A stretch of 26,624 nucleotides of DNA, from the NCBI GenBank assembly GCA_037141195.1, contig JBAXCZ010000027.1, positions 1-26,624 on the forward strand, read 5' to 3'. How positions within the stretch are numbered: position 1 is the stretch's first letter; each line of letters opens with the position of its first letter. The notes under the pieces are model-generated. The model did not search any database. It was not told the origin of the DNA and saw only the letters and a program-made list of their open reading frames with translations. Source of the DNA: Clostridia bacterium. Its GTDB lineage: Bacteria > Bacillota > TC1 > JBAXCZ01. This document shows positions 1 through 26,624 of the stretch, in pieces. Position numbers and translations under genes: made by a program.

Positions 1-728
1 ACCCCAGATTTTTTTATTTTTTCGATGGTAGCTGCAAGCTCTCCTGCACTAGGAGCCGAGCCTGGTTCCCGTTCCACAATTGCCACAATATTTAGGTTGA
101 ATTCCTTGGCAAAGTACGGAAAAGCTTCATGCATAGTGACAATATCCCGTTTTGCTAGCTTATCTAACTCCTTGTGCATTTTTGCTTTCAGAGACTCTAG
201 CTTTTCGACATATACAGCTACATTTTTCGTATACTCTTCAGCATGCGGAGGATCTGCTACAGCCAGCTGAGCTCCAATGGTTTTCACTTGGAGGATAGCA
301 TCAGTTATGCTTACCCAGACATGAACATTGTCTGTGCCATCTGTTGTATTCTTAATTAATTTGATGCCTTGAGAAGCCTCAATAATTTTTAGCTCTGGCA
401 TTTGGCTGATTACTTTATCCATGAATGCTTCCATTCCCGCTCCGTTAATTACAAAAACATCTGCATTCTCTAGGGTCTTTAAGTCCTTCGGTGCAAGTTG
501 ATAATCATGCAGACAACCTGTTTGAGGTTCGGTCATATTGATTACCTGCACATTAGGTATATTCTTAGCTACATTTAAGGTAGCTAGATAGATCGGATAA
601 AAAGATGTAACTATAGTATATTGTTCTGATTTCCCATTATTTTTACTCGCAGGTATTTGTCCACAAGCAACTAAAAAACTAACTGAAAGTAAGATAATCA
701 GGATAGTCTTTAGATAAGTTTTTTTCAA
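1..728 (-). CDS. Metal (Zn/Mn) ABC transporter substrate-binding lipoprotein, ZnuA/TroA cluster A-I family. It is partial because the 3' end runs off the window.
   Basis: The reverse-strand ORF starts at TTG 726-728 and is preceded by the SD AAGGGGCG. It translates as LKKTYLKTILIILLSVSFLVAC(lipobox)GQ...FYPIY...CLHDYQLAPKD...HVWVS...MHEAFPYFAKEF...EPGSAPSAGELA. These are the classic motifs of cluster-A metal-binding proteins. It is absent from the ORF track only because it runs off the edge. Confidence 0.8.
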   Translation of the reverse strand, partial: MKKTYLKTILIILLSVSFLVACGQIPASKNNGKSEQYTIVTSFYPIYLATLNVAKNIPNVQVINMTEPQTGCLHDYQLAPKDLKTLENADVFVINGAGMEAFMDKVISQMPELKIIEASQGIKLIKNTTDGTDNVHVWVSITDAILQVKTIGAQLAVADPPHAEEYTKNVAVYVEKLESLKAKMHKELDKLAKRDIVTMHEAFPYFAKEFNLNIVAIVEREPGSAPSAGELAATIEKIKKSG

Positions 729-742
729 TGAAATTCGCCCCT

Positions 743-759
743 TTTCCCCATTAGATGAT
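743..759 (-). promoter_or_regulatory. 17-bp inverted repeat CCATTA-N5-TAATGG in the 5' leader of the metal-transporter gene. It is a candidate operator for a metalloregulator (Fur, Zur or MntR type). A TGTATAAT extended -10 lies at 776-781.
   Basis: The palindrome ccattagatgataatgg sits between a near-perfect -10 (aTGTATAATg on the minus strand) and the SD and start of the transporter gene. It contains TGATAAT, which is one half-site of the Fur-family 7-1-7 consensus. Confidence 0.35.
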
Positions 760-801
760 AATGGTTCGCATTTGCATTATACATTGTGAAGAAGGGAAAA
801 A

Positions 802-858
802 GCAAGTGAGTGTGGAGCTTAGGGTGTAATTGTTACCCTAAGCTCCACACTCACTTGC
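802..858 (-). terminator. Perfect 24-bp-stem hairpin with a T-rich tail on the minus strand. Likely the intrinsic terminator of the flavodoxin-like gene.
   Basis: The stem GCAAGTGAGTGTGGAGCTTAGGGT (802-825) pairs with ACCCTAAGCTCCACACTCACTTGC (835-858) around the loop GTAATTGTT. The minus-strand downstream sequence is CTTTTTCCCTTC. Confidence 0.6.
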
Positions 859-861
859 ACC

Positions 862-888
862 TAATTCACGATTCATAATTCATAATTT
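862..888. repeat. 27-bp direct repeat copy R1, TAATTCACGATTCATAATTCATAATTT. It is built from a heptad-like ATTCAYR array. Its partner is at 2407-2433.
   Basis: 24 of 27 positions match 2407-2433 (TAATTCACAATTCACAGTTCATAATTT). The two copies flank the MarR/FMN-bind/flavodoxin cassette. Confidence 0.55.
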
Positions 889-898
889 TTAAAAAATC

Positions 899-925
899 CT
901 AACCAACTAACCAACTAACCAACTA
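899..925. repeat. Tandem 8-bp repeat (CTAACCAA) x3.4 overlapping the stop codon of the flavodoxin-like gene
   Basis: The sequence reads ctaaccaa ctaaccaa ctaaccaa cta. The TAG stop of the 915-1412 gene is rc(915-917), inside the third unit. Confidence 0.5.
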
Positions 926-1412
926 TTTGTCCATTAAACGCTTCCGCTAAAACCGTGATATTTTCTGGCAGAGGACAAATGCTTGCTTTGCCTTCTTTCG
1001 CTATCGCTTTTTCCATGACCTTGGCAACTGTTTTATGAAAAAAGTTCATCTTGGCAATCCTTAGTTCTGCACCAAGACAGGTTTTTACCAAGGCATGCTC
1101 TATTAAGGCTGCAGGAAAAGCGTTTTGCATATTCAATTGGAAATTTTCTGGCATTCCACAAGCAATGAATAGTCCGATTCTTTTTTGAAGCAATAGCTCT
1201 AGCTTAGCTTCACAGTAAGCTTTTAATTTTTTATCTACCTGCCCAACATAGATAGAACCGCCGATGATTAGGTTATCTGCCTCGGATATTAGCGGTATTT
1301 CCGAAGTAGCAATATTTACACAAAGAATCTCTCCCTGTAGCTGAGCTGCCAGTTCTTTCACACAATCCTCTGCATAACCATATTTACTAGCATAGATAAT
1401 TATTGTTTTCAT
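915..1412 (-). CDS. Flavodoxin-like domain protein (HemG/Flavodoxin_5-like), 165 aa
   Basis: ATG start with the SD GGGGAA. The N-terminal MKTIIIYASKYGYAE is typical of short-chain flavodoxin-like proteins. Confidence 0.7.
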   Translation of the reverse strand: MKTIIIYASKYGYAEDCVKELAAQLQGEILCVNIATSEIPLISEADNLIIGGSIYVGQVDKKLKAYCEAKLELLLQKRIGLFIACGMPENFQLNMQNAFPAALIEHALVKTCLGAELRIAKMNFFHKTVAKVMEKAIAKEGKASICPLPENITVLAEAFNGQIVG

Positions 1413-1443
1413 TAAAATTCCCCATTCCTAGATAATTTATATT

Positions 1444-1830
1444 TTACTTTTTGAGAGCTTGCTCGATTGCTTTCAAGTAGGCTTTGCTAGTAACAGTTGC
1501 TCCGCTTACTGCGTCAATAGTAAGATCCTGCTTTGCTAGCACCTTAGCAATTAATTTGCTGGTTATCTCTGGTTTTTCAATAAGCACACTCTCTAAAATA
1601 TTAATATCAGTGATCTTTCCAGCCTCAATGGTTACTACAACTCTATTTGACCAGCGTCCACCGCTGTAGCTACCTTCATAAATTCCGTCCGGTTGCTCAC
1701 TTATGCTAATGGGGTAAATTCCCAACTTTTCACCTGCCTCTAAACCGTTGGTAAGATAAATTCCAGCAAAAAAAATGATACTAATCAACACAATAATCAT
1801 ACCTAAAACAATTTTCCGAACTAGTTTCAC
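1444..1830 (-). CDS. Membrane-anchored FMN-binding domain protein (FMN_bind, PF04205) carrying a predicted flavinylation motif, 128 aa
   Basis: GTG start with the SD AAAGGAAG, which lies inside the end of the MarR gene. There is an N-terminal transmembrane helix followed by DAVSGATVTSKAYLKAIEQAL. This matches the D-x-x-[ST]-G-A-T motif that ApbE-type flavin transferases use for covalent FMN attachment. Confidence 0.8.
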   Translation of the reverse strand: MKLVRKIVLGMIIVLISIIFFAGIYLTNGLEAGEKLGIYPISISEQPDGIYEGSYSGGRWSNRVVVTIEAGKITDINILESVLIEKPEITSKLIAKVLAKQDLTIDAVSGATVTSKAYLKAIEQALKK

Positions 1831-2313
1831 TTAATTTACTTCCTTTCCTGATACATTTTCAGCTTCCATTATTTCTAGATTTAACAATAATTTGCTTAAT
1901 AAGCTCCTAGTTTTTGTTAGTTCTTCCTCCTTGGTATTTTGGAAAAGAGCTTGGGAAAACGCAAGTGCTGATCCTTGTGTTTGCTCCCAAAAAACTTGGC
2001 TTGCTTTTGTGAGTCTAAGTCTAGTTACTCTGGCATCCTTGCTATCTTTTTCTAATACCAAGAGCTTCTTTTCCGCTAGTTTTAAGGCAAGCTGTTTAAT
2101 ATTTTGATGTGAGCTACCCATTTCCTTAGCAACCTCTTTGATGGTAGGTGGCTTATTAAAACGGTTCTCAATGACAATTGAGAGCATCCACTGCTTGGCA
2201 GTAATATCATAATGACTTAACTCCCGTTCTAACAAGGTATCCATTCTATTAGCCACTACTAAAAGTGCACCAAAAATGAATTGCCAGTCATCCATGGTAT
2301 CCAATTTGTCCAA
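1831..2313 (-). CDS. MarR-family transcriptional regulator, 160 aa
   Basis: TTG start with a strong SD (GGAGGA, 7 nt spacing). The winged helix is DITAKQWMLSIV...PTIKEVAKEMGSSHQNIKQLALKLAEKKLLV...DARVTRLRLT. The stop is adjacent to the start of the next gene. Confidence 0.85.
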   Translation of the reverse strand: MDKLDTMDDWQFIFGALLVVANRMDTLLERELSHYDITAKQWMLSIVIENRFNKPPTIKEVAKEMGSSHQNIKQLALKLAEKKLLVLEKDSKDARVTRLRLTKASQVFWEQTQGSALAFSQALFQNTKEEELTKTRSLLSKLLLNLEIMEAENVSGKEVN

Positions 2314-2335
2314 AATTTATTCCTCCAATTCGCAA

Positions 2336-2379
2336 ATAAAGGTAATGTATTATCTTTATAGATAATACATTACCTTTAT
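2336..2379. promoter_or_regulatory. Perfect 20-4-20 palindrome immediately upstream of the MarR SD. It is a candidate MarR autoregulatory operator.
   Basis: ATAAAGGTAATGTATTATCT ttat AGATAATACATTACCTTTAT. It ends 23 nt from the MarR start codon. Confidence 0.55.
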
Positions 2380-2406
2380 TGTATAGTCAATGGTGTTTTT
2401 AAATTA

Positions 2407-2433
2407 TAATTCACAATTCACAGTTCATAATTT
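2407..2433. repeat. 27-bp direct repeat copy R2. Its partner is 862-888.
   Basis: TAATTCACAATTCACAGTTCATAATTT. It consists of three tandem heptads (AATTCAC / AATTCAC / AGTTCAT). Direct-repeat heptads are typical of response-regulator binding sites. Confidence 0.55.
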
Positions 2434-2472
2434 GCAGGGAATAGTTCACAAACATTCCGAACAATTAAAGAA

Positions 2473-2493
2473 CGGGCGGGGTTTGCCCGCCCG
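2473..2493 (-). terminator. GC-rich hairpin (CGGGCGGG-gtttg-CCCGCCCG) with a T-rich minus-strand tail. Candidate terminator of the diguanylate cyclase gene. A second 20-bp palindrome sits at 2510-2529.
   Basis: An 8-bp GC stem with a 5-nt loop. The minus strand continues TTCTTTAATTGTT. A neighbouring perfect palindrome reads GGTCGATTCATGAATCGACC. Confidence 0.4.
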
Positions 2494-2667
2494 AAGAACT
2501 TAAGCTCTCGGTCGATTCATGAATCGACCCTACAATTTCTAACACACCATCTGTTTCCAATTTCTTCTTAGCGCGATGCACAAAGTGCAGAGCACTCAGC
2601 AGCGGCTATGCCGCGCTCAGCAGTGGAAATGTCACGCTCAGCTACTCTTTTCCTCAGCCAACTGTTT

Positions 2668-5271
2668 TCAATCCCTACTCCTCTTACTCTCTTCCTTCTT
2701 ATTCTGATACATAAAGTCTTCTGCTTGTTTAAAAATATCATTCATGCTTTCACTTTCACGATTTTTTGTGGCATAACCAAAGGCTATGGAAATATCACTT
2801 GCACATACTGATTCTTGAGCTGAGAGCTCTCTAATTCGCTGAATAATCTTCTCCGCTTCAGCTGCACTAGTATTTGGTAAGAGGATAACAAATTCATCAC
2901 CACCAAGTCTGGCGATAATTTCATCAGCACGACATCCTTCATTCAGGATTTTTGCAGCTTTTTGAAGAAGTTCATCACCAGCTCCATGACCAAAATTGTC
3001 ATTAATCAGCTTCAAGCCGTTAACATCCCCCATAATTAAGGTTAAAGGTAGATTACGCTCAGTATCTAGCCTAGCTAGTTCGGCTTCGTAAAACCTCCGA
3101 TTATAAAGCCCTGTTAGCTGGTCATGATAGCTAAGGTAGAGAATTTCTGCTTCTTTGCTTTTTTGAACCGAAACATCCCAGAAAATTAAAACTGCACCGT
3201 TAATGCTCCCGTTGCCTTGTAGAATTGGCATTGCACTCGCTTCAATCAAACACTCGTTTTTATTCTTATCAACTAAAATAATGTCAATTAATCTGTTAGC
3301 TTCTCCCAACGTAAGTGCTTTAGTAACAATACCTTCACACTTTTCTCTTGTTAACTCACTTAGAATATTAAAGACCTCTGCAATTGCTTGTCCTTTTGCT
3401 TCAAATTGTAAAAATCCTGTGAGTTGTTCTGCAATTCTATTGATAAAGGTTATCTTACCATATTCATCAGTAGTTATTACTCCTTCTCCTACTGTCAACA
3501 GGGTGGTTTCTAAAAGATTTTTCTCGTTTGCTAAAGCTATCTCTAAACTTTTGCGTTCGGTAATATCTTCAATCATGCATAAATAGCGAAATCTACTATC
3601 TTCTGAAAACTTCACCTTTTCTACAATCATCTTGACCCAAATCACTTGTCCAGCTTTGCTCAAATACCTTTTATCAAGTTGAAAGCCGTGTATCTCTCCT
3701 GAACTCAGCTGTTCCATGAGCTTAAGCTCTCTTGGTATATCATCAGGATGAGTATAATCTACCCAACTAATGGTTGCTAACTCTTCACTTGTTCTTCCTA
3801 CAATATTTATAAAGCTCTTATTATATCCATAGGTGATTCCAGTATCCATAATAGTAAGTGCAATCCCAAAAGGCGCTTGCTCAAAGATAGTTCTAAAGCG
3901 TTCTTCACTTTCCCGTAGTGCATCCTCATTATGTTTCTCTTCTGTTATATCCTCTAACATGCAAATATGTTGCGGATTTTCCTTTCCTATTGCTTCAAAT
4001 GTTGTAATCCGCCTATTTACCCAAACTATCGAACCATTTGGCTTTAGCATGCGTTTCTGCATGCTATATTCACCACTCTTATTGCCATTGTTAACAAGCA
4101 ATTCCACATTTTCTAAATCTTTCTGCACATCTGCTGGATGTGTTATGCTCATCCAATCTATTTGCTTTAATTCCTCTATGCTCCGTCCTAATATTTCTGC
4201 ATATTTTGGATTGATATCAAGATATGCTCCCGTTACCGAATCACTTAAAGTTATGCCAAAAGGGGCATTGGAAAAAATCGTCTTGAATTTAATTTCACTT
4301 TGCTCAAGCGCTAAGGCACTAGTTGCTATCTCACTTTGTTGTATTAGTAGTTTCTTATTTGCATCACTAAGGTCTGCTGTTCTTTGTTTTACCATTTTAT
4401 TAAGTTGCCTAATTATTAACAGCACAATCAAAATTATAATTATAGCTCCAAGTAAAACCGCGCCTGCTACCATAATAATAGCTTTATTCAATTGTGCTTG
4501 ATTGGTAAAATCTTCACCAAACCACTTATGATAAATAGTTTCATATACTCCATTATCTTTAATCCTAATTAAGCCTGCATTTAGGAGTTTATATACAGTT
4601 TGATTTTCTTTCAGGGTAACTATGGCATATTTTTCCTCATTGAGAGGACTTCCTACAATTTTAATTTTTTCTAGAGCACCTAAATGCTCCGCAAGGTATA
4701 TCCCAACCCATCTTTGCCCAGCAAATGCTACTGCCTTTTTATCTAGTAAAGCAGAAAAAGCTTCTTCTTGGTCTACAATTGGTAAAGAGATGGTTTCAGG
4801 ATATTTTTTTAAACTTTCTTCTGCAATATCTCCCTTTTGATAGCTGACAATGTGACCTTTTAAGTCATCTGGTCCGTTAATACCTTGTGTATCCTTTAAG
4901 ATAAAAATATTTTGCTGATTTACCACTGTTGCTTCTGTAAAAGCATATTTTTTTGCTCTTGCTTCACTAAATGTCATCCCTTGAAGAGCATCAACCTCTT
5001 GATTATCTAAGGCCTCTATAGCCTCACTCCAATGCATAGGCAGAAATTTTATCTCTATCTTCATTTCTTTAGCTATTGCTCGCATAATATCCACATTAAA
5101 CCCTTGATAAGTGCCATCTTCTGATACAAATTCAAAGGGGGGATAGTTTTCATTTCCTGCTAGTTTGATGATTGTAGGTTCTGTTAGAGCCTGAACTGGT
5201 AAGATATTTATGTTAAGGCATAGTGCTACTAAAAATAGTATTATGCAAAATTTACTTTTTTCAGCTTTCAT
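2668..5271 (-). CDS. Sensor diguanylate cyclase, 867 aa. Domain order: signal peptide, two periplasmic solute-binding (SBP_bac_3-like) domains, a transmembrane helix, PAS domains, and a GGDEF domain.
   Basis: ATG with the SD GAGGTG. There is a signal peptide, the periplasmic motif NYPPFEF, and a transmembrane segment AIIMVAGAVLLGAIIIILIVLLII. Three PAS-like segments follow. The GGDEF domain ends in RLGGDEFVILLP. Confidence 0.9.
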   Translation of the reverse strand: MKAEKSKFCIILFLVALCLNINILPVQALTEPTIIKLAGNENYPPFEFVSEDGTYQGFNVDIMRAIAKEMKIEIKFLPMHWSEAIEALDNQEVDALQGMTFSEARAKKYAFTEATVVNQQNIFILKDTQGINGPDDLKGHIVSYQKGDIAEESLKKYPETISLPIVDQEEAFSALLDKKAVAFAGQRWVGIYLAEHLGALEKIKIVGSPLNEEKYAIVTLKENQTVYKLLNAGLIRIKDNGVYETIYHKWFGEDFTNQAQLNKAIIMVAGAVLLGAIIIILIVLLIIRQLNKMVKQRTADLSDANKKLLIQQSEIATSALALEQSEIKFKTIFSNAPFGITLSDSVTGAYLDINPKYAEILGRSIEELKQIDWMSITHPADVQKDLENVELLVNNGNKSGEYSMQKRMLKPNGSIVWVNRRITTFEAIGKENPQHICMLEDITEEKHNEDALRESEERFRTIFEQAPFGIALTIMDTGITYGYNKSFINIVGRTSEELATISWVDYTHPDDIPRELKLMEQLSSGEIHGFQLDKRYLSKAGQVIWVKMIVEKVKFSEDSRFRYLCMIEDITERKSLEIALANEKNLLETTLLTVGEGVITTDEYGKITFINRIAEQLTGFLQFEAKGQAIAEVFNILSELTREKCEGIVTKALTLGEANRLIDIILVDKNKNECLIEASAMPILQGNGSINGAVLIFWDVSVQKSKEAEILYLSYHDQLTGLYNRRFYEAELARLDTERNLPLTLIMGDVNGLKLINDNFGHGAGDELLQKAAKILNEGCRADEIIARLGGDEFVILLPNTSAAEAEKIIQRIRELSAQESVCASDISIAFGYATKNRESESMNDIFKQAEDFMYQNKKEESKRSRD

Positions 5272-5464
5272 CTATACACCTCATTTCATACTATTCCTAA
5301 CATAATTCTCCACAGATTGATATATTCCTGCTTTTAAGGATGAAATAGTATCAATTTACTTTTGCACAATTATTCTAATTTTTTTTGATAATTGACTTGC
5401 CAATATTTTAACACAGAACTTATCTAAAATTTAATTAAATTACCCTGAATTAAATCTCTTTATG

Positions 5465-5505
5465 CAAAAAAAGTTGCTGAAGAGATACTTGTTCTTCAGC
5501 AACTT
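5465..5505 (-). terminator. Rho-independent terminator of the SLH surface-protein gene
   Basis: A 12-bp stem AAGTTGCTGAAG / CTTCAGCAACTT with an 11-nt loop. On the minus strand it is followed by TTTTTTTGCAT. Confidence 0.7.
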
Positions 5506-5586
5506 AGCTAAAAATATTTTGATATAATGCAAATCCACTACTTTTAGCATAAAATCATCTTTTCAATTACAATAAGTATCATATAT

Positions 5587-8500
5587 CTAAATTAAATTAG
5601 CTTTTATTAATAATCTTTGGATTAATACTGTTGCCTCTGCTCTAGTAATGGTTGCTTTTGGTGCTAGTCGAGAAGTGCTCCTACCATAGATGATACCTTG
5701 CTGTATGGCTTTTGCTATATCTTGCCTTGCCCATGCGCTTATCTGCTGAGAATCTTGGAACTTTGCTAAGAGTTCTGCTGCTTCGCTAGTTTGAATCTGA
5801 ACTCTCAAACCAGATAGTTGCATAGCTTTTGCTAATAAGCTGATAGCTTCCTCTCTAGTGATTTTTTTCTGAGGTGCAAATTCATTTTCACCATATCCAC
5901 TAATTAAATTATATGCTGTTGCTGTAGCGATTGCTCCACTATACCAAGCACTTTCTTGTACATCTGCGAAGCTGTTAGTCCCTTGGCTTGTCTTTATTCC
6001 CAAGCCTCTCATCAAGATGGCAGTAAATTCCGCCCTAGTAATTGCTCTGTTAGGCGCAAATTCCTCTTTGCGAATACCTTTAACTACCATCCGTGAACCC
6101 ATGTCATTGATAGCATGCTTTGCCCAATGCTGTGATACATCCTTAAACTCGATTGGATGCCCAACTAATGCATAGATGCTATTGGTTAGACTGTTGATTA
6201 TTGCAAAATTCCCCCAACCTTGGATGACTATTTTTGTAGGTATGTGTCTTACTGTTCCATCCTGCTCTACTAGGATACTTGTAGTAATCTTGGCTGGATC
6301 TATACCTGCGGATAGAGCTATTGTGCGTTCTACATGGCTAGAAAATTCATTGATCAATATTGTTTTATCACCATAGCTACAGCTCACAGAAAATCCTACA
6401 GCAGGCACAAATATTTTAAATGTCCCAAGTCTTGCTGCATTTTCCAAAACTTGCGCTTGCTCTAATGTTGCTTTACTGATTTCAATGGATACTTTAATAT
6501 CTTTTAAGTCAAGGTTTTTTCCTAACTCTGCTGAGATAGCAGATATCTTAATTTGGGATGCTGGCAGTATATAGCTTGCCTCAGGGGTTTGCATTTCTAC
6601 TATTGCCTGTTTGTCTTCAAGGTTTTTAATCAGTTGCCCATTCAACTGGCTTACAACTCGAGTAGAACTTGTGTTAAAGGGAATTTTAACTACTGCTCCC
6701 TCTCCTGCAATTCTTAGTCTTGTTGTTATTTTCTCTTCATCAAGGATGATAGTGGTAGTGCTTTGTCCACCAATATTATCCTCAACCGTTACACCTCCAC
6801 TAAATTCTAATCCATTAACAAGAATGTCAGTATTGGTATAGGTATAATTATAAGTAGCTATTTTTCCTGCTGCTATCTCTAATTCTACCGCGTCACCTGC
6901 ATTATAATTTATTTTAGCTTGATATCTCACAAGGTATGTTCCTGCTGCTAATCCGTTAATTTCTGCTGCCTTTGCTACTTTGTATAGACTTTCAGTTGCA
7001 AGCTTGTATTCCATCTCTGCGGTTGTCCCTGTAATCTTGCCGTCACTTAAACCATAGGAGGTTGTTTTTATACTTTCTAAGCCTATCGGAGCAATCTGCT
7101 CTGCATTATGCACGGTAATACTTACTTCAGCTACTATTGTTGCCATATTATTGTAGCTAATTGTAATGGCTTCAGTATGAGTTCCAGCTGTTAAATTTAC
7201 TTGTGGCTGAATTGTCCAGGTGTTGATACTATCACCGTAGGCTACTTCCATTCCACTACCCCTAAGAATGAAGCTGTCGCCGCTTACCGTTATATTAGTA
7301 ATATTTGCATTAGTATTGCCACTGTTGGTAATTAAGATAGCTTGTAAGCTCGCTTGCTGAGCACCGTAAGTGATAGCTGCAAAACTCGGGGCAGTTATAC
7401 TGAGCGTATAAGTATTGGCAAGCCCAGACGCAATTGTTATTTCAGCATCTTCACCTGCTTTATAACCTGCTTTAGCTTGAAATCTTACCTGATATGTTCC
7501 TGCTGCTAAGTTGTTTAGTACGCTGCCACTTATTGCAGCATAGGTAGCATTACTCAATAATTTATATTCCATTGCACTAGATACACCAATAATTTTGCCA
7601 TCATTTCTACTAGCAACCGTTTCATCTATCTTACTTAAGCTAGGCGCTGTCTGCTCTAGTGCTATTACTTTTTCCGTCGCAGAGCTTGTAACTATCCCAC
7701 TATAGCTAGCTGTTCCCGATGCGATAACCGTGATTGGTTTACCTACGTCTGCGATTTGCACTGTATAGCTCGCCGAGTTTGTTCCTATATTCTCAGTTCC
7801 TGCTTGCCACTTGTAGCTTACTGTAGCTGCCGCTGGGGTCAGTGTGCCTGCAGTAAGTTTTCCTCCCACAATAGCAACTCCTGAAATTGCTCCAATTTCC
7901 GTAAGAGCAATTGTCCATGCATCTCCACTACGGGAGTATGTATTGGCTTTAGCTGCTCCATAGATTGTTATGAAGTTTGGTGTCGCCGTAGCACTGACAA
8001 AAGCACCTGTTCCAATTGTAGTTGCATTATTCTCCATGGTTACGCGAGCTAAACTGGTACAACCTAAAAAGGCACGCCTGATAATCGTGGAAATATTTAT
8101 TGGTATGGTAATATCTGTTAAACTTGTGCAATTTAAAAATATTCTATCTTCTAATGTTGTTAGACTAGTGCTTAAGACCACACTAACTAAGCTATTACAT
8201 CCATCGAAAGCTTGGATACCAATACTAGTGATACTGTTTGGCAGAGTAATACTAGTAATACTTGTACAAAATTGAAAAGCTCCAGCATCAATAATTTTTA
8301 CTGGAACTCCAGCTAAGGTTGCCGGTATGACTACGTCAGTTGCATTGCCATAGTATTTAATAATCATCGCACTACTTAAATTGCTAGAATAGTAATATGG
8401 AAAAGGATCTATTGTTATGTATGCGATTGCACCTGCATTATAGCCCTCTTTTGCCTGATACCTAACTTGGTAGCTTCCTGCTGCTAAACCACTAATAGTT

Positions 8501-8733
8501 GTTGATGCTGCCGTGGTAAAATTGTCAGCTGTTGATAACTTATATTCCATTGCAGTTGTTGTACCAATTATCTTGCCATTGGTGCTATCATAGTTTGTTG
8601 GGGAAACTGCAACGATACCTGTGGGAGCTGCTTGCTCTAAATTTTCAAACAGATTATAAGCTGCGAAAATTGTGCTAGATAAAAAAGTTATGATCATTAC
8701 ATTCACCAATATTAATCTCATTACTCTTATCAT
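5587..8733 (-). CDS. Large cell-surface protein, 1048 aa. Domain order: signal peptide, three ~70-aa internal repeats, BspA-type leucine-rich repeats, Ig-like regions, and three C-terminal SLH domains.
   Basis: ATG with the SD AGGAG. The signal peptide is MRLILVNVMIITFLSSTIFAA. The motif NGKIIG..AMEYKL....GLAAG.YQVR.QAK.GY.AG recurs three times. The leucine-rich-repeat segment reads ...ITSITLPNSITSIGIQAFDGCNSLVSV.... The C terminus has three SLH motifs (FKDVSQHWAKHAINDM..., FADVQESAWYSGAIATA..., FQDSQQISAWARQDIAKA...). Confidence 0.85.
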   Translation of the reverse strand: MIRVMRLILVNVMIITFLSSTIFAAYNLFENLEQAAPTGIVAVSPTNYDSTNGKIIGTTTAMEYKLSTADNFTTAASTTISGLAAGSYQVRYQAKEGYNAGAIAYITIDPFPYYYSSNLSSAMIIKYYGNATDVVIPATLAGVPVKIIDAGAFQFCTSITSITLPNSITSIGIQAFDGCNSLVSVVLSTSLTTLEDRIFLNCTSLTDITIPINISTIIRRAFLGCTSLARVTMENNATTIGTGAFVSATATPNFITIYGAAKANTYSRSGDAWTIALTEIGAISGVAIVGGKLTAGTLTPAAATVSYKWQAGTENIGTNSASYTVQIADVGKPITVIASGTASYSGIVTSSATEKVIALEQTAPSLSKIDETVASRNDGKIIGVSSAMEYKLLSNATYAAISGSVLNNLAAGTYQVRFQAKAGYKAGEDAEITIASGLANTYTLSITAPSFAAITYGAQQASLQAILITNSGNTNANITNITVSGDSFILRGSGMEVAYGDSINTWTIQPQVNLTAGTHTEAITISYNNMATIVAEVSITVHNAEQIAPIGLESIKTTSYGLSDGKITGTTAEMEYKLATESLYKVAKAAEINGLAAGTYLVRYQAKINYNAGDAVELEIAAGKIATYNYTYTNTDILVNGLEFSGGVTVEDNIGGQSTTTIILDEEKITTRLRIAGEGAVVKIPFNTSSTRVVSQLNGQLIKNLEDKQAIVEMQTPEASYILPASQIKISAISAELGKNLDLKDIKVSIEISKATLEQAQVLENAARLGTFKIFVPAVGFSVSCSYGDKTILINEFSSHVERTIALSAGIDPAKITTSILVEQDGTVRHIPTKIVIQGWGNFAIINSLTNSIYALVGHPIEFKDVSQHWAKHAINDMGSRMVVKGIRKEEFAPNRAITRAEFTAILMRGLGIKTSQGTNSFADVQESAWYSGAIATATAYNLISGYGENEFAPQKKITREEAISLLAKAMQLSGLRVQIQTSEAAELLAKFQDSQQISAWARQDIAKAIQQGIIYGRSTSRLAPKATITRAEATVLIQRLLIKANLI

Positions 8734-8822
8734 TTATCTGCTCCTAGCTAGCTCTGACTATTCTTTTTGTATATATTTTCCCCTATCTAAATTTTTATCC
8801 TTCTCTATTCATTAATACTCCA

Positions 8823-9185
8823 TTACCCATGATTTATGCTCAATCTTGCTAGCATAATTTCTATTTTTTCAGCTTCAAAGGGCAAGAGTAAAAAACCATC
8901 TGCTTCACATTCAAATGCTTCTATTGCATAGGAGCCTTGATTGCTGATAAAGATTACCTTGACTGTTGGATTTAGCCCTCGTAGCTTTGCAGCAAGACTA
9001 AAAGCATTGATTTCAATTTTTCCCATTCTAATCAGTGCCAGACTAGTTGGTACTTCTCGTATGCTTTCTTCAGCAGCTTTTTGTGTAGTGAAAATTCCTT
9101 GACATGACAAGTCTAAATACTTATCTAATATTGTTTTTAGTTCTATTCCATTTTTTCTATCCGGATCTGCAATGAAATATTGCAT
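8823..9185 (-). CDS. Degenerate stand-alone receiver domain (pseudo-receiver), 120 aa
   Basis: It has the REC fold signature (...VKVIFISNQGSYAIEAFECEADGFLLLPF...). The phospho-acceptor position reads LALIRMGK, so Asp is replaced by Arg. The conserved Lys is replaced by Leu (GFLLLPF versus DYLxKPF). ATG start with the SD GGAGG. Confidence 0.7.
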   Translation of the reverse strand: MQYFIADPDRKNGIELKTILDKYLDLSCQGIFTTQKAAEESIREVPTSLALIRMGKIEINAFSLAAKLRGLNPTVKVIFISNQGSYAIEAFECEADGFLLLPFEAEKIEIMLARLSINHG

Positions 9186-9221
9186 AGAGCATAAGCCTCC
9201 TTAAACTTCTCCCTTCATTAT

Positions 9222-9232
9222 ACACCACTAAA
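9222..9232 (-). promoter_or_regulatory. Extended -10 element (TGgTGTATAAT on the minus strand) upstream of the pseudo-receiver gene
   Basis: The minus-strand sequence is tagtgGTGTATAATgaagggagaag, about 35 nt upstream of the SD and ATG at 9185. Confidence 0.3.
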
Positions 9233-9344
9233 CCTAAATAGACCCTAAATGGAATAAGCTTGGCTAGTTTTATATATCCTCTATAGCTCAAACTAGAAGT
9301 GTTTGTTAGCAAATACTGAAACTGTTTCAAGTATATAATATCAT

Positions 9345-10223
9345 TTACTTTTGGTATCTATCGGTAACTTGAAGATTATCCAACACTTCTTGACATTCTA
9401 TAGTAAGCTCCGCTGCTCGTGGATAAGACCATTCATAACCATTTTCCTCTAAATACCCCTGTTGGAGCAATTTTTCTAAAAGTGTAGAATCATCTCTCCT
9501 TCTAAAATTTTTATTCCTTAATTGCTCTTCTAATTGATAGATATCACATTTAATCTGCTCTTGTACGATACGATAATTTCCACGACTGTTTTCTAAAATG
9601 AAGGAGAAACCAATATCTGCTAATTTTTTTCTTAGTAAATAAGTAGTTGCATGAAAATTAGCATGTGCTTTTTCAGCATTATATTCTGGCCAAACTGCAT
9701 CTGCAATCTGCTCCCAATTTAAGGGTATTCCTTTTTTATGTACTAGAAAAGCTAGTACTTCCTTCGCCTTCGAATTCTTCCAGCTAAGCGCTTTCCCGTT
9801 AATGTACATTTCAAAACTTCCTATACATTGCATATATGGTAGAGTTGTTTTTTCTAAGATACTTCTAGGTCTTAGTAATCTTCTTAATATTTTTTCTAGT
9901 CTTTCCAATATTATTGGTTTCATCAGATAATCTACTGCTTGCACATCAAAAGCTTCTACAGCATATTGATTAAAGGCCGTAACAAAAACAATTTCCATCT
10001 TTTCATCTAACTCTAGCAGCTCTTGTGCAAGCTGCAAACCATTTATGCCTGGCATTTCAATATCTAAAAAAACAGCATCAAGCTGTTCTTCACTTAAAAA
10101 ATCTAAAAGCTGTTCCCCAGTTTCAAATAATCCACAAAGTTCTACATCTTTTATTTTTTCCACCATACGAGCAAATCTCTCTAAAACATGCTTTTCATCA
10201 TCTACGGCGGCAATTCTTAGCAT
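9345..10223 (-). CDS. Response regulator with a receiver, an OmpR/SARP-type winged-helix DNA-binding domain and a short BTAD-like C-terminal extension, 292 aa
   Basis: ATG with a strong SD (GAAGGAGGA), 2 bp after the stop of the upstream kinase. The receiver is canonical (VDDE, FLDIEMPG, VTA, DYLMKP). The C-terminal ...EVLAFLVHKKGIPLNWEQIADAVWPE...TTYLLRKKL... matches the trans_reg_C fold. The tail RRDDSTLLEKLLQQGYLEE...EW is BTAD-like. Confidence 0.85.
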   Translation of the reverse strand: MLRIAAVDDEKHVLERFARMVEKIKDVELCGLFETGEQLLDFLSEEQLDAVFLDIEMPGINGLQLAQELLELDEKMEIVFVTAFNQYAVEAFDVQAVDYLMKPIILERLEKILRRLLRPRSILEKTTLPYMQCIGSFEMYINGKALSWKNSKAKEVLAFLVHKKGIPLNWEQIADAVWPEYNAEKAHANFHATTYLLRKKLADIGFSFILENSRGNYRIVQEQIKCDIYQLEEQLRNKNFRRRDDSTLLEKLLQQGYLEENGYEWSYPRAAELTIECQEVLDNLQVTDRYQK

Positions 10224-10225
10224 GT

Positions 10226-12916
10226 TTATTTTTCCTCCTTCGCAAATAATATTTTTACACAGGTACCTATACCTAGCTCGCTACTAATTGCAAGATAGTT
10301 CCCATATAATCTCTGAAGTCGATTATTTATATTAACAATGCCTACCCCTTTTTCTATCCTATCCTCTGAAAAAATTGTTGCCAGCTTTTCCACATTCATG
10401 CCAATACCATCATCTCTAATCTCTATTTCCAAGTTTCCATCGCTCTGCACGATACTCAAATAAACGGTTCCACCATCCAATTTTTTTGAAATTCCATGAC
10501 GAACTGCATTTTCGACTAAGGGTTGAAGCATCAATACTGGAAGTTGATAGCTTAAAGGTATCTCAATTTTTTTTACTAGTTTAATTTTATTACCAAAGCG
10601 TGCCTCTTCAATATGAAAATATGTATCTACAAATTCTAATTCTTTTTCTAAGCTAACCATTTTATCTAGATTGTTGAACTCTAGACTACCTCTTAAATAT
10701 ACTGCTAAATCAAGAATTAATTTGCTTGCTTTGCTACCATCCTTTTCACAAATATTGGCAATAGCATTTAGGGCATTATAAAGGAAATGTGGCTTAATTT
10801 GAGCTTGCAGAAAAGCTGTTTCAGTTTCCATAATTTTATCCTTCAGTTTAGCTGACTCTTTTAATAGTTGTTCTTCGATAATTCGTTTTTTTACATTAAC
10901 CAGCATCTGGGCAAAGATTACCAATAATTCCTTCTCCCGCTCGGTATATGCATGCATGCTTTTCACAGCATCAAAACCTACAAAACCTATTAAAATACCC
11001 TCACTAAGCATTGGAACTGTTATCAAGCTCTTGATTCCTTGGGGTTCAAGTACTTCTCTTAAGCCTCCCATCTCATCTTTGGGTAACAAGCTAACATCAT
11101 CCACATAAAAAGCCTCTCCTAATACATGCTTTTCTACCCATTGAGAAACGACTTTTAATGAAATATTTTGCAGGTTCATCTTTTCAGCATTGATGCCATC
11201 TCTACACCATTCATAGGTGTTAGAGGTAGTATCTTTTATAAAATCATATTCGAAAATATATGATCTATCAGCCCCCACAAATTCTGCTATCTCTTGCAGT
11301 GACTTTTCCATGGTATTTCCAAATTCCGACAAATCTATATTGATGTAGACAGATGATATTTTTAGGATTAAATCTTGCATCTTGGAATAATATTCAATTT
11401 GTTCTTCTTGCTTTTTCTTAGCTGTGATATCTCTCATAATTCCATCAACTCTAATGGGGTGTTGATTAATGTCGAAAATTAGCTTCAGCCTTTCATCAAT
11501 CCAAATTATTTCCCCATCAGCTCTAATAATTCTAAATTCTAATTGAGAATCACCCAATTTTTCCAACGCTTCTAAATTTTTTTCCACGCTCTTTCTATCC
11601 TCAGGATAAATTAATTCAATCCACTTAAAGGTTTTTTCATTTATAACTTTATCTTCCAGACCATATAAAGCTTGCACCGATGGACTAATATATAATCTTT
11701 CCAAACTTGGCCATACAGCAGACCACACTACATCGCGCATATTACTCATGATGCTACTAAACTTCTCCTCTGTCTTAAACAATTCTCCTTCGATTTTTCG
11801 GATATCTGTTATGTCATTCATCACTGTCAAATAAGACTGTTCTAGCTGATTGTCAATCATTTCTCCAGAAAAAAGACCATCTAAGATTCCTCCATCTTTT
11901 TTCCTAGCTTGCAGTTCAAAGTTTGTTAATTTACCTACTTGTTGAAGAACCTTCTGAGCCTCTGCCTGCTTTGAATTTTCAATGAATAGACCAAGCTCTA
12001 TACTTGTTTTTCCAATGACCTCTTCCTTTGTATAACCTAGCTTTTTTAAAAATGTTGAGTTAACATCTGTAAACTTATCGTTTTGCATATTTGTTAATGC
12101 CATTAATGCTGGGTTATTATCAAATATTTTTTGAAATTTATCAAAAGCTGCCTGTTGCAAGGTTAAATCTTTGGAAATGCCAAAAATGCAGTCCATCCCA
12201 TCCCATTTACCAAACCATACTCTCGTTTCCACTGATAAAAAGCTTTTATCTTTTCTACCAAGTGGCAAGGGACAAGTGCTTCGCTTGCCTGCAAACATAT
12301 CTCCAAAAATCTGTTCTGCCTCAGCTCTTTTTTCTGCTGGATGCACATCGAGAATATGCATGCCGATTAGCTCTTCCATCTTATATCCCAGCTTAGTAAT
12401 TGCCGCTGTATTGGCATAGATAATTCTGCCTTCTGGATTACCAACTAGGAAGATATCATCTACAGTTTCAAAAAATGTGCGAAAGTTAGCTTCACTCTCT
12501 TTTAACTTATTTTCGACATTTCTATGCTCGCTAATATCTTCGAAAAGATAGAAACGCCCAAAGTAATCATCGTCATCTCCGCGCATTTGAGTAGAAAATC
12601 TGCGTATTGTTCTTCCATCTAAAAAAGGGATATAATCTTCAATCGTAATACGATTTTCTTCACTTTGTAATGGCTTACAAGATTCAGCAAAGGCTGGCAC
12701 ATCTGCTAAAACAGCCAGACAGTCTGGTAAAATCTGATTATTTGTCAGTTCTCCCCTTTGCATTTTTGCTTCTAAGTGTGTTATTCCCCAGATTTCACAA
12801 AACTTATGATTAAAATGCAAAATCTCATCGGTGCGATTGTCCACCACTAAAAGGGCAAGTGTAGAGATGCTCGACATCAATTTTAAAAATAATTCATTTT
12901 CTATTTTTTTACTCAT
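10226..12916 (-). CDS. Cytoplasmic sensor histidine kinase: a PAS x4-GAF sensor fused to a LytS/YehU-type transmitter (His_kinase PF06580 plus HATPase_c), about 897 aa
   Basis: There are no transmembrane segments. The GAF segment contains IAEFVGADRSYIFEYDF. The transmitter has LQAQIKPHFLYNALNAIANIC, the PF06580 signature. The ATPase has ENAVRHG...DDGIGM. The ORF-track start at 12988 is a TTG extension. I place the start at ATG 12916 (MSKKIENELFLK), which aligns with the paralog's N-terminus and has a GGAG upstream. Confidence 0.85.
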   Translation of the reverse strand: MSKKIENELFLKLMSSISTLALLVVDNRTDEILHFNHKFCEIWGITHLEAKMQRGELTNNQILPDCLAVLADVPAFAESCKPLQSEENRITIEDYIPFLDGRTIRRFSTQMRGDDDDYFGRFYLFEDISEHRNVENKLKESEANFRTFFETVDDIFLVGNPEGRIIYANTAAITKLGYKMEELIGMHILDVHPAEKRAEAEQIFGDMFAGKRSTCPLPLGRKDKSFLSVETRVWFGKWDGMDCIFGISKDLTLQQAAFDKFQKIFDNNPALMALTNMQNDKFTDVNSTFLKKLGYTKEEVIGKTSIELGLFIENSKQAEAQKVLQQVGKLTNFELQARKKDGGILDGLFSGEMIDNQLEQSYLTVMNDITDIRKIEGELFKTEEKFSSIMSNMRDVVWSAVWPSLERLYISPSVQALYGLEDKVINEKTFKWIELIYPEDRKSVEKNLEALEKLGDSQLEFRIIRADGEIIWIDERLKLIFDINQHPIRVDGIMRDITAKKKQEEQIEYYSKMQDLILKISSVYINIDLSEFGNTMEKSLQEIAEFVGADRSYIFEYDFIKDTTSNTYEWCRDGINAEKMNLQNISLKVVSQWVEKHVLGEAFYVDDVSLLPKDEMGGLREVLEPQGIKSLITVPMLSEGILIGFVGFDAVKSMHAYTEREKELLVIFAQMLVNVKKRIIEEQLLKESAKLKDKIMETETAFLQAQIKPHFLYNALNAIANICEKDGSKASKLILDLAVYLRGSLEFNNLDKMVSLEKELEFVDTYFHIEEARFGNKIKLVKKIEIPLSYQLPVLMLQPLVENAVRHGISKKLDGGTVYLSIVQSDGNLEIEIRDDGIGMNVEKLATIFSEDRIEKGVGIVNINNRLQRLYGNYLAISSELGIGTCVKILFAKEEK
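10886..12902. repeat. About 2.0 kb segmental duplication, copy A. It encodes the sensor module of the LytS-type kinase. Copy B is at 16330-18344.
   Basis: Direct DNA alignment holds across the span at an offset near 5442 bp with small indels. The segment 10891-10935 reads tttttttacattaaccagcatctgggcaaagattaccaataattcc. The segment 16331-16378 reads ttttttcacattaaccagcatctgcgcaaagattactaataattcc. The proteins are about 85% identical from IENELFLK to LVNVKKRI. Confidence 0.75.
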
Positions 12917-13256
12917 TTTCTTCTTTTCTCCTTCTATTTTCAAGCGCTTTAACCTCCGAAGCTTAGCTAAATGTGAATCTCTCCGCAAGTTGATGTACTG
13001 TTAGAACAATCCTCATAAATCACTATACTTGCTTTTGATAATATGTTCTCAGCTTATAGGCTTCTTAAAATAAAATAACCCGTAGCTGGAAAATACAGTG
13101 TTATTCATATATTAGGATGCTGCAATATTTGTCTCTGAACTATTATTACTGTCAGGTGATTTTGGTAAACAAGCTATCCAGAAATTCAACTTTATAAATC
13201 ATATTCTATGCTAAATAACTCACTGTCACAATATTTTTTTAGTTCTATTATAAACA

Positions 13257-13302
13257 AAACAGCTAGGCTTATGCAGTTAATTATGCCTAAGACTAGCTGT
13301 TT
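13257..13302 (-). terminator. Candidate terminator hairpin downstream of the HD-GYP regulator gene
   Basis: A 10-bp stem AAACAGCTAG / CTAGCTGTTT encloses a structured 26-nt loop with an inner TAGGC/GCCTA stem. It lies 43 bp past the stop at 13345. The flanks are only moderately U-rich. Confidence 0.35.
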
Positions 13303-13344
13303 ATTTTAAATTTAAAGTTCATTAATCTCTTAGCTATTGTTAAA

Positions 13345-14433
13345 TTATTCATTATACATTGCGATAAATTCTTGCTCACAAGCTAAAAAACCTTCTACCA
13401 CAGTAGGATCAAAGTGACTTCCGCTATCTTTTATAATAATATTTCTGCTAATTTCATGGCTAAGAGCTTCTTTATATGGCCTTTTTGTTCTAATAGCATC
13501 ATAGGCATCAGCGAGCGCAACGATGCGAGCTGCTATTGGGATAGCTTCGCCTGCTAATCCATCGGGATATCCTTTACCATTCCATTTTTCGTGATGAGAA
13601 CGTGCTATTTCAAAACCCGTCTTAGTAAATTTGTTTTGTGGGTATTTATCAACAACCTCACTAAGAGTTTTTTCTCCTATTAATGTGTGCTTTTTAATCT
13701 CTTCAAATTCTGTATCTGTTAATTTACCAGGCTTTAAGAGAATACTATCTTTAATTCCCACTTTACCAATATCATGCAGAAGGCTTGCTTTCTCAATAAC
13801 ACTAATAACTTCAGCTGTTAAGATATTTTTATACTCAGCCTTTTTACTTAACTCTGCAGCCAATAACCTGCAACCATTCTGAACCCGTTCTAGATGACCA
13901 CCAGTGTCATCATCCCTAGATTCTGCAAGCTTAGCCAATGCATAGATGGTAGCCATTTGCGCATCAATTACCTCTTCGGTTCGTTCATCTAACTTTATAC
14001 TCAAAGATTTATTTGCCTCAGCTAACTGTTGTTGCAAATTATGGAGATTTAATTGAGTGTTTATCCTTGCTCTGACCTCTTCACATTGAAAAGGTTTTGT
14101 AATATAATCTACCCCACCAAGCTCAAATGCCTTCACTTTATCAAAAGCTTCTCCTAAAGCGCTTACAAAAATTATAGGTATATTTTTTAATTTAGCATCA
14201 CCCTTGATGCGTTTGCATACCTCATAGCCACCCATACCAGGCATGATTACATCTAATAAAACTAAATCAGGCAGTATCTTTGCATCAGATAATAGTTGCA
14301 AAGCTTTTTCACCATTTAAGGCAATTTGACAAATACAATTCACCGGCAAGATGCTTCCCAAGACATCTATTTCTTCTGGGCTGTCATCCACAATTAATAT
14401 TTTTACATTTTTTACTTCAATCGAATTTTTCAA
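13345..14433 (-). CDS. Response regulator with a receiver domain and an HD-GYP c-di-GMP phosphodiesterase domain, 362 aa
   Basis: TTG start with the SD GAGGAG, which overlaps the 3' end of the upstream hybrid kinase. The receiver has ILIVDD..., LLDVIMPGMGGY..., DYITKPF. The HD-GYP domain has LHDIGKVGI...HHEKWNGKGYP. Confidence 0.9.
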   Translation of the reverse strand: MKNSIEVKNVKILIVDDSPEEIDVLGSILPVNCICQIALNGEKALQLLSDAKILPDLVLLDVIMPGMGGYEVCKRIKGDAKLKNIPIIFVSALGEAFDKVKAFELGGVDYITKPFQCEEVRARINTQLNLHNLQQQLAEANKSLSIKLDERTEEVIDAQMATIYALAKLAESRDDDTGGHLERVQNGCRLLAAELSKKAEYKNILTAEVISVIEKASLLHDIGKVGIKDSILLKPGKLTDTEFEEIKKHTLIGEKTLSEVVDKYPQNKFTKTGFEIARSHHEKWNGKGYPDGLAGEAIPIAARIVALADAYDAIRTKRPYKEALSHEISRNIIIKDSGSHFDPTVVEGFLACEQEFIAMYNE

Positions 14434-14449
14434 AGTTTTCTCCTCTGTT

Positions 14450-17400
14450 TTAATCTAATTCTTTTAAGATTTGTAAAGCGGCTTCAAATCTATAGTCGTC
14501 TAAACAGGCTTTTATATCTAAAAATTTTTCATTGGAATTTAAGCATTCAGTTTGCCTCAGAATTCCCTCTAAACAATTCACTGAGGCCATATCATTTTCC
14601 TGTAATAAAAGTGCAAGTTCTTTTTTAAGTGAGCTAATACTCGAGAAATCAGCTATTCCTATAGGATTTCCTTTAGCAACTAACTTTCTATCGTTCAAGT
14701 TACCAAGTGCATTAAATGCCTCTAATAGCGCTTCATCTAAATCGTCTGTTAAAACATTTAACTCAGCTAACTGCTTATTTTTCAGAGCATTTTCTAGTGC
14801 TATAGCACTTTTAACTACCTTCTCCGCCGCAATGTGTCCCGCTACACCCTTTACTGTATGTACAAGCCTCTCAGCTATTTCTAACTTGCCACAGCTTAAA
14901 GCTTTCTTGATATCTACTATAGTGCTATATTGATTTTTATGAAATTTTCTTAAGATTTTTTTTAAAAGCTCTTCATTATATTCTAAACTCGAAAGTGCTT
15001 TGAGATAATCAATCCCCGCAGGCTCTAATACTTTAACTATCTCGCGCGTTAATTCATCTAACACTATTTTTTCTTCTATGGGGTGATATTCTACAAATTC
15101 TTCAGCTACTGCCAATACATTCGGAATCGAACTGTGCTTGTGCCACAATGCCATTTTATTAAAAAGTACCACTGTAGTAATTGGCTTACTGATAAAATCG
15201 TTGATTCCTGCCTCAAGACATTTTTCTTTCTCATCTAAAAATGAGCTGGCTGATACTGCAATGATTGGTAAATCTTCAAAGCTCCTGAATTTTCTTATTT
15301 CCTTTGTGGCTTGATATCCATCCATATCAGGCATTCTAATATCCATTAATACCATATCATAATTTTTCTTCTTAATATAGGCAACTGCTGCTGCACCACT
15401 ATGTGTCATAGTCACTTTAATTTTTGCTAAATGCAGTATTTCAAAAAGTACATCCTGATTAAGCTCGTTATCCTCAACTACTAAAACATGCATACCCTCT
15501 AATTGCTCTATTATTTCTCGTCTTGGAGCTTTGAAAATGAACTGATTATTTGGTTCAAGAATTCCGTAATTTTTATTGATATGATTAAAACAAGCCGTAA
15601 AGAAAAAAGTGCTTCCACTGCCTATTTCACTCTGGAACCATATTTCACCTCCGAATAGCTCAACATATTTTTTAGTTATGGCAAGGCCTAAACCTGTTCC
15701 ACTATAGCTTCTACTATTTTCAGTGTCTACTTGATAGAATGGTTCAAATATATGTTTCCCTACTTCCTCCTCAATCCCAATTCCTGTATCTCTAATAGAA
15801 AAGTGCAGTCTAAGATAATCTTTACAATTTTCTGCCACTTTTACCCTAACTACAACTTCACCTTTATTGGTATACTTTACCGCATTACTTAACAAATTTG
15901 CTAAAATTTGTTGTAACCGTATGCTATCTCCAATAAGATTTGATGGCACATTTTCCTCAATATTTATGAGTATTTTTAGCCCCTTTAGCTCAATAATTTG
16001 CTGCAAGAGATTCGCAGCAGCATCTAAGCTTGCTCTTAGGTTAAATCGTTCTGTACGCAAGATTACATTTTTAGATTCAATTTTATCTAAATCCAGAATA
16101 TCATTGATTATTGCTAACAAAAGCTTCGATGAACTTTTGATTTTATCTAAATAATCATGTTGCTTCTCTGTTAAGGTAAAGTTATTGAGCAATTCTACAT
16201 AGGCAATTAATCCATTAATTGGCGTACGAATTTCATGGCTCATATTGGACAAAAATTGAGTTTTGATATTATTTGCTCTGATTGCCTCCTCATTAGCCAA
16301 GTGTAAACTTTGCTCGGTGTTAATCCGTTTTTTCACATTAACCAGCATCTGCGCAAAGATTACTAATAATTCCTTCTCCTTATCAGTGTAAAAATGTTTG
16401 CTTTTCACAGCATCAAAACCTACAAACCCTATTAAAATACCGTCGCTAAGCATTGGAACTGTTATCAAGCTCTTGATACCTTGAGGTTCAAGTACCTCTC
16501 TTAAGCCTCCAATACCATCTTGGGGTAGCAAACTAACATCGTCTACATAAAAAGCTTCTCCTAGTGCATGCTTTTCTACCCATTGAGGAATAGCAACTAA
16601 CGGAATATTTTGTAAATTCATAATTTCAGCATTGATGCTTTCACTACACCATTCATGTGTGTTAGAGGTAGTGTTTTTTACAAAGTCATAGTCGAAAATA
16701 TATGATCTGTCTGCCCCTACAAATTCTGCTAGCTCTTGCAGTGATTCTTCTAAGATATTTTCGAATTCTGACAAATCTATATTGATGTAGACAGATGATA
16801 TTTTTAAGATTAAGTCTTGCATCGTTGAATAATATTCAATTTGCTCATCTTGCTTTTTCTTAGCCGTAATATCCCGAATAATTCCATCAACCCTAATCGG
16901 CTGTTTATTCCGATCATAAATCAGCTTCATTCGTTCATCGACCCAAATTATTTCCCCATTGGCTCTAATAATTCTAAATTCATGTTGAGAATTCCCCAAT
17001 TCTTCTAGAGTTGCTAACTTGTTTGACAAACTCTGTTTATCCTCTGGATGAATAAATTCATTCCAGTTGAAGGTATTTTTATTAACTACACACTCATCTA
17101 CTCCGAACAAGTCTTTTGCTGATGGACTAACATAAAAATTTTCCAAGCTAGGCCAAGCAGAAGACCAGACAAAATCCAGCATATTATTCATAATACTGCT
17201 AAAATTCTCCTCTGTTTTGACCAAGTCTCTTTCGATTTTTCTAATTTCAGTTATGTCATTCATTACTGTTAAATAAGATTGCTCTAGCTGATTGTCGATT
17301 ATCTCACCAGAAAAAAGACCATCTATAATTCCTCCGTCTTTTTTCTTCGCTTGTAATTCAAAATTTATTAATTTTCCTTCTTGTAGTAGTACATTAAGCG

Positions 17401-18385
17401 CTTCACCCTGTTTTTCATTTTCAATAAATAGACCAATTTCTGTGCTAGTTTTACCAATGACCTCTTCTTTTGTATATCCCAGATTATTTAAAAAAGTTGA
17501 GTTAACATCTGTAAATTTCTTATCCAGCAAATTTGTTACTGCCATCAATGCTGGATTATTATCAAAGATTTTTTGAAATTTATCAAATGCTGCCTGTTGC
17601 AAGGTCAAATCTTTGGAAATGCCAAAAATGCAGTCCATCCCGTCCCATTTGCCAAACCACACTCTAGTCTCTACAGGTAAATAGCTTTTATCTTTTCTGC
17701 CAAGGGGCAAGGGGCAAGAGCTTCTCTTACCTGCAAACATATCACCAAAAATTACCTCTGCTTCCGCTCTTTTTTCTGCTGGATGTACGTCGAGAATATG
17801 CATACCGATTAGTTCTTCTAAAGTATAACCCAGCTTAGCAAGTGCTGCAGCATTCGCATAAATAATTTTACCTTCTGGGCTGCCAACTAGGAAGATATCA
17901 TCCACGGTTTCAAAGAATGTGCGAAAGTTGGCTTCGCTTTCTCTTAATTTTGCTTCTACATTTTTTTGCTGGCTGATATCTTCGAAAAGGTAGAAACGCC
18001 CAAAGTAAGCATCGTTCTCTCCACGTATTTGGGTAGAGAATCTGCGAATTGTCCTTCCATCTAAAAAAGGAATATAATCTTCAATTGTAATACGATTTTC
18101 TTCACTTTGTAATGGCTTACAAGATTCAGCAAAAGCTGGTACATCTGCTAAAACAGCCAGACAGTCTGGTATAATCTGATTATTTGTAAGTTCTCCCCTT
18201 TGCATTTGTGCTTCTAAGTGTGTTATTCCCCAGATTTCGCAAAACTTATGATTAAAATGCAAAATCTCATCGGTGCGATTATCTACAACAAAAAAAGCAA
18301 ACGGCGAGGTTTTAGTCATCATTTTTAAAAATAATTCATTTTCAATACCCTTATTAACTATTTTTCCTTCTTTATCAATATTCAT
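14450..18385 (-). CDS. Cytoplasmic hybrid sensor histidine kinase with a PAS x4-GAF sensor, HisKA, HATPase_c, a receiver and an HPt domain, 1311 aa
   Basis: ATG with the SD GGAGG. The H-box is MSHEIRTPINGL. The ATPase has DTGIGI...GTGLGLAI. The receiver has VLVVEDNELNQ...LMDIRMPDMDGY...ISKPI. The HPt motif is LVHTVKGVAGHIAAEK. The N-terminal ~690 aa are paralogous to 10226-12916. Confidence 0.9.
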   Translation of the reverse strand: MNIDKEGKIVNKGIENELFLKMMTKTSPFAFFVVDNRTDEILHFNHKFCEIWGITHLEAQMQRGELTNNQIIPDCLAVLADVPAFAESCKPLQSEENRITIEDYIPFLDGRTIRRFSTQIRGENDAYFGRFYLFEDISQQKNVEAKLRESEANFRTFFETVDDIFLVGSPEGKIIYANAAALAKLGYTLEELIGMHILDVHPAEKRAEAEVIFGDMFAGKRSSCPLPLGRKDKSYLPVETRVWFGKWDGMDCIFGISKDLTLQQAAFDKFQKIFDNNPALMAVTNLLDKKFTDVNSTFLNNLGYTKEEVIGKTSTEIGLFIENEKQGEALNVLLQEGKLINFELQAKKKDGGIIDGLFSGEIIDNQLEQSYLTVMNDITEIRKIERDLVKTEENFSSIMNNMLDFVWSSAWPSLENFYVSPSAKDLFGVDECVVNKNTFNWNEFIHPEDKQSLSNKLATLEELGNSQHEFRIIRANGEIIWVDERMKLIYDRNKQPIRVDGIIRDITAKKKQDEQIEYYSTMQDLILKISSVYINIDLSEFENILEESLQELAEFVGADRSYIFDYDFVKNTTSNTHEWCSESINAEIMNLQNIPLVAIPQWVEKHALGEAFYVDDVSLLPQDGIGGLREVLEPQGIKSLITVPMLSDGILIGFVGFDAVKSKHFYTDKEKELLVIFAQMLVNVKKRINTEQSLHLANEEAIRANNIKTQFLSNMSHEIRTPINGLIAYVELLNNFTLTEKQHDYLDKIKSSSKLLLAIINDILDLDKIESKNVILRTERFNLRASLDAAANLLQQIIELKGLKILINIEENVPSNLIGDSIRLQQILANLLSNAVKYTNKGEVVVRVKVAENCKDYLRLHFSIRDTGIGIEEEVGKHIFEPFYQVDTENSRSYSGTGLGLAITKKYVELFGGEIWFQSEIGSGSTFFFTACFNHINKNYGILEPNNQFIFKAPRREIIEQLEGMHVLVVEDNELNQDVLFEILHLAKIKVTMTHSGAAAVAYIKKKNYDMVLMDIRMPDMDGYQATKEIRKFRSFEDLPIIAVSASSFLDEKEKCLEAGINDFISKPITTVVLFNKMALWHKHSSIPNVLAVAEEFVEYHPIEEKIVLDELTREIVKVLEPAGIDYLKALSSLEYNEELLKKILRKFHKNQYSTIVDIKKALSCGKLEIAERLVHTVKGVAGHIAAEKVVKSAIALENALKNKQLAELNVLTDDLDEALLEAFNALGNLNDRKLVAKGNPIGIADFSSISSLKKELALLLQENDMASVNCLEGILRQTECLNSNEKFLDIKACLDDYRFEAALQILKELD
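16330..18344. repeat. About 2.0 kb segmental duplication, copy B. It encodes the sensor module of the hybrid kinase.
   Basis: See copy A (10886-12902). The duplication ends exactly at the linker before the kinase core (LVNVKKRI), after which the two genes diverge completely. Confidence 0.75.
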
Positions 18386-18630
18386 TAGGCCTTAACCTCC
18401 ATTTAATAAATAATTGTGTAACACTCCACTTTATAGGCTACATTTATTTTTTTTTATCTTTAGTTTTATAAAAGTATTGAAAAATAAAAAACTGCCCAAG
18501 TATTTTCGGTTACGCTACTAGCTCGCATAGGGGAAAGCGTCCAAATACTCCGCCCATGGTCATCACTCAAATTCTCTAACAGTTATTGTAACTTTACTTC
18601 TATTTATTGCTATTGTCAATTAAATTCATT

Positions 18631-19485
18631 TTAGCTTAATTCTTTAAGTTCATAGCTATTTTTCGAGCTTATTCCTATATATTTACTGTCATACATTAAT
18701 TTCGCATGATTTTTTTTAATTAGCTTACTTGATAGAATATTTCCTGTTGTACAGTCTAAAGTTTCCCGCAAAATTTTACCGTTTCGATAATAACCATCAT
18801 CTTCTTTGGAAAAATATTCATCTTCTACTTTAATGTGATATTTTGTGCTTAATGGCTTGTTGGCTCTTATTTCACCACATAAATATTTATCAGTTGTTGC
18901 AACAACAACTTGAAAATCTTGCTCAGTAGGGTTCATAAACCTATAATCCAAATAATTATAGGCAATAGATGTTCCAGTACCGAAAGGGATTTGCCTGCCA
19001 TAATCAGGAAACATGTCTAGCCCATCGTGATGATGATGCTCCACTATCTCTAATGGCGTGTGTAAGATCAACCAATGAATTAAATTTGTTAATTGACACA
19101 TCCCACCTCCAATACCGCTGGTAGCTTTACCATTGCTAAGTAGTAGCCCTGCTTGATAACCCTTTGCCTTATTACAAGACCCCACCAAGTGCCAGAAGGA
19201 AAAGACTTCGCCAGGTTTAATGATAATACCACTTAACTTTCTTGTAGCTAGCTTTAAGTTCAAGGCTTTGTTCTCCTGCAGCTGCATATCTACATTACCA
19301 AGTTTTCTTCTAATCAGAGATTTACTTGAATATATAATTATTGGGAGTAATTCTTTTTGTCTTTGCTTAGCAAAACTAACTTTCGAAAAAATATCCTGCA
19401 TTTTTCGCACTATTTGACATTTTATACTGGATAATTTATAGGTAAATGGAGAGATCTCGCAAAATAATTTTCTCTTTTTTTCCAT
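18631..19485 (-). CDS. vanW: VanW-family protein, 284 aa
   Basis: ATG with the SD GGGAGGG. It contains the conserved VanW core ...GKATSGIGGGMCQLTNLIHW... Confidence 0.8.
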   Translation of the reverse strand: MEKKRKLFCEISPFTYKLSSIKCQIVRKMQDIFSKVSFAKQRQKELLPIIIYSSKSLIRRKLGNVDMQLQENKALNLKLATRKLSGIIIKPGEVFSFWHLVGSCNKAKGYQAGLLLSNGKATSGIGGGMCQLTNLIHWLILHTPLEIVEHHHHDGLDMFPDYGRQIPFGTGTSIAYNYLDYRFMNPTEQDFQVVVATTDKYLCGEIRANKPLSTKYHIKVEDEYFSKEDDGYYRNGKILRETLDCTTGNILSSKLIKKNHAKLMYDSKYIGISSKNSYELKELS

Positions 19486-19636
19486 TTTGTCCCTCCCAAA
19501 TATAATTAACCATTAAAGATAGTATTCACTTACTTAGCCTTAAAAGCTCCATTTTCGCAAACTAATTCATAGCTCTTAATTTTTTCTTTAGCTTATTTAT
19601 CAATAAATAAGCAAGTATACATATTTCATGTTACGA

Positions 19637-19674
19637 TAAGAGGGCAAGTAGCCAACTAGCTATTTGCCCTCTTA
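19637..19674 (-). terminator. Hairpin downstream of small-protein gene A. It is a weak terminator candidate.
   Basis: An 11-bp stem TAAGAGGGCAA / TTGCCCTCTTA with a 16-nt loop. The U-tract on the minus strand is poor, so confidence is low. Confidence 0.3.
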
Positions 19675-19696
19675 AAAACTTATTTTTTTCGCTCTT

Positions 19697-19807
19697 TTAA
19701 TACTGTTTTTTCGCCTTTTTTGTTGCTCCTGTAGAATTTGGAGCAATTACTGTTTTGTCAGCTTTTTTCTTCTTTTCTTCTTTTTTCTTTGGACTTTTAT
19801 CTCCCAT
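19697..19807 (-). CDS. Small lysine-rich protein A, 36 aa: MGDKSPKKKEEKKKKADKTVIAPNSTGATKKAKKQY
   Basis: ATG at 19807 preceded by a perfect SD (GGAGGttttcacc, 8 nt spacing). A TATAAT -10 sits at 19828-19833 on the minus strand. I translated it by hand codon by codon. It is a paralog of 21973-22083. It is below the ORF-track length cutoff. Confidence 0.55.
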   Translation of the reverse strand: MGDKSPKKKEEKKKKADKTVIAPNSTGATKKAKKQY

Positions 19808-19965
19808 GGTGAAAACCTCCTAAAATTTATTAGCTTGATTATACTCTTTTTCTGCTATTTTCGCTATCTACAAATGCAAAAATCTAATTATTTTTATAAT
19901 TTTAGTGACTAATTTTTAATATTCACAGCTTAAAGTATATATAAGTTGATTGTTGGGCAGATGCA

Positions 19966-20895
19966 CTACTTTTCTTCCAGCTTTTTTTGGATAAACTGAC
20001 ATACTTCATTCATTGCTTGGGTCGCTTCTGGAAACATCGGTGCCATTAGGGGAAAACAATGAAACATCCCTTCCCATAGATGCAGTTGTACTTCCACACC
20101 TGCATTTTCGGCATTTTTAGCCAAGCGTACAGCATCGTCTAGCAGTGTTTCATTTTCTCCTACTTGAATCATTAAGGGCGGTAGCCCTACCAAATTACCA
20201 AAAAGTGGCGACATATAAGGGTCGCTAGGATCACTTTCACCAATATAATAACTTGTATAAGTTTCGGTTGCACCTTGTGGTGTAGCAGGATCAAGTTTTG
20301 CTTTAGTCTTATGGGATTCACCCGAGCAAGTTAAATCTGTGCATGGAGAAAATACAACGATAGCTGCAGGTAAGGCTAGCTTTTTATCTTTTAGCACTAG
20401 TATTGTACTTAGTGCAATACCTCCACCTGCTGAATCCCCTGCAATAATGATGTTTTGTCCTTGATATCCACTACTAAGCAACCATTCATAAATGGCCACT
20501 CCATCATTTATAGCCGCTGGGAAGGGATGTTCTGGTGCTAAGCTATAATCGAAGGTCAAGGCCTGCACTCCACATTTTTCCACAAATTTTGCTACCAAGC
20601 CACGATGATCTTTACTTGTTCCCATGACAAAGCCACCTCCGTGAAAATAGAGAATTACTTGCTCTTTTTTACACTCTCTAGGTATTAACCACTCTGCATA
20701 AAAGTTAGGAAAATCAGCTGGTTGTATCTCCACTCCAATGGGAATTTTTGCCATTTTTGCCGCAGACTTCTCTACATCATCCCTCAGCTTTTGAATAGAG
20801 GTATTCCGATCTATAACTTGACTTTTCAGCTGTCCCTTTAGTAAATGTCTATATCTTAAAATTATACTAAATATCTTGCCTCTCAGACTTGCCAT
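19966..20895 (-). CDS. Alpha/beta-hydrolase fold-3 esterase/lipase (hormone-sensitive-lipase family), 309 aa
   Basis: It has the oxyanion-hole HGGGF motif and the nucleophile elbow GDSAGG. The ATG overlaps the upstream stop as TAATG, which indicates translational coupling. The SD is AGGAG. Confidence 0.85.
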   Translation of the reverse strand: MASLRGKIFSIILRYRHLLKGQLKSQVIDRNTSIQKLRDDVEKSAAKMAKIPIGVEIQPADFPNFYAEWLIPRECKKEQVILYFHGGGFVMGTSKDHRGLVAKFVEKCGVQALTFDYSLAPEHPFPAAINDGVAIYEWLLSSGYQGQNIIIAGDSAGGGIALSTILVLKDKKLALPAAIVVFSPCTDLTCSGESHKTKAKLDPATPQGATETYTSYYIGESDPSDPYMSPLFGNLVGLPPLMIQVGENETLLDDAVRLAKNAENAGVEVQLHLWEGMFHCFPLMAPMFPEATQAMNEVCQFIQKKLEEK

Positions 20896-21182
20896 TACAC
20901 CTGCTCCTGTTCATCCATTTTCGACATGTTTTTCCAATACTCTCTACCGTCTTTTGTCCTGCAAAGTAAATCACTATCAATTAATCCTCTTCGTAAAATA
21001 AAGTAGTCACCGATTGTACTCCATAAATTTAGTAGCTGGTTAACTTCTTTTTCCGAATATCTTATTTCTCCAGCAAATTTACTACTTAAATATAAAAATA
21101 TTTCTTGTCGCATAGTATTTTTAGCTGGTAATTGCTTAACTCTGCCTTCTTCATCTAAAAATTTACTACATTTTACTTCCAT
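20895..21182 (-). CDS. DUF2087-domain protein, about 95 aa
   Basis: The sequence ...LPAKNTMRQEIFLYLSSKFAGEIRYSEKEVNQLL...ILRRGLIDSDLLCRTKDGREYW fits the DUF2087 pattern. I place the start at ATG 21182 (MEVK...), which has a GGAGG SD at 9 nt. The gene overlaps the TetR 3' end by 17 nt. Confidence 0.7.
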   Translation of the reverse strand: MEVKCSKFLDEEGRVKQLPAKNTMRQEIFLYLSSKFAGEIRYSEKEVNQLLNLWSTIGDYFILRRGLIDSDLLCRTKDGREYWKNMSKMDEQEQV

Positions 21183-21792
21183 TATTCTCATCCTCCAAAA
21201 ACATATTTATGATAAGCTGAGTATTTTTCACCACTAGGCTAGCTGGGTGATTTGCTCGGTAAATTGCCAAACCATTAATTGTTGTCCAGAAAATTAAGGC
21301 TAATTCTTCTGGGTCTGCCTGAATGATTGTGCCTGCTTTTTGACCAGCGACCATAATCTTGGCAAGCTCTTGATACGGAATAGCCCGCTTTGTTTCTAGT
21401 ATTTTTTTCGTCTCCTCTGGAATTGCTCGGAGATTTGTGGTTTGGCTAATTAGGCAACTGGTTTGGACAAAAGCATCACTGCTTGCAATAGTTTTCAACA
21501 TTTCATTAATGGCAAGACTAATTTTTTCATGTGGTGGCAGTGGCATGGCTTGCAGGGAAAATACGGCGCTATTCAATTTATCTAAAGCATTTTCTATCAG
21601 TTCTACATAAATTTTCTCTTTGGAGTTGTAGTAATGATACATTAATCCCTGAGACATGCCTGCCGCGGTGGCAATATCCTTAATCTTTGTAGCGGCAAGA
21701 CCATAAGTTGAGAATTGTTTGAGTGCTTCTACGAGTATTTTTTCTTTTCTCTCTGTCCTCATGCTTGCATTTTGTTCTTGATTTCTTCCCAA
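21166..21792 (-). CDS. TetR/AcrR-family transcriptional regulator
   Basis: The N-terminal helix-turn-helix is ILVEALKQFSTYGLAATKIKDIATAAGMSQGLMYHYYNSKEKIY. The ORF-track start at 21837 is a TTG with no SD. I prefer TTG 21792 (SD AAAGGAGA, 7 nt). ATG 21762 is the alternative. Confidence 0.75.
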   Translation of the reverse strand: MGRNQEQNASMRTERKEKILVEALKQFSTYGLAATKIKDIATAAGMSQGLMYHYYNSKEKIYVELIENALDKLNSAVFSLQAMPLPPHEKISLAINEMLKTIASSDAFVQTSCLISQTTNLRAIPEETKKILETKRAIPYQELAKIMVAGQKAGTIIQADPEELALIFWTTINGLAIYRANHPASLVVKNTQLIINMFLEDENNGSKM

Positions 21793-21912
21793 AGCTGTTC
21801 TCCTTTTCCACTTAAATTTGATTGAACTTTCATTCAATATAATAAAATATTTTTACATTTATGTCAACAGCTTCCTAAGCATTTTTTAGATAAACTCTAG
21901 ACATTTTACTTA

Positions 21913-21953
21913 TAAAAAAATATGGACAACTGGCTAAACGCCAATTATCCATA
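21913..21953 (-). terminator. Rho-independent terminator of small-protein gene B
   Basis: On the minus strand, TATGGATAATTGG-cgtttag-CCAGTTGTCCATA is followed by TTTTTTTATAAG. Confidence 0.6.
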
Positions 21954-21972
21954 CTTCTTGCATATTATATAG

Positions 21973-22083
21973 CTATTTCGGTCTTTTTACCGTATCCATA
22001 ATTGATGAACTTGGTGTATTAGTAGCCTTCTTATCAGTTTTTTTCTTCTTCTTTTCTTTATCCTTAGGACTCTTGTCTCCCAT
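21973..22083 (-). CDS. Small lysine-rich protein B, 36 aa: MGDKSPKDKEKKKKKTDKKATNTPSSSIMDTVKRPK
   Basis: ATG at 22083 with a perfect SD (GGGAGGtagttact, 8 nt). An upstream TTGCAA-N18-TATATT promoter-like pair is present. It has its own terminator. The first 18 aa are nearly identical to protein A. Confidence 0.55.
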   Translation of the reverse strand: MGDKSPKDKEKKKKKTDKKATNTPSSSIMDTVKRPK

Positions 22084-22157
22084 AGTAACTACCTCCCATC
22101 ATCTAGAATATAATTGTACGAGTTAACAAGTTGCAAAATATGGGTGCAACTTTCTAT

Positions 22158-22553
22158 TTATTCAAAATCAATTTCATTAGCTACTTTTTTAGCAGTCTTA
22201 TTGATGTCCTTGGTGATTTTCTGATATCCTTTTTCTAATTCATTTTTGACAATTTCAGTTTTCTCTTGTACTTTCTGTAGCACATGTACAACTTCCTCAG
22301 AAGCATCTTTAGCTGATGCTTTCACTTTTTCTGTTTGCTCTTGGAGCTTATGCTTGAGAGCTGATGCTGTTTGTACTGCCTTCTTTTCTAAATCTTCTCT
22401 TGTTTGTTTATTCTGCAGTGAAATAACAATTCCAGTTGCTACTCCTGCTGCTACTGCAATTCCTAAACCTACAGCTATTTTTTTCATCTTTTTCATTCTA
22501 GCTCTCCTCCTCAGCTTTTTACCTACTTTATCCATTAAGGTTTTCAACATCAT
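22158..22553 (-). CDS. YtxH-like (DUF948) membrane-anchored coiled-coil protein
   Basis: The ORF-track start is a GTG extension. The true start is probably ATG 22553 (MMLKT...) with a GGAGG SD 7 nt upstream. There is a basic N-terminus, a transmembrane helix IAVGLGIAVAAGVATGIVI, and a K/E-rich helical tail (QTREDLEKK...). Confidence 0.6.
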   Translation of the reverse strand: MMLKTLMDKVGKKLRRRARMKKMKKIAVGLGIAVAAGVATGIVISLQNKQTREDLEKKAVQTASALKHKLQEQTEKVKASAKDASEEVVHVLQKVQEKTEIVKNELEKGYQKITKDINKTAKKVANEIDFE

Positions 22554-22693
22554 TTTATAGCCTCCTATATTTGCAATAAAATTATACTCCACTTATTATT
22601 TTAAATAGCATTTCAGAGTGGAAGCTGAAATAGTGTCCAGCCAAGAAATTTTGATAATCTGTTTTCTTACTAAAATAAGTAAATACTATTGCT

Positions 22694-22978
22694 CTAATTA
22701 TCTATATCACTTCTTAAATGTTCAATCGAATAATTTTTTCTAATTCCTTCCTTGGGTAAGGACTTTATCACCTGTGCAATATCCTTTTCCTCAAGGCTTT
22801 CCAAATACTCAATTAGTGCTGAAATTCTTTCATACTCTACCAGGGAAAATAAAACTGCATCTGGCTGATTATTTTTCAGCACAAATATTTTACCTAAGCT
22901 TTCTGCCTTTTCCCTACATGCTTTGTAATTCTTGATCATATCAGAATTAGAAACTATTGCGCTTGTTGACATGTTCAT
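22694..22978 (-). CDS. Phd/YefM-family antitoxin-like protein. It appears orphan, with no adjacent toxin ORF.
   Basis: ...NYKACREKAESLGKIFVLKNNQPDAVLFSLVEYERISALIEYLE matches the Phd/YefM fold pattern. I place the start at ATG 22978 (MNMSTS..., SD GGGGA at 8 nt) rather than the ORF-track ATG at 22987. Confidence 0.6.
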   Translation of the reverse strand: MNMSTSAIVSNSDMIKNYKACREKAESLGKIFVLKNNQPDAVLFSLVEYERISALIEYLESLEEKDIAQVIKSLPKEGIRKNYSIEHLRSDIDN

Positions 22979-23124
22979 TGGAACCATCCCCTAACTTTTT
23001 CTATCTAGTTATATCATACGCTTATAATAACAATTTATCAATATATTTTTCTAATTATTATTAATATAATAGTTGTTATATATATGGATATTCTGAATGC
23101 AAGAAAATGTATTACATTTCTCCG

Positions 23125-23156
23125 AAAAAAGAACGAGCCCAACACTGAGCTCGTTC
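23125..23156 (-). terminator. Rho-independent terminator of the flotillin gene
   Basis: Stem GAACGAGC / GCTCGTTC with a 10-nt loop, followed on the minus strand by TTTTTTCGGAG. Confidence 0.55.
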
Positions 23157-23166
23157 CGAAAAAATA

Positions 23167-25197
23167 TTACGCTTTATCCACTACTTTTTTTGCTATATTC
23201 GTCGGCTCTGCCTGTACTTCTTGCTCCATTGTTTTCATGATAGAGGCTTTTATACTCTGCACCCTAGGGTCTTCCGCCTTAGTGCTCTCTTTGAATTCTA
23301 CTCCTAATTTTTCACTGACTAAAAGTCCTAGTAGCATTTCAAAAGCATTAACTGAGCTTCCCATGCCCTGTCCTTGGCCTCCACCCATATTTACTACAGT
23401 CTTTGGTACAATATCTATCTTGGATTTTTCGATTGCTGTGGTAAATTTATTCATCACATCCTGTACAACCTGGTATTGAGGGCCGCCGTAAGCCTTAACC
23501 TGCTCTTCAATAGCAATAGCTTTACCAATACCAACTCTAGCTTCTTTTTCAGCTTCAGCCTCGGCAATTGCCTTGATTTTTGAAGCTTCTTGTAAGGATC
23601 TTTGATACTCGGCCTTACCTTGATTGCTTTGGATTTGAATATTAATATCGGATTCAGTTAAAAATCTTTGTTGTAATGCTTTGGACTCAGCTTCTCTCAG
23701 CTCTTTCTCTTTGCCAGCTGCTTTTTCTTGTTGAGTGTAGGTCTCTATGCGCTCTACCGCAATCTGACGGTCACGAAGCTGGGTCAAGATAATTTCAATT
23801 TTATTATCATTCTCTGAGGCGGAAGGTGTACCAATCAGTACTTCCTCAAGTTCTAGATTGTAATGGTCAAACTTCAGTTTCATTTCTCTCGAGGAGGTAT
23901 CTTGAATCTCACTTCGTTCCTGAATAAGCTGGATTAAGGTTTTTGTCTGTCCAATATTTTTGAAATACGCTGAAACCATTGGATCTAAGGTTTGATCTAC
24001 TAACATTTTCACATCACCAAACCGTTGAATAACTAAAGGTGCTTTTTTATAATCTATGTGCATTACTACTGATAAAGGTAAGGAAGGCTCAAAAGCATCC
24101 TTGGTAATTAGGCTTACTTCTTTCAGATTTTCATCGAATTTGTGGGAACCAGTCTGGTTGCTAATCCACTTAAGAATAATATTGGTGGTAGGAATTCTGA
24201 TTATTTTACCTGCATAGGTATTAAATGCATATTTACCAGGCATTAACGGCTCTCTCCAAACACCTCTTGAACCTTTTTCCACTAGTTCACCATGTTTATA
24301 ATCTGCTCCAGTTGAGTCTACACCTTTAGGTCCTATATAGGATACCACTACTCCTACATATCCTACTTCAATTAGTGATTTATCGATTAATTCTACCGTA
24401 GCAAAAAATCTATTAATAAAATAAGTACCTTCTACCAAGACCTGATACTGCCTGCCTCTAAAGCCGCCAGCTTTTAAAAACTTTTCAGGATCCTGAAAAT
24501 TGTTGTGATAAGTTGTTGGAATTGTTGGATCATCTCCAACTGCAGGGGCAATAATATCATCCCTGTTTAATGAAAGACCATCGTGAACTGTAACTATTCC
24601 AACTCTGTCATCATTGCCTTTGATAACGATTGGCTTAAATCCATCTCTTTCCTTCAGTAGCTCAGCCATTTTCATAATTGTAGCTTCTTCCGAAATAGTA
24701 CCCATCGGTAGGTAATAAATCTTATCCTCTGTGATAATGATAAATTGAGCAAGGTTGAAGGCATAAGTACCTTCACGAATAATTCCTCTTTGTGGACCCT
24801 TTTGACCACCATTTAGTAAAAATCCTCTGGCATTTTGAAAGTTACTACCTTCAGGAATTATTTTGCAAAGAGTTTGGATTGGCTCTAATGGTTCTCCATC
24901 ACGAGCAAAGACGTAAGCTATTTGTCCTTGTGGAACTGTTACTAGGGGACAAATATGCACCTTGTACATCAACGGTGTTAAGAAATGAATACCACCCCTG
25001 ATAATTTGTGGTTGAAAACCGGCCTCACCCTTTAGTGCAATAATCTGTTCATTTAGTGACCCTTTATGTGACCACCATTTTTCCACGATGGCAATCTTGT
25101 TATTAGGAATAATACGAAAACCAATTAACTGAAAGAAAACTATTATCCCGATAAATATTAGAATAAATGGTGTTAATTGTGTTAAAATTGCATTCAT
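23167..25197 (-). CDS. Flotillin-family SPFH/Band-7 domain membrane protein (YqiK/FloT-like), about 676 aa
   Basis: There is an N-terminal transmembrane helix, an SPFH core, and a C-terminal Ala/Glu-rich coiled coil (AIAEAEAEKEARVGIGKAIAIEEQ). The ORF-track start is GTG. I prefer ATG 25197 with the SD GAGGTGG at 5 nt. Confidence 0.85.
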   Translation of the reverse strand: MNAILTQLTPFILIFIGIIVFFQLIGFRIIPNNKIAIVEKWWSHKGSLNEQIIALKGEAGFQPQIIRGGIHFLTPLMYKVHICPLVTVPQGQIAYVFARDGEPLEPIQTLCKIIPEGSNFQNARGFLLNGGQKGPQRGIIREGTYAFNLAQFIIITEDKIYYLPMGTISEEATIMKMAELLKERDGFKPIVIKGNDDRVGIVTVHDGLSLNRDDIIAPAVGDDPTIPTTYHNNFQDPEKFLKAGGFRGRQYQVLVEGTYFINRFFATVELIDKSLIEVGYVGVVVSYIGPKGVDSTGADYKHGELVEKGSRGVWREPLMPGKYAFNTYAGKIIRIPTTNIILKWISNQTGSHKFDENLKEVSLITKDAFEPSLPLSVVMHIDYKKAPLVIQRFGDVKMLVDQTLDPMVSAYFKNIGQTKTLIQLIQERSEIQDTSSREMKLKFDHYNLELEEVLIGTPSASENDNKIEIILTQLRDRQIAVERIETYTQQEKAAGKEKELREAESKALQQRFLTESDINIQIQSNQGKAEYQRSLQEASKIKAIAEAEAEKEARVGIGKAIAIEEQVKAYGGPQYQVVQDVMNKFTTAIEKSKIDIVPKTVVNMGGGQGQGMGSSVNAFEMLLGLLVSEKLGVEFKESTKAEDPRVQSIKASIMKTMEQEVQAEPTNIAKKVVDKA

Positions 25198-25249
25198 TTT
25201 TTCCACCTCATCATATTTTTTAATATTCTCTATTTTGCCAGCTTATTAC

Positions 25250-26437
25250 CTATGCTTTAGCAATTTTCTTGCCAAACTCTATTGCCTCAAGCTGTCTGGC
25301 ACTATCCATATTCCATTGATTTTTGAATCCTTCTGTAATAAGCTCAAAACCAGCAAGTCCTAATAATTCATCCAAGAGCTTTGTTGATTCACCGCTCCAG
25401 CCATAACAACCAAATGATGCTGCCTTTTTACGCTTAAATTTCAACTCTTTTAGCAATTGTATTAGCCCTGCCATACCATGTAGCACTCCACCATTAACTG
25501 TAGGCGAGCCAAGTAAGATTGTTTTAGACTTAAATACTTCTGTAATTAATTCATTTTCATCACTCTTGTTTAGATTATACATTTTAACTACCACTTTTTC
25601 ATCAGCTAAACCGATACCCTCAGCAATACCCTCGGCAATTTTTTTCGTTCCATCCCACATAGTGTCGTAGATAATTGTTATTTGGTTTTCTTGATAATCA
25701 TCTGCCCACTGTGCATACTTCTCCACAATTTGCATCGGATTATCACGCCAAACAACACCATGACTAGTAGCTATGATGTCAATTGTTAAGTTTAATGCCA
25801 AAACTTCGGCTAGTTTTTTTCTTAAGACTTGACTAAACGGGGTAAGAATATTTGCATAATATTTCATGGCTTCTTTCTGCAGCTCGCACTGATCCACTAG
25901 ATCATTAAAGAGCTGATCTGTAGCATAATGTTGCCCAAAAGCATCATTGCTAAACAGGATATTATCCTTTGTCAGGTAGGTTGCCATGGTGTCTGGCCAA
26001 TGCAACATTGGCATTTCTACAAAAACAAGTTCTTTCCCATTACCGACAGCTAGCTTATCTCCTGTTTTAACAACATGAAAATTCCAATCCTGGTGGTATT
26101 GACCCCGTAAAGATTTCACAGCATTGGCAGTGCAGTAAATTGGGGTGTTAGGAATTCTTTTCATCAGAGCAGGTAATGCACCACTGTGGTCTACTTCCCC
26201 ATGATTTGCTACAATATAATCAATTTTTGTGAGCTCTATTTCTTTGGCCAAATTCTCGACAAATTCCTCAGCAAAAGGCATCCAAACACTGTCAATCAAG
26301 ACATTTTTCTCTTCTTGGAGTAAATAGGCATTATAAGTAGAACCCAAATGCGTATTGTATTCAGCTCCATGAATTTGCTGTAGCTCCCAATCAACCTTTC
26401 CAACCCAATAAACATTATTCTTGACCTGTTTTTTCAT
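25250..26437 (-). CDS. Flavodiiron protein (FprA-type: a metallo-beta-lactamase-like diiron domain plus a flavodoxin domain), 395 aa
   Basis: The diiron ligand motif is HGEVDHSG. The C-terminal flavodoxin fold includes TILLGSPTVNGG. The ORF-track start is a TTG extension. I prefer ATG 26437 (MKKQVKNNVYWVGK) with the SD AGGGAG at 7 nt. Confidence 0.9.
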   Translation of the reverse strand: MKKQVKNNVYWVGKVDWELQQIHGAEYNTHLGSTYNAYLLQEEKNVLIDSVWMPFAEEFVENLAKEIELTKIDYIVANHGEVDHSGALPALMKRIPNTPIYCTANAVKSLRGQYHQDWNFHVVKTGDKLAVGNGKELVFVEMPMLHWPDTMATYLTKDNILFSNDAFGQHYATDQLFNDLVDQCELQKEAMKYYANILTPFSQVLRKKLAEVLALNLTIDIIATSHGVVWRDNPMQIVEKYAQWADDYQENQITIIYDTMWDGTKKIAEGIAEGIGLADEKVVVKMYNLNKSDENELITEVFKSKTILLGSPTVNGGVLHGMAGLIQLLKELKFKRKKAASFGCYGWSGESTKLLDELLGLAGFELITEGFKNQWNMDSARQLEAIEFGKKIAKA

Positions 26438-26624
26438 AGCATTACTCCCTTCTAAAACTTTTCCGAAACAGCTCAGGCAATATTCCAAAATAGTATGACA
26501 ATTATTAGAAATATTTGCACTTCAACTTAGCTCTATCTTAGCACATAATTCTAGTTTTTCATGCATTACTTATCTTTCGTTTCATAAAGATGGTGAGCAT
26601 AATCATAATTACAAAGGAAAATAT

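Follow-up and report, generated by a model that had tools for sequence, protein, structure and literature searches.

The window, that is, the whole stretch of 26,624 nucleotides that was analysed, carries all of its genes on the minus strand. A three-gene cassette encoding a MarR regulator, a membrane-anchored FMN_bind protein, and a flavodoxin lies there between a diguanylate cyclase gene and the metal-transporter gene znuA. The gene assignments of the first-pass annotation agree with Pfam: ZnuA, Flavodoxin_5, and FMN_bind scored above their curated cut-offs, and while MarR_2 reached 24.5 bits, just below its 27-bit cut-off, hundreds of homologues of the protein are annotated as MarR. The cassette is bracketed by a 27-bp direct repeat, which proved real; its copies, read directly from the window, are TAATTCACGATTCATAATTCATAATTT at 862–888 (copy 1) and TAATTCACAATTCACAGTTCATAATTT at 2407–2433 (copy 2) and are identical at 24 of 27 positions. 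The features of the locus are as follows.

754..781, minus strand: znuA promoter region, with a TATAAT −10 box at 781–776 followed directly by GCAAATGCGAACCATTATCATC
802..858, minus strand: perfect hairpin (stem 24 bp, loop 9 nt), then TTTTT on the gene strand
862..888, minus strand: heptad array copy 1, AAATTA TGAATTA TGAATCG TGAATTA, in the 3′ region of the flavodoxin operon
899..925, minus strand: 8-mer tandem array (TAGTTGGT), 3.4 units, overlapping the flavodoxin stop codon
915..2313, minus strand: three-gene cassette, MarR 2313..1831, FMN_bind 1830..1444, Flavodoxin_5 1412..915
2335..2390, minus strand: MarR promoter, TTGACT-17-TATTAT at 2390–2362
2400..2433, minus strand: heptad array copy 2 (2407–2433 in the first-pass annotation), AAATTA TGAACTG TGAATTG TGAATTA plus degenerate TAATTTA
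2473..2493, minus strand: GC-rich hairpin, GGGCGGG-GTTT-GCCCGCCC, predicted terminator of the diguanylate cyclase gene
2510..2536, minus strand: second hairpin, GGTCGATTC AT GAATCGACC, then CTACAA
2595..2642, minus strand: 21-nt tandem repeat, 2.3 units, a simple repeat in the cyclase–MarR spacer

Heptad arrays and neighbouring signals

Tandem Repeats Finder reports both copies as period-7 arrays, with 3.7 units in copy 1, 3.6 units in copy 2, and 78–83% matches. On the strand of the genes, the unit is TGAATTR (reverse complement YAATTCA), and it is present as TGAATTA, TGAATCG, TGAACTG, and TGAATTG. Each copy had been described as three ATTCAYR heptads; the 7-nt period stands, but the third unit of copy 2 reads GTTCATA and does not fit that consensus. 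Copy 2 runs on in phase in a degenerate form, with TAATTTA at 2400–2406 and TGAACTA at 2442–2448, and the likeness between the two copies stops outside the arrays. Both arrays lie between called genes and contain TGA in all three frames of the gene strand. With copy 1 as the query and up to three mismatches allowed, only two sites were found in the 26.6 kb, and at least two matches were reached in none of 100 dinucleotide shuffles. No heptad array beyond these two was detected within ~45 kb of the source genome, including 10 kb added along the 131-kb source contig. The number of units did not vary among five assemblies of the species, a small sample for such short arrays, and both arrays were identical in all of them.

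Copy 2 ends 93 nt 5′ of the MarR start at 2313 (previously put at about 95 bp) and lies 40 nt 3′ of the diguanylate cyclase terminator. Copy 1 comes just after the flavodoxin gene, as had been noted, beginning 26 nt after the stop at 915; it ends 133 nt (previously about 135 bp) 5′ of the znuA start at 728, and the perfect hairpin starts 3 nt further on along the gene strand. Relative to transcription starts inferred from the −10 boxes, the distances of the arrays differ, with copy 2 at about −78 to −52 from the MarR start and copy 1 at about −119 to −93 from that of znuA.

Each of the two promoters has a candidate operator of its own. A perfect 21-bp inverted repeat (2335–2355 and 2360–2380), composed of two GGTAATRTATTAYC boxes, overlaps the MarR promoter; the boxes are kept in four orthologous MarR promoters, and the repeat is likely a MarR autoregulatory operator. 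In the znuA promoter, GCAAATGCGAACCATTATCATC corresponds to a AAATGCAAATGC box that is conserved after the −10 box in orthologous promoters. This box is likely a Zur-type operator, and a FUR-family protein is encoded in the znuA operon. The 802..858 hairpin, unique in the DNA examined, is likely the terminator of the MarR–FMN_bind–flavodoxin operon. The Rfam scan gave no match at the gathering score, and the perfect hairpin matched miRNA precursor models only below threshold. In L005, which has 5× coverage, the 3′ arm of the 24-bp hairpin contains four mismatches, likely an assembly error.

The heptad unit in the closest relative and in other genomes

The closest relative available (loci L132–L136) has a ZnuA that is 75% identical. 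Its diguanylate cyclase gene is directly followed by znuA, and the MarR/FMN_bind/flavodoxin cassette is absent, so that the cassette is a genuine presence/absence difference between the two genomes. The 349-bp cyclase–znuA spacer of the relative contains one heptad array (L132 9735–9758), located about 240 nt from the znuA start and on the other strand compared with the arrays of the window. A 19-mer identical to the GC-rich hairpin at 2473..2493 adjoins this array, and the second hairpin of the window with its CTACAA is colinear with a hairpin and CCCCTACAA in the relative. Together with the adjacent hairpins, the array forms a module of ~150 bp that is inverted relative to the flanking genes and lies between inverted 8-mer arrays. 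For the right flank of copy 1, no counterpart in the relative was detectable by alignment. The more distant znuA relatives L137 and L138 have different upstream neighbours and, as a result, do not distinguish insertion of the cassette from its deletion.

The heptad unit recurs at unrelated spacers of the lineage (~62 kb of both genomes examined). The relative has a second, longer array 6.7 kb away (L132 16488–16526), beside unrelated genes, and an 8-mer array overlapping a stop codon lies close to each of its two heptad arrays. In the genome of the window, degenerate TGAAT repeats follow an 8-mer array in a third spacer (remnant at about L450 6085–6107). Counting both genomes, 8-mer (TAGTTGGN) arrays overlie stop codons at four sites. 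The relative's heptad array shows no length change among three assemblies, in which it is identical, while an 8-mer array neighbouring the relative's heptads carries a 21-nt indel between strains. Many other gene blocks in this region differ between the window and the relative, with no arrays at their borders. The heptad arrays recur at other spacers and are not conserved parts of either promoter.

A genome-collection scan with the heptad-core pattern ATGAAYYRTGAAYYRTGAAT yielded at least 120 loci from other genomes. Among the matches listed, near-pure (TGAATTA/G)n arrays are found in Bacteroidota, Cyanobacteria, Lentisphaeria, Treponema, Ruminococcus, Chloroflexota, and others. For comparison, 121 loci from other genomes were picked for the heptad core among the matches listed; 83 of these match copy 1 at 24 or more of 27 positions, 46 match copy 2 equally well, and the best match in another genome, in Prevotella and others, reaches 26 of 27. 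Because arrays of other genomes reach 24–26 of 27, the 24 of 27 between copies 1 and 2 is what the shared unit alone gives, and the two resemble each other no more closely than either resembles arrays in other phyla. Seven is the commonest period in heptad-core loci among the matches listed (419 of 1124 Tandem Repeats Finder rows), which include many other units. In viral contigs, (TGAATTA)3 occurs in 76 stretches, and four permuted heptamers with the same composition occur in 29, 56, 73, and 80; TGAATTA is about as frequent there as these controls, so the unit is not special.

Among the matches listed, 135 arrays in other genomes showed no bias in strand or gene orientation, and no preference of the arrays for positions upstream of genes was seen. 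Adjacent hairpins were not enriched at the arrays (p = 0.58). The genes next to the arrays at 120 of the loci listed share no common function, and the sole recurrent neighbour is the PF05635 family, small members of which are bracketed by heptad arrays at Bacteroidales loci. In one viral contig, arrays occupy nearly every gap between small genes.

Explanations for the paired arrays

The two copies are probably short heptamer simple-repeat arrays of a lineage-specific intergenic family, resembling each other because they are built from one unit, (TGAATTR)n, and not through copying linked to the cassette. The lineage set would comprise the heptads, the 8-mer TAGTTGGN arrays over stop codons, and GC-rich hairpins, which together would mark operon boundaries. 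Slipped-strand mispairing, the mechanism proposed for heptamer repeats in bacteria, would create such arrays and alter their length, and the arrays may survive only between genes, since a TGA-containing unit of 7 bases gives a stop in every frame. At neither the MarR nor the znuA promoter would they serve a particular regulator, the former promoter presumably being run by the MarR palindrome and the latter by the Zur-type box.

Several findings sit uneasily with a plain repeat. The sole two arrays in ~45 kb are separated by 1.5 kb, and the block between them is exactly the one missing from the relative; at the observed density this is a coincidence of ~7%, a value uncorrected for the pair having been picked as a pair. 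An array and a GC-rich hairpin kept in an otherwise randomised spacer are more than a freely drifting microsatellite shows. In addition, all four arrays of the lineage have the same unit, which argues against random seeding, and the lack of copy-number change in five assemblies is unlike a hypermutable repeat.

An alternative is that the cassette entered or left by exchange between heptad arrays acting as recombination joints. For example, a circular intermediate with one array could have recombined with a resident array, leaving the block flanked by two direct hybrid arrays, and the neighbouring inverted 8-mer arrays could likewise let the spacer flip. The first-pass annotation had offered a similar proposal, that the repeats are footprints of an insertion, and had suggested comparing the locus in related genomes. 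The predicted outline was found, with no cassette and a single array at the syntenic site of the closest relative, although that array is inverted relative to the flanking genes. The window's two arrays are in direct orientation, and the left flank of copy 2 (GC-rich hairpin, second hairpin, and CTACAA) and the flank of the relative's array are orthologues. The inversion of the ~150-bp module between the species, its position between inverted 8-mer arrays in the relative, and the 21-nt indel in one such 8-mer array are also consistent with exchange. So are the occurrence of the MarR cassette in unrelated neighbourhoods of other genomes, the PF05635 genes bracketed by arrays in Bacteroidales, and the viral-contig arrays between small genes.

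However, the step from this outline to an insertion footprint is not established. The inverted array and hairpins of the relative weaken it, since an extra inversion must be assumed, as does the recurrence of the array at L132 16488–16526 and, in degenerate form, in the third spacer of the window's genome. The copies are no more alike than arrays of other phyla, and the cassette has no integrase or transposase; none was found in the Pfam lists of the cassette or its neighbours. The right flank of copy 1 lacks a detectable counterpart in the relative. The composition profile gave no foreign-DNA signal in the cassette, whose GC content matches its surroundings, and the many other blocks that differ between both genomes do so without border arrays. 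Moreover, a stretch of 21–27 bp is short for homologous recombination. On balance, recombination joints are an unlikely explanation for the cassette.

A broader form of the idea, which we put forward with considerable doubt, is that heptads and TAGTTGGN 8-mers, possibly with hairpins, could serve as portable, recombinase-free joints that move or flip operon-sized blocks, in the manner of PeSLs. If so, the cassette would have been gained or lost between heptads and the spacer module inverted between inverted 8-mer arrays, and the PF05635-bracketing arrays of Bacteroidales and the viral-contig arrays would reflect the same process. Arbiol et al. 2010 reportedly described PeSL-flanked gene cassettes in T4-type phages, in which the repeats could mediate gain and loss of blocks. 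Unlike the arrays here, PeSLs are said to be units of a promoter and a stem-loop for which circle formation was demonstrated.

Less probable still is an action of the arrays as boundary elements in the transcript, either through TGA in three frames or as a site for an RNA-binding protein that affects termination, 3′-end stability, or translation. Both arrays do offer TGA in every gene-strand frame, and copy 1 lies in a 3′ untranslated region between an 8-mer array with TAG in three frames and a strong terminator hairpin. Stop codons are overlapped by 8-mer arrays at the four sites in two genomes, and the TAACTGA heptamers of Beggiatoaceae have been proposed to act in translation or RNA binding (PMC4679880). 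Nevertheless, copy 2 is 5′ of the only good MarR promoter and 3′ of the cyclase terminator and thus may escape transcription. With respect to the genes, the arrays of the relative occupy the other strand, and no strand bias relative to neighbouring genes was seen for the 135 arrays listed from other genomes. The missing enrichment of adjacent hairpins and the lack of an Rfam family match also speak against it.

The second proposal of the first-pass annotation, that both arrays are operators of one direct-repeat-binding regulator, such as a response regulator, co-controlling the MarR operon and znuA, is highly improbable, since heptads occur in none of four orthologous MarR promoters (L006, L008, L010, and L451) and neither of two orthologous znuA promoters (L137 and L138), all of which conserve their own operators. 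In its favour, copy 2 lies where class I activators bind, the length of three direct repeats equals two turns of the helix, and two response-regulator genes are present in the window about 6.5–8 kb from the arrays. Against it, a 57-nt terminator hairpin separates copy 1 from the znuA promoter, the relative has its array on the opposite strand and some 240 nt away from the start of znuA, a third site is absent from the ~45 kb, and the heptads listed occur in many phyla sharing no such regulator, with no upstream preference. Operators of the OmpR/PhoB type are also tandem direct repeats upstream of the −35 box, as is copy 2, but their repeats recur every 10–11 bp or so and are kept in orthologous promoters, unlike the period-7 arrays here, which lack such conservation. 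Compared by eye, none of the ARG, Fur, Zur, and PlcR boxes or the cre, ResD, PhoP, and LytTR sites and HutP triplets appears to fit both copies.

Known repeat classes and significance

Enterobacterial REP/BIME elements resemble the arrays here in being mosaics of short repeats and hairpins that lie at operon 3′ ends in either orientation, with terminators and rearrangements. REPs differ in that they are imperfect palindromes, not tandem units, and are mobilised by RAYT transposases; no RAYT transposase gene was seen at the locus.

The best reading is that the heptads fall in a known class, the intergenic heptamer repeats described by Mrazek, MacGregor, and Rehm. As cited in PMC4679880 and PMC4692102, Mrazek 2007 found that in many bacterial genomes heptamers outnumber every other class of long simple repeat, and attributed them to polymerase slippage. 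In that second-hand account, those repeats share with the present arrays head-to-tail 7-nt units, an intergenic location, scattered lineages, and proposed slippage. They differ in that the arrays here are short, at ~3.7 units, while "long" there means above a genome-specific threshold, and in that no copy-number variation occurs here among five assemblies.

TAACTGA direct repeats are found in marine Beggiatoaceae, Cyanobacteria, and Bacteroidetes and have been proposed to take part in gene rearrangement (MacGregor 2015, PMC4679880). Like the arrays here, they use one heptamer in intergenic sets of two to six with related heptamers being rare, contain stop codons in the unit, occur in the same unrelated phyla, and mix with other heptamers (PMC4679880). 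However, TGAATTR shares five of seven positions with TAACTGA in one register, and the arrays here do not sit immediately upstream of start codons. The GGGAATC and GGGGAYT heptamers of Xanthomonas and Nostoc and the STRR repeats of Calothrix (Rehm et al. 2015, PMC4692102) are likewise lineage-specific and intergenic, with positions kept in related species, varying length and sequence, and some inverted pairs; they differ in being G-rich and able to form quadruplexes (PMC4692102), whereas TGAATTR is AT-rich. The exact repeat was not found in either orientation in the literature searched, including PMC4679880.

The finding is reduced from a mobile cassette with long terminal repeats or a new regulon to two instances of a heptamer class known since 2007. 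What retains value is the clean presence/absence of a redox-related three-gene operon bounded by arrays, a repeat and hairpin module that is conserved between species yet inverted, and the 8-mer arrays on stop codons. The locus also carries a warning, namely that 24–27-bp matches between AT-rich tandem arrays should not be taken as footprints or operators before the frequency of the unit has been checked. It provides a concrete case in which bacterial simple repeats that promote the rearrangement of gene blocks can be set against simple repeats that are by-products of slippage.

Layout of the locus and its two heptad arrays

Over its first 9 kb, the window has all of its genes on the minus strand. 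From the cyclase gene to znuA, the following features are present, listed in gene order.

Features between the cyclase gene and znuA (window coordinates)
5271..2668, minus strand: diguanylate cyclase with SBP_bac_3, PAS and GGDEF domains
2642-2595: 21-nt tandem repeat, between the cyclase gene and MarR
2493-2473: second of two hairpins that follow the 21-nt repeat, GC-rich and terminator-like
2433-2407: heptad copy 2, minus-strand reading AAATTA-TGAACTG-TGAATTG-TGAATTA
2390-2362: MarR promoter TTGACT-17-TATTAT, overlapping a perfect 21-bp inverted repeat (2380-2335)
2313..1831, minus strand: MarR
1830..1444, minus strand: FMN_bind protein, membrane-anchored
1412..915, minus strand: Flavodoxin_5 protein
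925-899: 8-mer tandem array (TAGTTGGT) x3.4, with the flavodoxin stop codon inside
888-862: heptad copy 1, minus-strand reading AAATTA-TGAATTA-TGAATCG-TGAATTA
858-802, minus strand: perfect hairpin with a 24-bp stem, then TTTTT
781-776: TATAAT box upstream of znuA
728.., minus strand: znuA

The window corresponds to one complete contig, 26,624 bp long, of a 'Clostridia bacterium' MAG (P0122). On a 131-kb contig with the same sequence (L001, MAG GCA_964510155.1), znuA is followed by genes for an ABC ATPase, a permease and a FUR-family protein. The FMN_bind protein (1444-1830) has an N-terminal membrane helix and the C-terminal end DAVSGATVTS, which resembles the ApbE flavinylation motif; helix and motif suggest an extracytoplasmic flavoprotein that would be partnered with the flavodoxin and controlled by MarR. 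Two paralogous sensor-kinase genes (10226-12988 and 14450-18385) share long DNA similarity (for example, 10868-11167 and 16310-16609, offset by 5442, are 85% identical) and appear to be a signalling module duplicated in tandem. The ~13-kb block that holds them, bounded by VanW and the cyclase gene, is missing in L132, a locus of the closest relative.

The first-pass annotation had described a 27-bp repeat pair at 862-888 and 2407-2433, and we confirmed both the positions and the identity of 24 out of 27. With copy 1 as the query and up to three mismatches, only copies 1 and 2 were matched in the window, and two matches occurred in none of 100 shuffles. Tandem repeat calling identified both copies as period-7 arrays, and their similarity ends where the arrays end. 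Both are unchanged in all five same-species assemblies (L001-L005), among which unit number does not vary, and these assemblies are uninformative on the origin of the arrays. In one of them (L005 5366-5386, coverage 5x), four mismatches, all in the 3' arm of the 24-bp hairpin, are probably an assembly error in the palindrome.

Distribution of the heptad unit

We consider it probable that copies 1 and 2 represent two independent arrays of a heptamer repeat specific to this lineage, having neither a regulator-specific role nor a proven causal role in the presence or absence of the three-gene cassette (MarR, FMN_bind and flavodoxin) between them. A heptad-core scan of 185,579 species genomes returned at least 120 loci, those listed all coming from genomes other than the source. 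Nearly all of the matches listed were (TGAATTA/G)n arrays, with TTA as the variable triplet in 347 and TTG in 60 of 438 cases, and their hosts included Bacteroidales, Prevotella, Microcystis, Scytonema, Lentisphaeria, Treponema, Ruminococcus, Chloroflexota, Saprospiraceae and others. Across 121 loci (the 120 matches listed plus L132), identity of at least 24/27 was found to copy 1 in 83 and to copy 2 in 46, the best being 26/27; these loci had been preselected by a 20-nt degenerate pattern, so that part of the 27-mer match was fixed in advance. Even so, copies 1 and 2 are no more alike than either is to arrays in other phyla.

Among the matches listed, 127 of 135 arrays lie outside ORFs, a proportion that is built in because three or more units put stops in most or all frames. 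The same 135 arrays revealed no bias in strand or in the orientation of neighboring genes, hairpins adjoining arrays were not enriched at the loci listed, and period 7 was by far the commonest tandem period there, with many other units. In viral contigs, which alone were covered by the permuted-heptamer control of unit specificity, (TGAATTA)3 occurred in 76 stretches versus 29, 56, 73, and 80 for four heptamers that share its base composition in permuted order, all far over chance. There, TGAATTA is one of many AT-rich heptamers forming short arrays.

A 1.47-Mb viral contig (IMGVR_UViG_2974536336_000001, L300-L368) contains dozens of (GATTATA)n arrays, which make up about half of the matches of that control heptamer, and in a 12.7-kb viral contig (L159, IMGVR_UViG_3300035392_000147) (TGAATTA)n arrays in both orientations abut ORF ends like punctuation between cassettes, as also in L180. 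Lentisphaeria MAGs (L021, L042, L043) carry a multi-copy element, CCCTAACG(AATTATG)nAGATGCGCCT, at ~90-100-bp spacing and common to two MAGs. In Bacteroidales MAGs, small genes for PF05635, a 23S rRNA intervening-sequence/four-helix-bundle protein, are flanked on both sides by (AATTCAY)n arrays (L061 5318-5834, L081 377-926, and L126 ~4380-4990), which are inverted in two loci and direct in one.

The cassette, the closest relative and the repeat mosaic

The main rival explanation, which we regard as unlikely, has the cassette gained or lost through recombination between arrays and the spacer turned around by inverted 8-mer arrays. The DNA compared amounted to ~45 kb from the source genome and 17 kb from the closest relative found (ZnuA 75% identical, P0123; loci L132-L136). 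In the relative, znuA comes directly after the gene for an orthologous cyclase of 869 aa with the same domains, and the 349-bp spacer between the two lacks the MarR cassette; the genomes thus truly differ in whether they carry it. The more distant znuA relatives L137 and L138 have different genes upstream of znuA and thus cannot polarize gain versus loss.

The relative's empty site holds one heptad array (AATTCACAATTCATAATTCACAAT, L132 9735-9758), as the first-pass annotation had predicted for an insertion, but on the strand opposite to the genes. Adjoining this array is a 19-mer, GGGCGGGGTTTGCCCGCCC, that agrees at every base with the hairpin next to copy 2 and has the same loop orientation; a second hairpin and CCTACAA follow. 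When plus strands are compared, the resulting ~150-bp module (L132 9735-9890) is colinear with window 2407-2536, with identity at random level between the conserved pieces, and yet the strand of the flanking cyclase and znuA genes is reversed from one record to the other; it follows that the module is an ortholog of the copy 2 side and underwent inversion in one lineage. The empty site with its one array, this orthologous flank, the situation of the inversion between inverted repeats and the direct orientation of copies 1 and 2 speak for recombination, whereas the inverted orientation in the relative speaks against it, as does the right flank of copy 1, which had no match there. Of the proposal that the copies are insertion footprints, the cassette difference stands, but the footprint is unproven: an inverted array and module and an unmatched flank do not suit a simple one.

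Recombination is also compatible with the bracketing of PF05635 genes by the same heptad arrays in L061, L081, and L126 and with the arrays in almost every gap between ~20 small ORFs in L159, but no recombinase was found nearby, the repeats are short, the cassette has the same composition as its surroundings, and other large gene-content differences in the same region of the two genomes have borders without arrays. Copies 1 and 2 are the only heptad arrays in ~45 kb of the source genome; at that density, a second array would fall within 1.6 kb of the first with a chance of roughly 7%, a figure that has no validity as a test, since it was as a pair that these two arrays were picked out.

The heptads make up a repeat family rather than a pair. 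The relative has a second, longer array, (AATTCAC) x5.6 (L132 16488-16526), in an unrelated spacer at a distance of 6.7 kb; before it, a (TAGTTGGN) array covers the stop of a 161-aa gene, and after it comes a GC hairpin of the same family as one in the first spacer of the relative. The relative's cyclase stop codon lies within a (TAGTTGGA) x4 array, and an inverted array of this 8-mer directly precedes the znuA ribosome-binding site. Strains L132 and L133 differ there by a 21-nt indel in one 8-mer array, and on RNA folding of the L132 spacer the inverted 8-mer arrays pair, enclosing it whole (MFE -122.6, z -6.7). In the source genome, 10 kb past the window end, another spacer (L450 6042-6215) opens with (TAGTTGGN) x4.4, 16 nt after a stop, and continues with degenerate AAAATGAATATGAATTA and a last inverted 8-mer array; copy 1, 10 nt after the flavodoxin 8-mer array, has the same arrangement. 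Thus, heptads, 8-mers and hairpins form a recurrent mosaic at operon boundaries of this lineage. The (TAGTTGGN)n arrays (window 899-925; L132 9644-9675, 9929-9974, and 16381-16407; L450 6042-6076 and 6184-6215) lie on or just past stop codons, provide TAG in all three frames and are often paired with an inverted copy just ahead of the next gene.

A transcript-level role of the heptads, through three-frame stops or an RNA-binding protein near the terminator, seems improbable, mainly because their strand is not conserved.

Promoter operators and known heptamer families

The earlier suggestion that both arrays are operators for one shared regulator is rejected as highly improbable, since heptads are absent from the four orthologous MarR promoters (L006, L008, L010, L451) and two orthologous znuA promoters (L137, L138) examined, the distances to transcription starts inferred from consensus boxes differ (copy 2 ~-78/-52, copy 1 ~-119/-93), and a terminator hairpin stands between copy 1 and the znuA promoter. 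MarR homologues of 59-67% identity are common in Clostridia, and all four promoters contain a TTGACA -35 and, overlying the -10 region, a pair of GGTAATRTATTAYC boxes, the elements from which the window's 21-bp palindrome is built. Likewise, the znuA promoters of L137 and L138 share a AAATGCAAATGC box directly after the -10, equivalent to ATGCAAATGCGAAC in the window. As these promoter-specific boxes are kept, each promoter has its own conserved operator. Position and conservation indicate that the first probably mediates MarR autoregulation and that the second is probably the target of the operon-encoded FUR-family (Zur-type) protein.

The GGTAATRTATTAYC pairs, ~20 bp apart over the -10 of MarR-family promoters, are a conserved operator across distant Clostridia (window 2335-2380; L006 3944-3985; L008 3934-3979; L010 ~3945-3985; L451 ~1572-1612), forming a perfect palindrome in the window versus direct repeats in the other four. 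The operons downstream encode FMN_bind and flavodoxin, flavodoxin alone, or DUF6544. The AAATGCAAATGC(A/G)AAC box (window 754-781; L137 ~2960-3010; L138 ~5935-5985), found directly after the znuA -10 where the operon ends with a FUR-family gene, is likely a Zur-type operator; L132 has neither the box nor the FUR gene.

Heptamer repeats are over-represented in bacterial intergenic DNA, for which slippage has been hypothesized (Mrazek et al. 2007, as summarized in PMC4679880 and PMC4692102). Beggiatoaceae, Cyanobacteria and Bacteroidetes have short sets of TAACTGA repeats, with related heptamers rare and other heptamers intermixed, and a tie to gene rearrangement has been suggested, their function being unproven (MacGregor 2015, PMC4679880). 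The GGGAATC and GGGGAYT families keep their positions between related species and vary in length (Rehm et al. 2015, PMC4692102). Our literature search for the TGAATTA array, in either orientation, found no paper containing it. The arrays of the window fit the bacterial intergenic heptamer class as a new family, and unit-number variation between strains is the one defining behavior of the class that was tested for and not seen in them.

Follow-up and report, generated by a model that had tools for sequence, protein, structure and literature searches.

The closest described relatives of the genes on the stretch of DNA analysed here (the window, 26,624 nucleotides) belong to different systems. 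The RpfC/RpfG pair of Xanthomonas consists of a kinase and a regulator encoded by adjacent genes, and takes its input through a membrane DSF sensor. The LytS/LytR and BtsS/BtsR pairs are built on PF06580 kinases. SARP activators (AfsR, ActII-ORF4 and DnrI, with the fold of EmbR) control antibiotic clusters in actinomycetes, and their promoters follow a rule in which 11-bp direct repeats are arranged so that the 3' repeat lies about 8 bp from the -10 element (PMC10936776). Finally, RF01786 is the Rfam model of the c-di-GMP-II riboswitch. The original prediction for the window was that seven co-oriented genes form a single integrated island, in which c-di-GMP signalling and a surface adhesin are controlled together. 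Our analysis favours a different reading, namely that the region is probably a composite specific to this lineage, made up of signalling modules that are each conserved independently, and not one conserved system.

All seven genes are present on the minus strand, as are all features described below, and they encode very nearly the domains predicted for them. The tight spacing holds inside both kinase-regulator pairs (gaps of 16 bp and 2 bp), but not elsewhere, where the gaps measure about 400, 159, 89 and 315 bp. Intrinsic terminators lie 3' of the HD-GYP gene, the SLH gene and the cyclase gene, and, read from sequence, the seven genes are at least four transcription units split by terminators and promoters, not one tight operon. 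Composition is uniform across the region, and therefore no compositional mark of an island is present. Among about 20 related loci there was no second case of the seven-gene arrangement, the next-best orthologs beyond this organism being 62-66% identical, and in the related loci examined the HD-GYP cassette was never seen adjoining the module of the regulator RR2 outside this genome, which speaks largely against the island as proposed. Integration is only partly supported as a whole, whereas there is good support for two of its elements, the link between RR2 and the surface protein and the sensor paralogy.

Unit 1 starts with a sigma-70-like promoter (18591..18619; TTGACA-17-TAAAGT, 10/12 by consensus match only), with the stop codon of VanW (18631) on one side and the riboswitch candidate described below on the other. 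HK1 (14450..18385) is a cytoplasmic hybrid histidine kinase of 1311 aa with three to four PAS domains, GAF, HisKA, HATPase_c, REC and an Hpt domain with the motif HTVKG. It is followed after 16 bp by a REC-HD-GYP response regulator of the c-di-GMP phosphodiesterase type (13345..14433; 362 aa), in which the HD, HHE..GYP and receiver Asp/Lys residues are all intact; its Shine-Dalgarno sequence (GAGGAG), previously thought to overlap the HK1 stop codon, actually lies 4 nt past it. Orthologs of the regulator (54-63% identity) always stand behind a hybrid kinase with an HPt domain, and the transmitter of HK1 shares 38-40% identity with hybrid kinases preceding REC-HD-GYP genes elsewhere. The predicted relay is therefore borne out as a two-gene cassette conserved in other Firmicute loci, where it occurs with other sensor types. 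By analogy with RpfC/RpfG, phosphate would pass from His to Asp to the HPt His and on to the REC-HD-GYP regulator, lowering c-di-GMP. The unit ends at an intrinsic terminator (13250..13300; ACAGCTAG..GCCTAGCTGT then TTTGTTTAT). Hairpin-type Rfam noise matches also occur on both strands of this terminator, at 13258-13301.

The most direct c-di-GMP link within the window is a feature overlooked in the original prediction, just outside the span of the seven genes: a candidate c-di-GMP-II riboswitch aptamer (18495..18579) within the HK1 5' leader. It matches the full RF01786 model (1-84) with 44 bits, which is 9.5 bits under the gathering score of 53.5, at an E value of 1.1e-6 for the whole window searched on both strands with 4227 Rfam families. 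P1, P2 and P3 are all paired, P1 is extended by AACUG (18584-18580) and CAGUU (18494-18490), and the conserved GAUGA, GUAUUUGG and AACCG blocks are present. The loop ACGC is complementary to the 3' segment GCGU, the corresponding consensus letters being GCAC and GUGC. A U-run directly past the 3' strand of P1 (18480..18491) is a possible expression platform. Alternatively, the match might be a false positive in an ordinary AT-rich 5' UTR, with unit 1 regulated at the promoter only. Consistent with this, the score is under the curated threshold, the leader folds no better than shuffled sequences (z = +1.1), and no riboswitch of this type precedes the three distant HD-GYP cassettes that were checked; a search for homologous leaders from which covariation could be read returned none. 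However, such an E value is low for a search of this size, the match is full-length with its helices and conserved blocks kept, the changes in the loop and the 3' segment compensate each other in a way that a covariance model cannot credit, and the position fits, a few nucleotides from the predicted transcription start and upstream of a gene for c-di-GMP turnover. We thus consider a false positive unlikely, and propose that a c-di-GMP-II-type riboswitch probably gates transcription of unit 1 and would provide feedback on the c-di-GMP pool.

Unit 2 encodes HK2 (10226..12943; as first called, to 12988) and RR2. The HK2 start is probably the TTG at 12943 and not 12988, judging from this codon and its ribosome binding site, which align with those of HK1, and the sequence shared by the two genes begins at this site. 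HK2 is a chimera of four PAS domains and a GAF domain with a LytS-type His_kinase (PF06580) and HATPase_c. As predicted, the two kinases carry paralogous PAS-GAF sensors: across about 700 residues from the N terminus they share 80% amino acid and 83% nucleotide identity, and the similarity breaks off exactly where the transmitter begins. The transmitter of HK2 shares 62-67% identity with 7TMR-DISM LytS-type kinases, and no HK2-family relative seen whole has PAS-GAF, each having either a 7TMR-DISM sensor or a dual-kinase architecture instead; conversely, PF06580 is absent from all of the 120 best sensor homologs. We hypothesize that the LytS-type kinase of this genome lost the 7TMR-DISM membrane sensor usual for such kinases and received a copy of the HK1 PAS-GAF sensor in its place, and that one cytoplasmic cue, or two similar ones, would now drive both c-di-GMP breakdown and surface-protein expression. 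The predicted shared sensor is, more precisely, a pair of separate copies whose identity is mosaic, with stretches at 96% and a fourth PAS region at only 54-66% amino acid identity, and the two may by now respond to different cues.

Clostridia carry a great many signalling genes, and the HD-GYP cassette, the RR2 module and the cyclase might merely lie side by side with no functional integration, the sensor duplication being a neutral remnant of tandem duplication whose copies now sense different things. The diverged fourth PAS region would agree with this, as would the absence of the composite from all related loci, its at least four terminator-separated units, and the lack of an RR2 box upstream of the cyclase, HK1 or HK2. 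On the other hand, a precise in-frame replacement with 96% stretches and 80% identity kept over about 700 residues suggests purifying selection or gene conversion, and the identical HK1/HD-GYP/HK2 junction was found again in three independent metagenome assemblies. We therefore regard a coincidental neighbourhood as rather unlikely, and retain a composite in which the copied sensor would couple two conserved modules.

RR2 (9345..10223; 292 aa), coupled to HK2 by the 2-bp gap in a pair conserved in relatives, is a REC-SARP-like response regulator. Its receiver has all catalytic residues conserved, and Pfam gives only a weak additional match to Trans_reg_C. The REC-wHTH-BTAD architecture claimed for it holds in part, since the structure model shows an OmpR-type wHTH followed by a short BTAD-like part of three helices, whereas Pfam does not detect a BTAD domain. 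The model is of moderate confidence (pLDDT 72, with receiver residues 82-126 below 50), and its output domain superposes on the SARP domains of EmbR and AfsR over 166-177 residues at an rmsd of about 4 A. With a threshold of E <= 1e-10, the RR2 family comprises 3751 matches, and members from different genera are 57-66% identical.

Downstream of RR2, the predicted RR2 box (9230..9251) consists of two 11-bp direct repeats over 22 bp, CATTTAGGGTC TATTTAGGTTT, with a -10 element TATAAT (9217..9222) 7 nt past it, as the predicted promoter of unit 3. The layout, 2 x CATTTAGGGTT, 7 nt, TATnAT, about 100-130 bp past the stop codon of the regulator gene, is conserved: the box is at the orthologous place in nine other distinct loci (L006, L009, L014, L015, L016, L099, L100, L101 and L011), being weak in L016 and degenerate only in L011, and the spacing is 7 nt in all nine loci with a readable -10. 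At three or fewer mismatches, no further copies were found elsewhere in 0.93 Mb of DNA. This predicted arrangement fits the SARP promoter rule (PMC10936776). In the mechanism that we propose, the LytS-type kinase would phosphorylate RR2, which would bind as a side-by-side dimer to the two repeats in the -35 region and switch on the downstream cargo operon.

In the window, this cargo is unit 3. Its first gene (8823..9185) encodes a REC-like protein of 120 aa (28 bits, cut-off 30.2) that is, as predicted, a pseudo-receiver, since it has Arg at the position of the phospho-Asp and Leu at that of the conserved Lys. Both substitutions recur in the L006 ortholog (52-54% identical), and the copy in L009 carries a frameshift. 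The protein possibly feeds back on HK2 or RR2. The second gene (5587..8733) encodes the expected secreted, SLH-anchored surface protein of 1048 aa, with a signal peptide, LRR_5 repeats, three repeats of about 75 aa and three SLH domains; the cargo proteins of L006 and L022 match its pre-SLH region and SLH domains at 34-44% identity. The unit ends at an intrinsic terminator (5466..5504; AGTTGCTGAAGA..TCTTCAGCAACT then TTTTTT). Extracellular cargo (SLH, LRR_5, NHL/Flg_new, Big_3, Big_4 or flagellin proteins) is found in 8 of 10 distinct related loci, the other two carrying a rubrerythrin-like protein (L011) and a methyltransferase (L099), and, together with the conserved box and promoter, this upholds the predicted link from RR2 to the adjacent surface-protein gene. 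Units 2 and 3 belong to a widespread Firmicute module, whose cargo is usually a large extracellular protein and which apparently has not been studied.

Unit 4 (2668..5271) encodes a sensor diguanylate cyclase of 867 aa with a signal peptide, a single SBP_bac_3 domain (residues 35-253) where two solute-binding domains had been predicted, and a TM segment and three PAS domains that had gone unmentioned. Its GGDEF motif is intact, the I-site reads RADE instead of RxxD, and a strong intrinsic terminator (2463..2493; 8 G-C pairs then a T-run) follows. One could still envisage the cyclase, the phosphodiesterase relay and RR2 as one system in which c-di-GMP directly controls the surface protein. The genes are co-oriented and close together, the riboswitch candidate connects unit 1 with c-di-GMP, L016 has a decayed GGDEF gene immediately behind an RR2-type box, and in L095 a PAS-GGDEF-HD-GYP gene, its GGDEF domain 53% identical to that in the window, precedes an HK/HD-GYP cassette. 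However, the sequences upstream of the SLH unit and of HK2/RR2 contain neither a c-di-GMP riboswitch nor a known effector, RR2 has no recognised c-di-GMP-binding domain, and the cyclase is unlinked in every RR2-family or HD-GYP-family relative examined, making such a circuit quite improbable. The cyclase, a separate transcription unit without conserved linkage to the others, could connect to the other units of the composite solely via the shared c-di-GMP pool.

Compared with the described systems, unit 1 resembles RpfC/RpfG in the domain order of kinase and regulator, the adjacency of their genes, and the intact HD-GYP metal-ligand and GYP residues and HPt HxxKG motif, but it differs in its cytoplasmic PAS x4-GAF input, in the candidate riboswitch of its leader, and in having no rpfF-like signal synthase nearby. 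That candidate is like RF01786 members in its full length, its P1-P3 helices and conserved blocks, and its place ahead of a c-di-GMP turnover gene, within the 5' leader, in a genome of the Clostridia type, whereas its pseudoknot letters depart from the consensus while staying complementary. With LytS/LytR and BtsS/BtsR, unit 2 shares a PF06580 DHp domain with an IKPHFLYN H-box and HATPase_c, a receiver most similar to those of BtsR and LytR, and coupled genes (a 4-bp overlap in relatives); it differs in an output that is SARP-like instead of LytTR, and in its sensor, which is PAS-GAF in the window, 7TMR-DISM in relatives, and in neither case of the 5TM-Lyt type. RR2 is like SARP activators in that its wHTH and following helices superpose on EmbR and AfsR, and in that the repeats of its predicted box replace the -35 element. 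Unlike them, it has an N-terminal phospho-receiver paired with a LytS-type kinase, its BTAD part is shortened to about three helices, and its family is hosted by Firmicutes instead of actinomycetes, with surface-protein and flagellin genes as the apparent targets in place of antibiotic clusters.

All seven genes of the proposed c-di-GMP and surface-adhesion locus were recovered by Pfam on the minus strand, which carries all long ORFs of the window. These genes encode HK1, a hybrid kinase of 1311 amino acids with three to four PAS domains, GAF, HisKA, HATPase_c, REC and Hpt (14450–18385); a REC-HD-GYP regulator (13345–14433); HK2, in which the PAS/GAF set of HK1 is followed by a LytS-type His_kinase domain (PF06580) and HATPase_c (10226–12988); its partner regulator RR2, with REC and a weak Trans_reg_C match (9345–10223); a REC-like protein of 120 amino acids (8823–9185); a 1048-amino-acid surface protein with a signal peptide, LRR_5 and three SLH domains (5587–8733); and a GGDEF protein, the putative cyclase, of 867 amino acids (2668–5271). 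The original prediction was mostly right, although several details had to be corrected; the catalytic motifs are in place. For example, the Shine-Dalgarno sequence of the HD-GYP gene sits just past the stop codon of HK1 instead of overlapping it, and the cyclase has one SBP_bac_3 domain rather than two solute-binding domains. The flanking genes (MarR, FMN_bind, flavodoxin, VanW, hydrolase, TetR, SPFH and FprA-like) are unrelated housekeeping or regulatory genes.

Tight coupling is limited to the two kinase-regulator pairs, with gaps of 16 bp (HK1 and HD-GYP) and 2 bp (HK2 and RR2), and clear hairpins with T-runs follow the HD-GYP gene (13300–13250, minus strand), the SLH gene (5504–5466, minus strand) and the cyclase gene (2493–2473, minus strand). 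Therefore, the locus is predicted to comprise at least four transcription units: HK1 with the HD-GYP regulator, HK2 with RR2, the REC-like protein with the SLH protein, and the cyclase. A horizontally acquired island was rejected, since GC content (32–42%) and skew are uniform and mobility genes are absent from the window. Outside these units, a long perfect hairpin of about 25 bp at 797–863 gave microRNA-like Rfam matches on both strands; with a T-run next to it on the minus strand, it probably terminates the MarR/FMN_bind/flavodoxin operon. Two paralogous lysine-rich ORFs of 36 amino acids (MGDKSPKKKEEKKKK...), with similar RBS regions, are present at 19697–19807 and 21973–22083 (both minus strand), and share a DNA repeat with 77% identity across 75 nt.

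RR2 belongs to a very large family of regulators of about 288 amino acids (3751 matches at E <= 1e-10), with homologs of 57–66% identity in Desulfosporosinus, Desulfitobacterium, Acetivibrio, Oxobacter and Clostridium. In the sources, some members are called SARP family regulators and others LytT family regulators; no NCBIfam model reached its cut-off for RR2, and we found no description of the family in the literature. The receiver retains all catalytic residues and is closest to those of BtsR and LytR. Trans_reg_C scored 20 bits, under its cut-off of 26.2, and a Pfam BTAD match, which the original prediction implied, is absent. The AlphaFold model (pLDDT 72) combines a REC domain with an OmpR-type wHTH and three additional helices, and Foldseek aligned the C-terminal 166–177 residues to EmbR and to the SARP domain of AfsR in transcription complexes (rmsd 4.0–4.6 Å); as modeled, the BTAD part is truncated. 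A scan of GTDB species representatives for relatives of RR2 gave two loci only, the source species having no close relative there, and a metagenome scan with the RR2 alignment gave orthologs in about 5 of 80 loci, the others matching the generic receiver pattern FLDIEMP and being kept as negative background.

A conserved element was identified about 100–130 bp past the regulator gene. Its consensus consists of two 11-bp direct repeats, CATTTAGGGTT CATTTAGGGTT, followed by 7 nt (nGTGnTT) and a −10 hexamer, and the predicted copy in the window, including the −10, lies at 9251–9217 on the minus strand. The two repeats occur in 10 distinct loci, and the 7-nt gap and −10 are readable in nine of them, namely the window, L006, L009, L014, L015, L016 (weaker), L099 (with four repeats), L100 and L101, the tenth (L011) being degenerate. 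No other site was found for the 22-mer at up to three mismatches in the 0.93 Mb of fetched DNA. Single 11-mer half-sites in the window are at chance level (8 observed against 10.8 expected), and therefore only the tandem pair is meaningful.

What follows the box is mostly surface or secreted protein. In the window it is the REC-like protein and the SLH/LRR_5 protein; in L006, an orthologous pseudo-receiver and two SLH proteins; in L009, a decayed pseudo-receiver and an LRR_5/Big_3 protein of more than 5,375 amino acids; in L014, a secreted Big_4 protein; in L015, three CsrA paralogs and a 1073-amino-acid flagellin; in L101, two copies of CsrA and flagellins within a flagellar locus; in L016, a frameshifted GGDEF gene and a Big_3 protein; and in L100, an NHL/Flg_new protein of more than 1,734 amino acids. 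More distant relatives of RR2 adjoin an LRR_5/MBG giant protein (L020) or a dockerin and cohesin-SLH pair (L022). The exceptions are a rubrerythrin-like gene next to the degenerate box of L011 and a methyltransferase in L099. Given the genes that follow the box across loci, the link from regulator to surface protein, which had been a guess from the window, appears to be a conserved property of the family.

Several further features were seen in these loci. Tandem CsrA paralogs lie between the RR2-type box and the flagellin genes in L015 (three, 11171–12006) and L101 (two, 9038–9700), and a CsrA layer may be the means by which the family controls alternative flagellins. The GGDEF gene of L016 (10933–11386), short and broken by frameshifts, is directly 3′ of the box; no other RR2-family locus seen had a c-di-GMP gene as its cargo. 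In L006, the space separating an OmpR-type regulator gene from VTC/DUF4956 genes contains TTTAAGG direct repeats with an 11-bp period (530–551, minus strand, and 708–729, plus strand), which resemble a separate regulator box, perhaps a PhoP-like one.

HK1 and the HD-GYP regulator, in turn, are best read as a conserved phosphorelay of the RpfC/RpfG type that would degrade c-di-GMP. HK1 carries the H-box MSHEIRTP and the HPt motif HTVKG, and the regulator retains HDIGK, HHEKWNGKGYP, the Asp of ADAYDA and the DD/D/S/K residues of REC. Orthologs of the regulator (54–63% identity) are always preceded by a hybrid kinase with HPt, and the pairing is kept in L093, L095, L097 and L098, although these kinases carry other sensors (PocR, or HK_sensor_dom_bact with PAS). 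The transmitter of HK1 groups with kinases preceding REC-HD-GYP genes (38–40% identity including the HPt region). In L097 the cassette and three downstream genes occur twice as a perfect inverted duplication (2446–17449), probably a hairpin assembly artefact.

In the loci examined, neither an RR2 module nor an SLH gene nor a comparable cyclase adjoins an HD-GYP ortholog, with the partial exception of L095, where a PAS-GGDEF-HD-GYP gene lies ahead of the cassette, and no RR2-family locus contains an HD-GYP gene. Since the two modules are unlinked elsewhere, the seven-gene set is, within the reach of the data, confined to this lineage, the nearest relatives available being at about 62–66% identity. 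The idea of an integrated island thus finds support only in part, from the regulator-to-surface-protein link; the seven-gene set was not found in related loci.

A possible control element of the relay, absent from the earlier account, was the only relevant match of an Rfam scan: a candidate c-di-GMP-II aptamer (RF01786) at 18495–18579 on the minus strand, scoring 44.0 bits, under the gathering score of 53.5, with an E value of 1.1e-6 for the whole window. All model positions are matched (1–84 of 84), the helices pair at 9 of 11 (P1), 3 of 3 (P2) and 8 of 8 (P3) positions, and the conserved blocks GAUGA, GUAUUUGG and AACCG are all found. The loop ACGC is complementary to a 3′ GCGU, where the consensus pair is GCAC/GUGC; after the published structure, these two segments are the putative pseudoknot, and such complementary changes cannot be rewarded by a covariance model. 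The aptamer starts a few bases past a promoter-like TTGACA-17-TAAAGT and about 110 nt ahead of the HK1 start codon. A U-run lies directly 3′ of the P1 3′ strand and five additional pairs could lengthen P1, a geometry which hints at termination upon P1 stabilization, while leader folding gave no clear terminator or antiterminator pair. Relay transcription is probably gated by this candidate riboswitch. No riboswitch was found in the window's intergenic regions ahead of HK2, the REC-like/SLH unit or the cyclase, nor was a c-di-GMP-type or other riboswitch found upstream of three distant HK/HD-GYP cassettes, and exact look-up of HK1 had no match, hence gave no further copies of its leader. Ten RR2-family loci also had none, except for one unrelated NiCo riboswitch ahead of a P-type ATPase (L013 3866–3960, 70.6 bits). 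If a functional riboswitch lies ahead of the phosphodiesterase relay, clostridial c-di-GMP homeostasis would gain a layer of feedback.

Over a stretch of about 700 residues at their N-termini, HK1 and HK2 are 80% identical in amino acids and 83% in nucleotides, with local amino-acid identity ranging from 96% to 54% and abrupt divergence at the transmitter start. The homology begins with the RBS, leaving out the riboswitch. TTG 12943 is the probable start codon of HK2, and at this position its RBS and opening codons line up with their HK1 counterparts. The HK2 transmitter (PF06580, 84 bits; HATPase_c, 48 bits) is 62–67% identical to those of kinases with 7TMR-DISM_7TM sensors, and HK2-family relatives seen in full have either this sensor or a dual-kinase architecture (with 7TMR-DISM in L099 and L100), never a PAS-GAF sensor. 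Conversely, PF06580 is absent from the best 120 homologs of the PAS-GAF module, most of which are HisKA hybrid kinases or GGDEF/HD-GYP proteins. Because of these two sets of relatives and the grouping of the HK1 transmitter, we consider HK2 a chimera with a sensor from the HK1 lineage. The junctions of HK1, HD-GYP and HK2 recur in three independent metagenome assemblies. In one of these, L001 (4315–5523), the N-terminus of the HK2 ortholog is 94.5% identical to HK1 and only 88.6% to HK2, which could reflect gene conversion between the paralogous sensors or, alternatively, a contig made chimeric by the repeat. A single double kinase is present in many RR2-family loci (L099 4858–7908, L100 4897–8004, L005 6797–9943, and also L018, L021, L023, L024, L027 and L029), with the order 7TMR-DISM-HisKA-HATPase-REC-His_kinase-HATPase in L099 and L100; the fusion of a HisKA/REC unit to the front of the LytS-type unit points to an internal relay that would gate the second kinase.

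In the REC-like protein (REC, 28 bits), Arg takes the place of the phospho-Asp and Leu that of the conserved Lys; because these substitutions are also present in the L006 ortholog, the protein is indeed a pseudo-receiver, as predicted. Its role may be feedback, either through competition with RR2 for the kinase or by its pairing with the regulator. The SLH protein contains three repeats of about 75 amino acids (GKI.G....MEYK....L.AG.Y.VR..A; residues ~36–108, ~360–435 and ~555–625), an unnamed domain; in the NCBIfam "MAG6410 family transglutaminase-related lipoprotein" model it is the C-terminal portion that they match, at a score far under the cut-off. In the cyclase, an SBP_bac_3 domain resembling amino-acid-binding proteins (35–253) is followed by a TM segment and three PAS domains; its GGDEF motif is intact (PF00990, 125 bits), and no RxxD inhibitory site stands five residues upstream, where RADEIIARLGGDEF gives RxxE in register.

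Taken together, a conserved surface-protein switch would consist of the LytS-type kinase, the REC-SARP-like regulator, the 22-bp box and its cargo; it would be coupled to the relay in this genome only, through the cytoplasmic PAS-GAF sensor of the relay copied onto the kinase of the switch, and the cyclase would be an independent neighbor. A bolder reading, which we offer tentatively and regard as less likely than not, is that the RR2 module is a widespread, uncharacterized Firmicute surface-display switch (LytS-type kinase, REC-SARP-like regulator, 22-bp box of two CATTTAGGGTT repeats, giant SLH/LRR/flagellin cargo) acting by phosphorylation-driven, SARP-style sigma adaptation, and that wholesale sensor replacement has rewired it here, so that one PAS-GAF cue lowers c-di-GMP and installs a new surface protein, with the co-induced pseudo-receiver as a feedback brake. 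The findings give a concrete predicted regulon, with a defined DNA box, a fixed promoter geometry and surface-protein or flagellin cargo, for a response-regulator family that numbers thousands of proteins but lacks a named function. The window is also a clean natural case of signaling rewired by replacement of a sensor module, and such cases help to understand and engineer swaps of two-component inputs.

Compared with known systems, the relay resembles RpfC/RpfG in the domain set of its hybrid kinase and in the adjacent REC-HD-GYP regulator with catalytic residues, whereas the HK1 sensor is a soluble PAS-GAF without DSF-type membrane input, and no enoyl-CoA-hydratase-like gene corresponding to rpfF was found within the window. 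HK2 is like LytS-type kinases in its His_kinase DHp and HATPase_c, but RR2 has no LytTR match and its output domain is wHTH/SARP-like. SARP promoters have 11-bp repeats, the 3′ repeat being about 8 bp from the −10, and a box overlapping the −35 (PMC10936776), and the geometry of the predicted RR2 box agrees with this rule, which would extend SARP-type activation beyond actinomycete antibiotic clusters to phosphorylation-controlled Firmicute regulators. The components are of known kinds and no current concept is overturned; the novel points are the sensor swap and the so far uncharacterized REC-SARP family, including the pattern of its box and cargo.

Follow-up and report, generated by a model that had tools for sequence, protein, structure and literature searches.

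Two neighbouring histidine kinase genes in the metagenome-assembled genome of an uncultured Clostridia bacterium carry paralogous sensors, four PAS domains followed by a GAF domain, in front of transmitters of two different classes. Judging from the relatives of each half, gene A is most likely a derived chimera, and gene B most likely shows the ancestral context of the sensor. This polarity is what is new here; the source of the A transmitter, a riboswitch candidate before B and a putative target promoter of the regulator likewise go beyond an earlier note on this DNA. As the best explanation of the locus as a whole, we consider it probable that A is a chimera and that the paralogous sensors feed two insulated branches. 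The whole stretch of DNA analysed, called the window below, comprises 26,624 nucleotides.

A duplicated sensor module in front of two transmitter classes

The two genes and the repeat that they share are as follows.

14450-18385, minus strand: gene B, soluble hybrid histidine kinase of 1311 aa, PAS1-4/GAF/HisKA/HATPase_c/REC/HPt (ORF and Pfam; NCBI MEI7885365.1)
10226-12916, minus strand: gene A, soluble and most likely chimeric histidine kinase of 896 aa from ATG 12916, PAS1-4/GAF/PF06580 His_kinase/HATPase_c (ORF and Pfam)
16321-18400, minus strand: repeat copy in B, taken as the ancestral sensor context
10879-12957, minus strand: repeat copy in A
10855-10885, minus strand: junction in A, at about codons 678-687 (KKRI-IEEQLLK)

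A single BLASTN alignment joined the two genes (10879-12926 with 16321-18373; 2053 nt, 83.8% identity, 2 gap openings). With a slight further extension at the 5′ side, the direct repeat totals 2.08 kb on the minus strand (12957-10879 in A, 18400-16321 in B) and contains the ribosome-binding site, the start codon, the four PAS domains and the GAF domain. The Shine-Dalgarno sequence of B, GGAGGTTAA at 18400-18390, and its ATG at 18385 have positional homologues in A at 12957-12947 and at TTG 12943, the spacers between the two elements differing by a 1-nt indel. This TTG, with GGAGG 9 nt upstream, is an alternative start for A and would give 905 aa. The 3′ end of the repeat was also picked up in a repeat search, as a direct repeat with a start-to-start spacing of 5442. 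Outside the repeat, on both flanks, identity between the genes was at background (about 40%). The proteins were 81% identical across the 679 shared residues and 78% identical across a 723-residue BLASTP alignment.

The earlier note had described a duplicated PAS x4-GAF module of about 2 kb, in direct copies 3.4 kb apart, and both the alignment and Pfam agree. Its repeat coordinates lay within 7-30 nt of the alignment, while its identities (85-90% for DNA, about 85% for protein) were slightly high.

PAS1-4 and GAF were each recovered in segment-by-segment Pfam scans, PAS1 only weakly (PAS_8, 23.8 bits; cut-off 21.8). No transmembrane-like segment was found in A or B; the top Kyte-Doolittle 19-mer scored 1.69 and was located in GAF.

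Behind the sensor, B has the complete transmitter of a classical HisKA hybrid kinase with an HPt domain, all four domains exceeding their gathering scores (PF00512 HisKA, 75 bits against 26.9; HATPase_c, 104.3 against 26.4; REC, 95.6 against 30.2; Hpt, 32.4 against 24.6). Its translation shows the H-box SHEIRTP and the HPt motif HTVKG, and its receiver has the acidic pocket, Asp, Ser and Lys. The C-terminal 217 residues of A form a complete transmitter of the PF06580 class, with a phospho-acceptor domain that includes the His (His_kinase PF06580, 83.9-85 bits against 25.2, profile positions 2-81 of 81) and an HATPase_c domain with N and G boxes (47.9-50.9 bits against 26.4; LVENAVRHG, DDGxG and GVG conserved). 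The H-box QIKPHFLYN, with the phospho-His in KPHFLYN, is invariant in an alignment with seven members of the candidate donor family. Pfam assigned the two C-termini to different phospho-acceptor families and not to one and the same transmitter family, in line with the claim that the copies feed different transmitter classes. The label "LytS/YehU-type" given to A is right as far as PF06580 goes but too narrow: the transmitter belongs to the 7TMR-DISM-linked PF06580 subgroup, and the regulator is not of the LytTR type.

The similarity ends, as had been proposed, in the linker before the kinase core, at A codons 679-687 between GAF and the phospho-acceptor helix. In a codon-by-codon three-way comparison, the 5′ side of the junction was B-like and the 3′ side resembled the 7TM-PF06580 family, with an AAA-AAR Lys-Lys microhomology common to both parents and in register. 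Similarity of A to B stops at 10879. DNA similarity to four loci of the candidate donor family (L014, L015, L047 and L048) is continuous from the regulator gene through the transmitter and stops at 10859, 10846, 10858 and 10849, respectively. The junction lies about 25-30 residues before the phospho-His, in a helical linker, and A keeps the spacing of the candidate donor family from the Lys-Lys motif to this His. AlphaFold predicted one continuous helix across the junction at low confidence (linker pLDDT 43-64).

Two proposed output branches

Gene B lies in a transcription unit with the following elements.

18495-18579, minus strand: candidate c-di-GMP-II riboswitch aptamer (RF01786) in the gene B leader, outside the repeat
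13345-14433, minus strand: REC-HD-GYP response regulator of 362 aa, presumed c-di-GMP phosphodiesterase, 16 nt downstream of B (Pfam Response_reg and HD_5/HD)
13252-13300, minus strand: intrinsic terminator closing the B/HD-GYP transcription unit, a hairpin and UUUUGUUU

In the HD-GYP protein, the catalytic motifs are intact (HD at 220, HHEKWNGKGYP at 280-290) and the receiver has the acceptor Asp, Thr/Ser and Lys. Its top NCBIfam match was a NosR-family REC c-di-GMP phosphodiesterase model, below the cut-off. The terminator, shared by B and the HD-GYP gene, separates their unit from that of gene A; its hairpin has a folding energy of -22 kcal/mol (z = -4.4), and none of 200 shuffled sequences was equally stable.

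The leader of gene B matched RF01786 over the full model (1-84) with 44 bits, which is short of the gathering score (53.5), and with a whole-window E value of 1.1e-6. Most of the conserved core nucleotides are kept. Four complementary pairs linking the loop with the 3′ strand are preserved through two double changes: columns 40-43, which we take to form the pseudoknot with columns 68-65 from our own reading of the consensus and from the published structure, read GCAC/GUGC in the consensus and ACGC/GCGU here. The candidate directly follows TTGACA-17-TAAAGT (18619-18591), the best promoter-like site on the minus strand. Like known RF01786 riboswitches, it is a full-length match, and it lies in the 5′ leader of a Clostridia operon for c-di-GMP turnover; it differs from them in its score below the gathering threshold and in four non-standard pairs in the P1 stem, and folding of the leader gave no clear terminator or anti-terminator. 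The element may function as a c-di-GMP-II riboswitch.

Downstream of gene A are the following elements.

9345-10223, minus strand: response regulator of 292 aa, presumed partner of A, with a BtsR/LytR-like receiver, a divergent OmpR-type winged helix and an unassigned C-terminal extension of about 75 aa
9217-9250, minus strand: putative regulator-box promoter, direct repeat ATTTAGGGT-CT-ATTTAGGTT with 11-bp phasing, followed 8 nt later by TATAAT
8823-9185, minus strand: pseudo-receiver of 120 aa, the first gene after the regulator-box promoter
5587-8733, minus strand: SLH-anchored LRR (BspA-type) surface protein of 1048 aa (Pfam SLH x3 and LRR_5)

The promoter of A itself was not located in the window, because promoter-like sites were no commoner than in shuffled sequence. 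The regulator gene starts 2 nt after the A stop codon. Its product scored 81.5 bits for REC and 20.4-21.6 bits for Trans_reg_C, the latter below the cut-off of 26.2, and gave full-length phmmer alignments, through the DNA-binding domains, to the PrrA, DrrD and PhoP structures. Pfam detected no LytTR domain in it. The receiver matched MrkE best and the NCBIfam BtsR/LytR receivers; named receivers of the BtsR/LytR/MrkE class pair with PF06580 kinases.

The exact pattern of the regulator box has a single occurrence in the window and a single one, at the homologous position, in each of L014, L015 and L047; even with two mismatches allowed, 0.23 occurrences would be expected in the window by chance. 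The direct-repeat promoter is thus conserved over four independent loci. In the pseudo-receiver (REC, 28 bits, below the cut-off of 30.2), an alignment of six receivers showed the phospho-acceptor Asp changed to Arg and the conserved Lys changed to Leu. Giant surface proteins also come after the homologous regulator in L014 and L015, and the SLH-LRR surface protein is likely a target of the A branch.

Divergence and possible homogenisation of the two sensors

Both copies are intact and under purifying selection. Over the shared region dN/dS was 0.15 (dS 0.68, dN 0.10), and values for single domains ranged from 0.07 to 0.20. PAS1-3 and GAF are 81-90% identical between A and B and PAS4 66%; PAS4 has the highest dN of the five domains (0.185). 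In PAS2/PAS3, 40 consecutive residues had a dN of 0. One short tract had an unusually low dS.

12647-12838, minus strand: low-dS tract in A (aa 27-90; B counterpart 18089-18280), candidate gene-conversion patch

In this tract, nucleotide identity was 95-98% and dS was 0.09 for aa 32-72. Only 4 synonymous differences were found in 60 codons for identical residues, a value matched by 14 of 5000 permutations. The tract suggests that the A and B copies are still being homogenised by gene conversion.

The earlier note also regarded the repeats as a substrate for recombination. The idea holds formally, but no identical run exceeds 47 nt, overall identity is 84%, and no recombinant variants between the repeats were seen, with a single haplotype in five assemblies. 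A dS of 0.68 shows long-standing stability of the pair.

As for the proposal of one sensor wired to two outputs, the two transmitter classes are borne out, while the single sensor goes beyond the sequences, which differ at 19% of residues and most strongly in PAS4 and may have diverged in part in what they sense. A minority possibility, which we still take seriously, is that the sensors share an origin but have diverged to different cues, so that the genes would serve two separate pathways rather than one cue with two outputs. The overall divergence and that of PAS4 fit such a change, as do the long separate history indicated by dS and the placement of A and B in different transcription units, with a riboswitch candidate at B only; Alm et al. 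found that expression and sensory domains are usually not the same in kinases of recent duplication (PMC1630713). The low dN/dS in every domain, the high identity of PAS1-3 and GAF with its unchanged 40-residue stretch, and a candidate conversion tract by which the copies apparently remain homogenised all argue the other way. We infer that both sensors still answer the same cue, and one cue probably controls a second messenger and a surface-protein promoter. Put forward only tentatively is a sensor transplant across histidine kinase classes that remains under selection. One PAS4-GAF module would act, via a linker spliced at the Lys-Lys microhomology, on the four-helix bundles of both a HisKA and a PF06580 kinase, and a single intracellular cue would set both c-di-GMP and surface-protein transcription, with gene conversion between the sensors and a riboswitch-gated ancestral branch. 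In this reading the sensor modules, 81% identical, may in addition heterodimerise, by which the A and B kinases would regulate each other directly.

Parentage of gene A

The two halves of A have different relatives. None of the 120 best homologues of the sensor carried PF06580; their outputs were HisKA hybrids, GGDEF, HD-GYP, GerE and HWE. B is colinear over GAF, HisKA, HATPase and REC with outgroup kinases (P0009, P0019, P0020, P0017 and P0075; 35-39% identity), and with P0009 from PAS2 to REC (39.5% over 970 aa).

The A transmitter and the regulator downstream are 60-70% and 59-63% identical, respectively, to those of a cassette that carries a 7TM membrane sensor elsewhere; for the regulator, this identity holds over the full length against those following 7TM kinases in L014, L015 and L047. 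The closest relatives of the transmitter are 7TMR-DISM kinases of about 350-650 aa, and all of the roughly 38 closest transmitters with N-terminal sequence (55-70% identity) have transmembrane segments or 7TMR-DISM_7TM. Native soluble PAS/GAF-PF06580 kinases are merely 42-44% identical to it. No remnant of a 7TM region was found within the window. Searches for close orthologues of the locus in sister genomes and metagenome contigs found none, so the ancestral 7TM state is read from relatives with 67-71% DNA identity.

The A copy of the sensor might instead be a B-like fragment acquired horizontally from a related organism, its position near B being secondary. For a duplication made locally, a dS of 0.68 is high, and related PAS modules (50-64% identity) in Bacteroidota, Verrucomicrobiota, Eubacteriales and Bdellovibrionales assemblies indicate that the module moves between lineages. 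We regard this origin as unlikely: neither copy has any other relative nearly as close as its partner (81% identity, compared with about 56% at best over similar lengths), a distance of 3.4 kb separates the two direct repeats, the A copy carries the ribosome-binding site and start codon of B in the same register, and the low-dS tract fits a long co-residence with gene conversion.

GAF-PF06580 is the canonical arrangement of LytS/BtsS proteins, and soluble kinases exist in which a GAF domain of the same ADRSY...EWC subfamily precedes PF06580, with or without PAS (P0263 and P0297), so a GAF-PF06580 junction can also be old. P0263 (569 aa) has the order PAS-GAF-His_kinase-HATPase_c of A, and both it and P0297 (531 aa) match the GAF and transmitter of A in a single stretch (36-39% identity); they differ from A in having one or no PAS domain rather than four and a linker 6 residues shorter. 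Because their type of transmitter is just 42-44% identical to that of A, these kinases are a separate older lineage and not its source. The reverse polarity, in which the PAS4-GAF-PF06580 arrangement is older and B took its sensor from A, is disfavoured and seems very improbable, given the greater closeness of the A transmitter to membrane-bound 7TM kinases than to soluble ones, the regulator and promoter box that A has in common with 7TM cassettes, the colinearity of B with outgroup hybrid kinases through the GAF/HisKA boundary, and the lack of PF06580 proteins among the 120 best sensor matches.

We reject an artefact or decay, by which the repeat would be a chimeric assembly or one copy a non-functional pseudogene: the window comes from a metagenome assembly, contigs of other samples break inside gene A and the low-coverage contig L049 has a 1-nt indel splitting A, but the GAF/PF06580 junction is covered, with 99.97-100% identity, in four additional assemblies made from different samples or runs, the Logan contigs L051 and L053 end (at 11033) within a 32-nt run identical in both copies, which we read as k-mer assembler breaks at the repeat, and both ORFs are intact with conserved catalytic motifs and the low dN/dS given above.

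Proposed mechanism and relation to known systems

In the preferred explanation, a chimeric A and two insulated branches, a 2.08-kb copy of the 5′ part of gene B would have taken the place of the 7TM membrane sensor in a separate two-component cassette of the PF06580 type. This recipient would have comprised a kinase, a REC-winged-helix regulator and, ahead of a surface-protein gene, a promoter that depends on the regulator. The outcome would be a pair of cytoplasmic kinases whose sensors are paralogous and whose outputs are insulated. The phosphotransfer partners below are predicted from gene adjacency, co-inheritance and receiver class.

In the B operon, with its own promoter, candidate c-di-GMP-II riboswitch leader and terminator, autophosphorylation on the HisKA His would send phosphate via REC and HPt of the same kinase to the REC-HD-GYP protein encoded next to it and change c-di-GMP hydrolysis, as in RpfC/RpfG. 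A would autophosphorylate on its PF06580 His (KPHFLYN) and donate phosphate to the 292-aa regulator, which may bind the 11-bp-phased repeat near the -35 of the 9250-9217 promoter and activate the pseudo-receiver and SLH-LRR genes.

B has the HisKA-HATPase-REC-HPt layout of RpfC from Xanthomonas campestris and, like RpfC, shares its operon with a REC-HD-GYP protein, whose HD and GYP motifs are intact. In RpfC/RpfG, a His-Asp-His-Asp relay activates c-di-GMP hydrolysis (PMC3749722). The input domain with which RpfC senses DSF lies in the membrane; that of B is soluble and made up of four PAS domains and GAF. No RpfC or RpfG model was among the listed best NCBIfam matches; those of B were BarA/TorS/NahK-type models, all below their cut-offs. 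B and the HD-GYP protein are not orthologous to RpfC and RpfG, and the resemblance is one of proposed wiring only. [quoted passage not shown] RpfH lacks a kinase and is not known to have a role, whereas the spare sensor here drives a complete kinase of another class.

A shares PF06580 and HATPase_c, the QIKPHFLYN H-box and a BtsR/LytR-like partner receiver with LytS, BtsS (YehU), YpdA, YesM and 7TMR-DISM kinases. It differs from LytS, BtsS and YpdA in being soluble, without a 5TMR-LYT (no Pfam hit) or 7TM domain, and in the output of its partner, a divergent OmpR-type winged helix rather than LytTR or AraC.

Domain shuffling with kinase duplication is a general, documented process (PMC1630713). 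In the survey of Alm, Huang and Arkin (2006), 29% of recently duplicated kinases retained the upstream domain set of their closest paralogue, and the mechanism rearranging individual domains was called unclear (PMC1630713). That survey was anchored on the kinase domain, with sensors that change; in the present locus it is the sensor that was duplicated, the kinases are of different classes, and both parental sequences and the junction are identifiable at the nucleotide level. The locus is a well-resolved variant of a known process; every part comes from a known family, and it is no new kind of system.

The modularity of histidine kinase sensors is known mostly from broad surveys and engineered chimeras. 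To our knowledge, it is uncommon for a natural case to reveal, at the nucleotide level, both parents, the junction and the partner genes inherited along with it. The locus offers a testable pair, with the same PAS4-GAF input leading into two structurally different phospho-acceptor domains. Comparison of A and B would inform on signal passage through the helical linker and on workable splice points, and thereby on synthetic sensor design. The arrangement suggests a way in which c-di-GMP hydrolysis may be coupled with transcription of an S-layer-anchored LRR surface protein under one cue.

Two kinase genes with one sensor module

The genes of the locus are arranged as follows (NCBI entries MEI7885359-MEI7885367, 'MAG: Clostridia bacterium').

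18385-14450, minus strand, gene B (1311 aa), four PAS domains, GAF, HisKA, HATPase_c, REC and HPt
14433-13345, minus strand, REC-HD-GYP gene (362 aa)
13344-12917, intergenic gap upstream of A (about 428 nt)
12916-10226, minus strand, gene A (896 aa), four PAS domains, GAF, PF06580 His_kinase and HATPase_c
10223-9345, minus strand, response regulator (292 aa)
9185-8823, minus strand, receiver-like gene (120 aa)
8733-5587, minus strand, SLH-LRR surface protein (1048 aa)
5271-2668, minus strand, SBP-PAS-GGDEF protein (867 aa)

An exact sequence look-up of protein A returned no record; the gene is nevertheless called on the contig.

A single BLASTN alignment joined A and B (10879-12926 and 16321-18373; 2053 nt, 83.8% identity), and the shared 679 residues were 81% identical. 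The repeated sensor reported in the earlier note was thus confirmed, with true identities a few points below those estimated there and with homology reaching slightly further 5′, into the Shine-Dalgarno sequence and the start codon. The copies lie in direct orientation, as that note had it, at an offset of 5442 nt. Sliding-window identity was 70-98% within the repeat and about 40% beyond it on either side. The Shine-Dalgarno sequence of B, GGAGGTTAA (18400-18390), has a match ahead of A (12957-12947). Because the exact counterpart of B's ATG (18385) is a TTG in frame with A (12943), the true start of A may be this TTG (905 aa) rather than the annotated ATG at 12916. When scanned singly, the segments of the module matched PAS (weakly; PAS_8, 23.8 bits), PAS, PAS, PAS_3 and GAF. 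Neither protein carries a transmembrane-like segment.

Behind the sensor, Pfam detected PF06580 His_kinase (83.9 bits) and HATPase_c in A, and HisKA (75 bits), HATPase_c (104 bits), REC (96 bits) and Hpt (32 bits) in B, all above gathering scores. As the two C-termini fall in different families, the claim that one sensor feeds two classes of transmitter withstands a test for a shared family.

An exhaustive profile-free search with the GAF domain and transmitter as query found a soluble PAS-GAF-His_kinase-HATPase_c protein (P0263) and a GAF-His_kinase-HATPase_c protein (P0297), the GAF domains of which belong to the same subfamily as that of A. The architecture of A is therefore not new in itself. 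The transmitters of these soluble kinases are only 42-44% identical to that of A, which sets them in a separate lineage. The linker of A is 6 residues longer than the native GAF-PF06580 linkers (a 7-residue gap minus a 1-residue insertion), and this length gives no clean heptad argument.

Among relatives of the A transmitter, REC-PF06580 kinases were numerous, and three proteins (P0326, P0328 and P0340) each contained two complete kinases in the order 7TMR-DISM_7TM, HisKA, HATPase_c, REC, PF06580 His_kinase, HATPase_c. These architectures suggest that a phosphorylated receiver is a frequent input to PF06580 transmitters of A's type.

Origin of gene A

Gene A is best read as a chimera, on the combined evidence of its sensor, its transmitter, the cassette in which it lies, the junction, and the lack of a membrane-sensor remnant. 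The outputs in the 120 best database matches of the sensor were HisKA hybrid, GGDEF, HD-GYP, GerE or HWE, with PF06580 in none, and relatives of the sensor fed five or more other types of output. B is colinear with an outgroup hybrid kinase, P0009, from PAS2 via GAF, HisKA and HATPase to REC (39.5% identity over 970 aa), and also with four others. The A transmitter (217 residues) was 60-70% identical to those of short 7TMR-DISM_7TM kinases, and every one of its roughly 38 closest relatives with N-terminal sequence had transmembrane segments upstream.

In three candidate-donor loci, L014, L015 and L047, such a kinase is followed by a regulator of 287-288 aa with 59-63% full-length identity to the 292-aa regulator of the window; in L014 and L015 the regulator is itself followed by a giant surface protein. 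DNA similarity between the window and these loci ran from the regulator through the transmitter and ended at 10859 (L014), 10846 (L015) and 10858 (L047), and similarity to B ended at 10879. By codon comparison, A was like B through ...NVKKRI (codon 679) and like the 7TM family from around codons 685-687 onward. At the junction, an AAA-AAR (Lys-Lys) stands in a common register in both parents, and A preserves the spacing from Lys-Lys to the phospho-His of the candidate-donor family. No significant 7TM-coding remnant was found anywhere in the window, including the gap of about 428 nt (best E = 0.2). In the proposed scenario, a copy of the B sensor, together with its ribosome-binding site and start codon, would have taken the place of the membrane sensor in an already existing PF06580 two-component cassette. 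When GTDB genomes and JGI metagenome contigs were searched with sensor peptides, no close orthologue appeared (best matches 56-64%, partial).

In the AlphaFold model of the GAF domain and transmitter (mean pLDDT 64, GAF poor), used for linker-helix continuity only, one helix of low confidence began at the end of GAF, spanned the junction and stopped just short of the H-box (fragment 155-200, A aa 659-704; pLDDT 43-64), which makes signal transfer through a continuous helical linker plausible.

Two of the candidate-donor kinases were themselves split. In L015 (5016-6930) the gene calls for the 7TMR-DISM_7TM domain (317 aa) and for the PF06580 kinase (309 aa) were adjacent but separate, and in L047 the break fell between His_kinase and HATPase_c. 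Either assembly frameshifts or natural breaks near the same linker region may account for this.

Support from other assemblies

Contigs from ERZ4223250, SRR12676973, ERZ4201038 and SRR12676970 covered the junction at 99.97-100% identity. Independent support for the arrangement comes from contigs L049 and L051-L053, of four other samples or runs; L001, 100% identical to the window, is the same contig and was rejected as independent. Both Logan contigs (L051 and L053) stop at 11033, within a 32-nt run, or k-mer, identical in both copies. We rejected contig ends within A as recombination variants, since the contigs match the window exactly and such ends fit assembler breaks at a repeat. In L049 (446-554, corresponding to about 10660-10770 of the window; coverage 3.4x), a 1-nt indel, due to a sequencing error or to a rare frameshift allele, splits A into two ORFs.

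Maintenance of the two sensor copies and exchange between them

Over the module, the Nei-Gojobori comparison of A and B gave dS 0.68 and dN 0.10 (ratio 0.15), and each domain had a low ratio.

Conservation of the sensor domains between A and B (domain, amino acid identity, dN/dS)
PAS1, 85%, 0.20
PAS2, 90%, 0.07
PAS3, 81%, 0.10
PAS4, 66%, 0.17
GAF, 83%, 0.18

Judged from these rates, the duplication is old and both sensor copies have been kept without decay.

The sole sign of exchange between A and B was a tract of about 190 nt (12647-12838 and 18089-18280, minus strand) in which the copies are 95-98% identical. Within it, at A aa 27-90, only 4 of 60 codons for identical residues differed synonymously, a significantly low count, matched by only 14 of 5000 permutations at this window size, one of four that were tried; dS fell to 0.09 at A aa 32-72. 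The tract is a candidate for a gene-conversion patch or for nucleotide-level constraint. We grade it as a candidate because the run-based tests were not significant: the longest run of silently identical codons was equalled in 4238 of 5000 permutations, and the test on the longest stretch of identical nucleotides was marginal (83 of 2000).

The copies had also been proposed as a substrate for recombination. Because they are direct repeats, unequal crossing-over is conceivable, and would delete 5,442 bp and leave a hybrid of B-5′ and A-3′ behind the B leader. The direct orientation speaks for this proposal, but the longest run identical in both copies is 47 nt, and in homeologous recombination an identity of 84% should strongly lower the frequency. 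Neither deletion nor hybrid variants appeared in five assemblies, which showed a single haplotype. The 47-nt maximum run, the 84% identity and the persistence of the copies to dS 0.68 weigh against frequent recombination between them.

Gene B, its presumed HD-GYP partner and a riboswitch candidate

The HD-GYP gene starts 16 nt after B, and its product has an intact receiver as well as HD and HHExxxGxGYP motifs. The pairing of an HPt-bearing hybrid kinase with an adjoining REC-HD-GYP regulator is also the layout of RpfC/RpfG; the likeness is an analogy of wiring, not orthology. In RpfC/RpfG, the phosphorelay activates c-di-GMP hydrolysis (PMC3749722).

A strong hairpin with a U-run follows the HD-GYP gene (13300-13252; -22 kcal/mol, z = -4.4). 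This real terminator hairpin was missed by our terminator scan because its stem is interrupted; promoter and terminator consensus scans together did not exceed the level of shuffled sequence (44 elements found, 40.1 expected).

In the leader of B, the c-di-GMP-II riboswitch model RF01786 matched over its full length (18579-18495, minus strand), with 44 bits and E = 1.1e-6 for the whole window. This score is below the gathering score of 53.5 and the match was seen only at a permissive setting; at gathering thresholds, Rfam gave no match in the window. Four-pair complementarity between a loop and the 3′ strand (the pseudoknot) is preserved through two double changes. The candidate is closely preceded by the best promoter-like sequence on the minus strand, TTGACA-17-TAAAGT (18619-18591), and followed by a U-run. 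No expression platform was identified in the B leader. As the candidate is outside the duplicated segment, A is without it, and an Rfam search of the region upstream of A gave chance-level matches only.

The SBP-PAS-GGDEF protein (2668-5271, minus strand) combines a periplasmic SBP_bac_3 domain, three PAS domains and a GGDEF diguanylate cyclase. The GGDEF gene, the HD-GYP gene and the riboswitch candidate mark the stretch as a c-di-GMP signalling gene cluster.

The regulator of the A branch and its predicted promoter

The receiver of the 292-aa regulator, with its acceptor residues intact, was closest to those of MrkE, BtsR and LytR; BtsR and LytR are known partners of PF06580 kinases. The C-terminal half of the regulator gave a weak Trans_reg_C match, below the cut-off, and aligned with PrrA, DrrD and PhoP over their DNA-binding domains.

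Immediately downstream of the regulator gene, in 4 of 4 independent loci, lies a direct repeat, ATTTAGGGT-N2-ATTYAGGKT, with 11-bp phasing, and in all four a TATAAT-like box follows 6-8 nt after it.

9217-9250, minus strand, predicted regulator-box promoter of the window (direct repeat and -10 box)
L014 8043-8059, direct repeat
L015 7907-7923, direct repeat
L047 2075-2091, direct repeat

Each locus had one exact occurrence of the pattern, at 9249-9233 in the window and at the homologous position in the other three; the chance expectation in the window was 0.23 even with two mismatches allowed. OmpR-type activator sites usually take this form, a direct repeat near the -35 region. The box is probably a binding site and promoter through which regulators of this family control the gene that follows, and the 292-aa regulator would bind it.

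In the window, the promoter precedes the gene for the 120-aa receiver-like protein (8823-9185, minus strand) and then the SLH-LRR surface-protein gene. The acceptor Asp of the 120-aa protein is replaced by Arg and the conserved Lys by Leu, which makes it a pseudo-receiver. Its gene was absent from L014, L015 and L047.

A second box match, with 2 mismatches (2518-2534, minus strand), lies upstream of MarR, FMN-binding and flavodoxin genes. It probably arose by chance, as a pair of matches also appeared in 2 of 100 shuffles. The flavodoxin-like gene (915-1412, minus strand) is closely followed by an almost perfect hairpin (797-863; stem of about 28 bp), which may be a bidirectional terminator. 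Several microRNA precursor models matched it on both strands; these matches are spurious, the host being a bacterium.

A probable sensor transplantation between neighbouring systems

Domain shuffling after duplication of kinases is well documented, and its mechanism has been described as unclear (PMC1630713). All the parts of this locus come from known families. What is uncommon here is the resolution, in that the two parents and the splice point can be identified, as can the co-inherited regulator with its promoter. The sensor swap crosses kinase classes. The overall interpretation in the earlier note holds and the finding is real; from its sequence, we regard the locus as a well-explained sensor transplantation between two neighbouring two-component systems. 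It is of value mainly as a natural test of how modular kinases are.
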